A stretch of 64,000 bases of DNA, taken from sequence record LR756501.1; one strand, given 5' to 3'. The notes under the pieces were generated by a model that worked only from the letters and a program-made list of their open reading frames with translations, did not search any database and was not told the origin of the DNA. The translations under genes and the position numbers were made by a program. Shown here piece after piece: positions 1 to 64,000 of the stretch. Every line of letters begins with the position of its first letter. Within the stretch, counting starts at the first letter, position 1.

Positions 1-1
1 A

Positions 2-208
2 CCATATACAGTAACCAATGATTTTAGATTTAAAACTTTTAATAATTTTAAGAGACAAGTTGTTGATAATCATAAAGTTGTTAGTGTGGAATTTCACGGA
101 TATGAAGATGTTTATAATATAACAGTGGATGATAACCACAATTATAATGTGATAACATCTTTTGATGATAATAAATATATTAGAAGCGGTGGTATTTGTG
201 TTAAAAAT
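2..208 (+). mobile_element. C-terminal splicing region of an intein in the RNR active-site loop
   Basis: HKVVSVEFHGYEDVYNITVDDNHNY...GICVKN followed by extein CGEQ matches intein blocks F/G. The junction N/C is at nt 208/209. Confidence 0.88.
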
Positions 209-1840
209 TGCGGGGAACAAATCCTTCCGATTGGTGGTGTTTGTCTTTTAGGAAATCTTAATTTAACTCAATTTATTAAAGAAGATTTATCTGGTTGGGA
301 TTACGATAAATTAAAAAAGGTTATTCCTGTGGCTGTTAGGTTTATGGATAACGTTAATGATTTAACTTACGTGCCTCTTGAAGATCAGAAAGATAATCTG
401 ATGAATAAGAGAAGAATTGGTTTGGGTATTCTTGGTTACGGTAGTGCTCTTCTTATTATGAAGAAAAGATACGGTAGTCCCGATGCTATTCAACAAACAG
501 AAGAACTTATGAGTTTTATAGCCAATACAGCCTACCAATCATCTGCTCTTTTAGCTAAAGAAAAGGGGCCATTCTTACTCTACGATGAAGAAAAATATTT
601 AAAGAGCGAATATCTGAAAAATCTTTCAGACGAAACAAGAGCATTAATAAAGAAACACGGAATTAGAAATTCACATCTACTTAGTATTCAACCAACTGGT
701 AACAGTTCCATTTTAGCAAATGTTGCTTCAGGTGGTCTTGAACCAGTATTCTTATTTGAGTATGTTAGAACTGTTATTCAACCTTACGCTCCTGATGGAC
801 TTGTATTACCACAGAATGTAGATTGGGTGGGATTATCTTTTGGTATGCCTGGTGACGGTAAGCCTTTCCAAGAATGGAAGTGGATTAAAGAAGGTGACGA
901 GAATATGTTGAAAACAGAATTCAACGGAGTTATCTTTAAATACGATAGAGGGCGTGGTATTCTTAAAGAATCAGTAGTTAAAGATTACGGAGTTCGTTTC
1001 CTTGAACAAAGAGGCGAGTGGGACCCCAGTGCAAATTGGGCAGCCAACATTAACAACTTAAAAATAGAAGAACATATCAACTCAATGAAAGTAATTTCAA
1101 AGTATATTGACTCTTCTATGTCTAAGACTATCAATCTTCCAAGTGATTATAAATTTGAAGATTTCAAACACGTTTATATTGATCTTTATAAGAGTGGAAC
1201 TATCAAAGGTGGAACTACTTATAGAGCAGGAACAATGGCAACTGTAATAAAGAAGAAAGATGAAGAAGAAGTACAACAAGCCACTCAAGAAAATAATGTA
1301 CCTAAACGTCCAAAAGTTTTAGAGTGTGATGTTGTAAGATTTACGAATAAAGGTGAAAAATGGATTGGTTTTATTGGATTGAAAAACGCTTCACCTTACG
1401 AAATATTTACTGGTCTTGCTGAATCTTTCGTTGTACCTGGTTGGGTAGAAAAAGGATTTATAAGAAAAGAGAAAGTAAAGAATAAAGAGGGCGTACTTGT
1501 ATCTAGATATGACTTTGTATATAAGGATAAAGAAGATTACGAAGTTATAATGACTGGTTTGAATAGAGCTTTTCAACGTGAATATTGGAACATTGGTAAA
1601 ATGACCAGTGCTCTTTTAAGACACCATATTCATCTTCCATCTGTAATTGAAATCGTGGAATCATTAAATCTTGATGGTGACGTGATGGGAACTTGGAAGA
1701 AAGGTATGACTAGAATGTTAAAAAAGTATGTTAAACCCGAAGACGGTGGAGATACTTGTCCTGTTTGTGGTTCTAGTAACTTAGTCTACAAGGAGAATTG
1801 TATATCTTGTTTAGACTGTTCTTGGAGTAAATGTGAATAA
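2..1840 (+). CDS. nrdJ: Class II (AdoCbl-dependent) ribonucleotide reductase, 5'-truncated by window edge, intein-containing
   Basis: Frame is open from nt 2. Motifs CGEQ..CLLGNLNL, RRIGLGILG, SIQPTGNSS, SGGLEP, SKTINLP, YRAGT. C-terminal TSCPD-like domain plus CPVCG..CLDCSWSKC Zn ribbon. Confidence 0.9.
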   Translation, partial: PYTVTNDFRFKTFNNFKRQVVDNHKVVSVEFHGYEDVYNITVDDNHNYNVITSFDDNKYIRSGGICVKNCGEQILPIGGVCLLGNLNLTQFIKEDLSGWDYDKLKKVIPVAVRFMDNVNDLTYVPLEDQKDNLMNKRRIGLGILGYGSALLIMKKRYGSPDAIQQTEELMSFIANTAYQSSALLAKEKGPFLLYDEEKYLKSEYLKNLSDETRALIKKHGIRNSHLLSIQPTGNSSILANVASGGLEPVFLFEYVRTVIQPYAPDGLVLPQNVDWVGLSFGMPGDGKPFQEWKWIKEGDENMLKTEFNGVIFKYDRGRGILKESVVKDYGVRFLEQRGEWDPSANWAANINNLKIEEHINSMKVISKYIDSSMSKTINLPSDYKFEDFKHVYIDLYKSGTIKGGTTYRAGTMATVIKKKDEEEVQQATQENNVPKRPKVLECDVVRFTNKGEKWIGFIGLKNASPYEIFTGLAESFVVPGWVEKGFIRKEKVKNKEGVLVSRYDFVYKDKEDYEVIMTGLNRAFQREYWNIGKMTSALLRHHIHLPSVIEIVESLNLDGDVMGTWKKGMTRMLKKYVKPEDGGDTCPVCGSSNLVYKENCISCLDCSWSKCE

Positions 1841-1844
1841 AACA

Positions 1845-1872
1845 AAAAACCCAGTCATTTGACTGGGTTTTT
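1845..1872. terminator. Bidirectional rho-independent terminator
   Basis: AAAAACCCAGTC-ATTT-GACTGGGTTTTT between convergent genes. Confidence 0.85.
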
Positions 1873-1874
1873 CT

Positions 1875-2372
1875 TTATACCTTTAATCCTAGTGATTTTA
1901 GATAATCCACATTAATAATCTTTTCACCAGATTTCTTAATATCAGTAATTGCTTTCTGAATGACCTCTTTACCTCTTGGTGTATCAGCAAGTAACTGCAA
2001 ATTCCTGTATCCCTTCCAGTGCATGATTTCGAATTTGTTTTTATTTTCACCAATACAAATTCCCTTTTTGTAATCATTCTCAAGTTTCTTTTCAACCTTG
2101 GCGTTCAAGGCTGCTTCAATAAGATTATCTACAAACTCATCAAGATTAATGTTATGAGTTTTCTTAACGTAAGCTTCAACCTTTTTAAGAACTTCTTTAT
2201 TTGACTGGTAACTATCGTGGTCTGTACCAGTAGATTGAATAAACAATCCGCCACCCCAACCATCGTCTTGAGCCATAGCAAAAGTTTTACCATTCAAACA
2301 AACATCACAGTCACATGCTACTCCACCGTCGTGGCTACGCATAGTTTTCAACTTCTTAATTGTAATTTTCAT
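1875..2372 (-). CDS. Hypothetical protein
   Basis: 165 aa ORF co-oriented with neighbours. Confidence 0.7.
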   Translation of the reverse strand: MKITIKKLKTMRSHDGGVACDCDVCLNGKTFAMAQDDGWGGGLFIQSTGTDHDSYQSNKEVLKKVEAYVKKTHNINLDEFVDNLIEAALNAKVEKKLENDYKKGICIGENKNKFEIMHWKGYRNLQLLADTPRGKEVIQKAITDIKKSGEKIINVDYLKSLGLKV

Positions 2373-2390
2373 ATCTTTAGTGGTTTTTAA

Positions 2391-2750
2391 TTAAATTTTT
2401 GAAAATTTATCTGATACTTCTTTAGGATCAAAGACACCCCAAGTATATCCTAAACCGTACCAAACAAGATGCTCTTCATCATCAGTGCCTAAACCAAGTT
2501 CAGGGGAATCTTCGATTTTCTGAAGAACTACATCTGGTCCACCCATATGATAAACAGCAAGAACAGTTGTAAGGTGTTTATATTTATCTTTCAGTACTGG
2601 TTTTTCATCCATTGGATCTGCAACATCGTCAGATACAGGTACAAGAATACCCTCCATATCATCAAATACACTACCATCGAAATCAGGAAGATCTAAAATC
2701 TTTGCGTCACTGTTTTCGAAATCCTTTAAAATCTTTGCGAAATCTTTCAT
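2391..2750 (-). CDS. Hypothetical acidic protein
   Basis: 119 aa ORF in a tightly packed operon. Confidence 0.65.
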   Translation of the reverse strand: MKDFAKILKDFENSDAKILDLPDFDGSVFDDMEGILVPVSDDVADPMDEKPVLKDKYKHLTTVLAVYHMGGPDVVLQKIEDSPELGLGTDDEEHLVWYGLGYTWGVFDPKEVSDKFSKI

Positions 2751-2763
2751 ATCTCTTTAGGAA

Positions 2764-3204
2764 TTAGTCATTGATTTTACCATATACTGTTACTTCTCCA
2801 CCCGATACTGATAATGATGTTGTGCTTGTGAAAAAATCAAAAGCCTTTTTATTAACAACAATATTAGTAATAGTGAAATTACCCTTTGCTGTAAGATGGT
2901 TTCTCAAACCAGTGAAAGGTGTGGTACTAATATCAACCTGAATGTCTCTTTGTTTATCCATTGGGACAACGTGAGCGCAAAGTAATACTACACTAACACC
3001 GTCAGATGTTCTGCAGAATGTAGTGTCGTAAGTGATAGTTGATGTGTTCATTGAACTAGTAGTTTCAGGTGAAGAATTCTGATTACCTGAAACGAATTCC
3101 GAAACGGAAGAAGTAACCATTTTACCATACTTGGTTGAAGCAAAAATAAGTCCTACAAGGAAAATTCCGAGGACAATGCAAAAAATTCTCTGTGTTTTAG
3201 ACAT
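2764..3204 (-). CDS. Hypothetical membrane-anchored protein
   Basis: N-terminal hydrophobic helix followed by a Ser/Thr-rich linker. Confidence 0.65.
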   Translation of the reverse strand: MSKTQRIFCIVLGIFLVGLIFASTKYGKMVTSSVSEFVSGNQNSSPETTSSMNTSTITYDTTFCRTSDGVSVVLLCAHVVPMDKQRDIQVDISTTPFTGLRNHLTAKGNFTITNIVVNKKAFDFFTSTTSLSVSGGEVTVYGKIND

Positions 3205-3236
3205 AGTTTTGGATTTTTAATTATTGTTTGACTTTA

Positions 3237-3244
3237 CAAAGATA
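3237..3244 (-). promoter_or_regulatory. Bacteroidota-type -7 promoter element (TAnnTTTG)
   Basis: TATCTTTG on the minus strand 33 nt upstream of the 3204 start. Similar boxes at 19419-19426(-), 25801-25808(-), 37069-37076(-), 41124-41131(-), 60736-60743(+), 63495-63502(+). Confidence 0.55.
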
Positions 3245-3294
3245 CGTAAATTTATATAAATAAAAAAACAAAAGCAAAAAAAAATCTGGATTTT

Positions 3295-3648
3295 TCAACC
3301 CAGATTTTCTTTGTTTATGAATGCCATAATCACTTTTACAACATATGAAATCAAACGCTCATCTAATTCCACTTCTGGTGGTATCTTATGCCATTTATGT
3401 AAACACTCTCTACAACAAGTTGCAGTTGCGTGTTGTGCTATAAAAACAGGATGACCTCTATAAGGAGTTTGTTTACCATCCTTTTCTAATTTCACTTTGA
3501 GATTCTTTGTTACAAAATCATTTGCGTGTTTTTCTATAACATCAATTCCCTTCTCATTCACATATTGTTTATCTTTATCTTTCAGATGAAAGCTTGCTCT
3601 AAATTTAGAGTTAGATAATTTTTGCAATATTTTTTCTACGTCATTCAT
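3295..3648 (-). CDS. DUF4186 family protein
   Basis: SKFRASFHL..DGKQTPYRGHPVFIAQHATATCCRECLHKWH signature. Confidence 0.85.
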   Translation of the reverse strand: MNDVEKILQKLSNSKFRASFHLKDKDKQYVNEKGIDVIEKHANDFVTKNLKVKLEKDGKQTPYRGHPVFIAQHATATCCRECLHKWHKIPPEVELDERLISYVVKVIMAFINKENLG

Positions 3649-4994
3649 TACTTACTCTCATCCATTATGTCGTTCTCAATCACTAAGAATTTAGGATGGA
3701 AATCGAATAAAATAGTTTCCTCTTTGTGATCTCCATCTCTCAATTTTAGAACCTTCAACCTGTACTTATTATGCTTCTTCATTTCTGTGTTACGAATAAT
3801 AGCCCAGAAAGTATCAGCGGTCTCTGCAACAGCTTTAGACTCAGGTACGTCTTGCAACTTAATATCATTTGCTCCCCATACGCTTCTATCTACTTGTGTT
3901 GCTGTGATAAGTGCGATATTGAATTTATCTGCTATGTATCTCAACCCTTCAGCCAAATGTTTTCCCTTCATATAAAGGTTATTGGATATTTCCTTATTGA
4001 GTTTATTAACAGACATAAGGTTGATATAGTCAATTACAACTATGTCTAAATCTATGCCACGGGCTTCTTCTAGTTTAGTAATATAATTATCTATATCTGT
4101 AACCGAACAGTCACCAGTATTGAACTTCTTAACAAAGATTTTTCCTGGCGCGTCTGTATTGAATAAACCGTTGCCTTGATTTTTCAAAGCGTTTATTCTG
4201 TTCTTTATGAAAGTAGAATCTTTACTAACCTCGTCGTAAGTATCAACGTCAATTTTCAATCTCATCGCCCCAAGACGTTTCATAACTTTTCTTTGGGACA
4301 TTTCAACTGTAATTACCGCGACATTCTTTCCTTGATTAGCTGCGTTACAAGCTATATTGTAGAGCCACATTGACTTTCCAACATTTGTCTCCCCCATGAG
4401 GACGTTAAAAGTACCTTTATCCCAACCGCCGTGTAATATCAAATCGACATTTCCCCAGCCTGTGGAGATTTTATTTTTGGAGGTATTTTGTTTGTGCATT
4501 TCGGGATCGTCAAAGTCAGCACCTAAATCTTGGTCGTCGTCTTCAATGAGAGATAAGTTTTGATAGACGGCTTTGATTTCTGATGCTACGCTAGATACAC
4601 TATCGTAGTCGATCTCTTTAAGATTCCTAATTTTCTCAATGCTTTCGTAAACATTGTTTTTGAGTAAGTTTGATAATCTCCACGCTTTGAATTTCTTTTC
4701 AAGCCATTCTTGTTCGTGTACTGTATTATCGTTTTTTAGTATTGCTTTTATTACGTTATTAGACACTTTCTCCTGTGGATCGTGAAGTTTAATCATCGCG
4801 ACTATTTGTTGTGGAGTAGGTGACTTTTTTGATTTAGAAACTAAAAATTCGTCTCTAACTACTTTATAGATAAATTGAATATCTTCGTTCTTAAAGAACT
4901 CTGACTCAACTTTGTAAAATTGTGTAGGATGCTCTAATACCCAAGTGAAGAAAAATTTCTCCATCTGTGCATTCATTACTTCTTTTTCATTCAT
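3648..4994 (-). CDS. Replicative DnaB-family helicase (T4 gp41-like)
   Basis: Walker A GETNVGKS, ITVEMS, VVIDYINLM, ATQVDR, ESKAVAETAD, KLRDG. Confidence 0.92.
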   Translation of the reverse strand: MNEKEVMNAQMEKFFFTWVLEHPTQFYKVESEFFKNEDIQFIYKVVRDEFLVSKSKKSPTPQQIVAMIKLHDPQEKVSNNVIKAILKNDNTVHEQEWLEKKFKAWRLSNLLKNNVYESIEKIRNLKEIDYDSVSSVASEIKAVYQNLSLIEDDDQDLGADFDDPEMHKQNTSKNKISTGWGNVDLILHGGWDKGTFNVLMGETNVGKSMWLYNIACNAANQGKNVAVITVEMSQRKVMKRLGAMRLKIDVDTYDEVSKDSTFIKNRINALKNQGNGLFNTDAPGKIFVKKFNTGDCSVTDIDNYITKLEEARGIDLDIVVIDYINLMSVNKLNKEISNNLYMKGKHLAEGLRYIADKFNIALITATQVDRSVWGANDIKLQDVPESKAVAETADTFWAIIRNTEMKKHNKYRLKVLKLRDGDHKEETILFDFHPKFLVIENDIMDESK

Positions 4995-5088
4995 AATTGT
5001 TGTTGTTGTTTTTTAGTCCTGAATGAGGACAGCATTCCCACATCAATGCTATTGATATTATATTAAAATATAATCAATAAGATTTAAA

Positions 5089-6321
5089 TTAATCAAACAA
5101 TTTCTCGTCGCTCACTTCATCGATTTCAAAATCAACGTCTTGCTCGAATTCTGCGTATTGTTCGTCTAAGGCTTCCATTTCTGTTTGATATTCTTCGTAA
5201 GAAGCGTACCTGAAATATTCATACACTATTGGTTCTAGTGCCTCTAAAACTTCTTTTGTAAAGACTTTACCGTTATATAATTGGCTGTCGAATAATGTTT
5301 TATCTAAATGTTTCACGTACCATTTGGAACCTGGATCGTAGGTTATTTCGCCTGTTTTCTTATCAACAACTGGTTTAACCTTAGCTATACCTGTTTTCTC
5401 GAAGTTTTCTACTGTGCAGAAAAACTCAAGACCCTTGTAGGCGTTACATCCTTTGGAATGATCTATTTCGAACTTCACTTTCTTTGGTTTTGCAAGTCTA
5501 TTTTTTCTTGCCATTGCTGTGATAGTCGACCCGATTGATCCTGTGGATAATTCGTCTTTGTCTTTATCTTCGAGTTTTGCTTTTGATAAGAGGATGATAA
5601 TAGATGCTAAGTAATTCAAACCTTCACCACCTGTTTGTACTGTTTGTGGAAATAAATCCTGTGTGAGATAAGTGTGATTAGTAGCAAGTAATGGTATTCC
5701 TAAATAACCAAGATCATCAATTATAATTCTAAGCATTGATTTAGTGGCCTTTGCGCGGCTCATATCTTGTTTATCGTTGCCTTTGATTGCGTCTTCAATT
5801 TCTTTCTTTGATGCAAGTGCTCCAAGGCTATCAATTACGAAAATGGTTTTGCTAACATCTTCGCCTTTTTCTTTCTGTTTCTTTAATTCATCTAACAATT
5901 GTGCTAAGAACATTTTAAGGTTCTCTACTTTATTACTTCTAATGAGAACAAATTTGTTTGGATCTGATGTATCAATTCCAAACATATCAAAATCGTTATT
6001 CTCAATAGCAAATTCTGTATCGATATAAATTACACTATATCCGTCTTTTTGTGCGTTTCTTACTGTATTTAAACAAATATAAGATTTACCTGTTTGGTAA
6101 GGTCCTGCAAAAATTGTGAATCTGTTTGTTGGAATACCGCCTTTTAGAATACTTTTAGATAGTAAGGCGTTAAGAATGTAAATGCCTGTGCTGATATATT
6201 TTCTTTCTGCTTTCAAATTGTCTATCGTAATCATCGATTTCTTCGACAAATTTTCTATAACACTAGATACTTTTCCTAAATTGAACCCACTGTCCTTTGC
6301 TTTTGATACTGTTTTAGCCAT
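5089..6321 (-). CDS. uvsX: UvsX/RecA-like recombinase
   Basis: ISTGIYILNALLS, Walker A GPYQTGKS, YIDTEFA, VIDSLGAL, NHTY, GGEGLNYLAS, acidic tail. Confidence 0.9.
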   Translation of the reverse strand: MAKTVSKAKDSGFNLGKVSSVIENLSKKSMITIDNLKAERKYISTGIYILNALLSKSILKGGIPTNRFTIFAGPYQTGKSYICLNTVRNAQKDGYSVIYIDTEFAIENNDFDMFGIDTSDPNKFVLIRSNKVENLKMFLAQLLDELKKQKEKGEDVSKTIFVIDSLGALASKKEIEDAIKGNDKQDMSRAKATKSMLRIIIDDLGYLGIPLLATNHTYLTQDLFPQTVQTGGEGLNYLASIIILLSKAKLEDKDKDELSTGSIGSTITAMARKNRLAKPKKVKFEIDHSKGCNAYKGLEFFCTVENFEKTGIAKVKPVVDKKTGEITYDPGSKWYVKHLDKTLFDSQLYNGKVFTKEVLEALEPIVYEYFRYASYEEYQTEMEALDEQYAEFEQDVDFEIDEVSDEKLFD

Positions 6322-6457
6322 TTTTAATTGCTTATTTTTTTATGACCTTTTAAAGGTACATATTGACTTTTTATACCAATAAACCTGAAAAGTTTAAATT
6401 AAATATCATTCAGACCAATTGTTAAATATATATATTAAAAAATAAGAACATATACCT

Positions 6458-6853
6458 ATGAACTTCTACCTAACACTCTGCAAAAATCGTAAAAAATTTG
6501 ATAAGTATGTGAAAGTCAATAGAATAAAGAACAAGGTAATAATTGATATTAAAAGTGCCCTTGAGGAGAACGAAATTTACGACGATAAGTATAACGATTA
6601 TTTCAATTTAATGATATACACTCGAATAATACAAAGTTTAAATAAGGGTAAAGATATTTATTATATACCAAACTTCACGAATGAAAAATTAGATATTTAT
6701 GAAGTGTTAAAAATAAAAAAGATATTGAAGGACGGTACTTATTTTAATGTTCTTATGTTTTTTGATGAATTCAAAGAAGATACAAGAATTCAAAACGACG
6801 TGCTAACTAATATTGGTTTATTCGATAATTCTCAGTTATTGAAAGATTATTAA
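6458..6853 (+). CDS. Hypothetical protein
   Basis: 131 aa ORF divergent from uvsX. Confidence 0.7.
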   Translation: MNFYLTLCKNRKKFDKYVKVNRIKNKVIIDIKSALEENEIYDDKYNDYFNLMIYTRIIQSLNKGKDIYYIPNFTNEKLDIYEVLKIKKILKDGTYFNVLMFFDEFKEDTRIQNDVLTNIGLFDNSQLLKDY

Positions 6854-6891
6854 TTTCCTAAATCTTTTTTCAATTTGTAATGTCGCGTTTT

Positions 6892-6900
6892 TAATATATA
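6892..6900 (+). promoter_or_regulatory. Candidate phage-specific (late-like) promoter TAATATATA, representative copy
   Basis: Exact TAATATATA shortly upstream of starts at 6892, 15919, 42440, 47890, 48634, 54075, 55919, 60125, 61059, 63752 (+) and 18329, 50159 (-). Another copy at 57933, and TTATATATA variants at 58566(+) and about 54031(-). Confidence 0.65.
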
Positions 6901-6918
6901 AAAGAAAAAGACTCTTTA

Positions 6919-8571
6919 ATGTATTCAGAAATTGGATTTATATTTAACCCAGCACTTGGTAGTTACGGAAATAGTGATAACGAAGGTAATATTTATCAAA
7001 GACCTATAAAACTTGCTCCATCAAAACCTAATAGTAATACAAGTCAAGGTCAACCTACACAGGGAAATTCTGGAAGTGGATCACAAAATCCTAATCCTAA
7101 TGATCCAAATAAAGGACCAGCGGCTGAAGACGGTGTATTAGTATATAAAAATCCAAATGAATTTACTGGTACAATAGGAATTAGAAATTATTTAAGATTA
7201 AACGTTTATAAATACGATGATATTAACGAGGACCCATACATATCTTTACTTAGATACTTTGGGGACAAGAAAACAAAAGCCTTAACTCTTAGAGCAGCAG
7301 ACTTTGTTTATCTTAAAGATTTGGGTGTTTATCCTATAAATAGATTATGGATATTAAGAAGGTTTCCAGATAACTGTATAGTACCTAATAATTTACTTGC
7401 TTGGGGTAAAGCTGTAGAGCCAGTTTCTACTGTTGTTGGATGGATGAAAGATAAAGATGATACTCCACTTTTAGCCTTGAATTTTAACGAAGTGTGGACA
7501 GATCAAAATGAAATGATTGATAAAATCTTAACACAGATAATGAGCGATAATTTCAAATTTAAATCTCCAGCAGTCATACCAGTTCCAGGTTGGTCACAAG
7601 GTTTATTATTTGGTATGTTAAATGCTATGGGTCTTACAGATGATTATAACGCAATGAACGTGCCAACAGGAGATCCTAACGTTTTAAGAATAGCTAAAAT
7701 GAGAGATGCTAGCGGTGCTCAAGGATTACAATCAAGAATGAGTCTTTCTTTAGAAACAACTTACGAACAAAAATATATCAACGGTGTTGATCCAGGGCTA
7801 GCAATGATGGATGTGCTTTCTAACCTATTTAAAATGGGAACATCAGATCAAAGATTTATATTGAGTAATAGTCCAATGTTACAACAACTAATAGGTAACA
7901 TAAATGGAAATAAAAACGTAAACGCTTGGTTAGATTTTGTTAAAAATTTGATAGGATCTTTCCTAAAAGGAGTGGTCACTTTCATAAGTGCCATGGCTTC
8001 TGAGAGCGAATCAACAATCACAGCTGCACAATCAACAAGTTTTGAAGAGTCTGTCGGTGGAGGATCACCAGATAAAAATTCTGTTGGGTCAAGTGGTGGC
8101 TTAGTATCAAATGTCGCCAACTCATTACTAGCTGGCACAATAGCAAAATATAGATGGCCTTTGAAAGGCTCCATCGCTTTAATGAGTGGTATCAACACAA
8201 CACCTTGGCACTTAACGATAGGAAATCCATATTCACCTATTATCAATATCGGTAACGTATATGTTAGTAACGTTGAAGTTAAACTCAGTAATGATTTGGG
8301 GTTCAATGATATGCCAGCGAGAATAGATGTTAATATAAGTACTGAATTTGGAAGACCACTTGGTAAACAGGAGTTAGAGAAGATGTTTAATAATGGATAT
8401 AAGAGGGTATATTCTAAAAAATCACCAGGTAGTATAACAGAAACAACACCAGTATCAAGTAATGTAACAGCAAGTGGACAACCAGCTAGTGTAAATGTTT
8501 TGGGGAATGAAAATCAACCAGCTAATACAACATCAAAGATTAACAAGGATGTTTATACACCGTTACCTTAA
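6919..8571 (+). CDS. Putative baseplate/tail-tube initiator-type structural protein
   Basis: First gene of a module with gp53-, gp27- and gp5-like genes; C-terminal PWHLTIGNP..V..VEV..D.G.NDMP..IDV tube-like fold pattern. The assignment is inferred. Confidence 0.5.
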   Translation: MYSEIGFIFNPALGSYGNSDNEGNIYQRPIKLAPSKPNSNTSQGQPTQGNSGSGSQNPNPNDPNKGPAAEDGVLVYKNPNEFTGTIGIRNYLRLNVYKYDDINEDPYISLLRYFGDKKTKALTLRAADFVYLKDLGVYPINRLWILRRFPDNCIVPNNLLAWGKAVEPVSTVVGWMKDKDDTPLLALNFNEVWTDQNEMIDKILTQIMSDNFKFKSPAVIPVPGWSQGLLFGMLNAMGLTDDYNAMNVPTGDPNVLRIAKMRDASGAQGLQSRMSLSLETTYEQKYINGVDPGLAMMDVLSNLFKMGTSDQRFILSNSPMLQQLIGNINGNKNVNAWLDFVKNLIGSFLKGVVTFISAMASESESTITAAQSTSFEESVGGGSPDKNSVGSSGGLVSNVANSLLAGTIAKYRWPLKGSIALMSGINTTPWHLTIGNPYSPIINIGNVYVSNVEVKLSNDLGFNDMPARIDVNISTEFGRPLGKQELEKMFNNGYKRVYSKKSPGSITETTPVSSNVTASGQPASVNVLGNENQPANTTSKINKDVYTPLP

Positions 8572-8587
8572 AAATAATATAATTTAG

Positions 8588-9058
8588 ATGAGTTATTTAT
8601 ATACAAATGAAATTGCAGCCAGAGATTTGAAACAAGGAAATCTCGTAGATATTATCGACCCTGTTGTTATATGGGACGATACTTTGAATTATTTGCCTTA
8701 CGTAGTATCACGTGAGGAGGCTATGAGACCTGATTTAATTTGTTTTAATATATATGGAAACTTTAACTATATAGATGAAATGTTGACTTGGAATAACATA
8801 TTATTGCCTTGGAGCGTTAAAGAAGGACAAATAATATATTTTCTTGAGGAAGATGATATTACAGCTTTACAATTACAGGCTAAAGCAGACGAACAAGAAA
8901 TTGTTACACAACTTGTTAATCCTAGTAAAGATACAAAGAAAGATCCTAATAGAGATACAGGTACTGGATTACCACCAACTATTAAACCTGCTGGTTTAAA
9001 AGAAGTTGAAGTAGATTTTAACAATAAGACAATAAAAATAATGGATAGATTTAAATGA
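8588..9058 (+). CDS. Baseplate wedge protein, gp53/LysM-like
   Basis: YVVSREEAMRPDLICFNIYG..IDEMLTWNNILLPWSVKEGQII. Confidence 0.7.
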   Translation: MSYLYTNEIAARDLKQGNLVDIIDPVVIWDDTLNYLPYVVSREEAMRPDLICFNIYGNFNYIDEMLTWNNILLPWSVKEGQIIYFLEEDDITALQLQAKADEQEIVTQLVNPSKDTKKDPNRDTGTGLPPTIKPAGLKEVEVDFNNKTIKIMDRFK

Positions 9059-10434
9059 TAGAAGTAATAACCAGATCTGGTAAAAAACTAGTACCTCTAA
9101 AATTTGATTACAAAGAAGGGGTTAAAGACAAAGACGCTAAAAGTTACGCAGAAGACATCGGTAAGATGCCTTATATCGTTATGAACGGAGTTACGATTGA
9201 AAGTAAAGATATAACTTATTTCAAGTTACATAACGATAGATATTTACCTGAAATAGAAATGACTTTTTCTGATCCTACAAATAAAATATTCGATTCAAAA
9301 TACCCTTTAGATCAACAGAAGATAAGTTTATTGATAAAGGCGAATGAAACATTACTTATGCCAATAAGAATGGATTTTTGGATAACTGAATTTGGTTCAG
9401 CTAAAAGTAAAGGGGGAGAATCAGATAATAAAGTCTTCGATTTAGTGGCAAAATTAGATGTGCCTTTTATTATAAAAAATGCGAGTTATAAAGGAACAAG
9501 TTACGAAGTTCTAAAGAAAATAGCAGAGCAAACAGAAATGGGTTTTGCCTCAAATATAGAGAACGACACCAACGATAGTATGACTTGGATTAATTGTGGA
9601 ATAGATTACGTTAGAGAACAAATACCAGAGATTGTAAAACGTTCGTACATAAGTGATAACACCTTTTTATGGGCTTACGTTGATTTTTGGTACAATCTTA
9701 ATTACATTGATATTGAAAAACAATTGAGTTTAAGTACTAAAGATGCTAAAGGTTTACCTGGTAGTGAGAGATTAAGTGGTGAACAAAAAACTATACCTCT
9801 TATTTTATCTAATCACCCCAACTATAATCAAACAAATCAGTACATTGATAAATTCAATTTATTGAATAATTCTACTGATGTGAATTTTAATTTGGGTTAT
9901 AATCCTCATATTTACTATTATCAAGTGAAAGAAAAGAATCTACAAAATATTTTATTAGATACAATCTCTACTAAAGGAGATAAGAGTGATAAAATAGTTA
10001 TGAAAGGTCAACCAACTGATAATAATTACGGGTTAGATCAGCAGAAGAATTACTTTTTGGGTAAAAATGATACTGATAATTCTCATCCTAATTATTTATA
10101 CGCCGAACAATTAAATCTTCATAATATTGAGTTTTTACAAAAGATTAGAATGGTTATAGTTTTGGGCACTATTAATTTCGGATTATATAGATTTCAACCA
10201 GTTAATATTCAATTATATAAAACTAAAGAATTAGACGATAATCCGAATCCAGTAACAGTAGATGACGTTAAAACTTCTAAAGATGTTGATAAATATAAAT
10301 TGAATGAGAGGTTAAGTGGAGATTGGCTTATAATCGGAATAAATTATTCTTTTACTAATGGGGGAAGTTTATCACAGGAGATAACAGTTATTAGAAGAGA
10401 ACTAAGTGCAGCTAAAATAGCCAAAAATAGCTAA
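9055..10434 (+). CDS. Baseplate hub-like protein (gp27/late control D-like)
   Basis: Position and size in the baseplate module; SYEVLKKIAE..GFASN; C-terminal LSGDWLIIGINYSF..QEITVIRRE. Confidence 0.6.
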   Translation: MIEVITRSGKKLVPLKFDYKEGVKDKDAKSYAEDIGKMPYIVMNGVTIESKDITYFKLHNDRYLPEIEMTFSDPTNKIFDSKYPLDQQKISLLIKANETLLMPIRMDFWITEFGSAKSKGGESDNKVFDLVAKLDVPFIIKNASYKGTSYEVLKKIAEQTEMGFASNIENDTNDSMTWINCGIDYVREQIPEIVKRSYISDNTFLWAYVDFWYNLNYIDIEKQLSLSTKDAKGLPGSERLSGEQKTIPLILSNHPNYNQTNQYIDKFNLLNNSTDVNFNLGYNPHIYYYQVKEKNLQNILLDTISTKGDKSDKIVMKGQPTDNNYGLDQQKNYFLGKNDTDNSHPNYLYAEQLNLHNIEFLQKIRMVIVLGTINFGLYRFQPVNIQLYKTKELDDNPNPVTVDDVKTSKDVDKYKLNERLSGDWLIIGINYSFTNGGSLSQEITVIRRELSAAKIAKNS

Positions 10435-10451
10435 AAATTAAAAGATAATTA

Positions 10452-13400
10452 ATGGAAGATAGTAACTTAATGACCGTTAACAAATATGTGAAAGGTTACA
10501 ATAGTAACACAAGAGAAGTTATAGAACCAGGGTTTGTGGACGTGCAAACAACTGTCGACTACGACTCTGGTAATTTTAAATACGGTTCGGAATATATTGG
10601 TACTGATAATTATCAAGATCCATTATTTTTCTTTCAAGATCCTCTTTTAACCACCTTTGATATTATTTTAGATACTACGAATTCACCTCTTTTTATAAAT
10701 GGTGCTAATAGTTTAAATGGATTTTTAGAAGATTATAGTGAAATATATTCAATAAGAGCAAGACAAAAAGTACATCAAGAATTTAAAAGAATTATATACA
10801 ACCTATTCAACGCTGAATTTAAACCGATAGATAGAAATAAATCTTATTATATAAATAGTATTACAGGTCTAGATAAATTCACCGCTAGAATAGTTGACTT
10901 TGAAAAAGATAAAATAACTATTAACCTTAACGAAGACGTATCAATGATAGCTGGTTATCTAGCACAATTATATAATAACCTATCGTATTCTTATAGAGAT
11001 CAAAGACAAATGATACCCGCTAACTTATTGAGATTCAATATGTACGTAAAAGTGCATGATGTTAGAAATATGCCATTTTACATACCCACAACTGGTGAAA
11101 CAACTATAACTTCTTTTAATAAGTCTTATCAAATATATTTATTAAGGGATTGCACTTTTGATTTTAGAAAATCTAAGAATTTTGAAGATGTTATAACAGT
11201 TGGTGGATTTGACGCCGGTGCACCAACAAAACCTTCTACTATATCTATTGATGTTGTTTACAAATCGATTGAGGTAGAATCTGAATTTCCATTAATTATG
11301 GATAATTTCTCTAATCCTGAAAGCAGTGCGTTGAAAATGAACAATAAAGATAAAGATATTCTTGCTTATATTGATGGGTTGAATACTGTTTTCACAAATA
11401 ACGCTAAATTGCCAGAAGATTTTGAAGCTCAAGTCGCTTCTGACGGTGAAATAAATAACGATGGAACATCACCATTATCAATAAATGCCACTAAAGAAGA
11501 TAAGGACAAAGCAGCTAAAGACAATTATAAAGGCGGCGTGGTATCATCCGATATTGGTACAAGTAAGACAAGAGAAAAAGATATAAAAGGTTTTGATAGA
11601 GGATGGGAACCAGCGGTTAAAAATAGCGATGTTACATCTGATACTAGTGTTACAACTAACGCTGATGTATATATGGCACACGCTTCTGATCTTGATAATA
11701 CAAGAGGTTGGCAACCAGAAGTTCAAGGTGGTGATGTAACAACAGATACATCAGTAACTACATTTGCTGACGTGCAATTTGCACACGCTTCTGATTTAGA
11801 TGGTACAAGAGGTTGGACACCTGAAATTATTAGTAGTGATATAAACTCAGATACATCTGTAACAACATTTGCTGACGTACAATTTGCACACTCTTCTGAT
11901 TTAGAAAGTGTACCTTATATGTTTGATCCGTCAGTTTTTGATAGTGATTGGAATTACGGTTTTGGTTACGCTGGACCCGAGATGGATTCTATAAGAGTTA
12001 GTGTAATGTCCCAATTGAATTTCAGTTTGGCTGGATTTTTATTCAGTTTACCTTTCAGAATAATAGGTATGTTTTTTGGTGGTTATCATGGAATGCAGGA
12101 GATGTATATTGATACATACGCACCAAATATTCCAGCTATGCCAGATATAAATGTAAATAAAACACCTCATACTAAAGATCCTTTAACTGGTAGTATAGAT
12201 ACTAATGTAAAACCACAAGTACCTTTAACAGGTTCAATAGATACAAATGTAAAACCACAAGTACCTTTAACAGGTTCAATAGACACAACATTTAAACCAC
12301 AAGTACCTTTAACTGGCACAATAGATACAACATTTGATACCAAAGAACCTTTAGCAGGAACAATTAATACTTCATTTGATCCTAAAAAACCATTATCTGG
12401 TTCAATTAATACAGCTTATAAACCTAAACCATTATTATTCGGTTATATAGACACCACAGCCACACCACACCCACCAGTTAGTGGAACAATAGATACTTCA
12501 TTTACTCCACACCCACCAGTTAGTGGTGTTATAGATACTTCATTTAAAGTTCAACCACCTATTAGCGGAACAATTGATACATCATTTAAACCTCATCAAC
12601 CAGTTAATGGAACAATAGACACGTCTTTTAAACCTCATCCACCAGTTAGTGGTGTTATAGATACTTCATTTACTCCACACCCACCAGTTAGTGGAACAAT
12701 AGACACGTCATTTACTCCACACCCACCAGTTAGTGGTGTTATAGATACAACATCTAAAATAAGAGGAGAGATTATACTTGGATCTTTATATAAGAATAAT
12801 TACAAAGAAAGAAATATTGATTTAGGATTATTGTATCTTGGTGTAACACACGAAAATATATTACCTATAACTTATCTTTACGCTAAATCAGAGAAATTTA
12901 ATAGTTTAGCAAATTATTACGTGTTTAATAACGCTGTAAGTGAGAATAAAAAACTTAATAATCTATCAGTTGATCAGACTGTTAGAACTCTTACTCCATT
13001 TGAATTAATATACGAGTACAATAATAACATAGATGTTAATAAGACACTGAATAATATTACTTTATATAACAACGAAATTAATAAAGTTAATAACATGGTA
13101 GCGTTGAATGTTATAGGTAGTGTGAGAACAAAACCTGATTTTACAGAAGTAAAATTGTATAACAATACTAATTTTGAAAAGACTTTGGCTTTAAGATATT
13201 TGTATGATAAAGTTGAAGATAATAAGGTTTTTAGTAAAGAGTATTTATACGAGAAAGTAATTAATGATAAAAAATTAGATGGACAATCTATATCATTAGA
13301 AGTTGATAATTTAGATCCTGTTGTGATTAATTTGGGTAATATAGTAACAACTAAGCCAGTTGAAAGAGGAAGTGTAGAACTAGGATTACTTTACGAACCA

Positions 13401-14096
13401 AGCAAGGTTAAGAAAATTTTAGAACCATCTATATTATTTGAACCAAAAACTAAAAAAACATTGGATCTTGGTAGAATAAGTGATAATTTCGTTGAGAAGA
13501 ATTTCAACAATCTTACTGAAACTGAAAGTAAAAAACCATTTGGTATGATCGCAGAATATGATGATAAACCAATAAATTTAGTGAATAAATTAGAAGAATC
13601 CAGAAAAGATTTCGAACAATCTAAACTAGAAAAACAATTTGCACCAGACGCTAAAAACTTGCTTGGTCAATATATAAGTGAGAACGAAATAAAAGATAAA
13701 AAATCACTAGATGGTAATACTATATCATCCGAAGAACATAAAGAAAGGATGAGATTAAATAATGAACAAATAGAGAACGAAACAAAAGATAAAAAATCAC
13801 TAGATGGTGATACTATATCATTCGAAGAACATAAAAAAGGTACTCTTGAGACCGAAAATAAAAAACTTGGTTCAATTGCAGAATACGATGGTAAATCTAT
13901 AAATGTTAAGGAATCTAGAAAAGATTTCGAACAATCTAAAATAGAACAAATCATAATTGAAGATAAACCCATAGTTAAGCAATATATAAGTGAAGACGAA
14001 ATAAAAGATAAAAAATCACTAGATGGCGATACTATCTTCACGACAGAAGAATATAAAAAAGAAAAACCAGGATTAGACAATGAAAGACTTAGATAA
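10452..14096 (+). CDS. Large repeat-rich putative virion structural protein (1214 aa)
   Basis: Long ORF inside the baseplate module, with a globular N-terminal domain and three classes of internal repeat. Confidence 0.75.
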   Translation: MEDSNLMTVNKYVKGYNSNTREVIEPGFVDVQTTVDYDSGNFKYGSEYIGTDNYQDPLFFFQDPLLTTFDIILDTTNSPLFINGANSLNGFLEDYSEIYSIRARQKVHQEFKRIIYNLFNAEFKPIDRNKSYYINSITGLDKFTARIVDFEKDKITINLNEDVSMIAGYLAQLYNNLSYSYRDQRQMIPANLLRFNMYVKVHDVRNMPFYIPTTGETTITSFNKSYQIYLLRDCTFDFRKSKNFEDVITVGGFDAGAPTKPSTISIDVVYKSIEVESEFPLIMDNFSNPESSALKMNNKDKDILAYIDGLNTVFTNNAKLPEDFEAQVASDGEINNDGTSPLSINATKEDKDKAAKDNYKGGVVSSDIGTSKTREKDIKGFDRGWEPAVKNSDVTSDTSVTTNADVYMAHASDLDNTRGWQPEVQGGDVTTDTSVTTFADVQFAHASDLDGTRGWTPEIISSDINSDTSVTTFADVQFAHSSDLESVPYMFDPSVFDSDWNYGFGYAGPEMDSIRVSVMSQLNFSLAGFLFSLPFRIIGMFFGGYHGMQEMYIDTYAPNIPAMPDINVNKTPHTKDPLTGSIDTNVKPQVPLTGSIDTNVKPQVPLTGSIDTTFKPQVPLTGTIDTTFDTKEPLAGTINTSFDPKKPLSGSINTAYKPKPLLFGYIDTTATPHPPVSGTIDTSFTPHPPVSGVIDTSFKVQPPISGTIDTSFKPHQPVNGTIDTSFKPHPPVSGVIDTSFTPHPPVSGTIDTSFTPHPPVSGVIDTTSKIRGEIILGSLYKNNYKERNIDLGLLYLGVTHENILPITYLYAKSEKFNSLANYYVFNNAVSENKKLNNLSVDQTVRTLTPFELIYEYNNNIDVNKTLNNITLYNNEINKVNNMVALNVIGSVRTKPDFTEVKLYNNTNFEKTLALRYLYDKVEDNKVFSKEYLYEKVINDKKLDGQSISLEVDNLDPVVINLGNIVTTKPVERGSVELGLLYEPSKVKKILEPSILFEPKTKKTLDLGRISDNFVEKNFNNLTETESKKPFGMIAEYDDKPINLVNKLEESRKDFEQSKLEKQFAPDAKNLLGQYISENEIKDKKSLDGNTISSEEHKERMRLNNEQIENETKDKKSLDGDTISFEEHKKGTLETENKKLGSIAEYDGKSINVKESRKDFEQSKIEQIIIEDKPIVKQYISEDEIKDKKSLDGDTIFTTEEYKKEKPGLDNERLR
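11598..11912 (+). repeat. Coding tandem repeat, 3 x 105 nt (35 aa: RGWxP.V..SDVTxDTSVTTxADVxxAHxSDL)
   Basis: RGW codons at 11598, 11703 and 11808. Confidence 0.9.
12180..12767 (+). repeat. Coding tandem repeat, 14 x 42 nt (14 aa: P[LV]xGxIDTxFxPxP)
   Basis: Units PLTGSIDTNVKPQV grading into PVSGTIDTSFTPHP, counted directly. Confidence 0.92.
13540..14060 (+). repeat. Dispersed charged coding repeats (KDKKSLDGxTI x3; IAEYD..ESRKDFEQSK x2)
   Basis: AAAGATAAAAAATCACTAGATGG occurs three times. Boundaries approximate. Confidence 0.75.
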
Positions 14097-15024
14097 GCTA
14101 TGGGTAGGATTAGTTGAAGATAATAAAGATCCAGATAGATTAGGTAGAATTAAAGTAAGAGTTCAAAGTGTATATGATGATATTCCTGTCGAAGATATAC
14201 CTTGGGCAAATCCTATAAAACAATTAAGTGCTAGATCATACGAAATGCCAGCTATTGGTAAAATAGTATCTGTTTTCTTTCCTAACGATAATATATACGA
14301 GCCTTACTATATGTACGCGGACCATTATAACGTCAATTTGAAAAAGAAACTATCTGATCTATCTGATGGTGAATACGTCAATTTCTTCGCTGTTGTTTTT
14401 GATCATAGAACAAAAGTGTATTCAGATGATACTGAATTAACTATGGATTATTTATATAATAAAATAACTATTACAAACGACGATATTAATTTAGAATTAA
14501 AGGATAACAGTAGAAAAGTAAATATAGGTTGCCAAACTGCTAGTCAACAAGCTGTGTTAGGTAATCATTGGTTTGATTGGATGGATAAGTTTGTAGAGGC
14601 ATTAGTAAAACCATCGTCTTTAATTGGTAATTCTGGTGCTCCAGTATTAAAACCAGAGATTGATCAATTATTAGTAGAATACAGAACTCTTCGTGAGACT
14701 TTTGTTTCAGATCACGTTTATATTGTAGATGATAATAAGGTTGATAAATTAGAAATGAAGTATAATTCACCATTTATGGACGACGGTGTTAAAATAAATT
14801 CCACAAATGTAACAGATATTAAAAATGTAACAGATGGTGCCCCACAATCTTTATCAGATAAGATAAAAGATCAAAAAAACAAAGAATTAGAAACTCTTAA
14901 AAACGCTGTTCCTAGTGACGCCACGAAAGAAGATAGAATGGTAGATTTACCAGAAGACGACGGTCCAGTACCTGACCCAAGTAAAGTTGGTGAAATAACA
15001 GTTTACTTTGAAATAAAATCTTAA
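14080..15024 (+). CDS. Baseplate central spike gp5/VgrG-like OB-fold protein
   Basis: WVGLVEDNKDPDRLGRIKVRV..IPWANP..MPAIGKIVSVFF; later QQAVLG..W..FVEAL. Confidence 0.85.
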   Translation: MKDLDKLWVGLVEDNKDPDRLGRIKVRVQSVYDDIPVEDIPWANPIKQLSARSYEMPAIGKIVSVFFPNDNIYEPYYMYADHYNVNLKKKLSDLSDGEYVNFFAVVFDHRTKVYSDDTELTMDYLYNKITITNDDINLELKDNSRKVNIGCQTASQQAVLGNHWFDWMDKFVEALVKPSSLIGNSGAPVLKPEIDQLLVEYRTLRETFVSDHVYIVDDNKVDKLEMKYNSPFMDDGVKINSTNVTDIKNVTDGAPQSLSDKIKDQKNKELETLKNAVPSDATKEDRMVDLPEDDGPVPDPSKVGEITVYFEIKS

Positions 15025-15025
15025 T

Positions 15026-15901
15026 ATGCCAGATAAAGTAGAGATAACACAAAAAAGATACGACGAAATAAAAAATCAAGATTTGCAAGACAATAATCTT
15101 GATGTGTACGAAACAGTTGATAATCAACAGGACGCTGATGATATTATATCTTCTATGGATAATTATGTTGACGAAGATATGATGATGGAGCAGGACACGG
15201 ATCAATTGGCTTACGGTTACGACCCGAATGCTAATTATGTTTATACTGCACCAGATAACGGTTTATATGTTGATAAAAACGCACCAGTCGCTAGTAGTAC
15301 TACAAATGGTAAACCTTATACTGGTTCTGGCGTTAGTGTTGGTTGTAAAGATATAGTTAATAATTTCAGTAGAAGTTTGAAAATATCAAAACATTTTACT
15401 CTTAGTGATGTCGCTGTATATTTTAATAGATTAGAGGATAAAACTGTAAGTGTTAAGAGAAATGGTAAAAGAGAGTCAGTATATTTCACTAAATATCAAT
15501 TAGCTTGTAACTTAAAAGCTTTAGCTGTTAATGTGTTGGATAAAATTAAAGATCAATATCCTGATATGTCTATTAATAGTTCTATTAGAAATTTGGGAAC
15601 TGGATCAGAACACGAAACAGGTCAAGCCGCGGATTTAAAATTTCCAAAACATAAAAAGAAAGATTATTATTTAATAGCAAATTGGATAATGCAGAATTGT
15701 CCTTATAATCAATTATTTTTAGAATATAGACCTTCAGAAAATCCAAGAGGTGGATGGATTCACGTGTCTTACGCAGATCCAAAAAATCTAATATTTGGAG
15801 CTTCCAAAGCAGTATCTTCACTATATAATGATAAATCAGATGCACCAGGTACAAGAGGTGGACTATCAAATATAATGTCTAATGGTGATTGGTACGGTTA
15901 A
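15026..15901 (+). CDS. Peptidase M15-family cell-wall hydrolase with acidic N-terminal region
   Basis: ISKHFTL, SSIRN..SEHETGQAADL, YNQLFLEY, WIHVSY (Zn ligands H, D, H). Confidence 0.85.
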   Translation: MPDKVEITQKRYDEIKNQDLQDNNLDVYETVDNQQDADDIISSMDNYVDEDMMMEQDTDQLAYGYDPNANYVYTAPDNGLYVDKNAPVASSTTNGKPYTGSGVSVGCKDIVNNFSRSLKISKHFTLSDVAVYFNRLEDKTVSVKRNGKRESVYFTKYQLACNLKALAVNVLDKIKDQYPDMSINSSIRNLGTGSEHETGQAADLKFPKHKKKDYYLIANWIMQNCPYNQLFLEYRPSENPRGGWIHVSYADPKNLIFGASKAVSSLYNDKSDAPGTRGGLSNIMSNGDWYG

Positions 15902-15932
15902 TATTTAAAATTTCTTTTTAATATATAGTTAC

Positions 15933-16721
15933 ATGAGTTTTGTTAAAACATACGAAGAATGGAAATTTGGGGACGCTAATAACGAAGATTTACCAGCAGA
16001 AAACGTTGATAAATTCGCTAGACATAATCCAATTAAAGTACATCCAGAAGCAGAAAAGACGCTTATCTTTACACCCGAAGACGAAGAAGGCTATCCATAT
16101 AAAATAGACGAGAGAACACACGGTCTTGAAAGTCATGCTATTAAACACTTATACGAATTCAAACCAAAAATATTTTCAGATTATATAGAAAAATCTAGAG
16201 ACATTTTAATGCCTTATATAGATGAGCAAATGAAGATATTAGATAATAGAGGATATATAATTGACGATGTTACTGAATACGAGGATATAGAAGAAATGAA
16301 CCCTTATTATATAATAAACGCTTTAGACTTTATTAATGATAAAACATATAACAACGAAGAACTTACAGAAGTAGAAGAAAAACTTATAAAATTAGTTATA
16401 TCACCAATCACAGACGAATACTGGAGATTAATAAACTTCATATTTAAAAACGCTATTAGAGTTCAAGATTATAGAAAAGACATGGGTAATAAACCAGTGT
16501 ATTATCCTGTATCATGGAAGGCTGGTAATCAGATGCTTAACTATTACGATCCAAATACAAAGGGGTTAATGGGAATAACAACAGATAAGTTGAGAGTAAA
16601 CACGTTGTTTAAGATTACCAATAATACTATCTACGAGTATTATAAGAATTTAAAAGAAGGAAGTAAGAAGCCTACACCAAACTCCGAAATTTTAGGTTTT
16701 CTCAGAACATACGGTAAATAA
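15933..16721 (+). CDS. Hypothetical protein with N-terminal KTYEEW tag
   Basis: 262 aa ORF directly after TAATATATA. Confidence 0.7.
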   Translation: MSFVKTYEEWKFGDANNEDLPAENVDKFARHNPIKVHPEAEKTLIFTPEDEEGYPYKIDERTHGLESHAIKHLYEFKPKIFSDYIEKSRDILMPYIDEQMKILDNRGYIIDDVTEYEDIEEMNPYYIINALDFINDKTYNNEELTEVEEKLIKLVISPITDEYWRLINFIFKNAIRVQDYRKDMGNKPVYYPVSWKAGNQMLNYYDPNTKGLMGITTDKLRVNTLFKITNNTIYEYYKNLKEGSKKPTPNSEILGFLRTYGK

Positions 16722-16771
16722 ATAAACCTTTCACTATTTTTTTGATAAAATATAAAAAATAATGAACTGTT

Positions 16772-17719
16772 ATGTCTGTTAAAAACCAATTATTTTGGAG
16801 AAAATATCGTCCAAAAACCTTAAATAATTTAGTCTTATTACCTAGAATTAGAAAAGTAATAGAAAACGGAATACAACAAGACCTCATCCTACACGGACAC
16901 CCAGGTACTGGTAAATCCACTTTAGCTGAAATCTTACTTAAAGATAAGCATTTTATAAAAATTAATGCTTCTATGGAAAACGGTATTGATACTCTTAGGG
17001 ATAAAATATTAGATTTCTGTGAAACAATGCCTAGTCCTTTTGTTAAATCAACAGATAAAATGAAATACGTTTATCTTGAAGAATTTGATAAAGTAACAAA
17101 TAACTTCCAAGATGGGTTTAAAGCCTTTGTGGAAAATTACGATGAAAGAGTTAGATTTATTATATCTATGAATGATATAACTAACGTCATACCTGCTTTA
17201 ATATCAAGGTTTACAAGAATATCTTTTAATCCATCCAACGATGAAGAGAAGAATTATTTATTAAGTAATTACCACAAGTACTTATTAAGTGTGTCTAAAC
17301 ATTCTAAAATGGATGTAGATGATACCGTATTAAAGAGAATCATAAGTTCAAATTTCCCAGATCTCAGGGCGTCAGTTCAACAGTTACAAACAATGCAAAT
17401 AACTGGTAGTGAAGACGAAATGGCTAGCGGTGATTATAGTGACGTTATTGGTTACATGATGAATGGTGATAATAATTTCTCTGATAACTTCTATTTTGTA
17501 ATGGACAATTGGGTTAATCAACCAAAAGATTTACTTGATATTCTTGGAAGACCATTCTATTATCATCTACTTAGAAATCATCAAAGTATAATAGATGAAA
17601 AAGGGTTTATGTTATTAGAATTAACAAAGAAATATAACGCTGAATTTGAGATGACTACTGATCCACCTCTTCACGTGTTTTCACTTATTTGTGATATGAA
17701 AGCAATCTTAAACGGATGA
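16772..17719 (+). CDS. Sliding-clamp loader AAA+ subunit (T4 gp44/RFC-like)
   Basis: WRKYRPKTL, Walker A GHPGTGKST, INASMENGIDTLR, LEEFD, PALISRF, FPDLR. Confidence 0.92.
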   Translation: MSVKNQLFWRKYRPKTLNNLVLLPRIRKVIENGIQQDLILHGHPGTGKSTLAEILLKDKHFIKINASMENGIDTLRDKILDFCETMPSPFVKSTDKMKYVYLEEFDKVTNNFQDGFKAFVENYDERVRFIISMNDITNVIPALISRFTRISFNPSNDEEKNYLLSNYHKYLLSVSKHSKMDVDDTVLKRIISSNFPDLRASVQQLQTMQITGSEDEMASGDYSDVIGYMMNGDNNFSDNFYFVMDNWVNQPKDLLDILGRPFYYHLLRNHQSIIDEKGFMLLELTKKYNAEFEMTTDPPLHVFSLICDMKAILNG

Positions 17720-18012
17720 AAGAAGTATATTATAAAATGGGGGAATTCTCTGTTGACGTAATGCCAGACGCAACCCCAATAGAACATTTATTAAAACTAA
17801 AACACGAAGCCCAAGAGGCGATCGATGAACCAGGTGATATAGTCGAGTACGCTGATTGTTTATTGGCTCTTTACGCAGCAGCCTACAAATCGGGATTTAC
17901 TTACGAAGAACTAAGAAGAGCAGGTGAGGAGAAGATAGAAGTTTTAAAGACACGAAAGTGGAAAAGAATAGAAGACGGTACTTATCAACACATAAAAAAA
18001 GAGGACTTATAG
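17716..18012 (+). CDS. DUF550-like dATP/dGTP pyrophosphohydrolase (MazG-like)
   Basis: HLLKLKHEAQEAIDEPGDIVEYADCLL..KIEVLKTRKW. Ends in TAG. Confidence 0.7.
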   Translation: MKEVYYKMGEFSVDVMPDATPIEHLLKLKHEAQEAIDEPGDIVEYADCLLALYAAAYKSGFTYEELRRAGEEKIEVLKTRKWKRIEDGTYQHIKKEDL

Positions 18013-18021
18013 TCCTCTTTT

Positions 18022-18312
18022 TTATTTAGATTTCCACAAAACAAAACCAACTTTAGCTGTTACACCGTAACTAAATTTATCACTAGCGTAAGCAACCTTT
18101 GGCTCTATTTTAAATTTCCATCTTTGATAAGACATACCAAATTCAAGATTATAAGTTGGAACTAATGGATATGCTATGATATTAGTACCTAAAGCCATTC
18201 CAATTTCATACTTTACTTTTGGTTTTGGTTTTACAATTGAGTCATTTTTTGTTTCGGCAAATAAAGGAAACAACATTAATATAAAAAGAATTGTGAATAA
18301 TAGTTTTTTCAT
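18022..18312 (-). CDS. Secreted or outer-membrane hypothetical protein
   Basis: Start moved to MKKLLFTILF (signal peptide), downstream of TAATATATA. Confidence 0.6.
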   Translation of the reverse strand: MKKLLFTILFILMLFPLFAETKNDSIVKPKPKVKYEIGMALGTNIIAYPLVPTYNLEFGMSYQRWKFKIEPKVAYASDKFSYGVTAKVGFVLWKSK

Positions 18313-18413
18313 AAAGTTTTTACTTTTATATATTATAACCAAACTCAAAAGTCCCCTTATTTAGACTGATTTAACTATTTGTTAATTTATAGTTAGCAAT
18401 CATTTAGCATAAA

Positions 18414-18443
18414 AAAAGCCTTGTAACTGAATACAAGGCTTTT
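18414..18443. terminator. Rho-independent terminator
   Basis: AAAAGCCTTGTA-ACTGAA-TACAAGGCTTTT. Confidence 0.8.
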
Positions 18444-18460
18444 AATAATTTTAGATGTGA

Positions 18461-18907
18461 TTAGAAATTTATAGCAATTCCAATATTTTGTTTAGATGGA
18501 GTCAAAGTAATGTTTTTACTTCGATTCACTAAAACTGCTGCTTTACCGAAATTAACACCAGCTAAGATGAATTCAATTCCACCTAGTACACAACAGGTAA
18601 CACCTGTATAAAATCTCCAAGTATTTGGATAATTAACATATGGGCTTGGTTGATAGGCTAAAAATAAAGCTCCAGTACCACCCAATAAGAATCCCCAAGC
18701 TAAATCCAGACCACCTTGTTTTCTGAGTTTGTGAGCTTGTTCGTTTAAATCGTAATAACTCTGAGAATGTTGCTGTTGTTGAGGTGGAGTACTTTTCAAG
18801 TCAAGATTCTCAGTTGGTTGTGTAGGTTTAATAGGATCGTTAACACCTTGTGTAAATCCTATTAAACTCGTTAAAAATAATGCGATGATCAATAATAACT
18901 TTTTCAT
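18461..18907 (-). CDS. Signal-peptide-bearing membrane protein
   Basis: MKKLLLIIALF signal peptide and two further hydrophobic segments. Confidence 0.7.
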   Translation of the reverse strand: MKKLLLIIALFLTSLIGFTQGVNDPIKPTQPTENLDLKSTPPQQQQHSQSYYDLNEQAHKLRKQGGLDLAWGFLLGGTGALFLAYQPSPYVNYPNTWRFYTGVTCCVLGGIEFILAGVNFGKAAVLVNRSKNITLTPSKQNIGIAINF

Positions 18908-18923
18908 AGTTTTTTTAATTTTT

Positions 18924-19388
18924 TTATTCGTGTAGAATCATAAGACCCCAATGGCAACCAGTCCAACCTGGAGCAAACTTATAACATTTAACAATAAATT
19001 TGTACCATCCAGATGATGTTGGTTGAAAATCAACAATTGCAGTAGATTCAGTTTTAGTGTCCTTAATTACAAGTTGATAAGTACCATCAGACATTCTTTT
19101 CCATACTTCAATATCCATATCTTCAGCTTTACCACTTTCACCAATAAGATAAGCTCTATAAGTATATCCATAAGTTAATACCCTAAAGCACTCTTTTGGT
19201 TCTGATTTAATAATATCAAATTCAAGATGAACTATCTCATATCCCTTAGTGGTTTCAACTAAATCAATAGCTTCCCACATTGTTTTAACGATAGGTTTCA
19301 TACTCTTGGAATCATACTCATTAAACCCCTGTGAATAAGAGACTAAAGACGCGAATAAGATTGCAATAACACATAATAATTTTTTCAT
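18924..19388 (-). CDS. Secreted hypothetical protein
   Basis: Start moved to MKKLLCVIAILF signal peptide. Confidence 0.7.
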   Translation of the reverse strand: MKKLLCVIAILFASLVSYSQGFNEYDSKSMKPIVKTMWEAIDLVETTKGYEIVHLEFDIIKSEPKECFRVLTYGYTYRAYLIGESGKAEDMDIEVWKRMSDGTYQLVIKDTKTESTAIVDFQPTSSGWYKFIVKCYKFAPGWTGCHWGLMILHE

Positions 19389-19447
19389 AAGCGTTTTTCT
19401 TTTCTTTTTTATATGTTGCAAAAATAATTTTGTTTATTTTTTAGCAT

Positions 19448-19476
19448 AAAAAAAGGGGTTAAACAACCCCTCTTTT
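19448..19476. terminator. Rho-independent terminator
   Basis: A-run, GGGGTT-AAAC-AACCCC, T-run. Confidence 0.75.
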
Positions 19477-20001
19477 TTATTTTTTTATCAACTGAGCGTC
19501 AATGAAATCTAAATCCACTAGTACTCTTTTAGTTTCTACTTTCTTATCATTCTTTTTTTCGTATGTTACTTCGTAAATTTCCTGATATATAACATTCACA
19601 GTATCACCAATATGTCCATTTAATTTATCGTAAAGAATTTTATATTTAGATACTTGATTGTTTTTAGTCCCGTCTCCTTGAATAGTAAAAGTTCCGTGTT
19701 GGCATTGAAATACTACACCAAATTTTTCAGGAATAGTTGATTCACTAACTTGAACAGTTTGTCCGTTCATTTTACCAATTACAATCCCTTTATCTCCATT
19801 CATATCAACTCCACCAAGAGGATTGTTCATATCTCCCATCATGGTGGTTCCCAAATGAACGTCGTGTTTTGATGGTGTATAAATCATATTTACAATAACA
19901 GCTTTTTCGTACATGTTGGCTGATTGTTCTCTTTCTGGTCCACAAGATGTTAAGAAAAACCCTAACACAAATACTGATAATACTAAAAATATTTTCTTCA
20001 T
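19477..20001 (-). CDS. Putative lipoprotein
   Basis: Lipobox FFLTSC-G after a hydrophobic stretch; SD AAGGAG upstream. Confidence 0.75.
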   Translation of the reverse strand: MKKIFLVLSVFVLGFFLTSCGPEREQSANMYEKAVIVNMIYTPSKHDVHLGTTMMGDMNNPLGGVDMNGDKGIVIGKMNGQTVQVSESTIPEKFGVVFQCQHGTFTIQGDGTKNNQVSKYKILYDKLNGHIGDTVNVIYQEIYEVTYEKKNDKKVETKRVLVDLDFIDAQLIKK

Positions 20002-20013
20002 TTTTCTTTCTCC

Positions 20014-21171
20014 TTATTTTGTTAAATTAAACCATCTTTTTTTCTTTACTTCTACCTTTTTAGGTAAATTTTTTGTTGGGTTTTCACTTTCTAATTTCTC
20101 CATGAAATCTTCAACGTAGTTTACATATTCTAAGAACTTAGGTTCTCTTTTGATATGTATATCCCTTACATTAGGAAGATCTACTTCAATGTGGCATCTT
20201 ACGTTAGCAGGATTTGCGTCGATAATGAATATATCTGTTGATAAGAAAATAGCCTCTCTGATATCGTGTGTAACAAGAATTACAGTAGGATCGATATGGT
20301 TATTATCTTGAAAGATCTTCCTCATAAATTCCTGCATTGCTCTCCTTGTTACAATATCCAAAGCCCCAAATGGTTCGTCCATAAGAAGAATGGTTGAATT
20401 AGCAACGAGGTTTCTTGCAATAGCCACCCTTTGTAACTGTCCACCAGAGAGATTAGGGTACTTCGCGAATTTATCTTCGTGTCCTTCTAATCCAACGATC
20501 TTAATCATTTCCATCGCTTTCTCGTGAGCGTCTTTCTTTGAAACATGTTTCAATGTTAATGGCATTGCTACGTTCTCAATTACAGTCAGCCAAGGGAAAG
20601 AAGAATAGTTCTGAAAAACCATTGGAATTCTATCGTTCTCAGTCAACTCTTTACCGTGAAGAAGAACCTTACCACTTGTAGGTTGCTGTAAACCAGCAAT
20701 ATAACGAAGAATTGTAGATTTACCACAACCACTTTGTCCAAGAATTGTAACAAACTGACCCCTATCAATGATGTCTTTTATTTCTAAAGTAAAATCATCG
20801 AAGATGGTGACTTTACCGTTGTTATAAGTTTGTGTGATATGAGAAACATCCATGATGTTTACTGGATTGTACTGCACACCACTTAATTTCTCGATAGTTT
20901 GTGGTTTTACTTTAACAACAGGAGTAGGTTCCACACTTAGTTCTACTACTCTAGGTTCTTCTTTTACACCAAAAGCCTGTTGTATATTTTTAGCCAATTC
21001 CGAGCTAGAGTCTTTTTGCACGTTATCAAGAAATGGATTTGATTTCCCACTACTGGGAGTTTCATCTATATCAAAATTAGAAGGAGTTTTGGTTTCAGCG
21101 ACAACTTCCACCTCTACTTCTTTGGTTTCTTCAACCTCTTCTTTTTCTTTACCTCTATTAAAAAAATTCAT
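20014..21171 (-). CDS. ABC transporter ATP-binding protein (TauB/SsuB/NitT type) with acidic N-terminal extension
   Basis: GQSGCGKST, MVFQNYSSFPWLTV, LSGGQLQRVAIAR, LLMDEPFGALD, VTHDIREA. Confidence 0.95.
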   Translation of the reverse strand: MNFFNRGKEKEEVEETKEVEVEVVAETKTPSNFDIDETPSSGKSNPFLDNVQKDSSSELAKNIQQAFGVKEEPRVVELSVEPTPVVKVKPQTIEKLSGVQYNPVNIMDVSHITQTYNNGKVTIFDDFTLEIKDIIDRGQFVTILGQSGCGKSTILRYIAGLQQPTSGKVLLHGKELTENDRIPMVFQNYSSFPWLTVIENVAMPLTLKHVSKKDAHEKAMEMIKIVGLEGHEDKFAKYPNLSGGQLQRVAIARNLVANSTILLMDEPFGALDIVTRRAMQEFMRKIFQDNNHIDPTVILVTHDIREAIFLSTDIFIIDANPANVRCHIEVDLPNVRDIHIKREPKFLEYVNYVEDFMEKLESENPTKNLPKKVEVKKKRWFNLTK

Positions 21172-21217
21172 TTTCTTTATTTTTTATTGTTGTTTATATT
21201 GCTGTTTGACTTCAATA

Positions 21218-22039
21218 TTATACATATTTCCATTTAAATAATCTTCTTTCACCCATTCTTAAAAGTTTATCTTGAATATAACCTACAATAAGAACAAGTA
21301 AAAGGATAGCGTATAAGGCGTCGTACCTTGATTCATTTCTAACATTATTAGCTAAAGCACCAACACCGCCAGTATTATAAATCATTTCAGCTACAACGAT
21401 GTAAGTCCAAGAAATTGCGATAAGAACGATAATATCGATAGATATTTTAGATAAGACAGATGGAAGATAAACTTTTCTAAACATTTGCCATTTAGTTGCT
21501 CCAAGTGTCCACATTGTTTGTTTAAGTGTTTCATCTACTTCCATAATTCTTTGAACTACAACTGGAAGAAGATATACAAAAATACCAACCGCTAAAAAGT
21601 GAACCTTTACACCGTAAGTTAATCCAAAAGTGAAAACAAAGATACTAGTCATAATTGGAAGTGGAAGGAACCTCGCTGTATCAACAGGTTTACTCATAGT
21701 GTAGTTAAAGAAAGCAAATAAACCCATAAGAAAACCAAGTGGAAGAGCAAGAGCAACAGCTTCTAAGTAACCCAAAATATTTACTCCAAGTGAAAATCCA
21801 GTGTTAAGGAGTAAATGTTTTTCATTGAATAAGTATGGAATAGACGAGAAAACTTTAATAGGACTAGGAAGAGCTTTGTCTGATACAACCCCAATTGCTG
21901 ATATAATCCACCAGGTTGAGAAAAACAAAACAATTCCTAAATATGATAAGATAGTTTTGGAGCTCATACTGATTTTGTTATCAGCTCCCATCTTAAACAT
22001 AAGTGGAATTTCTTTGAAGAATAATTTTATTATTTTCAT
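21218..22039 (-). CDS. ABC transporter permease (TauC/SsuC type)
   Basis: LPSPIKV, TM helices, EAA-loop region TLGATKWQMFRKVYLPSVL, IVVAEM. Confidence 0.92.
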   Translation of the reverse strand: MKIIKLFFKEIPLMFKMGADNKISMSSKTILSYLGIVLFFSTWWIISAIGVVSDKALPSPIKVFSSIPYLFNEKHLLLNTGFSLGVNILGYLEAVALALPLGFLMGLFAFFNYTMSKPVDTARFLPLPIMTSIFVFTFGLTYGVKVHFLAVGIFVYLLPVVVQRIMEVDETLKQTMWTLGATKWQMFRKVYLPSVLSKISIDIIVLIAISWTYIVVAEMIYNTGGVGALANNVRNESRYDALYAILLLVLIVGYIQDKLLRMGERRLFKWKYV

Positions 22040-22069
22040 TTTCTTGATTTTAATTTGATTGGTTTAGAT

Positions 22070-22107
22070 AAAAAAATTGGGGGTCTTCTTGCGTCAACCC
22101 CCAATTT
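22070..22107 (-). terminator. Intra-operon terminator/stem-loop between SBP and permease genes
   Basis: 11-bp stem AAATTGGGGGT/ACCCCCAATTT followed by a U-tract on the minus strand. Confidence 0.75.
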
Positions 22108-22121
22108 GCGTCAAACAACAA

Positions 22122-23708
22122 TTACTCAGCAATTAATCCAAAGTCAGTTCTACGATTAGCGGCCTTCTGATTTTCAGTAGCGTTTGCTGCTACTATGTCG
22201 GTCGAACCATTTGCAGGTTTGTCAGGGCCATTACCAACAATCACAAATTTATTAGCGTCAAACCCGTAGGTTTTGATAAGATAATCAGCTACAGCATTGG
22301 CTCTCTGTTTCGAGAGAGACACATTGCTCTTATAGTTACCAGTGTTATCGGTGTTACCCTCAACCCTGATTTTTGCACCCTTCCAACCCTTTGCAATTGG
22401 ACCCATTTCCCTATCAATGATAGTCTTAGCGTCATTATCTAAGAGGGCAGAACCAGTTGCGAAGTTAATAGATACCATACGGGTAGCCATTGCAGGTTTG
22501 GAAAGATCTGCTGTGGTTGTTGGAGCAAACTTCTGCTCAGTTTCAGCCACATTGTTTCCACTATTCATATCAGTAATACTTTCAATAATACCAGAGTACG
22601 ATGCCTTTGTCCAAGGAATAGGATTCTTTGCGTAGAAACCACCAGTTTCAGATGAAGTCTGTGAGTAAATCCTACTCATACGAGTATAGAGATCGTCACC
22701 GTCAACACCCTGGTAATTTGCGTCTAATCCAAAGAACGCCTTGTTATCACCATAAGTTGAGAACCTTACTTTATTAACACCGTCAATAACGAGATCAAGT
22801 GTGAAACCAAATGCCTTTGAGAAAGCTTCTGCTGCAAGTTTACGGTTACCCTCATCCTGCATATCAGCGTTGGCAGTCAACCAACCCCTTACTAACTTAT
22901 CAAAGTCTTTAGCTTTATCTTGAAGAACACTTTTCTTAGCAATCATTCCATCCATAATAATAGAGGTAGCAAATTTTGTAGAAGTTACAACCTTTGATCC
23001 AGTTACTGCTTTGATACAGTCACCGTCATCTGGAGACCAAACTACTGCTAAATCAACCTGACCTGCCTTGAACAATTCAGCGGCTTTTGCACCACTTTCA
23101 ACATATACGATAGTTACATCTTTGATAGTCTTTCCACCTGCGTCCAACCAGTTAATTAAAAGGGTTGAAGAAGCTGTTGGGAAAGCACAAGCGATCTTTG
23201 TATTTTTGGTTAAGTCGGCTACACTATTAAAAGAACGAGTCCCTACAATAACGTCAGCTCCACGACTATCATCAACCTTGAAGAACTGTACCACACCAGC
23301 CTTAGCCAATTCACCAGCTTCGCCCATTTCAGAACCTGAAATATCGGTTGTGGTGTAGATAGCATCTACCTGATCTGCTAAAAGTGACTCAATACAAACC
23401 TTACGGTCGTCCATCTGATTGATTTGAAGTTTGAGATCAAAATTCTTGAACATCTTGCTCTCTTTGTTTACGTCTTTTCCACTATTGTACCATACGACTG
23501 GAGCAAATCCACTCCAAGTATTAAGTCCGATAGTGAGGTCGGCGGACTTTCCACCAAACCAAGAGGAAATTCCTCCACTTTTTGTTTCACCCGCACTAGG
23601 CGTGTTACTTTTGAATTTTGGGAAGAGCCAAAAAGCTGACCCAAAAAGAAGTCCTGCGATTACCAAACCGACGAGAACTTTACCTGTTGTTGTTAATCTA
23701 CTAAACAT
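22122..23708 (-). CDS. Membrane-anchored NMT1/SsuA-like substrate-binding protein fused to an OmpA peptidoglycan-binding domain
   Basis: N-terminal TM helix; PBP2-type region (NTWSGFAP, DDSRGADVIV, AVVWSPD); C-terminal INFATGSA..VEGNTDNTG..LSKQRANAV..NRRTDF. Confidence 0.88.
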   Translation of the reverse strand: MFSRLTTTGKVLVGLVIAGLLFGSAFWLFPKFKSNTPSAGETKSGGISSWFGGKSADLTIGLNTWSGFAPVVWYNSGKDVNKESKMFKNFDLKLQINQMDDRKVCIESLLADQVDAIYTTTDISGSEMGEAGELAKAGVVQFFKVDDSRGADVIVGTRSFNSVADLTKNTKIACAFPTASSTLLINWLDAGGKTIKDVTIVYVESGAKAAELFKAGQVDLAVVWSPDDGDCIKAVTGSKVVTSTKFATSIIMDGMIAKKSVLQDKAKDFDKLVRGWLTANADMQDEGNRKLAAEAFSKAFGFTLDLVIDGVNKVRFSTYGDNKAFFGLDANYQGVDGDDLYTRMSRIYSQTSSETGGFYAKNPIPWTKASYSGIIESITDMNSGNNVAETEQKFAPTTTADLSKPAMATRMVSINFATGSALLDNDAKTIIDREMGPIAKGWKGAKIRVEGNTDNTGNYKSNVSLSKQRANAVADYLIKTYGFDANKFVIVGNGPDKPANGSTDIVAANATENQKAANRRTDFGLIAE

Positions 23709-23787
23709 AATTTTTCTCCTTTTTAAATTTTAATTGTTTAATTAATTGTTGATTGTTGTTTATAATTGTGTTAATTGTTTGCTTATA

Positions 23788-24849
23788 TTAAATTAAATCT
23801 TTAAATGTGCCACTGGTTTTCTGAGTCATTGGCTGAGCCAACACTTTCTGGTAATCATTGGAAGTCTGAGCAAAAGTTGCGTTTTCGTCCTTGTTTACCA
23901 ATGAGCGGAAGTCTGTGAGTTGGTTAAATGTATCTTGATCATACATTGATAACAGTTTAGCTCCTTCATCTTCCCATACTGCTGACTGAATATCTTTATC
24001 ATATACCCAATCCTTTGCCTGCTCTGTGAAGCGGGTGATGTTTGCTACATAATTGGAAACCTTTTCAGCGTAAGCCTCAGTTGCCATTTCCCAAAGAGCT
24101 CTTTCATCAGGGTTATCATTAAGAAGTGATTTTGCTGAATCAAAAGCATTTGATGTGCTAGTCAATAGTTTCAAGTCACTCTTTTTCAGATCAATATCCT
24201 GTTTCAAAAGTTCGAGGTCGTCTCCCCAACTATCATACAATCCAGTACAATATTTGATTGCGGTTTGAATTGCTTTCAGACGAGGAACAAGGTTCTGGTT
24301 TGACTGCATTAACCTGTTTGCGATGATTGAGTTTTTGTTGGCTCTCCTAGCGTACTCGGGATCTTTCTTCTTCTCAGTAATTTCCTGTGCTTTCTTAGCC
24401 TGTGCAAACTTGTCTTTAGCCATAGTTTGTTTTTCATCCATTGCCATTAACAGTTCGTGCTCACCAGCCTTCATAGTCTTAATTGACTCGTTGAGTTCCT
24501 GACGTTTTCCTGACCATTTTCTCCACTGGATTTCCATAACAGAGATAGGGTCACTTTTTACGATAGATCTCCAAAGTTTCTTCACGAAGAGCTGATAACG
24601 TAAGGAAATCATATCTTTATTGGCCCAAATGAGCCAGCAGATTAACCCAACAGTGCCTAACATAGCACCGAGGATTATAGCGTTTGTAACGATTGATATA
24701 AGAATTGGTAGTACTTTCCATAAGACCCACCCAATCCCTACGATGGCTCCACCAGCAACCAACCAAGACACTAACTTTTCGTTAGGGGCTAGGATGCCTT
24801 TTTTATTGTCGCCATTACCACTTGTAGGTAACATGTTTTGCATTTCCAT
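23788..24849 (-). CDS. TM-anchored PspA/IM30-like long coiled-coil protein
   Basis: Two N-terminal hydrophobic helices followed by about 200 aa of helical coiled coil. PspA relationship is inferred. Confidence 0.6.
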   Translation of the reverse strand: MEMQNMLPTSGNGDNKKGILAPNEKLVSWLVAGGAIVGIGWVLWKVLPILISIVTNAIILGAMLGTVGLICWLIWANKDMISLRYQLFVKKLWRSIVKSDPISVMEIQWRKWSGKRQELNESIKTMKAGEHELLMAMDEKQTMAKDKFAQAKKAQEITEKKKDPEYARRANKNSIIANRLMQSNQNLVPRLKAIQTAIKYCTGLYDSWGDDLELLKQDIDLKKSDLKLLTSTSNAFDSAKSLLNDNPDERALWEMATEAYAEKVSNYVANITRFTEQAKDWVYDKDIQSAVWEDEGAKLLSMYDQDTFNQLTDFRSLVNKDENATFAQTSNDYQKVLAQPMTQKTSGTFKDLI

Positions 24850-24894
24850 AATAGTTTATTTCTAATTGTTGTTTATAATTGTTGTTTGTTGTTT

Positions 24895-25047
24895 TTATTT
24901 TGGACCAGTGAAATTATCACCTAATCTTTTATCATATGTTAAATTACATTTATCACAGTGCCATTTGCCGTTTATACCGTAAGCTGAATGAAACATTCTA
25001 CAATACCACACATCACTGAACCAGTTGATTAAGAAGTTTTTTATCAT
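24895..25047 (-). CDS. Small Cys/His (Zn-ribbon-like) protein, not in ORF track
   Basis: MIKNFLINWFSDVWYCRMFHSAYGINGKWHCDKCNLTYDKRLGDNFTGPK (50 aa); ATGA overlap with the upstream stop. Confidence 0.65.
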   Translation of the reverse strand: MIKNFLINWFSDVWYCRMFHSAYGINGKWHCDKCNLTYDKRLGDNFTGPK

Positions 25048-25772
25048 TTTACGTAACTTTGAATTTTCTGAATATCACCGTTAACCTTGTCTACTACAAT
25101 CTGGTAAGCCTTTTCAAACTTAGTCTTTTTGATAGTAATCTTCTGACTTTCACCCTGAATAAAGGTGTTATTCTCAGCAATCTTCTGTGCATTTAACACC
25201 ATCTGTTGCTGTAAAGTCTGAATCTGTTGAGTAATTTCATTGATTTTGGCTTCAGCTGCTGCGTTAGCCTGTTGGAGAGATTGAATCTCTTGTGTCTTGG
25301 CGTTAACCTGTGCACTACCCTCTTGAGAAAGGTAAGATTCGAATTCTTGTTTATGTTTTTCGAACAAATCAATATACTTTGAAGCGGTTTGTACAAGAAC
25401 AGTGGGTGTAACACCCTGTGCTTTCAAACCGACATAAGCTAATTGATAGAGACTTGGCTCGGGAATACTACCAGCCATTTGACCCATTTCGTGCAATGTG
25501 TTTGCGTATTCGAAATAATCTGGACCAGGAATATTCTGATCTTCCATAAATTTATAGAGATGGTCAAGATAAGCCTGATCTGGGGTTTCTACGTCTGCGT
25601 TCATTACCACTGGTTGTGGCATGATAACTGGATTAACAATAGGTTGTGAACCTGCGTACCTAGCCTGAAACTGTGATGGATTCACTGTCTGTGGAGAGGT
25701 TTCATTTTGAACTGGTTGTTCGTCTTCCTTAATAAGAAGACCTTTTAACCAACCACCTTTTTCTTTTGCCAT
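25044..25772 (-). CDS. Coiled-coil hypothetical protein, first gene of the ABC/OmpA operon
   Basis: MAKEKGGWLKGLLI.., PGPDYFEY, Q-rich coiled coil; TAnnTTTG box upstream. Confidence 0.75.
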   Translation of the reverse strand: MAKEKGGWLKGLLIKEDEQPVQNETSPQTVNPSQFQARYAGSQPIVNPVIMPQPVVMNADVETPDQAYLDHLYKFMEDQNIPGPDYFEYANTLHEMGQMAGSIPEPSLYQLAYVGLKAQGVTPTVLVQTASKYIDLFEKHKQEFESYLSQEGSAQVNAKTQEIQSLQQANAAAEAKINEITQQIQTLQQQMVLNAQKIAENNTFIQGESQKITIKKTKFEKAYQIVVDKVNGDIQKIQSYVK

Positions 25773-25864
25773 AAAATAATTTGTTTTTATAAATGTAACA
25801 CAAAAGTATAACTAAATTTCGACACTACAAAATTATTTTGAAAATATTTTAAACTTTTTAAAAA

Positions 25865-26104
25865 TTATTTGTTCCAATTCTCTTCTCCGTAGGGGTCCAA
25901 GTCACTAAAAATTCTTTCACCTTCTTCATTTTTCACCATACTCTCATACTTGAAATCTAGATAGAATATTTTACCTATTGGTAATCTTTCCATTCTACTA
26001 TCTCTATTAAATGGTATAGTAGCCTTGTAAGGGTTTCTATTTCCCATCATATTAGGATTATATCTTGGTAGATTTGTTTCCTTTAAATTTAATTTTTTCA
26101 TCAT
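25865..26104 (-). CDS. Small protein with C-terminal DPYGEENW tag
   Basis: Ends SDLDPYGEENWNK. Confidence 0.7.
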   Translation of the reverse strand: MMKKLNLKETNLPRYNPNMMGNRNPYKATIPFNRDSRMERLPIGKIFYLDFKYESMVKNEEGERIFSDLDPYGEENWNK

Positions 26105-26307
26105 GCTGAACCATATTTATAAGAAGCCCAACAATCGTATTCTTCTGTCCAAAAGAAACCCAATTCATCTAATTCTTTTTTATCTTCATCTGAAATTTGA
26201 TCCTCAGTATAACCACATATCAACATAACATCGTGTTCGCAATGTGTGGGATAACTTTCATTTCCGTATTTCAGGAATATCTGTAAAGCTTTAATTAAAT
26301 CTTCCAT
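26101..26307 (-). CDS. Conserved-looking small phage protein
   Basis: MEDLIKALQIFLKYGN..PTHCEHDVM..LDELGF pattern. Confidence 0.7.
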   Translation of the reverse strand: MEDLIKALQIFLKYGNESYPTHCEHDVMLICGYTEDQISDEDKKELDELGFFWTEEYDCWASYKYGSA

Positions 26308-26317
26308 TTTTATTATA

Positions 26318-27658
26318 TTAATCGTGAATACATCTAATTGATAACGCGTCCCTATTATCAGTCATACCTCTCCAAATCCAAGTACTTATATGTTCAAAAC
26401 TTAAAGTATAACCTGTCCAATTTTGTGAATTGAAATAACGTTTAGAAGTGTAAAAATTGGCATTTAAATTAATATTGCAGTAATAAGATCCACCATCTTT
26501 AACCCACATTCCACCAGGTAAAGCCGTAAATCCACTTGAATTAGTAGCCCCAGTGTTTGGGTCGGTCCAATGATTAAAACTAGTTTCTTTCATATATCCA
26601 CCAGCAATGGTATCAATACTAAGCCAAGGATTAATGACTTGCCAAGATCCACCAAAAGATACAACTAATTCATTCCATTCAGCATCTGTTGGAATATGCC
26701 AATCATCTGGGCAAATTCCCTGTGCCCCTTCTGTGGTATCATAAGCCATTGCTTCATCCCAACTATAAAGTCCACCGTAAATGTTACAATTATCTTGATC
26801 ATTACCGTAACAAAATTTCTCTACAATAGTATCTTGATGAAATCCTTGTCCACTGGTTCTAAATGTTCCGACATTCAGATTTTCAGCCATCCATATCTGC
26901 ATAGTAGTGTCCATAGGGGATTTTTTACTATTTACAGCAATCTGCACTGTGGCGTAATTATGTCCATTAATATCTAGACATTTAAGAAAATTGAAAGTGA
27001 GAGTCTTACTCTTGTTTGGTCTATCCATAATGAAATTGGTATAGGTACCTGTTGTTCCCTTGTACTGTAAGAGTTCACCATTTTCGTAAGTCATTTCAAC
27101 CGTTGTCTGACTATTTTTCAATTTACTACCACCTGTCTGTGGTTCAAAGGAAGTGTAACTAATATTTATATCATTTTCAAAAAAACTATTACTTAATAGT
27201 TTAGTGGAATAATTGAAATTCTTACCACTAACTCTTACAAGGTACATTCCTTGTTTAACACCATTAATTGTAAATGTATGCAATCCGTATTGTAAGAATT
27301 TATCTGTGGTATAAAGAGATTTCCCACACATATCTATAATTGAAATGTTGGTATTTCCAGAACCTATAAATTTTAGAGTGGATTTATCAGTCATTGGATT
27401 TGGATAAATCTGCATATCTGACTGTTTTTCAGGATTTTGAATTCCAACGCCCCATCCAATAAGGTGAAGAACCTCACCCCCGTTTAGATAGACTGTATCT
27501 GGATCTGAAATATTAACAACTTGAATTGTACCAACAACGTTGGTATCACCAGAAGCGCCAAAACTAATAAGATAATCTGGTAGATTAAATTGGGCGTAAG
27601 ACGCGATGGCAAGAGCCAAGAAAACAATTACTGATGTAAATCTTTTCATATTTTTCAT
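26318..27658 (-). CDS. Secreted protein with T9SS type-A sorting domain and FISUMP domain
   Basis: Signal peptide; IYPNP..IIDMCGK..GMYLVRV; QIWMAENLN, YGGLYSWDEA, QGICPDDWHIPTDAEW, TNSSGFTALPGG. Confidence 0.85.
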   Translation of the reverse strand: MKNMKRFTSVIVFLALAIASYAQFNLPDYLISFGASGDTNVVGTIQVVNISDPDTVYLNGGEVLHLIGWGVGIQNPEKQSDMQIYPNPMTDKSTLKFIGSGNTNISIIDMCGKSLYTTDKFLQYGLHTFTINGVKQGMYLVRVSGKNFNYSTKLLSNSFFENDINISYTSFEPQTGGSKLKNSQTTVEMTYENGELLQYKGTTGTYTNFIMDRPNKSKTLTFNFLKCLDINGHNYATVQIAVNSKKSPMDTTMQIWMAENLNVGTFRTSGQGFHQDTIVEKFCYGNDQDNCNIYGGLYSWDEAMAYDTTEGAQGICPDDWHIPTDAEWNELVVSFGGSWQVINPWLSIDTIAGGYMKETSFNHWTDPNTGATNSSGFTALPGGMWVKDGGSYYCNINLNANFYTSKRYFNSQNWTGYTLSFEHISTWIWRGMTDNRDALSIRCIHD

Positions 27659-27711
27659 ATTTAGATTGTAAAATTACAACTTAATTACGAAATAAAAAAA
27701 TAAATTTAAAA

Positions 27712-28590
27712 TTATTTATGATTATTAGGTTCAACGTGAACATTCACTATCGCAGTTGGTTGAATTTTATTAATTTCTTTTTCTAAATCTTCTGAAATAC
27801 CGTGTGCTTCAGTTAAAGAATACTTATCATCAACGTGTACACAAACATCTACGTAATACTGGTGTCCAGATTGTCTTACTTTAAAACTATGATAAGATAA
27901 AATACTGGTAAATCTTTTTATAACTGTTTCTATATCATCTACACAATCAGGTGCTCTATCAAGAAGTGCGTCTACCGCTCTTTTACCAAGTTTCCAACAA
28001 ACGTGAATAACAATCAGAGCTACAAACAAAGCAGCAATAGAGTCAGCGTAATTAAAGAGTTTAATTCCCGTCATTTGTCCGATAGTCACAGAAATAAGAC
28101 CAAGTAAAACAACCGCTGAACTCCATATATCTGTTGAAAAATGTAAAGCGTCCGCTTCAAGTGCTTGACTATTATACTTTTTAGCTGCTCTCATAAGTTT
28201 CCTACTTCTCCAAACATCAATCACAATAGATGTAATAACTACAATATAACTAAATATAGTAACTTTAATATCAATGTTACCTGTTATAAGTCTATGTATT
28301 GCTTCGTAACAAATCCAAAAACAAGTCACAAACAGAAGTAGTGTTTCAATAAGTGCTGAGAAGTTTTCTATTTTACCGTGTCCGTAATGGTGATCTTTAT
28401 CAGCGTCTTTAGTTGATACTCTTACAGCGAACAAAGTGATAATGGCAGCAACTAAATCTAAACCAGAGTGTAGTGCTTCAGATAAAATACCCAAACTATT
28501 GGTCATAGTACCAATAGTGAGTTTAAATCCTGTTAAAAAGATAGCAGCAAAAACAGATATTAATGCTACTTGATTTTTTTCTTTGTTCAT
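27712..28590 (-). CDS. Cation diffusion facilitator (FieF-like) metal efflux transporter
   Basis: SEALHSGLD, HHYGHGKIE, ALEADALHFSTD, DALLD, C-terminal VHVEP. Confidence 0.93.
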   Translation of the reverse strand: MNKEKNQVALISVFAAIFLTGFKLTIGTMTNSLGILSEALHSGLDLVAAIITLFAVRVSTKDADKDHHYGHGKIENFSALIETLLLFVTCFWICYEAIHRLITGNIDIKVTIFSYIVVITSIVIDVWRSRKLMRAAKKYNSQALEADALHFSTDIWSSAVVLLGLISVTIGQMTGIKLFNYADSIAALFVALIVIHVCWKLGKRAVDALLDRAPDCVDDIETVIKRFTSILSYHSFKVRQSGHQYYVDVCVHVDDKYSLTEAHGISEDLEKEINKIQPTAIVNVHVEPNNHK

Positions 28591-28592
28591 TT

Positions 28593-28805
28593 TTATAAAG
28601 AATAATAACTATCACTGGGAAGACAAATCCAACATATCGCGTAAAGAAGAATTCCTATACCGTAACAAAAAACTGATAGACCCCAAAAGATTCTTAAAAT
28701 AACTGGATCTATACCGAAATAATCACCTATACCTGAGCACACGCCAGCAAGTATAGAATGGTCGTACCTTCTTATAACTCTGTTTTCTATTCTTTCGTTT
28801 TTCAT
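28593..28805 (-). CDS. pspC: PspC domain protein
   Basis: RRYDHSILAGVCSGIGDYFGIDPVILRI..LLYAICWICLP. Confidence 0.9.
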   Translation of the reverse strand: MKNERIENRVIRRYDHSILAGVCSGIGDYFGIDPVILRIFWGLSVFCYGIGILLYAICWICLPSDSYYSL

Positions 28806-29008
28806 TCTAACTCGGGTGCTGGTGAATATAATATACTATCGTAACAACCAGTTCTATCACTAGTTATCTCTTCGTAACAAATTCTTTTTTGTTCCTTACA
28901 TTTAGTTATAGCAAACTCAATCATAAGATCAACAATCTCTTTCTTGTAACCAGTGATAATACTATGGCTACCTTTAAATTTACTATCAAATAATTCGTTT
29001 GCGGTCAT
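28802..29008 (-). CDS. Hypothetical protein
   Basis: 68 aa, translationally coupled. Confidence 0.65.
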   Translation of the reverse strand: MTANELFDSKFKGSHSIITGYKKEIVDLMIEFAITKCKEQKRICYEEITSDRTGCYDSILYSPAPELE

Positions 29009-29011
29009 ATC

Positions 29012-29347
29012 TTAAACGTTGAATGGGTAAAGTTTGTACCAAAGATTGTCGTCTTTTTGTTGTCTAATTTTCACTACTTCAAAATCATCGAATATCTTAG
29101 ATACTGTGGCGTCAAAATTTCTTGTTCTTTTTTGTCCGTCAGTGGTCCTTACTTGAAACTGACCGGTTACAAGAGTTGAACCGTCAGATTGATTCTTAGC
29201 CGAAAGAACAGATACGTCGTATAACCACTTGCTACCCATGTGTCCACCTCTCCATTCTAATCCCAAAGCCTCAGTTCCCCAATGTTCCACAATCGAGTGG
29301 AATTTATCGTTTAATTTATCTTTTACTATTTCTAATTGAGTTGCCAT
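29012..29347 (-). CDS. Hypothetical protein
   Basis: 111 aa ORF in operon. Confidence 0.65.
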   Translation of the reverse strand: MATQLEIVKDKLNDKFHSIVEHWGTEALGLEWRGGHMGSKWLYDVSVLSAKNQSDGSTLVTGQFQVRTTDGQKRTRNFDATVSKIFDDFEVVKIRQQKDDNLWYKLYPFNV

Positions 29348-29348
29348 A

Positions 29349-29660
29349 TTATTTTCCGAATAAAGATTTTATTTCATCAATTAATTCTTTTCCAAAGTAC
29401 CAAAGAGCCCACACGATAAATGCTATAATAGCTCCAATGAAACATTCACCCAATGTTAGTACCCAAAGATTTTCAAAGAATGTTACATCTGGTGTTGATC
29501 TGAAATTATCTGGATGATAGATTCTGCCAAAATATACAATCACACAATTTATAAGTATGATAGCAACAGCACTAAGTACTGGATAAAATTCGATATCTCT
29601 TTTCGTAGTATCTTTAATATACTTATCGTGCCAATCTTCTGGACTAAACACTTTTCTCAT
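29349..29660 (-). CDS. Hypothetical membrane protein
   Basis: Two hydrophobic segments. Confidence 0.65.
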   Translation of the reverse strand: MRKVFSPEDWHDKYIKDTTKRDIEFYPVLSAVAIILINCVIVYFGRIYHPDNFRSTPDVTFFENLWVLTLGECFIGAIIAFIVWALWYFGKELIDEIKSLFGK

Positions 29661-29726
29661 GATTTTCTTCTTTTAATGATAAGATAAACTATTAATACAA
29701 TAGCAATAATAAATAATGTTTTCATA

Positions 29727-30563
29727 TTACTTCATTTTACAATGACTGACGTCTTTCTTTGCAAATAAATGTTTTGGAACTCTCCAACTAATACCAGAGT
29801 TAACAAATGAGTTATCCAAACCACTTACGTAATTTACACCAAATGATAAATCCCATTGAATATTATCTGTGATATAGAATACACAACCAGCGTCACCCAT
29901 ATTACTTGGTGCTGTCCAATCAGCGTACATCACCATTGTCTCAGCAAAGATAGCGAATTTCGGTGTAATAAAAAAATACGCGGCTAAAGAAGCGTTATAT
30001 TGCATTCTTGGATCAAATCCATTATAGAAAAAACCAGCGTTACCAAAGAGTACAAGTTTATCAAAAAAACATTTTTGAACTGCTAAATTTACAGATGGTG
30101 CAAAATCTGGATAACGAAACTCCGGAATACCTACAACTGGAAGATAAGTAGTGGCAACAATAGCAATATCTGGTGCGTATTTCTTATCAGCAAGAAGGGG
30201 AATTTTAAATCCAACATTCACTCCCCTAACACCTGTATTAGTGAAAGTTCCAGTTGAATCACTCCAATTCATATTACCAAATTCAACACCGTAACGGAAC
30301 TCTAACCATTTAAAAGCACCGTAACGAATATAATTTGTATTGTAAAAAACGTTAGTTTTGGCACCATTATTAATATAAGATACGTTATTAAAATAATTGA
30401 AACCAAATCCCATTTCAATGTCCATTTGATGTAATCCTACAAGTTTTGCGTTATAAGTATATCCTGGACGATCTGGAATGTAAATGGTTTCACAAGTATC
30501 ACTTTGTCCGAAAAGCACAGTGCTAAAGAGCACTGTTAAAATTGCTAAAAATAATTTTCTCAT
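29727..30563 (-). CDS. Putative outer-membrane beta-barrel (transporter-like) protein
   Basis: Signal peptide, DRPGYTY motif, alternating aromatic strands, ends GISWR. Confidence 0.7.
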   Translation of the reverse strand: MRKLFLAILTVLFSTVLFGQSDTCETIYIPDRPGYTYNAKLVGLHQMDIEMGFGFNYFNNVSYINNGAKTNVFYNTNYIRYGAFKWLEFRYGVEFGNMNWSDSTGTFTNTGVRGVNVGFKIPLLADKKYAPDIAIVATTYLPVVGIPEFRYPDFAPSVNLAVQKCFFDKLVLFGNAGFFYNGFDPRMQYNASLAAYFFITPKFAIFAETMVMYADWTAPSNMGDAGCVFYITDNIQWDLSFGVNYVSGLDNSFVNSGISWRVPKHLFAKKDVSHCKMK

Positions 30564-30599
30564 TGTTGTTTGTTTTATGTATTTGTTATTAATTGATTA

Positions 30600-31580
30600 T
30601 TAACGCATTCCACCACCAGACTTCTTTGATCCACCAGATGGCGGTCTTGACGAAGGTCTTGATTGATTACTTGGTTGCCTAGTGGGTTGATTTCTTTGCA
30701 TGTTATTGTTATTACTAGGTCTTGGTTGATTATAGTTGTTATGTTGTGGCTGTTGCCTATTTGGTTGATTATGTTGTGGTTGTCTATTAGGCTGATTGTA
30801 ATTATTATGAATAGGGACAGGTTGTCTGTTACCTGGTCTATAAATATTGTTATTCCTACCTGGTGAATAAGTATTATTATAATGTTGTCTCATTTGAAGA
30901 GATTGATTCCTATAAGGTGCGTAATACCTATGAGCATTCGGTGCTCTATAAACATATCCTCTTCTGTAATAGTTATAATAAGGAGTGTGATAACCATGAT
31001 AAACATCATAATAATAAGGTGTCCAAGGATTCCAATAACCAGGGTAATATCCCCAACGATAAGGAGATACATATACACTATAATAAGGATTATACATATA
31101 ACTCATTATGGCCCAATTATATACAGGCACATAAGTTACTGTATTAGTTGTAAGAGCGTCACCCATACTTGGGTTTGGTGTGCTAGTTGGTGGTTCGATT
31201 ATATAATTTTCACCATAGAGTGCAACGTCTCCAACTACTTGAACGTGAATTTGTCCACCTTCTTTTTCAACTTCTATAACTGCAACGTCTTGTTTTTCAA
31301 ATTCGTTTACTGCTACTCTTAGAACTATAGCGTGTGCTGAACCATTCACGTGATCAACAACGTGAATATAATCAGTTCTTCCGTCACCGTTAAGATCAAG
31401 ATTGTTTATTCTTGAATCTTCAACGTTAAGATTTCTCTCAAAGTCTTCAAGAGTTTGTGATTTTTGGAATAGGTTTAATACTCCATAAAGGTTCAAGTTA
31501 TCACCTGGCATACCAAGTTGTTCTTGACCAAATAATACTGTGCTAAATAACATCAGTATAATAATAATAAATTTTCTCAT
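30600..31580 (-). CDS. Bacteroidota-type secreted protein with EF-hand-like DLNGDG motif, YxPY/W-rich segment and N/Q/P/R low-complexity tail
   Basis: Start moved to MRKFIIIILML; NNLDLNGDGRTDYI; QDVAVIEVEK. Confidence 0.75.
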   Translation of the reverse strand: MRKFIIIILMLFSTVLFGQEQLGMPGDNLNLYGVLNLFQKSQTLEDFERNLNVEDSRINNLDLNGDGRTDYIHVVDHVNGSAHAIVLRVAVNEFEKQDVAVIEVEKEGGQIHVQVVGDVALYGENYIIEPPTSTPNPSMGDALTTNTVTYVPVYNWAIMSYMYNPYYSVYVSPYRWGYYPGYWNPWTPYYYDVYHGYHTPYYNYYRRGYVYRAPNAHRYYAPYRNQSLQMRQHYNNTYSPGRNNNIYRPGNRQPVPIHNNYNQPNRQPQHNQPNRQQPQHNNYNQPRPSNNNNMQRNQPTRQPSNQSRPSSRPPSGGSKKSGGGMR

Positions 31581-31677
31581 ACAAAAAGTGTTGTTTTTAA
31601 GATTTCTAATTTCTCTTGAAACACAGGTTTGTTTTTGAAACAATCCTGTATATTTTTAATCATAGCATTATATCTAC

Positions 31678-32412
31678 TTATATCCTCTTTGTTGTTTTTA
31701 TTAACCAACTTATTATACATCGATTCAACTTCTCGACTTCAGGAAGATATGGAACTAATCCTTTTTCAGCGTAGACTTTACCACTATAATAAAATCCAAG
31801 ACTTTCTGCTGTATCACAACTATTACAAATGTTATCATCAAATTTTTCTGCTGATAAATCTAATGTGTAATACAGATAATTGAATATCATTTGATGAATA
31901 TTGTTGGCGTGCATGTAGTAACTTCTACCACCGTCTATATCAATTTCGTATTCATCCATAGTGGCACCACCAGCAACAGAAAGAAGTTTATGTTTATCAA
32001 GTTTTTTCCAATAATTAATAACACCTAATGTTCCGTAATGTGAAGAATGTCCACAACTATCGTAAGGTTGATATTCGTTTCCGAAATCTTCGTCGTCATA
32101 ATAATCATCGTCCTTTTTATGATTTTTTTCCCAATCGTTAATTTCTTTCTTAATCTTATCTTCGTTTGGAAGATAATCAATCATATAGTCACTAATTTCT
32201 TTAAGAGTAACTATTTTATCTCCAAAGATATATTCTTTATTGAGGTCACTAAGTTCTTTGATAGTTTCGTACCATTCCATAGTAGTCTGCAATTGGGCTG
32301 CAGGTTTACCATCATCGTAAAGTCTTTCTTTACAAAGATATTTTATTTTATTACGATCTTGTTTCTTATACCATTCATCTATGGTATTCCATCTATTTTT
32401 CAGATTTTCCAT
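31678..32412 (-). CDS. Hypothetical protein
   Basis: 244 aa ORF. Confidence 0.7.
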   Translation of the reverse strand: MENLKNRWNTIDEWYKKQDRNKIKYLCKERLYDDGKPAAQLQTTMEWYETIKELSDLNKEYIFGDKIVTLKEISDYMIDYLPNEDKIKKEINDWEKNHKKDDDYYDDEDFGNEYQPYDSCGHSSHYGTLGVINYWKKLDKHKLLSVAGGATMDEYEIDIDGGRSYYMHANNIHQMIFNYLYYTLDLSAEKFDDNICNSCDTAESLGFYYSGKVYAEKGLVPYLPEVEKLNRCIISWLIKTTKRI

Positions 32413-32687
32413 TCTAATTCGGTTAAAGTTTTTAAATCTTTTTCACTAACTTCTAAACATTTTTTAAAATAAGAAACCAAATACTCTCTATCATATAAAT
32501 CAATAAGACTCTTATACATATCTATATCAGACTGTAACAATTTAATCTTTTCACCTATTAGTTGGAGATCAAAGAAAAAACCTTCGGGACCAATAGAAAT
32601 TGGGCAAACTACTATATGATATTTATCAAAGATAGTAAATTTTCCACAATCTACAAAAAGATTTATTTGATCTGTCGTAAATTTCAT
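32400..32687 (-). CDS. Hypothetical protein
   Basis: 95 aa, overlaps neighbours by a few nt. Confidence 0.6.
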   Translation of the reverse strand: MKFTTDQINLFVDCGKFTIFDKYHIVVCPISIGPEGFFFDLQLIGEKIKLLQSDIDMYKSLIDLYDREYLVSYFKKCLEVSEKDLKTLTELEWKI

Positions 32688-33118
32688 TTATTTTTATTTT
32701 TATTATATTCATCAATCATTTCGCACTGTTTAAAAAGTATTTCATCACCCAAAAGTGCGAAAATAAACAGATGAGCCATTTCCCAACCTTTACCAGTTGG
32801 TTCAAATCTGGCAATAGGTGAATGGAAATCTTTATTCTCAGCAAAATGAGGATCAATACTTCCTTGTTTCAATAGATCATCCATCGAACATTCATATACC
32901 ATTACCTTATTACCTTCGTAATTAATACAATCTAAATATTTTATTTCAAGAAGTAAATAATTATCAAATTCCTGGTACCTGATTATCTTGTAACGATTAG
33001 GATTAGGATTAGGCAAAGGAGGAGTAGGGACTTTTACTATTTTAGTCTTAACTACTTCTCTATCAACGTACCTCACCTTATCGTAAGAACTACTCGAAAA
33101 ACCAATTGAAATTCCCAT
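32684..33118 (-). CDS. Hypothetical protein
   Basis: Start moved to the ATG at 33118; PTPPLPNPNP linker. Confidence 0.65.
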   Translation of the reverse strand: MGISIGFSSSSYDKVRYVDREVVKTKIVKVPTPPLPNPNPNRYKIIRYQEFDNYLLLEIKYLDCINYEGNKVMVYECSMDDLLKQGSIDPHFAENKDFHSPIARFEPTGKGWEMAHLFIFALLGDEILFKQCEMIDEYNKNKNK

Positions 33119-33128
33119 AACACAAATA

Positions 33129-33263
33129 TTAGTAATATACAACAGGTATTGGATCTCTTTCCATTGCTTCTCTAACTAAGTCACACTCAACACCGTTGTT
33201 TGAGTTGTAAACCATCATCATATCGTCTGGAAAATATTCCAGTTCTTCGTAATTTATATCCAT
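33129..33263 (-). CDS. Small acidic hypothetical protein, not in ORF track
   Basis: MDINYEELEYFPDDMMMVYNSNNGVECDLVREAMERDPIPVVYY fills the gap. Confidence 0.5.
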   Translation of the reverse strand: MDINYEELEYFPDDMMMVYNSNNGVECDLVREAMERDPIPVVYY

Positions 33264-33266
33264 GTC

Positions 33267-33731
33267 TTATCGTGTATAAACTGTTTCTATTGTTTTATCG
33301 TCTAAGTCAATTACCACATTGTAATCCCACCCCGAAAGAGTGATTACATTTTTCTTTTTATATACGTCTCTAATTTCGTAGACATTAAATAAAACTTTCC
33401 TATCACCAAAATCAAACATATAAAAATCTTCACTGTTCTTCAATTGGTAAAGATTTGGAGTACCTTCAGGGACAAAGAATGTTCCTTTTTCTTCCATACC
33501 GTCAGTGTTCCAATATTCCTTTGAATAAATATCATCTAAGTCTTGATATCTAATGAAATTTTTAAGTTCGTCTTTATCAATACCGTGAAGTTCCCACTTC
33601 TTTATTTCACTTTTACCAAACCAAGTATCTTTAAATTGCTTTGGTACGTCTTTAATTTTAGGTCCTAATACTTCTTCAGCTACATATGCTTCAGCGTATT
33701 CGTCAAACCAATCTTTTTCTTCTGTTGCCAT
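33267..33731 (-). CDS. Hypothetical protein
   Basis: 154 aa ORF. Confidence 0.7.
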   Translation of the reverse strand: MATEEKDWFDEYAEAYVAEEVLGPKIKDVPKQFKDTWFGKSEIKKWELHGIDKDELKNFIRYQDLDDIYSKEYWNTDGMEEKGTFFVPEGTPNLYQLKNSEDFYMFDFGDRKVLFNVYEIRDVYKKKNVITLSGWDYNVVIDLDDKTIETVYTR

Positions 33732-33735
33732 AATT

Positions 33736-33924
33736 TTAAGTATTTACGTTATTTTCATCTGAAACTAATTTATCTAAAATGGGAGTTACTGTATTAATAA
33801 CACTCTGCATTTTCCTTGCGTACTTAGCCCATTCTTCAATATCACCGTAAGTAAAGTTCTTATCGGATGCTTTACTTAATGATTTTTTGATTTCATCTAG
33901 CACTAATCTTTCTGTTACGTTCAT
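33736..33924 (-). CDS. Hypothetical protein
   Basis: 62 aa, coupled. Confidence 0.6.
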   Translation of the reverse strand: MNVTERLVLDEIKKSLSKASDKNFTYGDIEEWAKYARKMQSVINTVTPILDKLVSDENNVNT

Positions 33925-34118
33925 AATTTTTGATGTTTATCGTCTGTTATCCATTCTACTATTTCTCTATTTGCACATCTAGCTGACCAATAAGAAGATG
34001 CTCCCCCAAATCCTTGGGCTATACCGTAATGAAACATTTTAACTCTACATGGACAAAATATATGCCACAGTCCTATGTGCCAGGACATCCACCATTTAAA
34101 AATATTTTTCTTTTCCAT
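33921..34118 (-). CDS. Hypothetical Trp-rich protein
   Basis: 65 aa, coupled. Confidence 0.55.
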   Translation of the reverse strand: MEKKNIFKWWMSWHIGLWHIFCPCRVKMFHYGIAQGFGGASSYWSARCANREIVEWITDDKHQKL

Positions 34119-34489
34119 TATTCTATTGTATAAGTTGTTGGTAATGTGAAACCTTTATAATAAACAAATAATTCTTTTGTTTTATCGTTCACAACAATTG
34201 AATCTATTGTATTTTGACCTTTATTTATATACTTTATCTTTGAGTTGTTGTAATGAATAGGATTACTACAATTCCCTTTATGAGTACAGAAATCCGCGTA
34301 ATACCCTTGAAACAAGAAATATTCACAACCATCAATCTTAGTTATACCAAGAATTTGTGGTTTCCTACCTGTTGAAGTCATTGTTAATTTCTGTTCTGCG
34401 TTCATTTGTTCCAATTCAGCAGCACTTGGCCCACAAGATGTTAAGAACAATCCAGCAAACATCATCAATACACATGTAATTGTTTTCAT
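34118..34489 (-). CDS. Putative lipoprotein
   Basis: Lipobox LFLTSC-G; IDGCEY..THKGNCSNPIH motif. Confidence 0.75.
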   Translation of the reverse strand: MKTITCVLMMFAGLFLTSCGPSAAELEQMNAEQKLTMTSTGRKPQILGITKIDGCEYFLFQGYYADFCTHKGNCSNPIHYNNSKIKYINKGQNTIDSIVVNDKTKELFVYYKGFTLPTTYTIE

Positions 34490-34491
34490 AA

Positions 34492-34791
34492 TTAATAATT
34501 AAAAGGGTTTTTACCAAATGATAAATCTAAATTCTGTTTTGCGGTATAATCTCCAAGATGAATCTTCTTAGCCTTATCATAATGGTCTTTTGTTATTTCA
34601 CTCCAAAACATAAGTTTGAAATTGTGATCTGGATAATGAGATTTTGATTTACCCTTAGTATTGGTATATTCATACCACCCTCTATTGACTCTTTCATACC
34701 ATTCCATAGGATGAATATCAATAACATCACAATAAAAGTTATTCCCTAAGTCAGCCCAGCTATAGTGAATAAAATAATATTTCTCTTCCAT
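34492..34791 (-). CDS. Hypothetical protein
   Basis: 99 aa; DVIDIHPMEW..LMFWSEIT. Confidence 0.65.
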   Translation of the reverse strand: MEEKYYFIHYSWADLGNNFYCDVIDIHPMEWYERVNRGWYEYTNTKGKSKSHYPDHNFKLMFWSEITKDHYDKAKKIHLGDYTAKQNLDLSFGKNPFNY

Positions 34792-34797
34792 AATAAA

Positions 34798-35034
34798 TTA
34801 AATTAAAGGCCTTATAGCCCATGTTAACATAAAAACAAACGCGTTATTCAAAATTCCTTCTCCTAGATCCCCATCACAATATGCCATTAACCATATTAAA
34901 AAGCCAATCCACATGTATCCGAATAATAGAAATCCAAAAAATGCCCACCACCCTAGTGCGATACCACCAAGTATCATTGGTGTGAGGAACATAATTAATA
35001 ATACTACAAATAAAATTTTTCCAAATATAGACAT
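34798..35034 (-). CDS. Small membrane protein
   Basis: Almost entirely hydrophobic, 78 aa. Confidence 0.6.
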   Translation of the reverse strand: MSIFGKILFVVLLIMFLTPMILGGIALGWWAFFGFLLFGYMWIGFLIWLMAYCDGDLGEGILNNAFVFMLTWAIRPLI

Positions 35035-35044
35035 AATTTTAATA

Positions 35045-36325
35045 TTAACCTGAATAAACTAAATAAAAACCATTATTACTTTTCTCTAACTCTATCAACC
35101 CTAATAAATCAAATATATCTCTCTGCACCTTTAACCCGTTTCCAGATTTGTAACCAGTTGGATAACACTTATCTACAAGACTTTCAGCTTCGTAAAAATC
35201 TTCTAAATCATCAATCAATGTATTAACAGATTTATATTCTTGTTTTGGTTGCATATCAGGACCTTTGTTACATTCTAACATAAATGGGTTCAAGTCTTTA
35301 TCAACTACGAAATCCATTCCGAACACTTGTGCACAAAGATTGTTGTTTAAATTGCCTTTTCTACCAAGACTTGGTTTAACAGCGTCTATCACCATAGCCA
35401 CCTTGTTGTTTATTCTTTCAAAGAGCACGTCAGGATTATCATATCCGTTATCTAATAGATATGTTCTTAACTGTCTCATAGTCATTGGATTTTCATCGTA
35501 GACTTTAAGATCCAAATTGAAACTAGTAATGTTGTTTTCGAAATCAAGAGTTGAGTCGTCGTATTCTTTATTGGAGTAGATACATGTGGCGTATTTATTA
35601 ATGTGTGCTTCTACTACTCCATTTTTTATGGTGAGGAGAAGGTACATTCTTATATTAAGTTTTCTTTTATTTATAAGGAGAAGGTCTCTCTTGTAATTTT
35701 GAACAAGAGTGTAATTTTCTTTAGATTCAAGAATATCTTTGAGTTCTCTTGTGAGTTTTAATCCTTCTTTCCTTTGTCTTCTTGATTTGAGAATATAAAT
35801 TTCATTTTGTTTATATTGTTCTTTAAACAATTGAACGTGGTCGTCATTTGATAGGACAAATGTTTCTGGTAAAAGTTGGCTAGCACCTACTCTACCGTAA
35901 GCTTTTTCAAGAATGTTCCAAAGACAGGTTTTACCAACTAAGTCGTCACATCCCTGCACACCAAATATGATTTGATTTTCGTTATGAGGTGTTAATTTTT
36001 CTAAATCAATTTCAATTCTATTATAACCATTTGGTATATAGATGTTCCAATCATCGTCAAAATCTAGTTGATAGAATTTATATTTTCTAAGGATTTTAAT
36101 GAAACCAGATACACTGGAAGAATGACTATCACAATAGAATGATTTATATTTGCGAGTATCTTCTCTAACGAGATCTGAGAACTTTGGTAAGTTCATATAT
36201 TTGTGATAAATATCAGAAATCATATCTGTGATTTCGTGATTTCTATCAAGGAGGAAATCAAAAGTTTCAGGTTTTTTTTGAAACTTACTTATAATTTTTT
36301 CTAATAAAGACACAGTATCAGACAT
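35045..36325 (-). CDS. Tubulin-tyrosine ligase (TTL/TTLL) family ATP-grasp amino-acid ligase
   Basis: LLPETFVL, YILKSRRQRKEGLKLT, LVQNYKRDLLLINKRKLNIRMYLL, VFGMDFVVDKDLNPFMLECNKGPDM. Confidence 0.85.
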   Translation of the reverse strand: MSDTVSLLEKIISKFQKKPETFDFLLDRNHEITDMISDIYHKYMNLPKFSDLVREDTRKYKSFYCDSHSSSVSGFIKILRKYKFYQLDFDDDWNIYIPNGYNRIEIDLEKLTPHNENQIIFGVQGCDDLVGKTCLWNILEKAYGRVGASQLLPETFVLSNDDHVQLFKEQYKQNEIYILKSRRQRKEGLKLTRELKDILESKENYTLVQNYKRDLLLINKRKLNIRMYLLLTIKNGVVEAHINKYATCIYSNKEYDDSTLDFENNITSFNLDLKVYDENPMTMRQLRTYLLDNGYDNPDVLFERINNKVAMVIDAVKPSLGRKGNLNNNLCAQVFGMDFVVDKDLNPFMLECNKGPDMQPKQEYKSVNTLIDDLEDFYEAESLVDKCYPTGYKSGNGLKVQRDIFDLLGLIELEKSNNGFYLVYSG

Positions 36326-36331
36326 TATTTT

Positions 36332-36691
36332 TTATTTAGAAGTATCTAACGTATTAATTATTCTGTTAATTTTTTGCTTATTTAATCCCTTTTTCTTATT
36401 CTTGTACTTATTCTTTAACATTTTATAGAGATACTTACCGTCCTTATATTTTTTAATCTTATCGTCATTCACTTTTAAGATGTATATTGTTTTGTCTCCA
36501 CATCCGTAATACATCTCTCTAAAGACTTTTATATCTATATCACCCTCCCATACTTCTTCTTCAAATTTATCCTCTGGTGTATCAGACACCTTTATAAAAA
36601 TACCAAACCCGTCTTCGTGTTTAGATTTAGTAACAAGTAAATCACTATTTAGAGAAATAGTATCTCTAAGTAATTGTTTCAATTTCTTCAT
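36332..36691 (-). CDS. Hypothetical protein
   Basis: 119 aa ORF. Confidence 0.6.
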   Translation of the reverse strand: MKKLKQLLRDTISLNSDLLVTKSKHEDGFGIFIKVSDTPEDKFEEEVWEGDIDIKVFREMYYGCGDKTIYILKVNDDKIKKYKDGKYLYKMLKNKYKNKKKGLNKQKINRIINTLDTSK

Positions 36692-36706
36692 CCTAACAAA
36701 ATCTCT

Positions 36707-37063
36707 TTAATCGTTGGAAAAGTCATTTTCAAATTCTTTTTTAAGTTTAAGATACTCTTCGTATCTCCATTTTTTACTTTGTTCTTTCCTCTTTTCCAGT
36801 GAAAGTTTTCTCTTTTCAAACTCTTCGTCAGTTTCTTCTCTGTATCTCCAAACTTCCACTATATAACAAGGATCACTTGAACAATCTTGATCTTGATAAC
36901 CCTCATCAACTTCAATTCTTAAAGTATCAGTATCTTCTAATACAATATTCTTATCTTCTAACATCTTTTTTACTTCACCCCAATTATATTGGCGGCTTTC
37001 AGTCATTCTGGGAATTCCTTTTGATTTATGAAAGATTCTTTCCCTTTTTATCTCTTTTTTCAT
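36707..37063 (-). CDS. Hypothetical protein
   Basis: 118 aa; RYREETDEEFEKRK..YEEYLKLKKEFE. Confidence 0.7.
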   Translation of the reverse strand: MKKEIKRERIFHKSKGIPRMTESRQYNWGEVKKMLEDKNIVLEDTDTLRIEVDEGYQDQDCSSDPCYIVEVWRYREETDEEFEKRKLSLEKRKEQSKKWRYEEYLKLKKEFENDFSND

Positions 37064-37385
37064 GTTTACAAATATAATTAGAAATTTTGAGAAATAAAAA
37101 TTTCATAAATTTAATTTTTAAATCTTCCCACCAATTTGATAAATCAATGAGTTTATTTTGTATTAATGTTTTTTCAACAGTTAACTCTTCTTGATTATAA
37201 CATTCATCTGGTATTAAATAACCACAATCATATTCTAACCTATTATCCTTTATTAGAGCCCAGCCTTCACAATGATATATAATTCTACTATGTTTCCTTA
37301 GGTTCTTTATAATAACACAATGATGCTTGGTATTCTTACCAAACATCATCTGTGCTACCTGCCAATCTTTTAATTCTTCTTTCAT
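37026..37385 (-). CDS. Hypothetical protein
   Basis: 119 aa ORF directly downstream of groEL. Confidence 0.55.
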   Translation of the reverse strand: MKEELKDWQVAQMMFGKNTKHHCVIIKNLRKHSRIIYHCEGWALIKDNRLEYDCGYLIPDECYNQEELTVEKTLIQNKLIDLSNWWEDLKIKFMKFLFLKISNYICKHEKRDKKGKNLS

Positions 37386-37386
37386 A

Positions 37387-39003
<1,617 letters not shown>

Positions 39004-39017
39004 TTATTAATTATTTT

Positions 39018-39218
39018 TTAATGTGTTCCGTCAGCCAACGAAAATCCATGATGAAGACCGTGTTCGAAATCACATTTTTGATAACCAGCGACCTCTTCGT
39101 CTAAATGTTTACCAACCACTATACCAACTATATTACCAATATCAGATAAATCGCAACCTTTTGGAATTCCATTAAGTCCGCTTATTAATTCTTTTATAAT
39201 TACAGTAGTGTCTTTCAT
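39018..39218 (-). CDS. Hypothetical protein
   Basis: 66 aa; ends GFSLADGTH. Confidence 0.6.
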   Translation of the reverse strand: MKDTTVIIKELISGLNGIPKGCDLSDIGNIVGIVVGKHLDEEVAGYQKCDFEHGLHHGFSLADGTH

Positions 39219-39221
39219 AAC

Positions 39222-39389
39222 TTAATATTTTTTATCTCCGCAATTACTACATCTATCATAGTCTATCATATATGGATGATTTTTTAATCTGCACAAAAAT
39301 CTTTCCCATCTATTAACTGTCCTCCATCTATCATAAAGATATTTTTCTGTTTCAGCGTCTGGTTTTTCTATTAGATGTTTCAATTTCAT
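39222..39389 (-). CDS. Small hypothetical protein with C..H..CxxC, not in ORF track
   Basis: MKLKHLIEKPDAE..FLCRLKNHPY..RCSNCGDKKY, 55 aa, ATGA-coupled. Confidence 0.55.
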   Translation of the reverse strand: MKLKHLIEKPDAETEKYLYDRWRTVNRWERFLCRLKNHPYMIDYDRCSNCGDKKY

Positions 39390-39718
39390 TTTTGTAATTT
39401 CTTTATTATATCCATTTTCTTTTGTGGATATATTTTGATATAAACTTCAACTGGTGAGTACCTGTTTTCTCCTCTAAGATTACCAGTCTTTATTAATTTA
39501 CTTATATCTGTTTTTTCAGTAATTGTTTCGTCCGATGTTATTATACAAGGACAACATCTAAGATCTAGTTTCATTGGGCGTTTTGTATAACCCATTGTAA
39601 CTAGATCATTATAGATGTCTGATTCTTCATTTAATTTATTCTTTGATTCTTTGTTACTGTAATAATACAGCCATTGTAATTCAAGTTCTACTAGTTTATT
39701 TAATTCTTCTATCGTCAT
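39386..39718 (-). CDS. Hypothetical protein
   Basis: 110 aa ORF. Confidence 0.65.
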   Translation of the reverse strand: MTIEELNKLVELELQWLYYYSNKESKNKLNEESDIYNDLVTMGYTKRPMKLDLRCCPCIITSDETITEKTDISKLIKTGNLRGENRYSPVEVYIKIYPQKKMDIIKKLQK

Positions 39719-39843
39719 TATACTTCATTCTTGAGCCTCTTCAAAAGTTCAGAGTTCTTTTCAATTATTTTTCTGTTCTTCACCTTGTTAGCTCTGTTTT
39801 TGCTATAAATTTTGTGTTGCCTTTTCTTAATTGATTGTCCCAT
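39718..39843 (-). CDS. Small highly basic protein, not in ORF track
   Basis: MGQSIKKRQHKIYSKNRANKVKNRKIIEKNSELLKRLKNEV (41 aa); its stop overlaps the next start. Confidence 0.55.
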   Translation of the reverse strand: MGQSIKKRQHKIYSKNRANKVKNRKIIEKNSELLKRLKNEV

Positions 39844-39860
39844 TTTATCTTACTTATTTT

Positions 39861-40028
39861 TTATCTATATATTATTGTGGTCAATATTTTACTGCTCTCA
39901 CTTATATTACTAGGTATATATATTTGTGATATAGTTACTATCTCAACGTCCTCTTCGTCATATAACCAATTATCAAGGGATTCTTGAAACTGTAAAAATG
40001 ACTTATTTTCAAAATATATCGTTTTCAT
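39861..40028 (-). CDS. Small hypothetical protein
   Basis: Start moved to MKTIYFENKS. Confidence 0.55.
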   Translation of the reverse strand: MKTIYFENKSFLQFQESLDNWLYDEEDVEIVTISQIYIPSNISESSKILTTIIYR

Positions 40029-40029
40029 A

Positions 40030-40824
40030 TTACATATAATATATTCCGTGTCCACCATATTCGTCCCAATCATTCATATAACCGTACCTATCCATTTCAT
40101 TTCCAACCTTTTTATCACCGATTGGAAGTTCTTCCCATTTAATTAAACAAGAAGCCTTTGCTAGATTTTCAAGAAACTTAATATCAGTTCTTTCAGAATG
40201 GCTATGTTCGTTGAAGTAACCAACTGATAAGTTAGTACACTCTGGCACAACACCGAAAAAAGTTGCACTATCAGTAAAAATACCAGTATTATCTGGACGA
40301 TAGTTAAGACCATGAGAATTAAGCTGCTCGGCTAAGGTGAGCGCAAATTCCTGACTACAACCACGTCTACCAATTTGGTGAGTGATAACAGAATGATAAG
40401 CCCTTCTATCAAAGGATACCATTCTATCAAAGTCTGAGAAGAATTCTCTGTCTTTACGTAAAATCGCGTCAGAACCTACACATCCACTTTCTTCACCCTG
40501 GAAGAAGTAGTAAGTTCCTGGAATTTTCCTATAAATCATATACAGCATAATAGCCATACCGCACTTGTCGTCTGCACTTAGTACAGTTTTTCCGTCTGTT
40601 GAAATCATGTTACCGTTGATAACGTGGGTAACTTTCTCGTAACGACCGCAAGCTGTGTCCATGTGGCAAGTGAAGATAGTTCTGCTACCTTTACCGATTG
40701 TAATATAATAGTTCCCGCACCCGTCTTCGATTATATCTTTTGGGAAGAATTTTTCCAATCTGTTTTCCATTCCGTGTGGAATGGTATATTCTGTTAGTTC
40801 TAAAAATAGTTTTTTAATGTTCAT
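40030..40824 (-). CDS. Zn-dependent M28/M20-family peptidase-like protein
   Basis: CHMDT, LSADDKCG, GEESGCVGS, SFDRR, TNLSVGYFNEH. Confidence 0.85.
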   Translation of the reverse strand: MNIKKLFLELTEYTIPHGMENRLEKFFPKDIIEDGCGNYYITIGKGSRTIFTCHMDTACGRYEKVTHVINGNMISTDGKTVLSADDKCGMAIMLYMIYRKIPGTYYFFQGEESGCVGSDAILRKDREFFSDFDRMVSFDRRAYHSVITHQIGRRGCSQEFALTLAEQLNSHGLNYRPDNTGIFTDSATFFGVVPECTNLSVGYFNEHSHSERTDIKFLENLAKASCLIKWEELPIGDKKVGNEMDRYGYMNDWDEYGGHGIYYM

Positions 40825-41107
40825 CTTTAAGTTTATTTATTAGTTCAATTAATATATCGCCGTGACAAGGTTTTGGACTACACCAACAACCTAATGTCTT
40901 TCCCTCTAATTCCCCTAAAGAACTAAGTAAATGAGGTTGATTTAATATCCATTCTTTATATTTAGTTATAGCTTCTTTTCTTGTATCTACAAGAAATTCT
41001 GCTTTAGTTTGTTTGTCTTTAATGTGTGTAAATGGATTTCCCCATTTCGAAGGTCTTCCAATGTACACATCATATTTATCTCTCTTACAATGTACTACTT
41101 TGGTCAT
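40814..41107 (-). CDS. DUF4326 family protein
   Basis: VVHCKRDKYDVYIGRPSKWGNPF..LEGKTLGCWCSPKPCHGDIL; start moved to MTKVV. Confidence 0.88.
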   Translation of the reverse strand: MTKVVHCKRDKYDVYIGRPSKWGNPFTHIKDKQTKAEFLVDTRKEAITKYKEWILNQPHLLSSLGELEGKTLGCWCSPKPCHGDILIELINKLKDEH

Positions 41108-41155
41108 TTTATTTAATCTTTTGCAAAAATACAATAATTAATCTAAATAAAAAAA

Positions 41156-41335
41156 TTATTTATTAGAATAATCGTATATATCAGAATCCACATTTTCTCT
41201 CAAAGAGTCAATACCGTCTTCACATGCTTGTTTAGTTGTGTAGCCTTCACTTACTGCAACTATTTCACCATTACGTGCTTTAACTCTGAAATAAAATTGT
41301 TCGTCTACTCCAGTGAAAATTTCTATCTTTCCCAT
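41156..41335 (-). CDS. YegP/DUF1508 (UPF0339) family protein, not in ORF track
   Basis: MGKIEIFTGVDEQFYFRVKARNGEIVAVSEGYTTKQACEDGIDSLRENV. Confidence 0.85.
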   Translation of the reverse strand: MGKIEIFTGVDEQFYFRVKARNGEIVAVSEGYTTKQACEDGIDSLRENVDSDIYDYSNK

Positions 41336-41351
41336 AGCTTTTCTTTATTTT

Positions 41352-41744
41352 TTATAGGTTTATCAATGTGCCTAAGTTCCAATTCTCAGTATTTGTTCTT
41401 TTATAATACTCGTTCTTCCATAATTCAAAATCCCATCTTTCGTCAACTAAAAACCTTATCTTCTTACCGTTAGCGTCAGCGTATTCTATTTCACTTTTAG
41501 TTGACGCTCCGATATAACCACCTGGGTTTATAACGAAGATTTCGTTACATAGATCAATTTTACCTTTATGTAATTGATCCAGCATAGTTTTTTCTTCTAC
41601 TGTTAATTTCTCACCGTCTGCCTGTCCAAACAAACCAACTGAAATAACAATATTTCCTTGAAGTGTTAACCATTTAGTAACATCAAGGAAATCTTCTTTA
41701 AACTTAGTGCTTCCGCACAAAGTTATAACATTAAATTTATCCAT
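41352..41744 (-). CDS. Nucleoside deoxyribosyltransferase-like/DUF4406-like protein
   Basis: VITLCGSTKF..HKGKIDLCNEIFVINPGGYIGASTKSEIEYA. Confidence 0.6.
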   Translation of the reverse strand: MDKFNVITLCGSTKFKEDFLDVTKWLTLQGNIVISVGLFGQADGEKLTVEEKTMLDQLHKGKIDLCNEIFVINPGGYIGASTKSEIEYADANGKKIRFLVDERWDFELWKNEYYKRTNTENWNLGTLINL

Positions 41745-42036
41745 TCAATCTCTCTTTATATTTTTGTAGTTCGTCAATTAAAGTATCAATTTCGTTTGTT
41801 GTAACGTTATCATATTCCTCTAATTGGAATCTACCTGGATAGATAAGTTCTACCCTACTTTGCCCTTGTCTAATAGGAAGCCATACGTGTTCGATGTAAT
41901 AATTTTCTTTAACGTCTTCTGGTAAATTTAAAGGTGCGTATTCTTGCATCAATTGATACAATGATTGTTCTGCCTGTTGGCGTGTTAATCCATCTACATT
42001 AACGTAAAACGCCATTACTATAAGTTTTCTTTTCAT
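41737..42036 (-). CDS. Hypothetical protein
   Basis: 99 aa ORF. Confidence 0.65.
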   Translation of the reverse strand: MKRKLIVMAFYVNVDGLTRQQAEQSLYQLMQEYAPLNLPEDVKENYYIEHVWLPIRQGQSRVELIYPGRFQLEEYDNVTTNEIDTLIDELQKYKERLNG

Positions 42037-42038
42037 AA

Positions 42039-42389
42039 TTAAAATGATTGCTCTGCAAATCCACCTTCAAACCAGTAATACGTATCACCAGGTTTTGGTA
42101 ATGGATCTACTCCTTTATTTTCTTTTCCGCTTCTATTATGACCCTTCATTTCGTCAATAGTGTAATATCCTTTCATAGAAAGGGCACCTTGTACAAAACC
42201 TAACCACCTGTTAGCTTTTTCTTTTTTATCTGGGTTATCTAATATATTTGGAATTTCATTAACCATCCACAAAATGTGGTTCATATCGTAATCGTTACTA
42301 AATGGTTCACGGTGTTTTGGAGTAAATCCTTCTTTCCTCAAAAGTTCACCGTACTCTACACATATTTCTGCTATTTGATTCTTGTCCAT
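42039..42389 (-). CDS. Hypothetical protein
   Basis: HILWMVNEI..EKANRWLGFVQGAL pattern. Confidence 0.7.
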   Translation of the reverse strand: MDKNQIAEICVEYGELLRKEGFTPKHREPFSNDYDMNHILWMVNEIPNILDNPDKKEKANRWLGFVQGALSMKGYYTIDEMKGHNRSGKENKGVDPLPKPGDTYYWFEGGFAEQSF

Positions 42390-42453
42390 TGTCGTGTATT
42401 TTTTATCTTTTTTTATACAAAATATTAGGAAAAGTTTTTTAATATATAGAGTT

Positions 42454-43179
42454 ATGATAAAAGATTATTTCACATATATAAAAGAATCTATTGAAGAAGA
42501 AAAATTTAAAATAGGTGATAAAGTTATCATTAATGGTATAGTTGACGATACTGGGTTTGATAATCAACCAGATACAATAGACGATATATCAGAAGATAGA
42601 GTTGATACCAATATGGACAAAAATGGTCAATGTGATATGTACCCATATAAAGGTATAACTTATCATATGGCTGAAGCACAATGGTGGGTATCTCCATATA
42701 ATTTGAAGAAAGGTAATTATAAAAGAGTATTCAGTAAAGAAGATCCTTACGGTGAAGAAAACTGGGATAAAGAAACCAACGAGGCCAAGAAAGTTAAAGG
42801 AGAAGAGATATTGATGCCTTTAATGGGGAACGAATTTCAATTAGGTGTTAATCATTCAATAAGAGATATCATGGGTGGAAGAATGAATGAAATTGGAAGA
42901 AACGTTGTTATCGATCTTTTAGGTAAAACAAAAGGTAAAAAGGTGTGGTTTGTTAATACGAAGTTAGGTAAAAATCTTAAAAAAGAAAGAATATCAGAGG
43001 GGTTTTACTGGATGGAAGATAGAGAGAACGGTTGGCTAGGTTGGTCACTTATGATGATAGGCACTAAAAAAGATTATTTTGTTAATGTAACTAGACAAAT
43101 TGGATATTATACAGAAGGGGAAAAATATAAAAGAACAATATCACCACTTGATCCTTACGGTGAAGAAGTATGGGATTAA
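42454..43179 (+). CDS. Two-module protein, each module ending in DPYGEExW
   Basis: Start moved to MIKDYFTYIKES after TAATATATA; tags at 42742 and 43150. Confidence 0.75.
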   Translation: MIKDYFTYIKESIEEEKFKIGDKVIINGIVDDTGFDNQPDTIDDISEDRVDTNMDKNGQCDMYPYKGITYHMAEAQWWVSPYNLKKGNYKRVFSKEDPYGEENWDKETNEAKKVKGEEILMPLMGNEFQLGVNHSIRDIMGGRMNEIGRNVVIDLLGKTKGKKVWFVNTKLGKNLKKERISEGFYWMEDRENGWLGWSLMMIGTKKDYFVNVTRQIGYYTEGEKYKRTISPLDPYGEEVWD

Positions 43180-43196
43180 AAAAGAAAAATAAAGAT

Positions 43197-43571
43197 ATGG
43201 TAAAAAATTATTTACAATTCATAAACGAAGCAGATGCACCTCCACCAGCACCAGCTCCACAAGCACCACCAGCTCAGCCTCCTGCACAACCAGCTCCAGC
43301 TGCACAACCACCAGCTCAACCAGCTCAAAGTGGTTCAACTCAAAATGAACTATCTGCACAAGAACCAGCACCACAAGGACAATCAACAGAAGAAAAATCT
43401 GGTGATTTATCTAACTATAACAACGAAGGTGCAACTAAATTTCCTGATACTGTTAAGAAAATGGTGGACTTAATAAAAGACTTGGATAAGGAACAACTTA
43501 TTAAATTAAGAACTCTCATAGCAGAGTTGAAAAGTATCAACGACGCCAAAGCTGAAATCGGAAAACTATGA
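43197..43571 (+). CDS. Pro/Ala/Gln-rich protein with N-terminal KNYLQFINE tag
   Basis: Start moved to MVKNYLQFINEA. Confidence 0.7.
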   Translation: MVKNYLQFINEADAPPPAPAPQAPPAQPPAQPAPAAQPPAQPAQSGSTQNELSAQEPAPQGQSTEEKSGDLSNYNNEGATKFPDTVKKMVDLIKDLDKEQLIKLRTLIAELKSINDAKAEIGKL

Positions 43572-43945
43572 TAAAAATGTTCGAACAATTCAAAGAAAGT
43601 CTAGAAGATCCTTATGGAGAAGAAATAGAAGGTGAACTACCAGTACAAGATAACGATAAAGATATTCCAGATGATGAAATGGTAGATATTGATGATCTCT
43701 ACGACGTTATGGGCGACTTGATGTGGAAAGCCAATGTGCTCTATTGTAAATTTAGTGGTGAAAATCCAGATGAAGTTGATAACGCTCCTTCACCCGAAGA
43801 CGCTATGGAATCAATGGATGAAATACCCGAAGATAGTGAATATTACGAAGAGGCTACAAACATTTCAAATGAAATAGGTACACTCCAAGAACAAATTGAC
43901 GAAAAAGAAGCAGAAGAAGCTTTTGAAGACGATGACGAAGATTAA
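43568..43945 (+). CDS. Very acidic protein with KMFEQF and DPYGEE tags
   Basis: MIKMFEQFKESLEDPYGEE; D/E-rich throughout. Confidence 0.7.
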   Translation: MIKMFEQFKESLEDPYGEEIEGELPVQDNDKDIPDDEMVDIDDLYDVMGDLMWKANVLYCKFSGENPDEVDNAPSPEDAMESMDEIPEDSEYYEEATNISNEIGTLQEQIDEKEAEEAFEDDDED

Positions 43946-45642
43946 TCTTCTCTTATCATCGAATAACCATTCACTTTCTCCATCCTTATAACTCTATCAA
44001 AATGAACTATATCGAAAGTTAAAGGTGTCGCTATAATTACATTCATTTTATTTCTCTTCGAGAAGTTTCTTAATACCTTTAATATCAAATCTACGTTCTC
44101 ATCATCCACAGAAGCAAAGACTTCATCCATAAAAAGTATGTTAGTTCTCTTATTCATACTTATTACCATTTCCATATAAGATAAAGCAATAGCCACATTT
44201 ATCTTTCTAGCTTCACCTGTTGATAAAGACTCTACATGAATATCATCTATAAACCTCTCCTTTATTATAGCGTCAAAATTATCATCTAACCTCACATTAA
44301 ACATTGACTCTAAATCAATTAAATACTTCGCTAAATGTTCATTAATTGGATCAACAACAGTCTTTATAATACCTCTCCTTATACCCTTCTCTGATAAAAG
44401 TTCTACCAACTTCTCTTGCTTAACAATTTTCTCACCTAATTTATCAAACGCTTTACTGTATTTAATGTTTTCACTTTCAAGTAGTTCCACATTTCTATTT
44501 AATTCTACGATAGATACTGAATCTGTATTTCTATCGTATTCGTTTCTAAGGTCTTTAATTTTATCTTTAAGGTAATCAAATCTAATCTCTTTTTGATTAA
44601 GTTCGTTCATTACTTGTTTTCTTTCATCTACTTTGGCTGATACTTCTATTCTAACTTCGTTGTAACTCTTTTTGAGTTCTATTAAACTATTCTTAGCTTC
44701 TTCGTATTCTTGAAGAAGTTTTTTAAGTTCTTTGTCGTGAAAATCGTCTGTTAGTACAGAACCACAGAAAGGGCAACTGCCTTCTTTGAATATATCAATC
44801 TTCTTACTTAACTCACCTAATAAGAATTCGTCTTCTGTAATTTTACTTTTCTTAATATTATAAATATCACTTTTACTTCTTATCTCTGGTATTAACCCAC
44901 TAACAACCTCTTTCAAATCATTTATATCATTCTTTAACGGTATGAATTCAGTCTTATATCCTGTAATTTCTTCTTTAATCTTCTGTTTATCAATACTTCC
45001 ACTGTTCTCTAATATGATTTGAACGTTATTTTTATAAGTTCCTATTGTATTTGTATTTGTAAGTATGAGTGATTCTAATTTTTCTTTTCTTTTATATGAG
45101 TTCTTTAATAGTTCTTTAGCGATGGATAAATAACTATCCATTTCATCTATGTTAAATAATTTATTAAGAAGTTTCTTTTTAGTTTCAGTATCAAGATTAA
45201 TGAAGTTTGCGAAGTCAGCCAGGTTGAGGGATACAAGAGATTTATAAGTATTATATTCTATACCAATTATATCATCTTTTTCTTGTTGTTGCATAACTTC
45301 ATATCTATCAGTTCTATCTGCGCCGTTGATAGATATTTTGAAACCTTTAGGTGTAAGTCTTCTGTTTATAATAACGTTATCGTTGTTCCAGTTAACAAAA
45401 TCAATTTCAGTTTCGAGATTTTTATTGGTTCTATTGGGTAGGATATAGTTAGGAACTCTTTTGGTATTTTTACCTCTAACTATATTAAAGAGGGCAAAGT
45501 CAATAGACTCAAGGAGGCTGGACTTACCTTTACCGTTGGTACCAGTAAGCAGAATAAGTGAGCCTTCTTCTGAGAAGGTTAATTTTTGTAAGTTATTACC
45601 ATAACTTTTGAAGTTTCTTAACGATATTGAGTTTATTATCAT
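43942..45642 (-). CDS. sbcC: Recombination exonuclease ATPase subunit (T4 gp46/SbcC/Rad50)
   Basis: ISLRNFKSYG, GTNGKGKSS, Zn hook CPFC, LSTGE, LFMDEVF, coiled coil. Confidence 0.92.
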   Translation of the reverse strand: MIINSISLRNFKSYGNNLQKLTFSEEGSLILLTGTNGKGKSSLLESIDFALFNIVRGKNTKRVPNYILPNRTNKNLETEIDFVNWNNDNVIINRRLTPKGFKISINGADRTDRYEVMQQQEKDDIIGIEYNTYKSLVSLNLADFANFINLDTETKKKLLNKLFNIDEMDSYLSIAKELLKNSYKRKEKLESLILTNTNTIGTYKNNVQIILENSGSIDKQKIKEEITGYKTEFIPLKNDINDLKEVVSGLIPEIRSKSDIYNIKKSKITEDEFLLGELSKKIDIFKEGSCPFCGSVLTDDFHDKELKKLLQEYEEAKNSLIELKKSYNEVRIEVSAKVDERKQVMNELNQKEIRFDYLKDKIKDLRNEYDRNTDSVSIVELNRNVELLESENIKYSKAFDKLGEKIVKQEKLVELLSEKGIRRGIIKTVVDPINEHLAKYLIDLESMFNVRLDDNFDAIIKERFIDDIHVESLSTGEARKINVAIALSYMEMVISMNKRTNILFMDEVFASVDDENVDLILKVLRNFSKRNKMNVIIATPLTFDIVHFDRVIRMEKVNGYSMIRED

Positions 45643-45901
45643 TTAATACTTTATCTATTAATTCTGTTCTAGTTTTATTTTTCCATTCACCAACCGAAAT
45701 TAAACATTCACCTTCCCAACCACATTTACATGTATAATATATTTTAACTTTAGATGTTAAATTAAAAATGTAATCAACTGATCCACAAGACGGACAAACG
45801 TAATCTTCATTCTTAGCTAATACTGAATAACTTGTAAAAGTACCATCCGTCCACTCTTCGGGTTTATGTTTATTTAGCATACTATAATAGTCAAATTCCA
45901 T
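45596..45901 (-). CDS. Zn-ribbon protein with RTELIDKVL tag
   Basis: CPSCG..CKCGWEG. Confidence 0.7.
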   Translation of the reverse strand: MEFDYYSMLNKHKPEEWTDGTFTSYSVLAKNEDYVCPSCGSVDYIFNLTSKVKIYYTCKCGWEGECLISVGEWKNKTRTELIDKVLNDNKLNIVKKLQKLW

Positions 45902-46136
45902 CTAACACCTTGTCTATTAATTTTGTTCTCTTAATATTCTTATATACATTTTCATTCATTAATTCATTTCCAACGTGTCCACATCCTAAACATTCGTAAC
46001 TACTTATAACATGAATTTTTACGTTGTCTCTTATTTCTTCCTTACTTTCGAATTTCCATTCAGTAGATCCGCAAATAGGACAAACACTACCTACCATACC
46101 AAATATTTCAGCGAATAAATTATATTTTTTCTTCAT
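45891..46136 (-). CDS. Zn-ribbon protein with RTKLIDKVL tag
   Basis: CPICG..CLGCG. Confidence 0.7.
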   Translation of the reverse strand: MKKKYNLFAEIFGMVGSVCPICGSTEWKFESKEEIRDNVKIHVISSYECLGCGHVGNELMNENVYKNIKRTKLIDKVLDGI

Positions 46137-46404
46137 TTAATACTTTATCTATTAATTCTGTTCTTAATATGTTTTGAGTTTCCTCGGGGGTGTAAAAATG
46201 TTCGTATCCTTCTTGTTTTGAAAATACCCAATCTGGACCAGTTTTTTGTTTTATTAAAGTTGATCTATGATTAGGTAATCCCATTGATACAGCACCAGAA
46301 TCAATATATTCAAATTCAACATCGTATAATTCACCTACTGTTAAAGGGAAATAACATTTTCCCTTATAAAGTTTTTCATATGATTTTTTACACAAGGATT
46401 TCAT
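46120..46404 (-). CDS. Small protein with RTELIDKVL tag
   Basis: MKSLCKKSY..FYTPEETQNILRTELIDKVL. Confidence 0.7.
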   Translation of the reverse strand: MKSLCKKSYEKLYKGKCYFPLTVGELYDVEFEYIDSGAVSMGLPNHRSTLIKQKTGPDWVFSKQEGYEHFYTPEETQNILRTELIDKVLNEEKI

Positions 46405-46630
46405 TTAGTGCTCTATCTATTAATTTTGTTCTTTTAGTGTTTTTAAATTCTTCTTCTGTATTAATAAGTTCACGATACTCACCGACCCATTTACATTCTG
46501 GGCAAGAGGTTGGGACTTTATCATAAATCCAATCACCTTTTTCATTTTTTTCTGTCGCTGGGTCTATAAATGTTGTTTCTTTTGAAAAACAATTTGGGCA
46601 ATATTTACCAATCCATCCTCTAGTCGACAT
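46388..46630 (-). CDS. Zn-ribbon protein with RTKLIDRAL tag
   Basis: Start moved to MSTRGW; CPNC..CPECKWVG. Confidence 0.7.
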   Translation of the reverse strand: MSTRGWIGKYCPNCFSKETTFIDPATEKNEKGDWIYDKVPTSCPECKWVGEYRELINTEEEFKNTKRTKLIDRALNEILV

Positions 46631-46646
46631 ACCTTCTTCTGTTTTT

Positions 46647-46859
46647 CTATCTCTCCAATAACATATCATCTATTAATTGTGTTCTTTTTCTACACAACAT
46701 TTCATCTCTATGCAACATGTCTCTATATTCACCTTCCCAATCACAATCATGACAATTCACAATGCTACCGTTTTGAGTCTTAAAAAAATCATTACCTAAA
46801 CAAATAGGACAATATTTGAAATGTCCAACAATTTTCAACATAATTTTCTTATGTTCCAT
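46647..46859 (-). CDS. Zn-ribbon protein with RTQLIDDML tag
   Basis: Start moved to MEHKK; CPIC..CHDCDWEG; ends in TAG. Confidence 0.7.
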   Translation of the reverse strand: MEHKKIMLKIVGHFKYCPICLGNDFFKTQNGSIVNCHDCDWEGEYRDMLHRDEMLCRKRTQLIDDMLLER

Positions 46860-47427
46860 ATTTATATTTCTCCAATAAACTATAAATAACAAAAGCGTGT
46901 CCCATTTTCATGTTAGGATCGTTACAAACCTCTGTTAAATTTTTACCCATTTCAATATGATTATAACCGTCAAAATCTATCAAATAAATATCTTTCTTTG
47001 TAGTACGATAAATCTGTAAAAGTTGTTTAAAAGCTTTCGTTTTTATACAACCCCTTGCATATATTGGTATATATATCTTCTTCCTAGCTTCTATGTAAGT
47101 TAACTTTTCACCGTCCCACCACGAGTAAAGTGGTTTAACTCCTTTACCCATTGGGTACCTGTGAGCGTAACTATCATTCCAAATTCTTTGCGCCCAAAGG
47201 AAATAATCTTTGGTTGGTGTGCCGTTGTTATCGTGTTGAGCGTAGACTTTACTGGCTTGCCAAGCGTTTTCTACGTTTTTAGCGTAGTATTTACCGTAGA
47301 GATGACCACCTTCTATTATGAATGGAGAAAATCCTTTTGTCCAATTATCACTTCTAGATGTGGTATCTATAATGATTGCTGTATCTGGCAATCTATCTTT
47401 GTTCCAATATTTTTCTACATATAACAT
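46849..47427 (-). CDS. DUF6939-like conserved protein
   Basis: IIDTTSRS..FSPF..VENAWQASKVY..RYPMGKG..YIEARKKIYIPIY..MGHA. Family name is from memory and unverified. Confidence 0.55.
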   Translation of the reverse strand: MLYVEKYWNKDRLPDTAIIIDTTSRSDNWTKGFSPFIIEGGHLYGKYYAKNVENAWQASKVYAQHDNNGTPTKDYFLWAQRIWNDSYAHRYPMGKGVKPLYSWWDGEKLTYIEARKKIYIPIYARGCIKTKAFKQLLQIYRTTKKDIYLIDFDGYNHIEMGKNLTEVCNDPNMKMGHAFVIYSLLEKYKYGT

Positions 47428-47849
47428 TACTTTAACATATTGTCTATCAACAATGTTCTTTTCATATTTTTTATTTCGTCTTTATCCATGAACATGTGTT
47501 CACTTTTAAAATAGTAAGTCCAAGGTCTTCCAAAAGTTATAACTGGATAAGTTGTACCTATTGGTACATTTTTTCTAGATTCCTTTTCTTTTGTTACAAC
47601 TGAAAATTTTAATATTATATTATTCTTATATTTAATATTATAACCATATCCAGTAAATCCTTTAGATATAAGATCTTCATGTGTTATTTTATTATAAAAA
47701 AACACAGGTAATAATTTAACAAATTCTTTATTTCTCCAAGTTATTCTCCTTAACTCTTTAAGAAGAGCAATTTTTACCTCTACTGTATCATTAATGTCTA
47801 TAAAATCTGGGAAAGCCTTTAAAAATTTAAAGTAGTCTATTTGTTTCAT
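47427..47849 (-). CDS. Hypothetical protein with RTLLIDNML tag
   Basis: 140 aa ORF. Confidence 0.65.
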   Translation of the reverse strand: MKQIDYFKFLKAFPDFIDINDTVEVKIALLKELRRITWRNKEFVKLLPVFFYNKITHEDLISKGFTGYGYNIKYKNNIILKFSVVTKEKESRKNVPIGTTYPVITFGRPWTYYFKSEHMFMDKDEIKNMKRTLLIDNMLK

Positions 47850-47903
47850 TTCTATTATATGACGAAAATCAAAAATGGTTTATAAAAAATAATATATAGG
47901 TTT

Positions 47904-48617
47904 ATGGATTATATGAAGTCATACAAAGACAAGTTAAATGAGGAAGTCAATGATATGGATATTGGTTTTGATTTAACCACTATCTTCAATAAAATACCTG
48001 ATGATCCTAAAAGTCCAGAGGTACAACGTCTTATTGAAATAGCCAAAAAAGGTAATCTCTATAAATATATCACTACCGGTGAAAGGAAACTCACCTTTGG
48101 TATGTTAAAAGCCTTACATGAAGACGCTTTGGCGTTCAAGAAAAAAAGAGAATTAACACAAGGTGTAGAAAAAGCCTTATGGAGAATAGTTCCACTTATT
48201 CTTGCACCAATTTTCTTACCTATATGGGCAATATCATTCTTACTTGGTGGTGCTAGAGCTTTAAATAAGGTTATGGTTCAAGTTTCAAAAATGAATAATA
48301 GAACATACGATGGTTTCTTACATAATATTATAAATAAAACAATGGACCTAACGGAAGGTGAGATTACAAGATTAACTAGTGATGACTGGTTCTATAAATC
48401 TTTTGCTATAGAAAAAGGTCTTATTAATATGGTAAGAAAAGAACACATTATAGATTTTAGTTTTTATATAGTTAAGAAGATACAATATCAAGATGACTTA
48501 GCAATTGTGCCACCATATTTCGTTGAGAATGAATTTAGAAGATGGTTGAATAAGAAATTTAGGTTTGAACCCCCATTACCGTTAAAGAAGAAGCCAAATA
48601 GGCACGAAAAATTCTGA
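47904..48617 (+). CDS. Hypothetical protein with N-terminal KSY..LNEE tag and hydrophobic hairpin
   Basis: Follows TAATATATA. Confidence 0.7.
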   Translation: MDYMKSYKDKLNEEVNDMDIGFDLTTIFNKIPDDPKSPEVQRLIEIAKKGNLYKYITTGERKLTFGMLKALHEDALAFKKKRELTQGVEKALWRIVPLILAPIFLPIWAISFLLGGARALNKVMVQVSKMNNRTYDGFLHNIINKTMDLTEGEITRLTSDDWFYKSFAIEKGLINMVRKEHIIDFSFYIVKKIQYQDDLAIVPPYFVENEFRRWLNKKFRFEPPLPLKKKPNRHEKF

Positions 48618-48656
48618 CGTACAGAGGCTACTTTAATATATAAAGATAAAAGCCAT

Positions 48657-49077
48657 ATGGGACTAGCACATTTTACAAACATTCACACAGCAAACTGTTA
48701 TATTGAACCAATATACAAAGCTCTTGCTGAAGCAGAATTTTACGAAGAGAATAAAATCAATCCAATTCCTTTATTCACAGAACAAATTTATAAGATAAAT
48801 GATAATAAAATTTATTTCAATCTTAATTGGGACATTAAAGATAAATAAAGAGATTATACCACCTTTGGATAAAATTGTAGAATTAATAAAAAATGAAACA
48901 CCATTAACCGTAAATGTTTCATTTCACGATAGAGAAGGTGTTATAATGTATAAAACTAAAATGGAGAAATTCAAATTCACTAAAATTCTGAATGATTTAG
49001 ATTTCGATTATAATCAAAAAGATTTCAAAGATTTAGTGGTAGAATATACCTATGAAAGAAAGGAGATTTTAGTATGA
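48657..49077 (+). pseudogene. Tail-tube (gp19)-like gene split by a +1 frameshift near 48835-48848 (pseudogene, programmed shift or sequence error)
   Basis: ORF1 MGLAHF..EPIYK resembles a tube N-terminus. The +1 frame ORF2 carries VNVSFHDREGVIMY..F....LDFDY..VEYTYE, resembling a tube C-terminus. Confidence 0.55.
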
Positions 49078-49424
49078 GCCCACTAGCACATTTTCCGGGA
49101 GGACCAAGATATTGGGGTGATGCCCAGATATACTTAAATCCAATAGTTTTATGTTTCGATAATAAAGAATGCGATAAATTATTGAAAATTGAAATACCAA
49201 ATCCAATAGATAAAAAAACTTCATCAATTAAAGCGTCTTTTAAAGAAGATGACGAAATGAGAAATACTCTTTTAAAAGAAAATCCAAAGGATTTAAGAAT
49301 AGAATTCTATGATAGAGAAGGTAAAACTATAAGAATCATTTACATGCGAGAATGTAAATGTGTTGAAATGCCTAATAACGAGGTTGAAATTCAATTAGAA
49401 TCTTGGGAAGATAAATATTTTTAA
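49074..49424 (+). CDS. Short degenerate tail-tube-like paralog
   Basis: MSPLAHF..IYLN..IEFYDREGKTIRIIYMREC parallels the upstream gene. Confidence 0.55.
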   Translation: MSPLAHFPGGPRYWGDAQIYLNPIVLCFDNKECDKLLKIEIPNPIDKKTSSIKASFKEDDEMRNTLLKENPKDLRIEFYDREGKTIRIIYMRECKCVEMPNNEVEIQLESWEDKYF

Positions 49425-49702
49425 TCTAAAGTTAAATCTCTAACGTCATCTTCGACTTGATCGTAAAAATCTGGATATTCGTCTTCTATAATAGATAGAA
49501 TTTCGTCTGCTTTATCCATTCTATAATCTAAGTCGTCACTTCCAAGTAATTTATCTAATTTCTTGTCTATACTCTTGTTTTTCAGAAGTTTAAAGAATCT
49601 GATTATATTACCGTCGTATTCTATTTCACCTGACCATTTTTCTTCACCGTAAGGGTCTAGTTCGCTTTTATCTGCGTTTTCGTTAAATTTCTTTATTTTC
49701 AT
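49421..49702 (-). CDS. Small acidic protein with KKFNE and DPYGEEKW tags
   Basis: MKIKKFNENADKSELDPYGEEKW. Confidence 0.7.
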   Translation of the reverse strand: MKIKKFNENADKSELDPYGEEKWSGEIEYDGNIIRFFKLLKNKSIDKKLDKLLGSDDLDYRMDKADEILSIIEDEYPDFYDQVEDDVRDLTLD

Positions 49703-50142
49703 ATATATGCTTCGTGTTTGTTGCCTTCTATATCGTAGGCAATTAATTTCATACTACTTAAATAACATTTATCTTGAAAATCATTTTGAGGATCGTTTGG
49801 AGCGTTGTCTACAAGATCTTGTAAATCATCTTCTATTTCAACATCGGGTCTTCCACCCCTGTTACTAATAACATTTCTATATTCTCCATTAATTCTTCTA
49901 GAACGAATTCTACCACCGTAACTACCACAATCTAAAACTTTCTTGAGTCTTTTATATTTTTCAATTATTTCTTTGATTTCATCGGCGTGTTCGTCTATTT
50001 CAGAATATCTTATTCCCAATGAAATTTCTTCTGGGTGACGAGTATCAGCGTCTCCGCCTTCGTATAACAACCACAACCAAACTTGGTCTGTTTTACATCT
50101 TTCAACTTCTTTAAATTTGAAGCCTTCAAAATTTTTGATCAT
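49699..50142 (-). CDS. Hypothetical protein with KNFEGF tag
   Basis: Follows TAATATATA at 50159-50167(-). Confidence 0.7.
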   Translation of the reverse strand: MIKNFEGFKFKEVERCKTDQVWLWLLYEGGDADTRHPEEISLGIRYSEIDEHADEIKEIIEKYKRLKKVLDCGSYGGRIRSRRINGEYRNVISNRGGRPDVEIEDDLQDLVDNAPNDPQNDFQDKCYLSSMKLIAYDIEGNKHEAYI

Positions 50143-50171
50143 AATTTGATTTTTATTTTATATATTAAAAT

Positions 50172-50762
50172 TTATTTATAACTTCCTCCACCTACCCATA
50201 GTACTAAACTTCTTCTACACCCTTTAGTTATTGGAGTAACTCTATGTAACAAGAAACTTGGAAAAAATATTCCACAACCTTTTATTTTTGGTAAAGTCTT
50301 AAAATCACCACCTGTCCATATATCAAAATTACCTCCTTCGTATTCAGATGAATCAGATAATTGAATAGTAACACTTATCTTTCTATGATTTATAGGATAG
50401 GGTCCAATATCCATATGCCAATCGTAATGTCCACCACCCTCATAATATTCAGTATATTGAATAGAATCTACAATAGAATGTAAATTATAACCGTAACTCT
50501 TATTAGCCTCAATGAACAGATCTTTTAATCTTTCATATACCCAATAAGATTTATCGTCGTAATGAATCCATTTAATCTTAGATTTCCTAATAGGTTCAAC
50601 CTCTTCAACTGGCGATCCAACAGTTGTGGCTGTTTGAAATGGGTATAATTCTTTTAAATTATTAATCCACATCAACTGCTCTTCGTTAAATACTTCATTG
50701 ATAGCCACAAAACTTGTTTGGTCTATAGCGTTATCAAATTCAAATACAGGTCTAAAATCCAT
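50172..50762 (-). CDS. 2OG-Fe(II) oxygenase (prolyl-4-hydroxylase-like)
   Basis: RKSKIKW, HYDWHMD (HxD), RKISVTIQLS, EYEGG, FPSFLLHRVTP..RRSLVLWVGG. Confidence 0.92.
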   Translation of the reverse strand: MDFRPVFEFDNAIDQTSFVAINEVFNEEQLMWINNLKELYPFQTATTVGSPVEEVEPIRKSKIKWIHYDDKSYWVYERLKDLFIEANKSYGYNLHSIVDSIQYTEYYEGGGHYDWHMDIGPYPINHRKISVTIQLSDSSEYEGGNFDIWTGGDFKTLPKIKGCGIFFPSFLLHRVTPITKGCRRSLVLWVGGGSYK

Positions 50763-53700
50763 TATTTAATCTTACTTTTTAATTCTTGTAACTCACTTAA
50801 CCAAATAGATTCCTCACTGGTCTGTTCCAACTTCTTTAACTTCTCTCTCAATTTATCGTATTCTTCCTTCAACTCCTGCAACCTATCTTTTGTGAAAGAC
50901 ATAATAGACATATTCAAAAGATAACCATATGATTCTTCTACTCTTTCAAGTTTATGTTTTTCTAAATCCTGCTCAACCAGATCTCTACTTCGCTTGTTAA
51001 TTATGACTTCACCGTCTATAACCAACTTTAAAAATTTCATTCTATTTTGATGTATTCTTATATCCTTTTTTAACTCCTCTAGTTGATAATTTTTTCTCTT
51101 CGTGTAATATTCTAATCTCACTTTATAGAAATCATCTATTATATTATATTGATCAGTATATTTTTTAATTTTACATTCTTCATCAAAAAGATGCATGTTC
51201 TTTGTAGATAAATAAGTCTCCAAACTCAACTTCTTATAAACATTACCGTCACCAAGTAATTCTTCCATTTGTTCTTTAGTAAGTATAATCTTTATATCTA
51301 TAACCTGATCAGTACAATTCTTTACATAATCCTTTATTATCTTATCTTCAATTAACTTATCTAACTTCTTAAAATACTCATCGTTCCACATTCCAATAGG
51401 AAGCTCAGTCACTCTAATCACATTAGCATTTGGCTTATCATATATACCTCTTGTTATATATCTTCCACCTTCTTCGTCTCTTATTATCTCACCCTTAAAT
51501 CCTTTATAATATGGTAAAACTTCTTTTGTTTTCTTACCCTGTATTTTATTAGCTAAATATGAAATTATCTCTAAAGGATTATACATAGGTACATTACTAG
51601 AATATCCAGTTCCTAAACCAAAAGCACCATTCACTAAAACCATTGGTATAATAGGAACGTAATATTTTGGCTCAATTGGAGCACCGTCGTCATCTAAATA
51701 ATCAAGTACATCATTATCTTCTTTCCTAAAAATATAACCACTTATATCACTTAACTTTGTGAAAATATATCTTGGTGAAGCACTATCTTGTCCACCCTTT
51801 ATTCTTGATCCAAATTGTCCCTTTGGTGATAATAAATTTATATTGTTTGTACCTACAAAAGTCTGTGCCATTCCAACAATGGCTTCTTCGAGTGAAGTGT
51901 TGCCGTGATGATAAGCAGCAGACTCAATTACCGCACCAGAAAGTGAACTAACTTTTATTTCATTCCTAATGTTCTTCTTAACAAGAGTATAGAAGGCCTT
52001 TCTCTGACTTGGTTTAAATCCATCTATTGAGTTCTGTATTTGTCTTACATTACTATACATTGAATACTCAATATACTCATTATTAATGAACTTATCATAA
52101 GTCTGTTTCACACTAAACTTATCAATAAAATCCACAGGAGCATAAGTCTTTAACCATTCTTTTCTATCGTCTGCTCTCTTATCATTAAACAACATATCAA
52201 GAAGATCCTTAGTCTCAGGCTTATCGTAATGAAACCTAATAAGATGCTTACTTATCTTCTTGAAAAACTCTTTCATTTCATCTGGTTGTATAGTGCCCAA
52301 ACCTTTGTAATACTTTATAAACCAGTCTTTTGTATTAGTTTCAGATTTCCATTTCTTGTAATCACCCAGTCTGTAAAAGTACTTATATACTTTACCTTTT
52401 TCAATTCTAACAATAGGTGTAATGAATTCGTAAATGAAATCAAGGTGAAGAAGTTCAGGCCAGAACGTATCAAAAATATTCATAAGTAATCCTTTGATAT
52501 GTTTACCATCAGCGTCTTCGTCAGACATAAGAACAACTTTACCGTATCTAAGTTTCTTAGTATCAGTATATTTTTTACCAAATTCAAGACCTAGGATATT
52601 AATGATATTTTTAAGTTCGTCATTTTTACCTATGTCTGCCATTGAGGCTCTTCTAACATTTAGTCCAGATCCTTTTAATGGAAATATACCAAAATAATCA
52701 GAATCAACTTCTGAAAGACCAGCAACACAGGATGAAGCTGCAGAGTCACCTTCTGTTAAGAATAATAAACATTTTTCACTTTCGTTAGTGCCAGCTTTAG
52801 CTGCGTCGTCGAGTTTACCTATTTTAACTTTTGATTTGGCTATATCTTTCTTAGCGTCAAAATCTTCTTTAATCATCAGAAAACGAATTAGTTCGTCAAT
52901 CATTGCTGATCCAGCGATCTTTTTAATTAGATTATCAGATACTTCTGGAGCAGTTACTTTACTTATTAAGTTCTCTTTAGATTGTGTGTCGAATAATGGA
53001 TTAACAACTTTACAATTAACAAATATAAATAAGTGATTTTTAATATCATTTTGTTTTATATTAAGTTTCTTATTCTTCTTTAATAGGGTTTCAGCAACTT
53101 TTTTTGTAATTTGATTACTCACAGAGTTAACGTGGGTACCACCGTTATAAGTAGATATACCATTAACCATAGATACTTGGTTGAATGAATTATCAAGGGA
53201 TCTTGATACACCAATTTCCCATTTATCGTCAAGTTTTTCGTAGAATGATTCTTGTTCACCAACGAACATTTCCATATAGGATTTGAAATTCTTTGTGGGT
53301 ATATGTATGTTATTGTAATACACTTTAACTTTACTACAATACACGGAAACGTCTATACAACGTTTTACGATGATTGATTCGATCTCTTCATCTATACCAT
53401 CTAATTCAAAACGTGCAAAATCAGGATAAAAGGTTATTTTAGTATATTGTTTCTTTGACGCCTTTATTTTAGGTTTGCCAATTTTATTCATATTGTTTTC
53501 GAACTCTTGATGATAATGTTTCTTACCGTCACAAGTTTCTAATATGAATTTTTTAGAAAAGATATTTGTTAATTTGGCACCAAGTCCGTTTTTTCCACCC
53601 CACACTCTATCTATTGTATCGTCAAAATTTTCTCCTGCAAGAAGATGTCCAAAGATAAGTTCGGGTATATAACATTTTTCTTTTGAGTGCATCTCAACAG

Positions 53701-54010
53701 GAATACCTGTGCCGTCGTTCTCAATTGATATTGAATCCTTTGTAACATTAACTTTAATATATTTAACGTCACCACTACGTATAGAGTGGTCGGACGCGTT
53801 AGTAAGAATTTCGTCAAAAAGTTTTAGAAAGCCTGGATTGAAGTTGATAGGTTTATTAACTATTTTAATATTGTTTAAGTCCTTTGGATCTTCAACAACG
53901 AAGATATTTCTAGTTTCTGTAATGGTTGATCCGACGTATGTATCTGGCCTTAGAAGGACGTGTTCTTTATGAGTTAATTTTTGATATTTTTCCGAATTAG
54001 TTTTAACCAT
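50762..54010 (-). CDS. Type IIA DNA topoisomerase, single-chain (B and A subunits fused)
   Basis: HVLLRPDTYVGS, FDEILTNA, GGKNGLGAKL, LTEGDSA, DEDADGKHI, YYKGLGT, DGFKPSQRK, AYHHG, catalytic SPRY. Confidence 0.95.
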   Translation of the reverse strand: MVKTNSEKYQKLTHKEHVLLRPDTYVGSTITETRNIFVVEDPKDLNNIKIVNKPINFNPGFLKLFDEILTNASDHSIRSGDVKYIKVNVTKDSISIENDGTGIPVEMHSKEKCYIPELIFGHLLAGENFDDTIDRVWGGKNGLGAKLTNIFSKKFILETCDGKKHYHQEFENNMNKIGKPKIKASKKQYTKITFYPDFARFELDGIDEEIESIIVKRCIDVSVYCSKVKVYYNNIHIPTKNFKSYMEMFVGEQESFYEKLDDKWEIGVSRSLDNSFNQVSMVNGISTYNGGTHVNSVSNQITKKVAETLLKKNKKLNIKQNDIKNHLFIFVNCKVVNPLFDTQSKENLISKVTAPEVSDNLIKKIAGSAMIDELIRFLMIKEDFDAKKDIAKSKVKIGKLDDAAKAGTNESEKCLLFLTEGDSAASSCVAGLSEVDSDYFGIFPLKGSGLNVRRASMADIGKNDELKNIINILGLEFGKKYTDTKKLRYGKVVLMSDEDADGKHIKGLLMNIFDTFWPELLHLDFIYEFITPIVRIEKGKVYKYFYRLGDYKKWKSETNTKDWFIKYYKGLGTIQPDEMKEFFKKISKHLIRFHYDKPETKDLLDMLFNDKRADDRKEWLKTYAPVDFIDKFSVKQTYDKFINNEYIEYSMYSNVRQIQNSIDGFKPSQRKAFYTLVKKNIRNEIKVSSLSGAVIESAAYHHGNTSLEEAIVGMAQTFVGTNNINLLSPKGQFGSRIKGGQDSASPRYIFTKLSDISGYIFRKEDNDVLDYLDDDGAPIEPKYYVPIIPMVLVNGAFGLGTGYSSNVPMYNPLEIISYLANKIQGKKTKEVLPYYKGFKGEIIRDEEGGRYITRGIYDKPNANVIRVTELPIGMWNDEYFKKLDKLIEDKIIKDYVKNCTDQVIDIKIILTKEQMEELLGDGNVYKKLSLETYLSTKNMHLFDEECKIKKYTDQYNIIDDFYKVRLEYYTKRKNYQLEELKKDIRIHQNRMKFLKLVIDGEVIINKRSRDLVEQDLEKHKLERVEESYGYLLNMSIMSFTKDRLQELKEEYDKLREKLKKLEQTSEESIWLSELQELKSKIK

Positions 54011-54088
54011 TGATATTAGTTTAGTTTTTCTTATATATAACTTCGACTGGGTTTTGTTTTTTATAAAAAAATTTTAATATATAGGAGT

Positions 54089-54604
54089 ATGATAAAAGAT
54101 TATAAATTATTTAGAGTGTTCGAAGAACTGACCGAACCTTGGGACGAAGAACCACCTCTTCAATATAATCAATATTTCACTAATAACTGGGTTGGTTTTA
54201 AACAGGAGTTATTAGATGATTTGAAACTCAAGTTGATAGGTAAAACAATTTGTATAGACGCAACAAGACAATATGATTGGAGAGTAAAACAAGAACCTGA
54301 TCCTATTGATAATATAGTTATTAACGGTACACATGTAAAACCTATTTATAAAATAACAGTTAAGGATATTCAGTACGATGGTAGTCACAGGCAGGAAGTT
54401 TATTACGTTGATATTATAGATGACGAAGGTAAAAGATATAAATTAAAGAAGATAGTTACAGATAAAACATATGCTAATTTTGCCAAGAAGGCTGGTAAAG
54501 AACTAGAAAGAATGGCGGAAGAAAAGAGAAAGAAGGAAAGATTGAAGTTGAAGCATTTATATCACGATCCTTACGCCGAAGAACTTTGGGATGAGGACGA
54601 TTAA
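54089..54604 (+). CDS. Hypothetical protein with KDYKLF..FEE and C-terminal DPYAEELW tags
   Basis: Follows TAATATATA. Confidence 0.75.
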   Translation: MIKDYKLFRVFEELTEPWDEEPPLQYNQYFTNNWVGFKQELLDDLKLKLIGKTICIDATRQYDWRVKQEPDPIDNIVINGTHVKPIYKITVKDIQYDGSHRQEVYYVDIIDDEGKRYKLKKIVTDKTYANFAKKAGKELERMAEEKRKKERLKLKHLYHDPYAEELWDEDD

Positions 54605-54619
54605 AAATAATTTAAAAAT

Positions 54620-55057
54620 ATGATATACAATTTCGAAGAATTTTCATTGAACGAAAAATATTACGACGATCTTACACCATATACATACGATGCTATAAGG
54701 TGGGCTAAAAATCCTGTTAATATTGGTTGGCTAGATAAAGGACAAGATTATACAAAAGGTGAAGTGCCTGCTGGATTTCTAAACAAATTGGGTAGTGCAG
54801 ACACTTGTGGTAGGCATAAGGGAAGTCATAATTGTCCTTTCTGTGGGGGATCTGATAGTAGTAACGTGTTGTATGTTCAAGGTAAAGGTGTAACTTATGT
54901 ATTTCCTGAAATGTTATCTCATTATATAAGAAAACACGGATATAAACCACCACAAGAATTTATTGACGCAGTAATGGCTTTACCCGATAAGGAAAAAGAA
55001 AGATATAAGGGTGGATTTCATCATGGATTCGGTAGTAATTCGCCATGGGGGTGGTAA
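54620..55057 (+). CDS. Cys/His-motif domain protein (NIGWL..HxCPFC..FPE..HYI..HxYKPPQEFIDAV)
   Basis: The same domain recurs in the next gene. Confidence 0.75.
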   Translation: MIYNFEEFSLNEKYYDDLTPYTYDAIRWAKNPVNIGWLDKGQDYTKGEVPAGFLNKLGSADTCGRHKGSHNCPFCGGSDSSNVLYVQGKGVTYVFPEMLSHYIRKHGYKPPQEFIDAVMALPDKEKERYKGGFHHGFGSNSPWGW

Positions 55058-55070
55058 AAAAATTTAAACT

Positions 55071-55910
55071 GTGAAGAATTATAAACAATTCGTAAACGAA
55101 TATTACACATGGGATGATGATGTTACTGAAAAAACAATAGATCTTGGTGTTCTCTATGAACAACAAGAGGGAAACTCTGATCACATATTGCAAATTTTAC
55201 AATATGAATTTAGACCAATACAATCAAATGATGAATATAAAGTTATCAATTTAGTCGGTAAGTATAGTAAAGTTAATTTAACATTGGATAATCGTGCGCA
55301 ATATCCCGGAGGTATAGAAATGGATGAAAAAGGACTCCTATTCTCATCAAGATTAAGAGACAGATTAACATTCAGACGTTTAACATTTGATCTTTTTCCC
55401 AGATTTCTTTTTAAAATTAAAATATTAAAAAGAAGATTTATCCCTGAAGATCCATATGGAGAAGAAGAATGGGATATAAATGAATCCTATTATCCAGATT
55501 TATCACCATATAATTATAGTTGGGAGATGCCTGAGTGTGTTAATATTGGTTGGCTAGATGATAAACACGATTTTGAAAAAGGCGAAGTTCCTGAAGGTTT
55601 TGTAGATAAGTTGGTAAAAATGCCAAGGTTTGTACAACATTGTGGTTATCACAATTGTCCATTCTGTGAAGGCGGAAGAGATACATGGAGCAGTAGTATT
55701 AAATTGGCTATAGGAGACGGTGTAGTTTACCTTTTCCCAGAATTGACGAAGCACTATATATCTAAACATCATTATAAACCACCACAAGAATTTATTGACG
55801 CTGTATTAAAAATGGAAAATATGTCTGATGGTGATGCCCATAGATACATGAATAATATCATGTTAAGACATAAGGAACATTTTGATAAAATGTTCCATAG
55901 AAAGAGATAG
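55071..55910 (+). CDS. Two-module protein: unknown domain plus DPYGEEEW, then a copy of the 54620 domain
   Basis: Tag at 55449; exact 21-nt and 29-nt matches to the upstream gene; ends in TAG. Confidence 0.75.
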   Translation: MKNYKQFVNEYYTWDDDVTEKTIDLGVLYEQQEGNSDHILQILQYEFRPIQSNDEYKVINLVGKYSKVNLTLDNRAQYPGGIEMDEKGLLFSSRLRDRLTFRRLTFDLFPRFLFKIKILKRRFIPEDPYGEEEWDINESYYPDLSPYNYSWEMPECVNIGWLDDKHDFEKGEVPEGFVDKLVKMPRFVQHCGYHNCPFCEGGRDTWSSSIKLAIGDGVVYLFPELTKHYISKHHYKPPQEFIDAVLKMENMSDGDAHRYMNNIMLRHKEHFDKMFHRKR

Positions 55911-55946
55911 ATGACTTTTAATATATACTAGAAAAAACATTTCTAA

Positions 55947-56666
55947 ATGAGAATAAGTTCACAAAATAATCAATTTATATTCCAATTACCAGTCGATTTT
56001 TTAAGTAAATACCTTTACGAAAAATTTCAAATATTTCTGGATAACCAAAGAATGCCGTACGATAACGCACTTGATTATCTTAACTCTACAATTAAAGAGG
56101 TAGTATTTCCTTCTATTACTTACGAAAATGTAACACAGAGGTTATATGGTGGTAAAACAGTTGATTATAAATCAGCAAAGAATATATACGACACTTATCA
56201 ACACGATTTAGATATAACATTTAGAAATGTAGATTCCCATACAAATTACTGGATGATGCAAGAAATCCTCGCTGAATTTTGGTTGAATACAAGAAAACCT
56301 TACGTGCCTTATTTCTCTTTATCAATTTTGGATAAAAACGGTGATTTAATTTATACTGTGTTATTTAAAAATATATTATTAAAAACACAAGGTGAGAATA
56401 GATTTCAATACCAGAAGCAGGACTTTGGTGAACAAACTTTTTCAATTACTTTCTCATATAACTATTTAGATATTATTTGGGAACTCAGAAAATCTCCAAA
56501 AGAAGAAGGTTCAAGTATATTCGATTTGCCTTACGGTCAAGGTTATTGGGAAAGACAGAGTAAACCAGATTGGGAAAATTTACCTGATATTTCAACAACA
56601 AAGGAAAGAAAAAATCCTATAATCTTTCCTGATGAGAGACCAACGTGGGGATCGACACAGGTATAA
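55947..56666 (+). CDS. Tail-tube-fold structural protein (gp19/gp54-like)
   Basis: NSTIKEVVFPSI, LDITFR, SILDKNGDLIYTVLFKN..FSITFSYNY; follows TAATATATA. Confidence 0.55.
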   Translation: MRISSQNNQFIFQLPVDFLSKYLYEKFQIFLDNQRMPYDNALDYLNSTIKEVVFPSITYENVTQRLYGGKTVDYKSAKNIYDTYQHDLDITFRNVDSHTNYWMMQEILAEFWLNTRKPYVPYFSLSILDKNGDLIYTVLFKNILLKTQGENRFQYQKQDFGEQTFSITFSYNYLDIIWELRKSPKEEGSSIFDLPYGQGYWERQSKPDWENLPDISTTKERKNPIIFPDERPTWGSTQV

Positions 56667-56743
56667 TCATAAATATTTAATTACGCGCATTTTTTAAAAC
56701 TTATGATTTTTCGTCGCCTATAAATCTGTATAAATCTAAAACT

Positions 56744-57910
56744 ATGATAGAAACATTAACGCAACCCAAAGGAATGGTCTTGGAGGACGATTTCTTTGAA
56801 AAATTAAAGAATGAAAACAAAGTTTTCAAGTACAAGAACAAAGACAAACACGCTTCCCTAACCGATGATTACTTATTCTTCCTTAAAAAATTAGAAGAGT
56901 CAACGACTACTTTTAAACAAATTGAAGAAGGAGAAGTAGTTGAAGGTAACATTGTTAGTATCGATAAGAAAGAAATTATTATTGATATTAATTTCAAAGA
57001 TACTGTATTCGTAGAAACGAAAACTATTGACCAAAACATGTTTGATAACTTACATGTTGGCGACCCTATTAACGTTATGATCACTGAAATTAGTGATACT
57101 CCGTACTTCATCAAAGGATCTCTTAACGATCTTCTAAAACTCAATATTTCAAATATTGTTAAGGAACATTTTAATGAGAACAGATGTTTGTACGCTACTG
57201 TGAAAGAATCACAACCAGCAGGTTATTATCTCAACTTAGAGGTTGAAGGACAAATAATTGACGCATTTATGCCAAACACACTAGCTGGTGTTAATAAACT
57301 TCACGACCCAAGTGCCATTGTTGGACAAAGATTCGAAGTTATGATTGAAACTTTGGAACAAGACAAAGGTATTTATGTTGTTAGTCGTAAAAAATTCCTT
57401 GAAGATCAAATTCCTGAGAAGATCAAGATTTTGAAAAAGGAATGGATTAAAGACAAAAATAAAGTCTATTACGGACATATCACTGGCACAACTCCATTTG
57501 GAGCATTTGTTGAATTCCAAGGCGAGCCTTTAACATGTATGATACATCGTTATAACATTCAAGAAGACTGGCAAACAGATGAAAAATGGGCACAGTTGAA
57601 ACCAGGAATGATGGTAAACTTTTATGTGAAGGATATTATCACACGTAAGAACAAGATTATTTCAACTCAAATTCTACGTGATTCTTTATGGGACACTATT
57701 AAAGTTGACGATACTGTAAAAGGTAAAGTTATAGCTATCAAGCCATTCGGTGCACTCATTCAATTGGATGAAGAAACAAATGGACTTATACAAAATACCT
57801 ATCTTCAAAAGAATAAGATTGAATTGAAACTTGGACAGGAAATTGAAGTGAAGGTAACAAGTATTATGAAAGATGAAAGAAAAATTAATTTATCTCTAGT
57901 GAGTAAATAA
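56744..57910 (+). CDS. rpsA: Ribosomal protein bS1-like protein (about four S1 domains)
   Basis: EGEVVEGNIVSIDKKEIIIDINFK; GHITGTTPFGAFVEF; GKVIAIKPFGALIQL..EIEVKVTSI..RKINLS. Confidence 0.85.
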   Translation: MIETLTQPKGMVLEDDFFEKLKNENKVFKYKNKDKHASLTDDYLFFLKKLEESTTTFKQIEEGEVVEGNIVSIDKKEIIIDINFKDTVFVETKTIDQNMFDNLHVGDPINVMITEISDTPYFIKGSLNDLLKLNISNIVKEHFNENRCLYATVKESQPAGYYLNLEVEGQIIDAFMPNTLAGVNKLHDPSAIVGQRFEVMIETLEQDKGIYVVSRKKFLEDQIPEKIKILKKEWIKDKNKVYYGHITGTTPFGAFVEFQGEPLTCMIHRYNIQEDWQTDEKWAQLKPGMMVNFYVKDIITRKNKIISTQILRDSLWDTIKVDDTVKGKVIAIKPFGALIQLDEETNGLIQNTYLQKNKIELKLGQEIEVKVTSIMKDERKINLSLVSK

Positions 57911-57943
57911 GAAAAAACTAACATCTATACATTAATATATAAG

Positions 57944-57979
57944 AAATGATAGCATATAATAATGTGCTATCATTTTTTT
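57944..57979 (+). terminator. Rho-independent terminator after the S1 gene
   Basis: AAATGATAGCA/TGCTATCATTT stem plus T-run. Confidence 0.7.
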
Positions 57980-58022
57980 ATATGAAATAAAATTCATAAT
58001 TTAGCAAAAATAAATTAATTCA

Positions 58023-58505
58023 ATGAAAGACTTTAAACTTTTTGGTGGGCAAGAATTGAAGGACCTTGGTGAATATCTACGGGAATATTACGCATTATAT
58101 CCTGATATACAGATATTTATTGGGACGGACTCTGCTCAACACGGTAAAGTCACAAAATACGCTACTGCTATTTCTTTGTTACATCCAGGTAAAGGTGTGC
58201 ATGTTATTTTCAATAGACATAATATCAAGAGGGAACGTGATATGTTTACACGTCTATGGAACGAAGTAGAATATACACGTGAAGTAGCTGATTACGTTCA
58301 CGATATAATGGTTGATATTTATCCACATAAGGAAGATACTAAAATTCCAGTACTTCACTTGGACTTTAATAAACAACCACGTCATAAGTCAAACGTAGTT
58401 CACGACTTATCAGTTGGATATTTGAAAGGATTTGGTTACGAAGTTCATACAAAACCAGATTCATGGTGTGCTACGTTCTGCGCAGACATGTTAGTTAAAA
58501 ACTAG
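58023..58505 (+). CDS. RNase H-like YkuK/DUF458 family protein
   Basis: IFIGTDS, GKGVHV, RLWNEVE, LHLDFN..HKSN..GY..GFG...TKPDSWCATFCAD; ends in TAG. Confidence 0.85.
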   Translation: MKDFKLFGGQELKDLGEYLREYYALYPDIQIFIGTDSAQHGKVTKYATAISLLHPGKGVHVIFNRHNIKRERDMFTRLWNEVEYTREVADYVHDIMVDIYPHKEDTKIPVLHLDFNKQPRHKSNVVHDLSVGYLKGFGYEVHTKPDSWCATFCADMLVKN

Positions 58506-58523
58506 ATTTCCTTGACCTTGGCT

Positions 58524-58553
58524 AAAAAGGGGGCTTAACGCCCTCTTTTTTTT
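58524..58553 (+). terminator. Rho-independent terminator
   Basis: AGGGGGC-TTAAC-GCCCTCT followed by a T-run. Confidence 0.75.
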
Positions 58554-58579
58554 GTTCAAAAATATTTATATATAGTGGC

Positions 58580-59278
58580 ATGAAAAAGTACAATGAATAT
58601 CTTTTAGAGGAAAAATTTAATCAAACCAATACTGATCTAATTTTAGAAAAATCCGCTTTCGCTGCTTATAAAGACGTTCAACACCTTGTGTTAAAACAAT
58701 ATGGATCACAACTTTATTTTATAGCAACATTCAATTCAGCTATTGTATCTTTATATCCTATTGTTAAACATGTAATATACAATTCAAATCTTGATATAAA
58801 CATATCAACTTATCAAATAGCTTTATTAACTATATTTGCTATTGCTGAAATCTTACACGTTAACAACGACGCTGTTAAAGATATTAAAAGAAAATTGATA
58901 GAAGATCATTTTCTTATTCACGTTCAGGCTGTTAAGAAAACATTATTCTCAGTAGAGAAAATAGTTAGAGTAGTAGCAAAAACAGTTGGTAAGACTATAT
59001 CTTTATTTATTGATATGTTAGCGTATGTAACTATTCTTGTACCTATTAATGATGCACTTATAGAAATAATAAATAAGGACGGATTAGATATGAATACTTT
59101 GCCACATAAGGTATTAGGATTAGGTATAGGATTAGGTATTTTGACTTTTAAAAATATAATTGTTAGGATATTAGATAAAATAGGATTACATACATCTATA
59201 TCTAAGGTTGATGATGTTATAGAAGATGAAAAGAAGAATGTCTATCACAAAATGAGAACCAAAGAAAAAATGAAGTGA
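58580..59278 (+). CDS. Hypothetical membrane-associated protein with KKYNEY..EE tag
   Basis: Several hydrophobic helices; TTATATATA upstream. Confidence 0.7.
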   Translation: MKKYNEYLLEEKFNQTNTDLILEKSAFAAYKDVQHLVLKQYGSQLYFIATFNSAIVSLYPIVKHVIYNSNLDINISTYQIALLTIFAIAEILHVNNDAVKDIKRKLIEDHFLIHVQAVKKTLFSVEKIVRVVAKTVGKTISLFIDMLAYVTILVPINDALIEIINKDGLDMNTLPHKVLGLGIGLGILTFKNIIVRILDKIGLHTSISKVDDVIEDEKKNVYHKMRTKEKMK

Positions 59279-59281
59279 TAG

Positions 59282-60127
59282 ATGAAAGTTAAGAAACTAC
59301 AAGAATATAACACTAAAAGAATAATGGTCTTTAGTGGCTCAGCTAGATGTATGGACAATTGTCCTGGTCAAGATGGTAAGACTAATTATATTGTAGAACA
59401 AGCAATTAAAGACTTACCAAAAGACATAGAAATTGATCTGGTTGATCTTTCAGTTGAAACTGATAAACCTATTATTCAACCTTGTAAGGGCTGTATATCA
59501 ACCGCTGGTGGTGCTCACTGCCATTTTCCATGTGATTGTTACTTTAAAAAGAATAAAGATTATCCAGATTTAATGCACGATTTTGATATTTACAAAAGAC
59601 TTTTAAAAGCTGACGCTTTCATAGTATTTACTCCTATTAATTGGTGGAGTGTACCTACACAAGTTAAAGCAATGTTTGATAGATTAGTATGTGGTTCTCT
59701 TACCATTACAGATAAACAAGCACAAGAACTTTGGCCCGATGACGTTAAGAATCCTAAAAAGACAAAACCATTTTCAGACACAGAAAAATACAAAGAGATG
59801 GTAAAGAATCATTATGAAGGAAAGGTTGGAGCATTTTATGTTCACGGAGATGACGGAGCGGATGATTACAAGAACAGAGAAATGCCAGACTCTTATAAGA
59901 AATATGAAATAGGTAAATTTGACGAACCTATAAATACTATTAAACCTATTATCTGGCAATGTAGATATATGGGAATAGATGTACCTGATGAATTGGTTGA
60001 GGCTTTTTATATGAATGAAGATATAAGTTATAGTGACGCTAATGATAAGTTAAAGGAAGGTAAGTTGAATTTTGCTGTGAAGAAGGCTAGGAAATTAATT
60101 TTAGATACTTTTGATTATATAAAATAA
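59282..60127 (+). CDS. Flavodoxin-like NADPH-dependent FMN reductase / Fe-S flavoprotein
   Basis: FSGSAR, IQPCKGC..CHFPCDC, ADAFIVFTPINWWSVPTQVKAMFDRL. Confidence 0.85.
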   Translation: MKVKKLQEYNTKRIMVFSGSARCMDNCPGQDGKTNYIVEQAIKDLPKDIEIDLVDLSVETDKPIIQPCKGCISTAGGAHCHFPCDCYFKKNKDYPDLMHDFDIYKRLLKADAFIVFTPINWWSVPTQVKAMFDRLVCGSLTITDKQAQELWPDDVKNPKKTKPFSDTEKYKEMVKNHYEGKVGAFYVHGDDGADDYKNREMPDSYKKYEIGKFDEPINTIKPIIWQCRYMGIDVPDELVEAFYMNEDISYSDANDKLKEGKLNFAVKKARKLILDTFDYIK

Positions 60128-60138
60128 TATATAGTGAT

Positions 60139-60711
60139 ATGTTAACGAAATTTGAATTATTTTTGGAAGGTAAATGGTTTGGAGGCGGTAGAGCAGCAAA
60201 GGCTGGCCCTAATGCTCCAGTTGTTGTTCCTAATCAAGAGCAAGCAAAGAAAAAAGTTTACGATAAACCAGATGATGATATAATAGAATGGATGATTAAC
60301 TATCTTAAAAAGACTGGTGTTGATGAGACAAAATTAACTGATGATTATAATTTATCTCCAAAAACTTTTGAACCTAAACAATGGTGGGAATATAAATTTA
60401 TAAAACAAGGAAAGACTAATCCATTGGATCCTTACGGTGAAGAAGATTGGCCAGGAGCTACTGGTAATAAACAGATTAATATAAGAATAGAAAAGAGATC
60501 TCTACTTGGTGACAAATATGAATATTATTATAGGTTCAAAGTTAATGATAATGATTTAGATGTATCTGAAAAATATATTAAAAGAATAGTAGAATTACTT
60601 GACGCCCCAAAAGAAGCAAGAAGGTTGGCGAGAGAAAAAAGGGAGGCTGAAGCTAAGAAATCCAAGAATGACGCAATAAGAAGAGATTTATTTGAAAAAA
60701 GATCGAAATAA
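60139..60711 (+). CDS. Hypothetical protein with TKFELFLE and internal DPYGEEDW tags
   Basis: Follows TAATATATA; tag at 60427. Confidence 0.75.
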   Translation: MLTKFELFLEGKWFGGGRAAKAGPNAPVVVPNQEQAKKKVYDKPDDDIIEWMINYLKKTGVDETKLTDDYNLSPKTFEPKQWWEYKFIKQGKTNPLDPYGEEDWPGATGNKQINIRIEKRSLLGDKYEYYYRFKVNDNDLDVSEKYIKRIVELLDAPKEARRLAREKREAEAKKSKNDAIRRDLFEKRSK

Positions 60712-60762
60712 TTTTTTTATTCGAACTCGTCGCAGTATCTTTGTGTTATCAAATCAAAAACA

Positions 60763-61038
60763 ATGGCTGGAGAGAAAATGTTTACCAACTTTCAAGTTTT
60801 AAGAAATAAATTCAACACCGTTGAAGATTTTGCAGACGGTTTGAAGAAAATGACTAAAGATAAAGACGCTATATTTGTTAGTCCTGGCAAACGTCGTGAA
60901 TCACGTGCTGGAAACAAATTTTGGGAACATAAAATTGATAGTGAAGATATTAGATTACAAAATAATGTTATTTGGGTATCCGATAAACATTATTTATCAT
61001 TAAATGATTTAGATCAGTGGTACATTAGAATAAAATAA
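60763..61038 (+). CDS. Hypothetical protein
   Basis: 91 aa; TATCTTTG box upstream. Confidence 0.65.
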   Translation: MAGEKMFTNFQVLRNKFNTVEDFADGLKKMTKDKDAIFVSPGKRRESRAGNKFWEHKIDSEDIRLQNNVIWVSDKHYLSLNDLDQWYIRIK

Positions 61039-61089
61039 TTAAAACAAATTTCAATTATTAATATATAAATAAAAAAGGAGAAACAAACA

Positions 61090-61473
61090 ATGTCGTAGAT
61101 TTACAAATTAATCGTAGTAACAAGACAAGATCTTACCCCTGGCTATCAAGCCACACAGGCAACTCACGCCGCATTATTATTCGCACAAGAATTTCCATAG
61201 ATTTATGAGCAGTGGTCAAAAGACCCTTATTTAGCTTTGCTTTCTGTTAAGAATGAGCAAGAGCTTCGTATTCTCATATCCAAATTAGAAAAATCCAAAA
61301 TCAAATTTTCAGTATTCAGGGAACCTGATATTAACAATCAGATTACCGCTATCTGTATTGAACCTTCTGAAGCATCCAGAAAGGCTACTAGCTCTTTGCC
61401 CCAAATGTTAAGAGACTTGAAGACTGAGAATCAGATTGATAAAAATAATTACGTAAAGGAGGAAGTATTATGA
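61090..61473 (+). CDS. Pth2-family peptidyl-tRNA hydrolase with two in-frame TAG codons (codons 3 and 37)
   Basis: SD AAGGAG, then M-S-*-IYKLIVVTRQDLTPGYQATQATHAALLFAQEFP-*-IYEQW..LLSVKNEQEL..FREPDINNQITAICIEP..SSLPQM. TAGs at 61096-61098 and 61198-61200. The ORF track shows only the 3' part (61237-61473). Confidence 0.85.
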
Positions 61474-61736
61474 AAGAAATTAAATGTTACACATGTAAAA
61501 GTAGAAACTTAGATCCTGTTCCAGAAGATTTACCGTGTGTTGATTGTTGGAATGAAATGGACTATGTTAATTATGAACCTAAAACAACAGAAGAATTAAA
61601 AAAACAATTTGAAGATAGAAGATGGGATCTTTTAGATTGGTTGAACTCAGCGAGAGAAATAGACGATGAGGTATTAACAATATCAGATGAAATGGAATCA
61701 ATATTAAACGAACTTAAAGAAAGGAAAACAAAATGA
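61470..61736 (+). CDS. Small Cys-motif protein
   Basis: CYTC..PCVDC; SD upstream. Confidence 0.7.
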   Translation: MKEIKCYTCKSRNLDPVPEDLPCVDCWNEMDYVNYEPKTTEELKKQFEDRRWDLLDWLNSAREIDDEVLTISDEMESILNELKERKTK

Positions 61737-62080
61737 AAAAATTAGAATTAGAAATTAAGAATTGTAGTGGATGTCCATACTTGACTTATGATAGTCATTA
61801 TTCAATGAGTAGAGATAGTGGATATGATTGTAAAAAATCACACAGAAGGGTTATTGATGATTGGGATTACAATAATACCAATAATCCTAAAAGATTAGTC
61901 CAAGATTGGGATAACAGTTATCCAATTCCATCGCCTGATTGGTGTCCATTAGAAGATAAATTGGAATTTGATTTTGGTAATCCAATGGAAGGAAAAGAAT
62001 TAGAAATATTAAAAAAGACAGCAAGTAGATTGATTTCAAATAAACCAACAACATTAAATAAAAAGGGGGAAACAAAATGA
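61733..62080 (+). CDS. Small Cys-motif protein
   Basis: IKNCSGCPY..YDCKK..IPSPDWCPL. Confidence 0.7.
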   Translation: MKKLELEIKNCSGCPYLTYDSHYSMSRDSGYDCKKSHRRVIDDWDYNNTNNPKRLVQDWDNSYPIPSPDWCPLEDKLEFDFGNPMEGKELEILKKTASRLISNKPTTLNKKGETK

Positions 62081-62541
62081 AAACTTATAAAGAAAAAACA
62101 ACAACTTACGTCCCTAAAGAAATTGAGGTAGATGTTTGGAAAACAGATGATGGTAGAACTTTCAGAAATGAAAATGAAGCTATTAAACACGAAGAATGGC
62201 TCAACAAAAGAAAATCAATATCAAATAAATATAAATGTAAAGATATTTATACAGACGATTATGGTATCTCAGTTGATAGTGGTTGGGAAACATCAGCAAA
62301 AATGATGTACATTGAAAAACTTGACGATGAAACTATTAAAGATTTGATGGAATTATATGAATATTTAAAATATAATGGAAGACAATTAAAGGATATGAAA
62401 CCAGGTTGGAATATTTTTGTCGAATCTGAATATGATTCAAACTCTTGTAGCAGATGGGGAGGTTATGATTTAAGTATCTATAATGTTAACGATGTTATGG
62501 AACAAAAAATAAAACAAATAGAAAGGTTAAAAGAATTATGA
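62077..62541 (+). CDS. Hypothetical protein
   Basis: WKTDDGRTFRNENEAIKHE. Confidence 0.7.
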   Translation: MKTYKEKTTTYVPKEIEVDVWKTDDGRTFRNENEAIKHEEWLNKRKSISNKYKCKDIYTDDYGISVDSGWETSAKMMYIEKLDDETIKDLMELYEYLKYNGRQLKDMKPGWNIFVESEYDSNSCSRWGGYDLSIYNVNDVMEQKIKQIERLKEL

Positions 62542-62918
62542 AAGAATTAGAAAATGTTAAAATGTTGTATGGGTCAGGTTGGTGGGACGGCCCTTTAAGT
62601 GGGCTTTGTGAATATGAAAATAAAATGTATTGGTTTAGTGTTCATCAAGAAGAAGAGTATGACGAAGAGAAAGAAGAATGGGGATATAGAATTCACAAAC
62701 TTATTGAAATAGAACCTTGGCAATTAGCTTATGAATTATATTGGCATAGTGTGTTTGTGAGTAATGTTTACAGAAATGCAAAATGCAGAACTCAATTTGA
62801 AGAAAATCTAAAAAATGAAAGATTCTATATGAAAGAAGATTTCTACAAGAAAAGGAAAAAAGAACATAAAGAGATAGATTATAGTAATAATAATGTTATT
62901 GGAACATTTAAATTTTAA
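62538..62918 (+). CDS. Hypothetical protein
   Basis: WWDGPLSGLCEY..MYWF. Confidence 0.7.
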   Translation: MKELENVKMLYGSGWWDGPLSGLCEYENKMYWFSVHQEEEYDEEKEEWGYRIHKLIEIEPWQLAYELYWHSVFVSNVYRNAKCRTQFEENLKNERFYMKEDFYKKRKKEHKEIDYSNNNVIGTFKF

Positions 62919-62934
62919 AAGAAAGGAGAACGAT

Positions 62935-62958
62935 ATGTCGTAGAGTAGGCCGCCTTAA
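62935..62958 (+). other. SD-led amber mini-ORF / leader: ATG TCG TAG AGT AGG CCG CCT TAA (M-S-*-S-R-P-P-stop)
   Basis: AAAGGAG 7 nt upstream of the ATG; first 9 nt identical to the Pth2 gene start. Confidence 0.55.
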
Positions 62959-63054
62959 AGGTGATACAGAAAACCAGCAAAACAAGTTTAATCACTATCG
63001 ACTTGTAAATAAAAGATAGTGAATATAAAACAACAAAAAATAAAATATAAAATT

Positions 63055-63471
63055 ATGGAAACAACATTAAAAGCTGGTGTTACGTACACCTATAATAGAA
63101 GTGAATTAGACAAGAAAATCTGTGATACTATTAATTTTATCAAAGAAGTAATCGCGAAGAATGATTACCAAGTAAAAGGAAACATTGAAGAACTTTACGT
63201 TCTTGAGTACCCTAACTTATCAATGAATCAGATGAAGAAGATTCAGAAATATTGTTACTGGATTCAGAGGAATCCTTCTTTGAAGAAGATCAATACTTTC
63301 TTTAGTTTATTATCAAAACTCTTTGGGGTTGAGAGAGTACAAGTGAAAATTTCTTTGAAAGAAGAAGCTATCCAGAAAGCTAAGAAAGAATGGATCAAAT
63401 CTAGAAATGAAGCCGATAGACTTTTAAAGGCTTATAAGGATGAAAAAGGTGATTTTTACAAAAGAAAATAA
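63055..63471 (+). CDS. Hypothetical protein (C-terminal KAKKEWIKSRNEADRLLKAYKDEKGDFYK)
   Basis: Start moved to the ATG at 63055; lies between the amber leader and the suppressor tRNAs. Confidence 0.75.
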   Translation: METTLKAGVTYTYNRSELDKKICDTINFIKEVIAKNDYQVKGNIEELYVLEYPNLSMNQMKKIQKYCYWIQRNPSLKKINTFFSLLSKLFGVERVQVKISLKEEAIQKAKKEWIKSRNEADRLLKAYKDEKGDFYKRK

Positions 63472-63524
63472 TTTTTTAGTTTAAAAATTATATGTATATT
63501 TGTGGAGTGAAATTCTCCACAAAT

Positions 63525-63597
63525 CCCTCGTTAGCTCATTTGGAAGAGTGTCAGATTCTAGCTCTGACGGTAGTAGGTTCGAATCCTACACGGGGGT
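63525..63597 (+). tRNA. Amber suppressor tRNA, anticodon CUA (copy 1)
   Basis: Acceptor CCCTCGT/ACGGGGG, D-stem GCTC/GAGT with GG, anticodon arm TCAGA-TTCTAGC-TCTGA (CTA at 63558-63560), T-arm GTAGG-TTCGAAT-CCTAC. CCA not encoded. Confidence 0.92.
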
Positions 63598-63602
63598 CAA
63601 AA

Positions 63603-63677
63603 CGGATAGTAGCTTAGCCAGGCCAAAAGCATCGGTCTCTAAAACCGATATCGAGGGTTCAAATCCCTCCTATCTGA
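63603..63677 (+). tRNA. Amber suppressor tRNA, anticodon CUA (copy 2, tRNA-Trp-like anticodon arm)
   Basis: Acceptor CGGATAG/CTATCTG, D-stem GCTT/AAGC, anticodon arm TCGGT-CTCTAAA-ACCGA (CTA at 63639-63641), T-arm GAGGG-TTCAAAT-CCCTC. Confidence 0.92.
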
Positions 63678-63769
63678 CTAAAAATAATCACCCTGATTAT
63701 CAACGTCTTCTTACGTTTGCCCCCATTTTAGAAAAAACTAGTAAAAAAGTTTAATATATACTCAGGTAT

Positions 63770-64000
63770 ATGATTAAGCGTACTTTATTCAAAACAAAAA
63801 AGCCAGGTGTATCTCAAAGGGATAAATCTGGTTTTTTTATTGCGAACAAAAAAACATCAGTTACTATGGGAAAACGTAAGAACAACATGCTTTCACCAAT
63901 CAACGCTGACGAAGATGTCCTTGATGCTGTTTGCAACCACCGACGCTTTACATCAGATGCTATCTTTACCAAGAAACAATACGGTGAAGTCCTTCTTAAA
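63770..64000 (+). CDS. Hypothetical protein, 3'-truncated by window edge
   Basis: Open frame MIKRTLFKTKKPG..MGKRKNNMLSP.. to the window end, after TAATATATA (63752); the start could instead be the later ATG. Confidence 0.55.
   Translation, partial: MIKRTLFKTKKPGVSQRDKSGFFIANKKTSVTMGKRKNNMLSPINADEDVLDAVCNHRRFTSDAIFTKKQYGEVLLK

What the first reader, a model, noticed from the sequence alone, without database searches (positions are those of the whole stretch)
20014..25808. Complete phage-borne envelope operon: coiled-coil protein, PspA-like protein, SBP-OmpA fusion, ABC permease, ABC ATPase
Seen: five large co-oriented genes (plus a 50-aa Cys ORF) behind one TAnnTTTG box, with an internal terminator after the SBP-OmpA gene that would raise its relative level. 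The SBP is TM-anchored and tethered to peptidoglycan via OmpA, and the ATPase has an acidic N-terminal extension of about 100 aa. Known: TauABC/SsuABC-type importers, and PspA/Vipp1 membrane-repair polymers. Inference: an uncharacterised membrane-maintenance or signalling system, not simply a nutrient importer, co-opted to stabilise the infected cell or exclude superinfection.
Basis: partly seen in the sequence, partly recalled or inferred. Interest (0 to 1): 0.65.

Follow-up and report, generated by a model that had tools for sequence, protein, structure and literature searches.

The report
Phage copy of PspA-like ABC cassette
A 735-kb phage carries a host-derived five-gene set that joins a membrane-anchored PspA-like protein and a coiled-coil partner to a cell-wall-tethered ABC importer; the same set occurs in many Bacteroidota and other huge phages, its type has been noted in the literature, and its function has never been tested.

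Summary
On the minus strand, 25772 to 20014, lie a 242-aa coiled-coil protein, a 353-aa two-TM PspA/Vipp1-like protein, a 528-aa TM-anchored NMT1-type binding protein fused to an OmpA peptidoglycan-binding domain, a TauC-like permease and a TauB-like ATPase. The window is part of LR756501.1, a 735,411-bp uncultured phage.

The five genes are a fixed unit. The order CC-TM-SBP-permease-ATPase was detected complete in 48 of 83 Bacteroidota-type loci (most others end at a contig end), in 40 of 44 IMG/VR viral contigs, and in Lak phages. Phage copies do not form one clade (p-AU 6e-8). Each group sits beside bacteria of its own habitat, so the cassette was exchanged at least twice.

A stem-loop after the binding-protein gene is real and recurs in relatives. 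A PspC gene lies 2.8 kb upstream, and directly beside the cassette in a close relative.

Weaker points: the TAnnTTTG box is not above chance, the 50-aa Cys ORF is absent from close relatives, and the unit probably runs on to a terminator at about 19450.

The operon type was described in bacteria by Ravi et al. 2024, and PspA next to ABC transporters in huge phages by a 2026 preprint. Ligand and function are unknown. This is a new member of a known, uncharacterised kind.

The parts
25801..25808 (-). TACTTTTG, a candidate Bacteroidota-type -7 promoter box 29 nt upstream of the first ATG
   Evidence: The position is right, but the motif is not enriched (101 found, 97 expected) and five more copies lie inside the operon on this strand.
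25044..25772 (-). CC242: cytoplasmic coiled-coil protein. It has a conserved N-terminal basic/hydrophobic motif, a P/Q-rich linker, three short helices (66-117) and one long helix (123-240).
   Evidence: pLDDT 81.7. No fold or family match. Orthologues lie in Lak phages (E 1e-33), bacteria and viral contigs, always directly upstream of the TM protein.
24895..25047 (-). 50-aa Cys/His-rich ORF overlapping the CC242 stop codon by 4 nt; lineage-specific or spurious
   Evidence: Absent from L087 and L093. A relative's contig in run X12 skips 24896-25051. No family match.
23788..24849 (-). TMCC353: two-TM hairpin anchor (residues about 25-77), amphipathic helix 78-99, a conserved 'DP' motif at 100-101, a PspA/Vipp1-like helical hairpin (101-161 and 164-243), helix 259-304, and a disordered tail ending in a conserved F-x-D-L motif
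   Evidence: (pLDDT 73.6). 21 of 107 family members give sub-threshold PF04012 hits. The top 15 Foldseek hits include 14 Vipp1/PspA/ESCRT-III entries. VIA-align Z 12.6 to Vipp1 and 11.8 to PspA 4whe. hhalign gives the same register as VIA-align.
22122..23708 (-). SBP-OmpA: N-terminal TM anchor, NMT1/SsuA-type substrate-binding domain and C-terminal OmpA-like peptidoglycan-binding domain
   Evidence: Full-length match to PHROG 25518. D454 and R469 of the OmpA motif are invariant in alignment A3.
22070..22107 (-). Stem-loop (12 bp) plus U7 run between the SBP-OmpA and permease genes; an intrinsic-terminator-like attenuator or mRNA stabiliser
   Evidence: A stable hairpin (-10 kcal/mol or lower) occurs at this junction in 56 of 101 related loci, against 17 of 87 and 7 of 95 at the two upstream junctions.
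21218..22039 (-). ABC permease, BPD_transp_1, TauC/SsuC/SaoP-like, 5 hydrophobic stretches (19-residue hydropathy scan)
20014..21171 (-). ABC ATPase, TauB/NrtD/SaoA-like, with a net-acidic N-terminal extension of about 105 aa
   Evidence: 36 of the 40 listed natural variants fall on third codon positions.
19477..20001 (-). 174-aa lipoprotein (lipobox LTSC), probably co-transcribed; not conserved in relatives
   Evidence: Absent downstream of the ATPase gene in L087 and L093.
19448..19470 (-). GGGGTT-GTTT-AACCCC hairpin followed by T7; likely end of the transcription unit
28593..28805 (-). 70-aa PspC-domain protein on the same strand, 2.8 kb upstream. In relative L093 its orthologue lies directly next to the CC gene.
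   Evidence: PF04024 E 6e-21, 74.5 bits, cut-off 25.

Best explanation
This is a host-derived (Bacteroidota) five-gene envelope cassette carried by a huge phage.

Shown by sequence and models:
- A binding-protein-dependent ABC importer of the NitT/TauT type. Its binding protein is anchored in the inner membrane by one TM helix and carries an OmpA-type peptidoglycan-binding domain.
- Two cytoplasmic-side proteins always encoded directly upstream: a coiled-coil protein, and a two-TM protein whose soluble part resembles the alpha0-alpha1-alpha2 core of PspA/Vipp1.

Inferred:
- TMCC353 and CC242 form a PspA/ESCRT-III-like scaffold on the inner face of the membrane.
- That scaffold works together with the wall-tethered importer to keep the inner membrane intact, energised or osmotically balanced under envelope stress.
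- The hairpin after the binding-protein gene lets the first three products exceed the permease and ATPase.
- The phage expresses its own copy during its long infection to keep the host membrane competent until assembly is complete.

The transported solute is unknown.
For: Domain identities.

Fixed gene order:
- 48 of 83 loci, nearly all labelled Bacteroidota (the rest mostly cut by contig ends).
- 40 of 44 IMG/VR contigs of 24-519 kb.
- Lak-C1 and Lak-B4, with profile E-values of 1e-33 for CC and 1e-80 for TM.
- Gaps are short: median 18, 39, 55 and 2 nt.

PspA-like nature of TMCC353:
- 21 of 107 family members hit PF04012, best E 4e-5.
- Foldseek's top list is Vipp1/PspA/CHMP1B.
- VIA-align maps model residues 78-240 onto Vipp1 2-157 with Z 12.6, and gives Z 11.8, rmsd 2.5 to PspA 4whe.
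- hhalign independently pairs residues 99-143 with E. coli PspA 23-67, including the DP motif.

PSP theme:
- A PspC gene lies in the window and is adjacent to the cassette in L093.
- Four Bacteroidota genomes with the cassette, the 735-kb phage and Lak-C1 all lack a canonical PspA. Each phage record has exactly one TMCC gene.

Host origin:
- L019 flanks are leuCD, leuA, sufBD and infB.
- Phage rows are not one clade, p-AU 6e-8.

Selection and expression:
- 36 of 40 listed variants lie at third codon positions.
- Contigs from a lake metatranscriptome run cover four of the five genes well.

The hairpin recurs in relatives.

Prior comparative work reached a similar reading.
Against: - TMCC353 itself has no Pfam hit, and family hits to PF04012 are all below the gathering score.
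- hhalign probability is only 2.7%.
- Unrelated long helical hairpins (PI3K p85, chemoreceptors, dynein stalk) score Z of about 11, nearly as high as PspA.
- CC242 has no recognisable fold.
- The CC-TM pair also occurs without ABC genes (L091), so the two halves can function apart.
- Bacillus phage G has the ABC genes and two SBP-OmpA genes but no CC or TM homologue.
- RNA-run contigs may stem from DNA carry-over.
Confidence: 0.55

Rival explanations
1. This is an ordinary auxiliary nutrient importer (sulfonate, taurine, nitrate, bicarbonate or a thiamine precursor) taken from the host. The two coiled-coil genes are accessory or unrelated, and the OmpA fusion merely keeps the binding protein near the transporter.
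For: The best family matches of all three ABC parts are SsuA/TauA, TauC/SsuC and TauB/NrtD. The permease is a type I importer fold. A hairpin after the binding-protein gene is a classic feature of importer operons. Phage G keeps only the ABC and SBP-OmpA part.
Against: All equivalog cut-offs are missed by a wide margin, so no standard substrate can be assigned. The CC and TM genes are present, in the same order and with short gaps, in nearly every complete locus in bacteria and phages. PspC is adjacent in a relative.
Confidence: 0.2
2. This is a superinfection-exclusion or anti-phage membrane system. The membrane-anchored coiled-coil proteins and the ABC ATPase sense or block incoming phage DNA or membrane damage caused by rival phages.
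For: The location is in a phage genome among other envelope genes: a CDF transporter, a T9SS-sorted protein and small lipoproteins. PspA systems were first seen as a response to phage secretin stress (established knowledge). There are weak generic PADLOC hits to ZorB-type OmpA domains and mad3/mad8 ATPases.
Against: The PADLOC hits only reflect the generic OmpA and ABC domains, and the CC and TM proteins have none. The cassette sits between housekeeping genes in bacterial chromosomes and is widespread in Bacteroidota (more than 568 genomes). That looks like a core envelope function rather than a patchy defence island.
Confidence: 0.1
3. This is a signalling device. The wall-tethered binding protein acts as a sensor, the ABC transporter as a flux or conformation sensor, and the TM coiled-coil protein as a chemoreceptor-like transducer.
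For: Chemoreceptor cytoplasmic hairpins match the TMCC353 model at Z of about 11.5. The doubly tethered SBP cannot diffuse freely. The ATPase carries a variable N-terminal extension.
Against: No kinase, response regulator, CheW/CheA or DNA-binding gene is conserved beside the cassette. Foldseek ranks Vipp1/PspA first. The chemoreceptor matches have very large rmsd, 22-33 A.
Confidence: 0.08

Closest known systems
Operons with TM-bearing PspA/Snf7 homologues plus an ABC ATPase, a permease and a PBPB-OmpA protein (Ravi et al. 2024, mSystems, PMC11237479)
   Same: [quoted passage not shown] The paper also mentions a third coiled-coil gene in Bacteroidetes neighbourhoods.
   Different: That description includes an AAA+ ATPase in the operon. 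Here none lies in the unit; an AAA gene sits 2.3 kb away on the other strand. The paper treats bacteria only, and I could not fetch its example accessions to check orthology.
Phage-encoded PspA next to ABC transporters in huge phages (Yuan & Chen, bioRxiv 10.64898/2026.10.24.761521)
   Same: Huge phages carry PspA-type genes beside complete SBP/permease/ATPase sets. The proposed role is membrane-stress management during infection.
   Different: In that preprint, the IMG/VR screen and the reference set were defined by PF04012, with a 200-300 aa length window for IMG/VR, and most relatives were from Bacillota. TMCC353 is 353 aa, TM-anchored and gives no PF04012 hit. LR756501.1 and Lak-C1 have no PF04012 match at all. 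This cassette may therefore lie outside their set.
Classical Psp and Lia systems (E. coli pspF-pspABCDE; B. subtilis liaIH)
   Same: There is a PspA-like helical hairpin with an amphipathic helix and a DP motif before it. A small PspC-domain membrane protein is nearby. The membrane anchoring of the effector recalls LiaI-LiaH or PspBC-PspA.
   Different: Here the anchor is fused to the PspA-like protein. There is no PspF-type regulator, PspB or two-component system. The partner is an ABC importer, and sequence similarity to PspA is marginal.
SsuABC / TauABC / NrtABCD importers (TC 3.A.1.16 and 3.A.1.17)
   Same: The families of binding protein, permease and ATPase are the same, and the nearest solved SBPs are SsuA 2x26 and 3uif.
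   Different: The binding protein is TM-anchored and fused to an OmpA domain. All equivalog cut-offs are missed. The ATPase has a long N-terminal extension. The genes are obligately linked to two coiled-coil genes.
Bacillus phage G gp243-gp250
   Same: A phage-borne permease (28% identical), ATPase (38%) and two full-length SBP-OmpA proteins (26-28%).
   Different: It has no CC or TM homologue, a different gene order and a Gram-positive host. It forms a very distant branch in the tree.

Membership tests
PspA/IM30/Vipp1 (ESCRT-III superfamily), for TMCC353 | Match to Pfam PF04012 above the gathering score (33.9 bits) | tested here: not met
   The window protein has no Pfam hit at E <= 0.1. 21 of 107 family members hit PF04012 (best E 4.2e-5; bit scores not returned). 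Genome scans found only sub-threshold hits in TMCC paralogues.
PspA/IM30/Vipp1 (ESCRT-III superfamily), for TMCC353 | Long antiparallel alpha1-alpha2/3 hairpin preceded by the amphipathic helix alpha0 | tested here: met
   The AF2 model has helices 78-99, 101-161 and 164-243 with pLDDT of about 90. VIA-align maps residues 78-240 onto Vipp1 2-157 with Z 12.6, and gives Z 11.8, rmsd 2.5 to PspA 4whe. The fold is not specific: other hairpins reach Z of about 11.
PspA/IM30/Vipp1 (ESCRT-III superfamily), for TMCC353 | Detectable sequence homology in profile comparison | tested here: inconclusive
   hhalign of A4 against E. coli PspA gives E 0.017 and probability 2.7%. It aligns 99-143 with 23-67, in the same register as the structural alignment and including the conserved DP motif.
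PspA/IM30/Vipp1 (ESCRT-III superfamily), for TMCC353 | Polymerises into rings or rods and binds or remodels membranes | not testable with these tools
   This needs purified protein and electron microscopy.
NitT/TauT-type ABC importer | NMT1/SsuA-type binding protein, BPD_transp_1 permease and ABC_tran ATPase encoded together | tested here: met
   PF13379 at 39.5 bits, PF00528 at 56 bits and PF00005 at 106.4 bits, all above their cut-offs.
NitT/TauT-type ABC importer | Equivalog-level match that would name the substrate (TauABC, SsuABC, NrtBCD, SaoAP) | tested here: not met
   Best scores are 97.8 against 295 (SaoP), 187.4 against 360 (SaoA), 186.4 against 357 (TauB) and 45.1 against 163.5 (SsuA family).
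OmpA_C-like peptidoglycan-binding domain | PF00691 match with the conserved Asp and Arg of the peptidoglycan-binding motif | tested here: met
   59.4 bits against a cut-off of 27.2. The NTD..G and LS..RA motifs are present, and D454 and R469 are invariant in A3.
TM-PspA/Snf7 + ABC + PBPB-OmpA operon type of Ravi et al. 2024 | TM-bearing PspA/Snf7 homologue, ABC ATPase, permease and PBP-OmpA protein in one operon | tested here: met
   The PspA-like assignment itself is probable, not proven.
TM-PspA/Snf7 + ABC + PBPB-OmpA operon type of Ravi et al. 2024 | AAA+ ATPase in the same operon | tested here: not met
   There is no AAA+ gene between 19448 and 25808. An AAA gene (16772-17719) lies on the opposite strand next to baseplate genes. 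None was seen in the bacterial loci inspected.
Classical Psp operon | A PspC-domain partner near the PspA gene | tested here: met
   PF04024 at 74.5 bits at 28593-28805, 2.8 kb upstream. It is adjacent to the cassette in L093.
Classical Psp operon | PspF-type regulator and PspB | not tested
   No dedicated search was made. Neither appeared among the neighbours scanned.
Known anti-phage defence systems (PADLOC) | Specific match of the system's signature proteins | tested here: not met
   Only generic OmpA (ZorB) and ABC ATPase (mad3/mad8) domain hits were found. There were none for CC242 or TMCC353.

The most novel reading that the evidence does not exclude
The cassette is a Bacteroidota-type replacement for the Psp system, built as one trans-envelope machine. 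The wall-tethered binding protein and its ABC transporter report or correct a disturbance at the inner membrane-peptidoglycan interface. ATP hydrolysis by the ABC ATPase, rather than an AAA+ partner, drives assembly or disassembly of the membrane-anchored ESCRT-III-like polymer through the coiled-coil adaptor. Huge phages have captured it repeatedly to hold the host membrane together, or to shut out rivals, during very long infections.
Probability: 0.12. Interest if true: 0.8.

Novelty: new member of a known kind. Interest (0 to 1): 0.45.

Why it matters
PspA/ESCRT-III proteins repair and remodel membranes in all domains of life, but how they are anchored and powered in Bacteroidota is unknown. 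The genomes inspected here lack a canonical PspA.

A five-gene unit that is nearly invariant in hundreds of Bacteroidota, and that was taken up at least twice by the largest known phages, is a well-defined and testable candidate for that role.

For phage biology it adds a concrete case to the emerging view that huge phages manage the host envelope. It also gives a defined gene set and a tractable bacterial counterpart, such as the Niastella vici cassette, for experiments.

Tried and rejected
- ESM Atlas look-ups for both coiled-coil proteins failed three times because the machine was busy.
- CC242 as a PspA-like protein: rejected. The model is three short helices plus a single 118-residue helix, with only generic coiled-coil matches at Z <= 7.2 and no consistent Pfam family.
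- The Cys50 ORF as part of the system: rejected because it is not conserved.
- The 174-aa lipoprotein as a conserved member: rejected.
- Phage G gp246-248 as CC/TM counterparts: no profile or Pfam match.
- The TAnnTTTG motif as statistical evidence of a promoter: rejected.
- A profile search of solved structures with the TMCC family gave only coiled-coil noise.
- Reading the flanks of L023 with TAG=Q did not open frames.
- A known defence system: no match.
- One clade for all phage copies: rejected by the AU test.
The reads call used 5,795 letters.

Full report
**What is there**

The stretch 20014-25808 holds, on the minus strand, six open frames in one direction:
- CC242 (25044-25772)
- a 50-aa Cys-rich ORF (24895-25047)
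- TMCC353 (23788-24849)
- a 528-aa protein (22122-23708)
- a 273-aa permease (21218-22039)
- a 385-aa ATPase (20014-21171)

- The 528-aa protein joins an NMT1/SsuA-type binding domain (PF13379, 39.5 bits) to an OmpA peptidoglycan-binding domain (PF00691, 59.4 bits), behind one N-terminal TM helix (residues 5-31).
- The permease is TauC/SsuC/SaoP-like and the ATPase is TauB/NrtD/SaoA-like. All equivalog cut-offs are missed by a wide margin, so no substrate can be named.
- The ATPase Walker A motif starts at residue 145, and the first 105 residues are net acidic.

The region is 100% identical to LR756501.1/LR756503.1, a 735,411-bp 'uncultured phage'. From memory, not checked here, this is the largest genome of Al-Shayeb et al. 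2020. Phage genes surround the region: a fused topoisomerase II, an SbcC-like protein, GroEL and a baseplate protein.

**Signals**

- A TACTTTTG box sits 29 nt before the first ATG. The motif is no more frequent in the window than chance (101 against 97 expected), and five more copies lie inside the operon on the same strand.
- The stem-loop after the binding-protein gene is strong: 12 bp, -18.6 kcal/mol, a U7 run, z = -2.6.
- The ATPase gene is followed after 12 nt by a 174-aa lipoprotein gene and then by a canonical hairpin plus T7 at 19448-19470. The unit probably ends there.

**The cassette is a conserved unit**

The SBP-OmpA fusion has hundreds of relatives of 43-47% identity, mostly from Bacteroidota and named 'phosphate ABC transporter substrate-binding/OmpA family protein' or NitT/TauT SBP by their sources.

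A scan of one genome per species found more than 568 carriers.
- In 83 fetched loci the order CC-TM-SBP-permease-ATPase was complete in 48. Most of the rest are cut by contig ends.
- One gut Bacteroidales locus is flanked by leuCD, leuA, cvpA, sufBD and infB, so it is chromosomal.

The same order is found in:
- Lak-C1 and Lak-B4 (profile E 1e-33 for CC and 1e-80 for TM)
- closer relatives of the window phage
- 40 of 44 IMG/VR contigs of 24-519 kb

Bacillus phage G has the permease, the ATPase and two SBP-OmpA genes, but no CC or TM homologue.

Median gaps between the five genes are 18, 39, 55 and 2 nt. A stable hairpin lies in the SBP-permease gap in 56 of 101 loci, against 17 of 87 and 7 of 95 at the two upstream junctions. 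The attenuator idea therefore rests on a feature that recurs across relatives.

**Origin**

In a tree of SBP-OmpA proteins:
- Lak phages are sister (support 99) to gut Bacteroidales, Prevotella and Tannerellaceae.
- The window phage and its relatives are sister (support 97) to environmental Bacteroidales and Prolixibacteraceae.
- Phage G is a distant outlier.

Forcing Lak and window-type rows into one clade costs 96 log-likelihood units (p-AU 6e-8). The cassette therefore moved between Bacteroidota and huge phages at least twice. The much larger bacterial diversity suggests host-to-phage transfer, but the direction was not formally tested.

**The two unknown proteins**

TMCC353 has no family hit of its own. 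A profile search found 931 clusters of relatives, 512 of them at E <= 1e-10.
- Of 107 aligned members, 21 give sub-threshold hits to PspA_IM30, far more than to any other family.
- The AF2 model (pLDDT 73.6) shows a TM hairpin, a short helix 78-99, two long antiparallel helices (101-161 and 164-243) and a further helix.
- Foldseek's top 15 include 14 Vipp1, PspA or CHMP1B entries, with E 0.003-0.06.
- VIA-align superposes residues 78-240 on Vipp1 2-157 (Z 12.6) and matches PspA 4whe at Z 11.8, rmsd 2.5 A. Unrelated hairpins reach Z of about 11, so the fold alone does not decide.
- hhalign against E. coli PspA is weak (E 0.017). It pairs residues 99-143 with PspA 23-67, the same register as the structural alignment, and includes the near-invariant DP motif.

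I take this as probable, not proven, membership of the PspA/ESCRT-III superfamily, with a fused two-TM anchor.

CC242 (pLDDT 81.7) has a conserved N-terminal basic/hydrophobic motif, a linker, three short helices and one 118-residue helix. No fold or family matches it.

Three further points bear on these proteins:
- The CC-TM pair also occurs on its own in Saprospiraceae genomes.
- The four Bacteroidota genomes inspected, the 735-kb phage and Lak-C1 have no canonical PspA.
- Each of the two phage records has one TMCC gene.

**Further context**

- A PspC-domain gene lies at 28593-28805 on the same strand. In a relative whose TMCC protein is 81% identical, it directly abuts the CC gene.
- Contigs from a lake metatranscriptome run cover the ATPase, SBP-OmpA, TMCC and CC genes at 90-99% identity. 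This is compatible with expression but not proof of it.
- Of the 40 listed natural differences in the ATPase gene, 36 fall on third codon positions, which indicates purifying selection.
- The same data show that the Cys50 ORF is an indel absent from relatives.

**Mechanism**

Shown:
- the parts
- their predicted topology
- their strict linkage
- their host origin

Inferred:
- A PspA-like scaffold made of TMCC353 and CC242 on the cytoplasmic face works with a wall-tethered ABC importer in envelope maintenance.
- The phage uses the cassette to keep the host membrane competent.

Rivals:
- a plain nutrient importer
- a superinfection-exclusion or defence system (no PADLOC support)
- a signalling device (no output genes)

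**Comparison with the literature**

- Ravi et al. [quoted passage not shown] They proposed a link between membrane remodelling and solute transport.
- Yuan & Chen 2026 reported PF04012-type PspA next to complete ABC transporters in 15 huge-phage loci.

The present locus fits the first description except for the missing AAA+ gene. It probably escapes the second paper's PF04012-based definition.

**Verdict**

The feature is real, conserved and host-derived. It is a new phage member of a known but experimentally uncharacterised kind, of moderate interest.

Noticed in passing
window 28593-28805 (-): A 70-aa PspC-domain protein (PF04024, 74.5 bits). In relative L093 (5979-6188) its orthologue lies directly upstream of the cassette.
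   Followed up: yes
window 26318-28590 (-): A CDF cation-efflux transporter (27712-28590) and a protein with a T9SS C-terminal sorting domain plus a Fib_succ_major domain (26318-27658) sit between PspC and the cassette. The T9SS signal points to a Bacteroidota host.
   Followed up: partly
window 20711-20723; L087 10718-12266; L095, L096, L098: Relatives carry an insertion of about 1.6 kb in the ABC ATPase gene close to the Walker A codons (runs X10 and X12). In L087 a 364-aa ORF with a weak MTES_1575 hit lies between two ATPase pieces. This looks like a mobile intron or homing-endonuclease insertion.
   Followed up: no
window 14080-18012 (+): A baseplate gene (Phage_base_V, 14080-15024), an AAA ATPase (16772-17719) and a dATP/dGTP pyrophosphohydrolase (17716-18012) converge on the cassette. 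The AAA gene keeps this position in L093 and in the contig encoding P0022.
   Followed up: partly
window 18022-19421 (-): Three small ORFs with signal-peptide or lipoprotein-like N-termini (108, 148 and 165 aa) and no family match lie downstream of the terminator.
   Followed up: no
L091 8534-10187 (-); L092 7972-8991 (+): Saprospiraceae genomes that have the full cassette also carry a second TM gene elsewhere without ABC genes (with a CC gene beside it in L091 only), next to unrelated genes such as a CCA/polyA polymerase, FKBP and SbcCD-like proteins.
   Followed up: partly
L023 1-4100 and 9900-13503: The flanks of the cassette in this 'Prevotella sp.' MAG contig have almost no ORFs of 120 aa or more under code 11 or with TAG=Q. 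There are no N runs. Unexplained.
   Followed up: partly
L005, L014: A 331-kb 'bacterium' contig with many small unannotated ORFs and a 'Candidatus Absconditicoccaceae' MAG contig both carry the Bacteroidota-type cassette and group together in the tree. They may be phage contigs binned into MAGs.
   Followed up: no
L002, L003 (Lak-C1, Lak-B4): Under TAG=Q the genes upstream of the Lak cassette contain many recoded TAG codons (8-16 per gene). The cassette genes themselves contain none.
   Followed up: no
window 37387-39000, 43942-45642, 50762-54010 (-): GroEL, an SbcC-like protein and a fused topoisomerase II (large and small subunit in one 1082-aa frame).
   Followed up: no

Follow-up and report, generated by a model that had tools for sequence, protein, structure and literature searches.

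A lineage-specific DPYGEE peptide tag on about 92 otherwise unrelated proteins of a huge phage, and its possible role in capsid docking

The window analysed here, a stretch of 64,000 nucleotides, comes from LR756501.1, the 735 kb genome of an uncultured huge phage ("largest phage"), and it raises the question of why otherwise unrelated proteins should carry the same short peptide. Eight copies of DPY[GA]EE had been predicted in the window, and all eight (8/8) were found at the expected positions and on the expected strands. They are spread over seven ORFs, two of them being in ORF 42454-43179. The back-translated pattern GAYCCNTAYGGNGARGARNNNTGG had 6 matches in the window, compared to 0.00 expected from 100 dinucleotide shuffles. 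The tags, their ORFs and neighbouring features are as follows.

25874-25897 (-): tag copy 1, DPYGEENW followed by NK and the stop, C-terminal in the 79-aa ORF 25865-26104 (-)
35045-36325 (-): gene for a tubulin-tyrosine-ligase (TTL)-family ATP-grasp ligase (PF03133, E 2.5e-22)
42454-43179 (+): 241-aa two-module protein with the leader MIKDYFTYIKE at its start
42742-42765 (+): internal tag of the 42454 ORF, KRVFSKEDPYGEENWDKETNE
43150-43173 (+): C-terminal tag of the 42454 ORF, KRTISPLDPYGEEVWD, followed by the stop
43170-43571 (+): gene after this C-terminal tag; the ORF overlaps the tag tail and, from its likely start, would begin with the leader MVKNYLQFINE
43568-43945 (+): acidic 125-aa protein with the leader MIKMFEQFKESLE and the tag directly after it
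43607-43630 (+): W-less tag DPYGEEIE of the 43568 ORF
49421-49702 (-): 93-aa protein with the leader-like N-terminus MKIKKFNEN, then the tag
49634-49657 (-): tag of the 49421 ORF, ELDPYGEEKW
54089-54604 (+): 171-aa protein with the leader MIKDYKLFRVFEE and a C-terminal tag
54566-54589 (+): variant tag DPYAEELW of the 54089 ORF, then DEDD and the stop; basic ..ERLKLKH upstream of the tag
54620-55057 (+): stand-alone, tag-less DUF7919 paralog; leader MIYNFEEFSLNE joined straight to the domain start KYYDDLTPY
55071-55910 (+): 279-aa fusion protein: leader (V/M)KNYKQFVNE, module 1, tag, D-INE junction, DUF7919 domain
55449-55472 (+): tag of the 55071 ORF, RRFIPEDPYGEEEW
55473-55484 (+): D-INE junction of the 55071 ORF
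60139-60711 (+): 190-aa protein with the leader-like N-terminus MLTKFELFLE and an internal tag
60427-60450 (+): internal tag of the 60139 ORF, TNPLDPYGEEDWPG

The gene at 43170-43571 is an example of a junction in which tag and stop are followed by start and leader.

The original prediction placed the tag in seven small proteins between 25.9 and 60.5 kb. The seven window ORFs stand, but the restriction to a few small proteins does not: over the whole genome 110 copies were counted in ~92 of ~1014 ORFs (~9% of the proteins), and the carriers include multidomain enzymes. DPYGEE is by far the commonest hexapeptide: 91 of 1014 ORFs contain it, compared to 11 for the next unrelated one. The enrichment over composition on which the prediction hinged is borne out, with 106 copies of DPYGEE in the called proteins versus 0.009 expected.

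The core consensus consists of ten residues, D-P-Y-G-E-E-x-W-[DE]-[DE], and [KR]-[RVI]-[VI]-[FY]-[ST]-x-x is often found upstream. D, P, Y, E and E are invariant, while G and W are present in 109/110 and 104/110 genome copies, respectively. In a set of 351 copies, the residue at position 3 was G in 344, S in 6 and A in 1, with E-E next. The codons differ among the copies (GAT/GAC, CCT/CCA/CCC/CCG, TAC/TAT, GGT/GGA/GGG/GGC, GAA/GAG), and the 107 sequences that nearly match the consensus DNA consist of 100 that code for the tag and 7 that read as degenerate tags (DSYGEE, DPYCEE, DDYGEE etc.). The tag is kept in orthologs at 46–71% identity despite diverging flanks; in the orthologs of the 42454 ORF (46–54% identity) both DPYGEE cores are held in place. 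Since synonymous codons vary, the selection on the tag is at the protein level.

The tag is restricted to the sublineage of the LR756501.1 phage and appears undescribed in the literature. Cellular genomes (596 Gb) contained 72 single matches, compared to ~69 by chance according to our own estimate, and none of 50,697 GenBank phage records matched the tag besides LR756501.1. At least 120 multi-copy tag loci were found in IMG/VR relatives, and no tag was found in the 200 kb sampled from a 636-kb sister phage.

The 110 copies comprise 42 C-terminal tags, 21 that follow an N-terminal leader and 47 internal ones. The tag end lies 0–5 residues past W and has no hydrophobic stretch, and about two thirds of the copies are not C-terminal. 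None of the 14 tags checked falls inside a Pfam or PHROG domain envelope. In the AF2 model of the 55071 ORF, residues 119–148 (tag plus junction) form a coil between folded modules, with a pLDDT of 29–41. In about 92 otherwise unrelated proteins the tag occupies flexible termini or linkers. That the carriers are otherwise unrelated holds at the BLAST level: with the tag masked, 76/92 have no other match in the genome, and among the window carriers only the 55071 ORF matches the 54620 ORF, and the 42454 ORF one distant gene. Being common to unrelated proteins far above chance, the tag is, as originally proposed, a portable short linear motif, and it is lineage-specific.

Among the carriers are tRNA- and nucleotide-modifying enzymes (in one of them a deaminase is fused to a CCA-adding enzyme), a GNAT, a methyltransferase, a PRTase, nucleotidyltransferases and many orphans, as well as fragment paralogs of head and tail proteins. 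Some ORFs have several tags, with six per ORF in L023 and four in a 1178-aa enzyme fusion. The tagged genes are dispersed genome-wide in arrays of small genes and are not clustered with the head module at 67–78 kb. They are preferentially preceded by the motif ATATATAG, which lies 12 nt upstream of the ATG; the portal, protease-scaffold and terminase-like genes have ATATATA[CT] upstream instead, and ATATATA shows a second peak ~27–30 nt before the ATG when all genes are taken. The different upstream motifs of tagged and head genes may reflect a different expression class.

The proposal that the tag is followed by NE and then by a second module was correct for the fusion ORFs. DUF7919 (PF25535) is present at residues 14–119 of the 54620 ORF (E 2.5e-29) and at residues 140–246 of the 55071 ORF, whose module 2 begins as the 54620 paralog does, directly after NE (..FSLNE|KYYDDLTPY in the 54620 ORF and ..EWDINE|SYYPDLSPY in the 55071 ORF). 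As a general rule the proposal fails, because NE accompanies a minority of the tags: it lies at most 16 aa past W in 13/65 genome tags, compared to 6.9% expected (p = 4e-4), and in 4 of these 13 it is at offset 0–1, where we take it to belong to the W-N-E tail of the tag itself. A hydrophobic residue followed by N-E (hydrophobic-N-E) occurs within 28 aa in 11% of 211 tags from the genome and its relatives, versus a background of 7%. NE does not belong to the tag but ends a separate N-terminal leader, M-I-K-K-[FY]-x-x-[FY]-[IE]-[NK]-E, and follows the tag only where two genes are fused. Fusion of neighbouring genes would place the tag and a leader remnant side by side, giving the arrangement first noticed.

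The leader is found in 7% of all ORFs, is 3.8-fold enriched among tagged proteins (p = 3e-5) and fits the N-terminal pattern of T4 IpII/IpIII (AF158101), K-x-[FY]-x-x-F-I-x-E. It is present also in the tag-less sister phage and is older than the tag. Hydrophobic-N-E peaks at protein residues 10–14 and reaches its highest density in the genome within the protease-scaffold fusion. It is also found in the MCP, close to where T4 gp23 is cut, and it lines up with ITE|S, a segment close to the C-terminus of T4 gp21. From these sequence matches, it is a credible candidate site for a gp21-family protease.

Overall, the tag looks like an address label for one common partner, most likely in head assembly. 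The reading that we favour, at somewhat less than even confidence, is that of a clade-specific docking peptide recruiting accessory proteins to a T4-type prohead core; the case for capsid docking is circumstantial. The tag would be a docking or sorting peptide recognised by one common receptor, most likely in the prohead core and either the protease-scaffold protein or a clade-specific inactive protease paralog. With the receptor in the prohead core, the tagged accessory proteins would be loaded as cargo into the giant capsid, and the separate, older leader, which resembles the T4 capsid-targeting sequence (CTS), and the hydrophobic-N-E sites would supply the processing by the gp21-family protease.

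A T4-type head module is present in the phage, with gp20-, gp21- and gp23-like genes and the MCP gene at 76 kb. The g73913 protein retains the residues aligned with His85 and Ser140 of T4 gp21, which we take to be catalytic, and is predicted to be an active gp21-family protease. Paralogs of the MCP, portal, protease, scaffold repeat and sheath are 6.8-fold enriched among the tagged proteins (p = 5.6e-4). The tagged protease paralog matches the PHROG 'head maturation protease' (E 3e-19) and carries Ser140->Arg; together with its C-terminal tag it is conserved in two tag-bearing relatives, and three tag-less huge phages show no second protease locus. The tag is missing from the genuine MCP, portal, protease-scaffold and sheath proteins of LR756501.1, which counts against docking to the head. 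Such docking is also argued against by one tagged paralog, a tail-sheath fragment and no head part, and by the 92 cargo species, which would exceed the ~50 head proteins of SPN3US (PMC7411985). The dispersal of the tagged genes and their upstream motif, unlike that of the head genes, also count against it. Should proteins already reach the capsid by means of the leader, the tag would seem redundant; as the tag is younger than the leader, it adds something that the sister phages do without.

A possible, though less probable, alternative is docking to a hub unrelated to the capsid, which might be a protein of the host or else be made by the phage as a compartment, factory, chaperonin or protease. 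Some 90 takeover or accessory proteins would then be gathered at one place, or their turnover timed. The linear-motif evidence fits such a hub equally well, there are cytoplasmic-type enzymes among the carriers, the small-gene arrays, often with their own ATATATAG, are unlike head genes, and a Cpn60 chaperonin is encoded in the window. However, this alternative leaves the enrichment of head-protein paralogs and of the CTS-like leader among the carriers unexplained. Mimicry of a host ligand is contradicted by the cellular genomes: as the motif occurs there at chance level, the tag is no copy of a host ligand.

It is unlikely that the gp21-family protease cuts the tag itself, at ..Y-[G/A/S]-E-E|x-W.., to break multi-module precursors down to single modules and trim leaders in a polyprotein-like manner. 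The [G/A/S]-E-E of the tag (small P3, Glu P1) conforms, as a pattern, to the S/A/G-x-E motif at which the prohead proteases of giant phages such as phiKZ and SPN3US cut (PMC5694885), a fit that also speaks for a link to the head. Tags do lie between modules, including those of the six-tag and four-tag ORFs. However, a cut at the 42/110 C-terminal tags would shed only ~4 residues, the ten-residue invariant core far exceeds the needs of known prohead-protease sites, and the MCP and scaffold have hydrophobic-N-E rather than tags.

We find it similarly doubtful that the tag is a partner-less by-product of gene building, in which a conserved joint of tag, stop/start overlap and leader would allow recombination to shuffle and capture gene pieces, and the tag might double as an acidic solubility tail. 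Codon choice at P and Y departs from that of the genome (CCT 67% versus 34%, TAC 75% versus 36%), which suggests copying and not independent origin. The tail AATGATTAA codes for N-D-stop plus the M-I-K of the next gene, and by our own reading the leader starts ~12/41 genes after a C-terminal tag, versus 7% of ORFs. The same gene pair is found both fused and split, and arbitrary pieces of structural genes are among the tagged ORFs. A mere joint or generic acidic tail should, however, accept substitutions, whereas seven residues are essentially invariant in the 351 copies, in contrast to the variable synonymous sites and flanks, and orthologs at 46–54% identity retain their tags. The by-product reading accounts for the spread of the tag but not for its maintenance, and is compatible with prohead docking.

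Equally improbable is that the tag is the modification site of the phage TTL-family ligase, which would glutamylate or tyrosinate the Glu-rich ..YGEE.. tail. TTL-family enzymes prefer acidic, Glu-rich tails, and TTL/TTLL act on the ..GEE(Y) tails of tubulin. Four tags lie within 10 kb of the ligase gene, contigs with homologs at 66% and 54% identity bear tags, and a search for an FtsZ/tubulin homolog, the usual substrate, found none in the phage. The gene, like the tag, is confined to LR756501.1 among the 50,697 GenBank phage records, but most genes of this phage may be unique in GenBank and the co-occurrence is therefore weak evidence. Homologs at 50%, 43%, 41% and 33% identity are on phage-like or giant-virus-like contigs that are tag-less over 21 kb, so the enzyme family is wider than the tag, and a Glu-directed ligase leaves the invariant D, P, Y and W unexplained. 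An element acting at the level of DNA or RNA (promoter, terminator, recombination or nuclease site) with incidental translation is effectively refuted, since, some codon bias at two positions notwithstanding, the consensus-DNA near-matches all read as tag or degenerate tag, the copies lie on both strands within long ORFs, and every synonymous codon variant is present with non-synonymous change almost absent.

The T4 CTS of the internal proteins IpI/IpII/IpIII is a short portable peptide that targets proteins to the prohead core and is cleaved after Glu by gp21 (PMC3012670, PMC5694885). The tag is likewise a portable peptide on diverse proteins, in a phage with gp20/gp21/gp23 homologs, but it is absent from T4, mostly C-terminal or internal and ~10x more numerous. 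The CTS pattern M-K-x-[YF]-x-E-F-..-E with its hydrophobic-x-E end, and the location in the extreme N-terminal 10–20 residues, are matched by the leader and not by the tag; given the lack of sequence similarity and the wrong position, the tag was rejected as a T4-type CTS. Cargo-loading peptides of encapsulins are short conserved peptides at the flexible end of unrelated cargo that dock inside an HK97-fold shell, with few cargo genes, adjacent to the shell gene. The tag, on disordered ends of unrelated proteins, is alike in kind but has a different consensus and ~92 carriers dispersed over 735 kb, with the MCP gene at 76 kb. The giant myoviruses phiKZ, 201phi2-1 and SPN3US encode gp21-family proteases along with a diverged protease paralog; they process many of their head and ejection proteins and contain families of paralogs (PMC5694885, PMC7411985, PMC10052503). 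Their propeptides exceed 100 aa and are not a shared ten-residue motif, and a common tag is not reported for them.

The best PDB match of the tag profile was the archaeal Nop10 linker ..RFSPEDPYGE.., with nine consecutive consensus residues including the flank, a segment that binds Cbf5 as an extended peptide. With E = 0.13 the match is not significant, Nop10 has neither the second E nor a W at +7, a zinc ribbon (CxxC..CxxC) is found upstream of the tag in 1/351 contexts, and the phage has no TruB/Cbf5 homolog; a linker of this type was rejected and the match is probably chance. The T9SS C-terminal domain, LPXTG and PEP-CTERM each put one label on many unrelated proteins for one machine, but such bacterial sorting signals require a transmembrane helix or ~80-aa domain and a free C-terminus. 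A signal of the sortase, exosortase or T9SS type was rejected, the tag having neither hydrophobic stretch nor ~80-aa domain and occurring at internal and N-terminal positions too. Eukaryotic W-acidic and acidic-tail motifs share the aromatic-plus-acidic character, a resemblance alone. Finally, the PeSLs of T4-type phages, reportedly described by Arbiol et al. in 2010, are mobile regulatory cassettes that flank small novel genes of hyperplastic regions as repeated elements and may promote modular shuffling. PeSLs are non-coding promoter/stem-loop DNA, whereas the tag repeat is coding and conserved in amino acids, but the tag too is a repeated element flanking small novel genes.

The tag (DPYGEExW followed by two acidic residues) was traced through the whole of LR756501.1 (= LR756503.1), the 735,411 bp genome of an uncultured phage; the window is identical in sequence to its part of this record and starts at record position 627,061. 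The record carries no annotation; ORFs were called in a crude way, which gave 1014 of them, with 92% of the sequence coding. The eight tag copies noticed earlier in the window are all in place, with synonymous positions varying between them, and a degenerate DNA pattern for DPYGEExW gave 6 matches in the window vs 0.00 expected from shuffles. The whole genome contains 110 copies of DPY[GAS]EE. DPYGEE itself is present in 91 proteins of the 1014 ORFs, the next unrelated hexapeptide in 11; the 106 copies observed in called proteins compare with 0.009 predicted from composition. The original observation is confirmed and much extended.

Within the 110 genomic copies the residues D, P, Y, E and E are invariant, G is found in 109 and W at +7 in 104. 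Positions +8 and +9 are mainly D/E, and there are upstream preferences for R (-6), V/I (-5), F/I/V/Y (-4), S/T/N (-3), E/D/P (-2) and L/E (-1); an example of a 20-mer tag peptide is KEIKRVFSELDPYGEENWDE. The tag ends the protein, with 0-5 residues after W, in 42 copies, stands behind an N-terminal leader in 21 and is internal in 47; in a first scan of relatives the commonest C-terminal form was W plus 2 residues and then the stop. Genome and relatives pooled give 351 distinct tag contexts; position 3 is G in 344, S in 6 and A in 1 of them, and 334 have the W. All synonymous codon variants of the tag are present among the copies, and near-matches to its consensus DNA translate either into an intact tag or into a degenerate form of it (DSYGEE, DPYCEE and others). 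A DNA-level element was ruled out by the reading-frame and codon evidence. Since CCT (67% vs 34% in the genome) and TAC (75% vs 36%) are over-used in tags, we read this bias as a probable trace of spread by copying.

The seven small proteins of the original prediction are seen in the window, but the set is far wider, with about 92 carriers genome-wide. With the tag masked, 76 of these 92 show no similarity by BLAST (E < 1e-3) to the other proteins encoded in the genome, and few are recognised by Pfam and PHROGs:

fusion protein of 1178 aa, deaminase plus CCA-adding enzyme with HD domain, four tags between the domains
GNAT, methyltransferase, PRTase and nucleotidyltransferases
zinc ribbons and DUF7919

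Among the window carriers DUF7919 was the sole family found by Pfam and PHROGs. In the annotated carriers 14 of 14 tags lie outside the domain envelopes. An AF2 model of the 55071 ORF (leader, module 1, tag, DUF7919) has a confident DUF7919 domain (pLDDT 75-97), a leader with pLDDT 27, and coil at residues 119-148, which hold the tag and the INE junction (pLDDT 29-41); a Foldseek search of this model against the PDB gave no match at E <= 0.001. The AF2 model of the two-module, two-tag protein encoded at 42454-43179 was uninformative (4 sequences, mean pLDDT 45). Both DPYGEE cores stand at the same places in orthologs of this 42454 ORF (46-54% identity), and the tag is retained in 55071 ORF relatives with 71% and 64% identity. 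The unrelated carriers, the place of the tag outside domains, the coil in the model and the retention in orthologs are together as expected for a short linear motif of flexible segments. What these analyses show is a portable, clade-specific motif, conserved at the protein level and present on about 9% of the proteome. The modules after many tags open with ..[FY]-K-[IV]-G-D-K-V.. (e.g. KFKIGDKVI, residues 17-25 of the 42454 ORF), which may be a recurrent small beta-barrel (SH3-like) module.

A pattern scan of IMG/VR returned at least 120 loci with the tag; among the matches listed, many loci have 2-7 copies, contigs reach up to 243 kb, and one 682-aa ORF (locus L023) bears six tags. Bacterial and archaeal genomes (596 Gb) gave 72 single matches vs about 69 by chance in our own estimate, and in a tblastn search of 50,697 GenBank phage records with the tag consensus this phage was the only match. 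The tag was absent from the 200 kb sampled of the 636-kb relative LR756504, and an analogous amplified peptide there was rejected, as the commonest hexapeptide of the same 200 kb occurs only 3 times. Chance-level matches in cellular genomes, together with the lack of the tag in other GenBank phages and in sampled LR756504, thus argue for an innovation of one sublineage. Literature searches for DPYGEE returned unrelated eukaryotic matches only; no paper joining a short linear motif with a jumbo phage and no description of the tag were found, and the searched passages of the genome's source paper (PMC7162821) do not mention it. That paper, 'Clades of huge phages', reports a 735-kb genome as its largest and assigns its genomes >634 kb to the Mahaphage clade, with Bacteroidetes hosts predicted (PMC7162821).

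Other features of the genome were recorded alongside. A T9SS sorting domain (Por_Secre_tail) and Fib_succ_major occur in one phage protein, and an OmpA-domain protein, a cation-efflux transporter and an ABC ATPase are also encoded; the T9SS domain fits a Bacteroidota host. These and further genes of the window lie at:

26318-27658, 22122-23708, 27712-28590 and 20014-21171 (-), the four host-like envelope/transport genes just named
37387-39000 (-), Cpn60-type chaperonin
50762-54010 (-), type II topoisomerase, a single chain of 1082 aa with GyrB-like and GyrA-like parts
86-1840 (+), ribonucleotide-reductase ORF

The ribonucleotide-reductase match is limited to part of the barrel domain, so that the gene may be split. 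The T4 large terminase gp17 is matched by three separate ORFs (record 609226, E 6.5e-29; 623865, 2.6e-15; 699854, 1.8e-35), which suggests a split or duplicated terminase. Other short words recur genome-wide and at loci L217-L220, namely MDRIY (10 ORFs, common to LR756501.1 and LR756504), WYKKGKL (8) and collagen-like SGTSGT runs (11).

A separate element, the leader M-I-K-K-[FY]-x-x-[FY]-[IE]-[NK]-E, opens about 73 ORFs (~7% of ORFs); places where it is seen are:

window 42454, 43197, 43568, 54089, 54620, 55071 and 60139, leader gene starts
window 49702 and 50142 (-), leader gene starts
loci L217-L220, leader genes

Among tagged proteins the leader shows a 3.8-fold enrichment (p = 3e-5). In the T4 record the N-termini of IpII and IpIII have the pattern K-x-[FY]-x-x-F-I-x-E, as in the phage leader. 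In T4, the conserved capsid-targeting sequence (CTS) brings internal proteins of diverse kinds into the scaffolding core (PMC3012670); it is a propeptide of 10-20 residues that gp21 removes (PMC5694885). In the phage, the E of hydrophobic-N-E peaks at residues 10-14. The protease-scaffold fusion (807 aa) has the highest density genome-wide, with 7 sites (p = 0.0016); the MCP has the motif at QMNE/NVGY, near T4 gp23 LTE/AEIGGDHGY, and it aligns with a ..ITE/S segment close to the T4 gp21 C-terminus. Several of its properties are therefore as expected for a candidate protease site.

The original prediction had NE follow the tag in the two-module proteins. As a general rule this was rejected: NE follows 11% of tags vs 7% background and is confined to fused genes. 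A leader remnant after internal tags in general was likewise rejected (3.3% vs 4.7% background). More distant DUF7919 homologs (35-50% identity), among them the only NCBI-sourced cluster, begin directly at the domain with M-Y-F-K-D-L-T or M-S-Y-Y-P-D-L-S and have no leader; several closer homologs have an extra leader, with NE immediately before the domain start. DUF7919 fusions keep ..INE/ at the junction; in one (P0110) a complete internal leader comes after the tag (..DPYGEEVWIGEKLITKFKIFE/AYY..), and two (P0113 and P0114) have the INE junction and no tag. This alignment, and the presence of the leader in tag-less LR756504, indicate that NE is part of the leader and not of the tag. Where the two genes are split, the tag's tail and the next gene's start often overlap:

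record 44452, 501253 and 574513, downstream junctions with overlap
window 43170-43200, overlap

Here AATGATTAA encodes the N-D-stop end of the one gene and, in the next frame, the M-I-K of the other, and thereby links tag and leader at the DNA level.

Searches with T4 proteins (phmmer) located the portal (g71969), a protease-scaffold fusion (g73913) and the MCP (g76415) at 72-78 kb, all untagged. The fusion (record 73913-76336, +; 807 aa) joins a prohead protease to a long region resembling a scaffold, with ..YIAE.LDKSI.. repeats, and to an acidic/Gln-rich stretch. By BLAST, many small ORFs scattered over the genome match separate pieces of the MCP, portal, protease, scaffold repeat and sheath at 35-45% identity:

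window 41737-42036 (-), head/tail-protein fragment ORF
record e.g. 145891, 276342, 497197, 542326, 552409, 730457; 15148, 48028, 142020; 11314, 240978; 385423, 553796, head/tail-protein fragment ORFs
record 11314-11850 (-), g11314 (locus L121), tagged second copy of a gp21-family protease, with orthologs in L045 and L037

The tag is found on 7 of 18 head/tail-protein paralogs, a 6.8-fold enrichment (p = 5.6e-4); assembly accessories, decoys and captured fragments are candidate roles. At least one of the tagged ones, the sheath fragment, is conserved in a distant relative (the one whose TTL, see below, is 54% identical). For g11314 the match to Peptidase_S77 is weak (E 1.9e-5; 24.7 bits, under Pfam's 27-bit cut-off) and that to the PHROG 'head maturation protease' strong (E 3e-19). 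It has Tyr and Arg aligned with T4 gp21 His85 and Ser140, which we take to be the catalytic residues, and its orthologs (84% and 52% identity) keep both the Arg and the C-terminal tag. Three tag-less huge phages have one protease locus each and no second copy; g11314 is a clade-specific paralog, predicted to be catalytically dead. Upstream of genes, ATATATAG lies 12 nt before the ATG in 18% of tagged vs 7% of untagged genes (p = 3e-4). It is also enriched at leader genes, and the portal, protease-scaffold and terminase-like genes have ATATATA[CT] upstream; the two motif classes (examples upstream of record 500330 and 501873) may be two promoter or expression classes.

We infer that one receptor reads the tag. 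The favoured reading, tentative and at somewhat less than even chances, places this receptor in the prohead core, where it would bind the tag on accessory proteins, which would then enter the capsid as cargo. In its favour are the T4-type head genes and leaders of the CTS type, the over-representation of head-protein paralogs in the tagged set, and the clade-specific, tagged protease that is predicted to be dead. Against it weigh the many carriers, the lack of a tag on the main structural proteins, a carrier that is a tail-type paralog, an apparent redundancy of tag and leader and the different upstream motif on tagged genes. The docking signal with prohead-protease cleavage first proposed is partly supported: the portable linear motif stands and T4-type head genes are present, but NE is not part of the tag. 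The tag could instead dock at a non-capsid hub, a less probable rival. Direct cleavage of the tag itself and the tag as a recombination joint are further rivals of low probability. Modification of the tag by the phage tubulin-tyrosine-ligase-family ATP-grasp protein (TTL; window 35045-36325, -) also has a low probability: the protein is encoded (PF03133, E 2.5e-22) with no FtsZ/tubulin homolog found in the phage, its gene is unique to this phage among GenBank phages, and contigs whose TTL is 66% and 54% identical carry tags, but the co-occurrence fails at 50% identity or below and no close relative of the TTL locus was found in IMG/VR. About 105 homologs of the TTL are found in metagenomes, some of them on contigs that look like giant viruses. 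A broader reading, which we consider unlikely, is that the sublineage evolved its own intracellular addressing system, with one ten-residue label (DPYGEExW[DE][DE]) on about 9% of the proteome, spread by copying at gene junctions, and a dedicated reader; candidate readers would be g11314 (Ser140->Arg), as a non-cutting receptor of Glu peptides, or the TTL-like enzyme, modifying the tag. If true, the phage would encode a sorting or post-translational code without described counterpart in viruses of bacteria.

Huge phages have hundreds of orphan genes that lack a handle for study. The tag groups about 92 of them (351 distinct copies including relatives) into a single functional class, so that about 90 orphan proteins of the largest phage could be approached by experiment through one feature. 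Were the prohead core the partner, the tagged proteins would make up a set of capsid cargo or ejected proteins larger than any known, and the tag could serve as it is for very short packaging labels in an HK97-fold shell; were the partner another hub or a modifying enzyme, the tag would reveal a code for sorting or modification that is specific to the phage. Growth of such genomes by the shuffling of gene pieces is suggested both by the tag-stop/start-leader junctions and by the fragments of MCP, portal, protease and sheath that carry the tag. The only sequence resemblance to the tag found was the Nop10 linker FSPEDPYGE (E = 0.13), which is treated as chance since the phage has no TruB/Cbf5 homolog and just 1 of 351 tag contexts has a zinc ribbon upstream. 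Overall, the tag would be a portable sorting or docking peptide, a known kind of element, with a putative reader. It is alike in logic to the T4 CTS, the encapsulin cargo peptides and the propeptides of giant phages, but differs from them in sequence, positions and scale.

What the first reader, a model, noticed from the sequence alone, without database searches (positions are those of the whole stretch)
35045..36325. Tubulin-tyrosine-ligase-family enzyme in a bacteriophage
Seen: full TTL-type ATP-grasp motifs (QxY..LLI.KRKxNxRxY; FGMDF..D....MLExNxGP). Known: TTL/TTLL enzymes add Tyr, Glu or Gly to acidic tails (the alpha-tubulin tail contains GEE) and are mainly eukaryotic, with homologs in giant viruses. 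Inference: phage-directed post-translational modification. Candidate substrates include a PhuZ-like tubulin elsewhere in the genome, host FtsZ or bS6-like tails, or, speculatively, the GEE-containing DPYGEE tags and acidic proteins here.
Basis: partly seen in the sequence, partly recalled or inferred. Interest (0 to 1): 0.68.

Follow-up and report, generated by a model that had tools for sequence, protein, structure and literature searches.

The report
Tubulin-ligase-type enzyme in a huge phage
The largest curated phage genome (735 kb, Bacteroidota host predicted) carries an intact enzyme of the tubulin-tyrosine-ligase family whose nearest relatives are in giant viruses of eukaryotes; the phage has no tubulin, so the enzyme must modify some other acidic target.

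Summary
Window 35045-36325 (-) is a 426-aa ORF that matches Pfam TTL (PF03133) at 79.9 bits against a cut-off of 20.1. RimK- and YheC/D-type models stay below their cut-offs. A confident model (pLDDT 89) matches TTLL6 and TTL. The ATP/Mg residues are invariant across 65 relatives.

The window is part of LR756501.1, the 735 kb Mahaphage. It has one TTL copy, no tubulin or FtsZ-like gene, and no M14 carboxypeptidase.

The protein belongs to a virus-only branch of the TTL superfamily. About 40 relatives come from huge-phage contigs and form one clade (100/98 support). The next relatives (about 40% identity) are giant-virus TTLs. Animal TTLLs are far away, and prokaryote genomes are essentially empty. 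Sister versus nested placement is unresolved (AU p = 0.19).

The active site is the same in phage and giant-virus members. It has Arg at the position that marks branch-initiating TTLLs, and an invariant Lys where TTLL6 uses His362 for the acceptor carboxylate. An invariant Pro replaces a Lys that all glutamylases need, so the added amino acid is unknown. Phage members alone carry a conserved 33-residue insert next to the catalytic loop.

Acidic-aromatic tags occur in all three TTL-bearing phage lineages and in none of four TTL-less Mahaphages. This is a lead, not proof.

The parts
35045..36325 (-). TTL-family ATP-grasp ligase gene, 426 aa (P0001). It is the only copy in the 735 kb genome.
   Evidence: ORF; PF03133 at 79.9 bits; single copy; AF2 plus Foldseek to TTLL6 and TTL
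35228..35956 (-). Stretch matched by the Pfam TTL model (residues 124-366). It holds K132 and K180 (ATP lysines), the Q184-R185-K186 loop, the Q209/Y211 hinge, and K222/N224/R226/Y228.
   Evidence: residue roles taken from the TTLL6 paper
35264..35314 (-). Catalytic metal-binding stretch from D338 to E351-x-N353-K354. K354 is invariant and sits at the TTLL6 His362 (acceptor carboxylate) position.
   Evidence: phmmer alignment to TTLL6; hhalign to TTLL2 at probability 99.5; invariant in 65 sequences
35135..35233 (-). Phage-clade-specific 33-residue insert (residues 365-397), directly after the catalytic loop. E375, F377, Y378, E381, Y388, P389, G391, Y392, G395, N396 and G397 are near-invariant in 38 phage-clade sequences. 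The insert is absent from all 22 giant-virus rows.
   Evidence: modelled with pLDDT about 90 as a helix plus a loop
36158..36325 (-). N-terminal about 56 residues: predicted helices of low confidence (pLDDT 53-61), outside the TTL core. They are partly gapped in giant-virus relatives.
37387..39000 (-). Phage GroEL-type chaperonin (537 aa), upstream in the same co-directional gene array. GroEL-(small ORFs)-TTL order is kept in relatives whose TTL is at least 54% identical, but not in more distant TTL-bearing phages.
36332..36691 (-). Small ORF (119 aa) immediately upstream of TTL, with no family match. A homologue stands at the same place only in the closest relative (L003).
43568..43945 (+). 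125-aa protein of pI 4.05 with DPYGEE at residues 14-19 and an extremely acidic C-terminal tail. It is the best in-window candidate substrate, and this is inference only.
42382..43179 (+). 265-aa ORF with two DPYGEE-x-W tags (42742-42759 and 43150-43167). Each closes a module, and the second lies at the C-terminus.
25880..25897 (-). DPYGEE tag at the C-terminus of a 79-aa ORF (25865-26104).
49640..49657 (-). DPYGEE tag at residues 16-21 of a 93-aa acidic ORF (49421-49702).
55449..55466 (+). Internal DPYGEE tag in a 279-aa ORF (55071-55910).
60427..60444 (+). Internal DPYGEE tag in a 190-aa ORF (60139-60711).

Best explanation
The gene encodes a catalytically competent amino-acid ligase of the tubulin-tyrosine-ligase (TTL/TTLL) superfamily. 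It belongs to a virus-specific branch shared by giant viruses of eukaryotes and by one clade of huge phages.

Like all TTL-type ATP-grasp enzymes, it should use ATP and Mg to activate a carboxylate as an acyl-phosphate and then join the amino group of a free amino acid to it.

Neither the phage nor its bacterial host has eukaryotic tubulin, and the phage has no tubulin homologue. So the acceptor must be another acidic protein segment made during infection. Two acceptor-side residues fit a Glu side chain in an acidic stretch, that is, branch-type ligation: Arg185 at the position that marks branch-initiating TTLLs, and invariant Lys354 where TTLL6 uses His362.

The donor amino acid is not assignable. 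Canonical glutamate recognition is disrupted, because the TTLL6 Lys283 position holds invariant Pro280.

The best current candidate for the acceptor, at roughly 0.25-0.3, is the family of acidic-aromatic tags (here DPYGEE-x-W). These tags are carried by 94 phage proteins and are found only in TTL-bearing phage lineages. A host protein is about as likely.

Shown: family membership, fold, conserved catalytic residues, single copy, absence of tubulin, phylogenetic position, and tag co-occurrence. Inferred: activity, protein acceptor, branch chemistry, and substrate identity.
For: Family and fold: PF03133 at 79.9 bits. Model pLDDT 89.3. Foldseek to TTLL6 and TTL at E about 1e-17. The BFVD top hits are giant-virus 'TTL family' proteins, with TMt 0.87 to Marseillevirus LCMAC201.

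Catalytic competence: K132, K180, Q209, R226, D338, E351 and N353 are invariant in 65 sequences. They map onto TTLL6 K125 and K174, the hinge, and the Mg triad, both by phmmer and by hhalign at probability 99.5. Residue roles come from 10.1101/2020.06.07.139295.

Long-term purifying selection: 105 relatives span 96% down to 30% identity, and 157 clusters reach E <= 1e-30 in the exhaustive search.

A resident phage gene, not an assembly chimera: synteny holds in independent assemblies L003, L004 and L011-L014. G+C is the same as the surroundings.

No tubulin.

Phylogeny: the phage clade has 100/98 support and lies beside or within giant-virus TTLs.

Active-site signature shared by both virus groups, plus the phage-only insert.

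Tags: 109 sites in 94 ORFs. TTL-bearing G001-G004 have DP[YW]GE[DE] tags, and G005 has a DFDDDWEWEE analogue. Four TTL-less complete Mahaphages have none.
Against: No activity, expression or substrate data exist, and no RNA run holds the locus. Residue mapping rests on alignments at about 17-22% identity. The TTLL6 R241 and N264 equivalents are ambiguous. Model coordinates could not be inspected.

All characterised family members act on tubulin or a few other eukaryotic proteins, so transferring the chemistry to a bacterial setting is an extrapolation.

Giant-virus TTL loci carry no such tags, so the enzyme family does not need them.

The TTL-bearing phages form one clade. The tag/TTL association may therefore reflect a single shared ancestry event. 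The G005 analogue and the wider regex were defined after seeing the data.

No gene is a conserved neighbour across all phage TTL loci. The complex prediction could not be run.
Confidence: 0.6

Rival explanations
1. The enzyme modifies a host protein, for example the acidic C-terminal region of FtsZ (the bacterial tubulin homologue), ribosomal protein bS6 or another acidic-tailed host factor. This would be part of host takeover. The tags would be unrelated.
For: The giant-virus relatives presumably act on host tubulin (discussed in PMC11915834). FtsZ is tubulin's homologue. The active-site signature is identical in phage and giant-virus members, which suggests similar acceptor chemistry. The phage has no tubulin of its own. 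No conserved phage-encoded partner gene lies next to TTL.
Against: No host genome or host protein could be examined. The enzyme lacks any microtubule-binding domain of the kind that follows the core in some TTLLs. The phage clade has a conserved insert next to the active site that giant-virus enzymes lack, which suggests a change of target. This rival does not explain why acidic tags track TTL presence.
Confidence: 0.25
2. The enzyme modifies a phage-encoded tubulin (PhuZ-like), as the reader first proposed.
For: Some huge phages in the same study encode PhuZ (PMC7162821).
Against: PF00091 (Tubulin/FtsZ) and PF13809 (Tubulin_2) give no match at E <= 1 anywhere in the 735,411-bp record in six frames, while the controls ring in 13 and 7 of 14 genomes.
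Confidence: 0.02
3. It is not a protein modifier. Instead it ligates an amino acid to a small molecule or free peptide, like glutathione synthetase, D-Ala-D-Ala ligase or RimK acting on free glutamate.
For: ATP-grasp enzymes often have small substrates. The canonical donor-binding Lys283 and possibly Arg241 of TTLLs are not conserved, so substrate binding differs from known TTLLs.
Against: Every characterised PF03133 member is a protein ligase (general knowledge of the family). Small-molecule ATP-grasp families score below threshold. The full three-domain TTL architecture is kept.
Confidence: 0.08
4. The gene is a decaying or non-functional passenger recently picked up from a giant virus, or an assembly artefact.
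For: Its nearest non-phage relatives are giant-virus genes. It is absent from the four other complete Mahaphage genomes.
Against: The frame is intact. All catalytic residues are invariant over a phage clade that has diverged to about 40% identity. The locus is syntenic in several independent metagenome assemblies. Local G+C of 0.316 equals the genome's. A clade-specific conserved insert exists.
Confidence: 0.03

Closest known systems
Giant-virus (Nucleocytoviricota) TTL-family proteins, for example those of Marseillevirus LCMAC201, Gaeavirus, Hokovirus, ChoanoV1 and CroV. This is the 'deep viral clade' of TTL described in PMC11915834.
   Same: Identity is 37-45% over the core at E = 1e-50 to 1e-73. 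The fold is the same (TMt 0.87, rmsd 3.0 to LCMAC201). The active-site signature is identical: K132, K180, Q184-R185-K186, N224, R226, C248-I249-Y250, T267-S268, N279-P280, D338, E351, N353 and K354. They form one virus-only family, separated from animal TTLL2 by a very long branch.
   Different: The phage proteins form their own clade (100/98). They carry a conserved 33-residue insert after the catalytic loop and a longer N-terminus. They sit in tailed-phage genomes whose hosts have no tubulin. No member of either group has been characterised biochemically.
Eukaryotic TTLL glutamylases (TTLL6, TTLL7, TTLL4, TTLL2)
   Same: Three-domain ATP-grasp core. ATP lysines, hinge and Mg triad are conserved. 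Arg at the TTLL6 Gln180 position, as in branch-initiating TTLL4 and TTLL2. The QLRTYL stretch is identical to sponge TTLL2.
   Different: Identity is only about 17-22%. The Lys283 position, invariant in all glutamylases, holds invariant Pro280. The His362 position holds invariant Lys. The Arg241 equivalent is unclear. There is no cationic microtubule-binding domain, and no tubulin is available.
Tubulin tyrosine ligase (TTL proper)
   Same: Similar size with no extra domains. Foldseek TMt is 0.73-0.76. PDB sequence match at E = 1e-7.
   Different: TTL has Glu at the Lys283 position and Tyr at the Lys377 position to hold the donor tyrosine. Here those positions hold Pro and a basic or unaligned residue. 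The tubulin-dimer interface cannot be relevant in a bacterium.
RimK, YheC/D and other phage ATP-grasp proteins
   Same: The ATP-grasp fold and the C-terminal metal-binding motif.
   Different: Pfam scores are below cut-off. Phage ATP-grasp proteins in BFVD match only at TM about 0.35. The ATP-grasp of the 462 kb Mahaphage belongs to the R2K/Ddl type and is not TTL.

Membership tests
TTL/TTLL superfamily (Pfam PF03133) | Match to the family HMM above the curated gathering score | tested here: met
   79.9 bits against 20.1, E = 2.5e-22, residues 124-366; 80.5 bits in the six-frame genome search
TTL/TTLL superfamily (Pfam PF03133) | Three-domain TTL-type ATP-grasp fold | tested here: met
   AF2 pLDDT 89.3 and pTM 0.84; Foldseek to TTLL6 (6vzt) at E = 7e-18 and to TTL at TMt 0.73-0.76
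TTL/TTLL superfamily (Pfam PF03133) | ATP- and Mg-binding residues (TTLL6 K125, K174, the Q-x-Y hinge, K215/R219, and the D/E/N triad) | tested here: met
   K132, K180, Q209/Y211, K222/R226 and D338/E351/N353 are invariant or nearly so in 65 sequences. The TTLL6 N264 equivalent is ambiguous: the loop is two residues shorter, with N265/T267/S268 conserved.
TTL/TTLL superfamily (Pfam PF03133) | Tubulin as substrate | tested here: not met
   No PF00091 or PF13809 gene in the 735 kb phage, and the host is a bacterium. Enzyme activity itself is not testable with these tools.
TTLL glutamylases | Two invariant lysines (TTLL6 K283 and K377) that hold the donor glutamate's gamma-carboxylate | tested here: not met
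   The K283 position holds invariant Pro280 in both alignments, anchored by the identical QLRTYL stretch. The K377 equivalent is uncertain: K361 is conserved and K365 is not. Residue roles.
TTL proper (tyrosine ligase) | Glu at the K283 position and Tyr at the K377 position for the donor tyrosine | tested here: not met
   Pro280 at the first position; no aligned Tyr at the second
TTLL glycylases | Hydrophobic or polar residues at both donor positions | tested here: inconclusive
   Pro280 fits. The second position cannot be aligned with confidence. There is no sequence match to the TTLL3 structure 5vlq.
Branch-initiating ('initiase') TTLLs | Arg instead of Gln at the TTLL6 Gln180 position | tested here: met
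   R185 aligns to that position by phmmer and to the invariant Arg of TTLL2 by hhalign. It is conserved in 89% of phage rows and 95% of giant-virus rows. The loop is one residue shorter, so the register is not certain.
RimK / YheC-D ATP-grasp | Family HMM above cut-off | tested here: not met
   ATPgrasp_YheCD scores 18.4 bits against 26.8. There is no RimK hit and no NCBIfam hit.
Virus-specific TTL clade (giant viruses) | Groups with giant-virus TTLs to the exclusion of cellular TTLLs | tested here: met
   Trees. IMG/VR relatives are almost all GVMAG bins. Giant-virus gene contexts. Only animal TTLL2 served as the cellular outgroup, so other eukaryotic subfamilies were not sampled in the tree.

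The most novel reading that the evidence does not exclude
A clade of huge phages runs its own 'tubulin-code-like' tagging system inside bacteria. A TTL-type writer, sharing ancestry with giant-virus enzymes and refitted with a phage-specific insert, adds amino-acid branches to the Glu residues of a short acidic-aromatic tag. In this genome the tag is DPYGEE-x-W. It stands at the N-terminus, at the C-terminus or between modules of about 94 otherwise unrelated phage proteins. This would be a proteome-wide, virus-encoded writer/tag pair with no known counterpart in phages.
Probability: 0.25. Interest if true: 0.9.

Novelty: new variant of a known kind. Interest (0 to 1): 0.68.

Why it matters
TTL/TTLL enzymes are regarded as eukaryotic machinery for writing the tubulin code, with copies in giant viruses that are assumed to target host microtubules. 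Three results change that picture. An intact, long-conserved clade of these enzymes exists in phages of bacteria. Its active site is identical to that of the giant-virus enzymes. The phage genome has no tubulin. Together these show that the family can work without tubulin, and they raise the possibility that the giant-virus enzymes are not tubulin modifiers either.

The finding also documents a gene family shared between the largest phages and the giant viruses of eukaryotes.

It gives a directly testable enzyme-substrate hypothesis for a striking peptide tag that is not described in the held literature and marks about 94 proteins of the largest curated phage genome.

I found no report of TTL-family genes in phages in the held literature. 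Among 50,697 GenBank phage records only this genome matches.

Tried and rejected
1. PhuZ or tubulin in the phage: searched with PF00091 and PF13809, nothing found. Rejected.

2. RimK or YheC/D identity: below cut-offs. Rejected.

3. A conserved neighbouring partner gene: GroEL adjacency holds only in close relatives, and no neighbour is shared with the distant TTL-bearing phages. The neighbours have no Pfam family except DUF4326. GroEL as a substrate is not supported.

4. An 'eraser' carboxypeptidase (Peptidase_M14): none in the phage or its relatives.

5. Bacterial origin: scanning 185,579 species genomes gave nothing with the single protein. With the alignment it gave only one match, at 28% identity, on a 4.4 kb contig of a Myxococcota MAG. 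That sequence is a long branch of uncertain place. These scans use family-specific peptide patterns, so distant bacterial TTL-like proteins could be missed.

6. Direction of transfer: with the eukaryote root, the phage clade branches among giant-virus lineages in all bootstrap trees. The AU test does not reject giant-virus monophyly (p = 0.186). Left open.

Not run, so there is no verdict.

8. Positive control for the NCLDV capsid search: the giant-virus records are not held. The negative result therefore stands without a control. Phage identity rests on the terminase matches, the gene contexts and the published curation.

9. PHROGs and NCBIfam: no informative match.

10. RNA evidence: no RNA run holds the locus.

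11. The marginal PF03133 match in the 462 kb Mahaphage is a generic R2K/Ddl-type ATP-grasp.

12. No other genetic code was needed, and the window has no N.
Full report
**1. What is there**

Window 35045-36325 on the minus strand is a single open frame of 426 codons with an ATG start.
- Q209-N-Y211
- LLLINKRKLNIRMY (215-228)
- FGMDFVVDKDLNPFMLECNKGP (335-356)

The Pfam TTL model PF03133 matches residues 124-366 at 79.9 bits (E = 2.5e-22, cut-off 20.1). The YheC/D and sugar-transfer ATP-grasp models touch only the last 30 residues and stay below their cut-offs. No RimK model appears. PHROGs and NCBIfam give nothing useful.

Against PDB sequences the best matches are TTLL6 (E = 3e-9) and TTL (E = 1e-7). 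An AlphaFold2 model built on 65 relatives is confident (pLDDT 89.3, pTM 0.84). Only the first ~55 residues are poorly defined. Foldseek puts TTLL6 and TTL first at E about 1e-17, with TM up to 0.76.

**2. Whose gene it is**

The window is identical to LR756501.1, an 'uncultured phage' of 735,411 bp (also deposited as LR756503.1). Window base 1 is record base 627,061. This is the 735 kb genome of Al-Shayeb et al. 2020. It belongs to the Mahaphage clade and has a predicted Bacteroidetes host (PMC7162821).

Independent checks agree:
- The record has two Terminase_6N matches.
- It has no NCLDV capsid match. No positive control could be run for that search.
- Its GroEL is closest to those of Bacteroides, Flavobacterium and Cellulophaga phages.
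- The DNA occurs in freshwater and lake metagenomes of four studies. No RNA run holds it.

The TTL gene lies in a long co-directional array. Its G+C (0.316) is the same as its surroundings. It is the only PF03133 match in the genome.

**3. Relatives**

The word-based search found 105 relatives, from 96% down to 30% identity. All are metagenomic and essentially all are unnamed.

I used the exhaustive search once, because placing the protein among phage, giant-virus, eukaryote and bacterial kin depends on relatives that a word search cannot reach. It gave 1,445 cluster representatives at E <= 1e-3 and 157 at E <= 1e-30.

Gene contexts sort the relatives into two kinds.

Phage-like contigs (39-96% identity):
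- The nearest relatives (TTL at least 54% identical: L003, L004, L011-L014) keep the block gp46/SbcC-like, 264-aa ORF, GroEL, small ORFs, TTL.
- Three more distant lineages (L005/L015 at 50%, L007/L016 at 41%, L009 at 39%) share no neighbour with the window.
- Those three do carry peptidoglycan hydrolases, PhoH and IS605/TnpB elements.

Giant-virus contigs (about 30-45% identity, 350-410 aa):
- Contexts include TFIIB, RING fingers, DVNP, fused DHFR-TS, RNase III and a eukaryote-type mannosyltransferase.
- In IMG/VR, 67 loci were found. The six best are phage-like, and almost all others are 'GVMAG' giant-virus bins.
- In the BFVD structure library, the only TTL-like matches are giant-virus 'TTL family' proteins. 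Phage entries match only as generic ATP-grasp folds.

Other collections are nearly empty:
- Among 50,697 GenBank phage records only this genome matches.
- Among 185,579 prokaryote species genomes the pattern scans found one weak match, on a 4.4 kb MAG contig.

**4. Phylogeny**

A careful IQ-TREE search (LG+C20, 65 rows, long-branch rows removed, animal TTLL2 as outgroup) gives these results:
- The 18 phage-context and phage-like sequences form one clade with 100/98 support, present in all bootstrap trees.
- The viral family as a whole is separated from TTLL2 by a very long branch.
- With that root, the phage clade branches among several giant-virus lineages in every bootstrap tree.
- The basal branches are weak, however. 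An AU test does not reject a tree with all giant-virus sequences together (delta lnL 5.95, p = 0.186).

So the phage enzymes and the 'deep viral clade' of TTL known from giant viruses (PMC11915834) are one family. The direction of transfer is open. Only TTLL2 represented cellular TTLLs, so the root is provisional.

**5. Active site**

The TTLL6 structural study (10.1101/2020.06.07.139295) assigns these roles:
- K125, K174 and N264 bind nucleotide.
- Q180 versus Arg decides alpha-elongation versus branch initiation.
- R241, K283 and K377 hold the donor glutamate.
- H362 holds the acceptor's free carboxylate.

Two alignments map these onto the phage protein: the phmmer alignment to TTLL6, and a profile-profile alignment of the viral family to TTLL2 (probability 99.5). 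The mapping is:

| TTLL6 residue | Phage protein | Note |
|---|---|---|
| K125 | K132 | ATP lysine |
| K174 | K180 | ATP lysine |
| hinge | Q209, Y211 | |
| (K/D/R/Y motif) | K222, N224, R226, Y228 | N224 replaces an Asp of TTLLs |
| Mg triad | D338, E351, N353 | |
| Q180 position | R185 | Arg, as in branch-initiating TTLLs |
| H362 position | K354 | invariant |
| K283 position | P280 | invariant; register fixed by the adjacent QLRTYL, identical to sponge TTLL2 |

The equivalents of R241, N264 and K377 are ambiguous.

All these residues are the same in the 38 phage-clade and the 22 giant-virus sequences examined. My reading is as follows. The enzyme is competent for ATP-dependent ligation. The acceptor side looks suited to a carboxylate-rich (Glu) acceptor and to branch-type chemistry. 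The donor is neither recognisably Glu (glutamylase signature broken) nor Tyr (TTL signature absent). These inferences rest on alignments at about 20% identity, and model coordinates could not be inspected.

The phage clade alone has a 33-residue insert (365-397) immediately after the catalytic E-x-N-K-G-P loop. Eleven of its positions are near-invariant. This marks a clade-specific change close to where substrates bind.

**6. What could the substrate be**

- Phage tubulin is excluded as far as HMMs can see. PF00091 and PF13809 find nothing in the whole record, while the controls ring.
- No M14 carboxypeptidase, the usual 'eraser' of TTLL marks, is encoded.
- GroEL adjacency is lineage-specific, and no neighbour is conserved across all phage TTL loci.
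- Host proteins, FtsZ among them, could not be tested.

**7. The tags**

- The coding pattern occurs 7 times in the window (0 expected) and 109 times in the genome (0 in the reversed-pattern control).
- Synonymous variation appears at every wobble position, so selection acts on the peptide.
- All 109 sites lie in ORFs, in 94 different ones.
- The consensus is K-R-x-F-(S/N)-(E/D)-L-DPYGEE-(N/D/E)-W-(E/D)-(D/E), with Trp at +2 in 103 of 109 sites.
- 21 sites lie within the first 30 residues. 41 lie within 12 residues of the C-terminus, usually with exactly four residues after GEE. The rest lie between modules.

Co-occurrence with TTL:

| Genome or record | TTL | Tag sites |
|---|---|---|
| W01 (this genome, 735 kb) | yes | 109 |
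| G001 | yes | 8 |
| G002 | yes | 26 |
| G003 | yes | 25 (exact pattern), 26 (loose pattern) |
| G004 (TTL 50% identical) | yes | 11, in a Trp form (DDPWGEE-x-WG) |
| G005 (TTL 41% identical) | yes | none of these, but a positional analogue (…FEEIDFDDDWEWEE) in about eight ORFs |
| Four complete TTL-less Mahaphages (636, 635, 642, 462 kb) | no | 0 |

Sources: for the TTL-bearing records, and for the TTL-less genomes.

- An unbiased word count on 200 kb from each of two TTL-less genomes finds only the clade-wide N-terminal leader MK[HY]LK…FE and no acidic-aromatic tag.
- Giant-virus TTL loci have no tags.

So the tag tracks TTL among these phages. Three caveats apply:
- The TTL-bearing phages are one clade, so this may be a single evolutionary event.
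- The G005 analogue and the broader regular expression were defined after seeing the data.
- The fragments cannot show absence.

The chemistry is coherent (invariant GEE, an acidic context, Arg185 and Lys354), but nothing ties enzyme and tag directly.

**8. Verdict**

- Right on family, on phage origin, on the giant-virus kinship and on probable post-translational modification.
- Wrong on a phage tubulin.
- Open on donor and acceptor.

This is a new variant of a known kind: a TTL-family ligase clade resident in huge phages, with a phage-specific insert and necessarily a non-tubulin target. I found no report of it in the held literature. The most novel reading still allowed is a phage-encoded writer/tag system. 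I put it at about one in four.

Noticed in passing
window 25880-25897(-), 42742-42759(+), 43150-43167(+), 43607-43624(+), 49640-49657(-), 55449-55466(+), 60427-60444(+); whole record LR756501.1: A short peptide tag, DPYGEE-x-W, recurs 109 times in 94 unrelated ORFs of the 735 kb genome. It stands at N-termini, at C-termini (41 sites) and between modules. Related phages use variants: DDPWGEE-x-WG in G004 and DFDDDWEWEE in G005. It is not described in the held literature. Its function is unknown; it may be a docking, targeting or modification motif.
   Followed up: partly
G004 (L204-L209), G005 (L199-L203), LR756504.1 (L215-L224), LR756502.1 (L225-L234); weaker in the window (e.g. 43568, 49702, 55071): Many small ORFs of these Mahaphage genomes start with a near-identical leader, MK[HY]LK(L/I/T)(Y/F)(E/K)… For example, 20 ORFs in 200 kb of LR756502.1 start with MKHLK. 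The leader occurs whether or not TTL is present. It could be a shared N-terminal signal or the mark of one large paralogous expansion.
   Followed up: partly
window 37387-39000 (-): The phage encodes a full-length GroEL-type chaperonin that ends in an unusual ...NQPPPPPMY tail instead of the Gly-Met-rich tail of bacterial GroEL. It is 57% identical to GroELs of Bacteroides phages. No GroES was looked for.
   Followed up: no
window 43170-43571 (+): A 133-aa ORF with a long Pro/Ala/Gln low-complexity stretch (…PPPAPAPQAPPAQPPAQPAPAAQPPAQPAQ…). It lies between two tag-bearing ORFs and is conserved in L003, L011 and L012.
   Followed up: no
window 45596-45901 (-) and 45891-46136 (-): Two adjacent paralogous small ORFs, each with two CxxC pairs (zinc-ribbon-like) and a shared C-terminal …TELIDKVL motif.
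   Followed up: no
window 40030-40824 (-): A 264-aa ORF conserved at about 70% identity in all close relatives and always between the gp46-like gene and GroEL. It contains HMDT and DDKCG motifs that recall metallopeptidases, but it has no Pfam match at E <= 0.01.
   Followed up: partly
window 40814-41134 (-); 43942-45642 (-): A DUF4326 protein (91.6 bits) and a T4 gp46/SbcC-like recombination nuclease subunit. The latter's nearest relatives are the other Mahaphages at about 30% identity, followed by cyanophage gp46.
   Followed up: no
L214:1261-2250 (LR756500.1, 462 kb Mahaphage): A different ATP-grasp protein (329 aa, best Pfam match R2K clade family 2 / D-Ala-D-Ala-ligase C-terminus) in a TTL-less relative.
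   Followed up: partly
L198 (JBCBLB010000768.1, Myxococcota MAG, 4.4 kb contig): This is the only match to the viral TTL family in the prokaryote genome collection, at 28% identity. It lies on a very short contig and on a long branch, so it may be a mis-binned viral or eukaryotic fragment.
   Followed up: no
L005/L006 6735-7959; L009 11419-12582 and 18855-20015: IS605-type TnpB/Cas12f-like genes sit within a few kb of the TTL gene in two of the distant TTL-bearing phage lineages.
   Followed up: no
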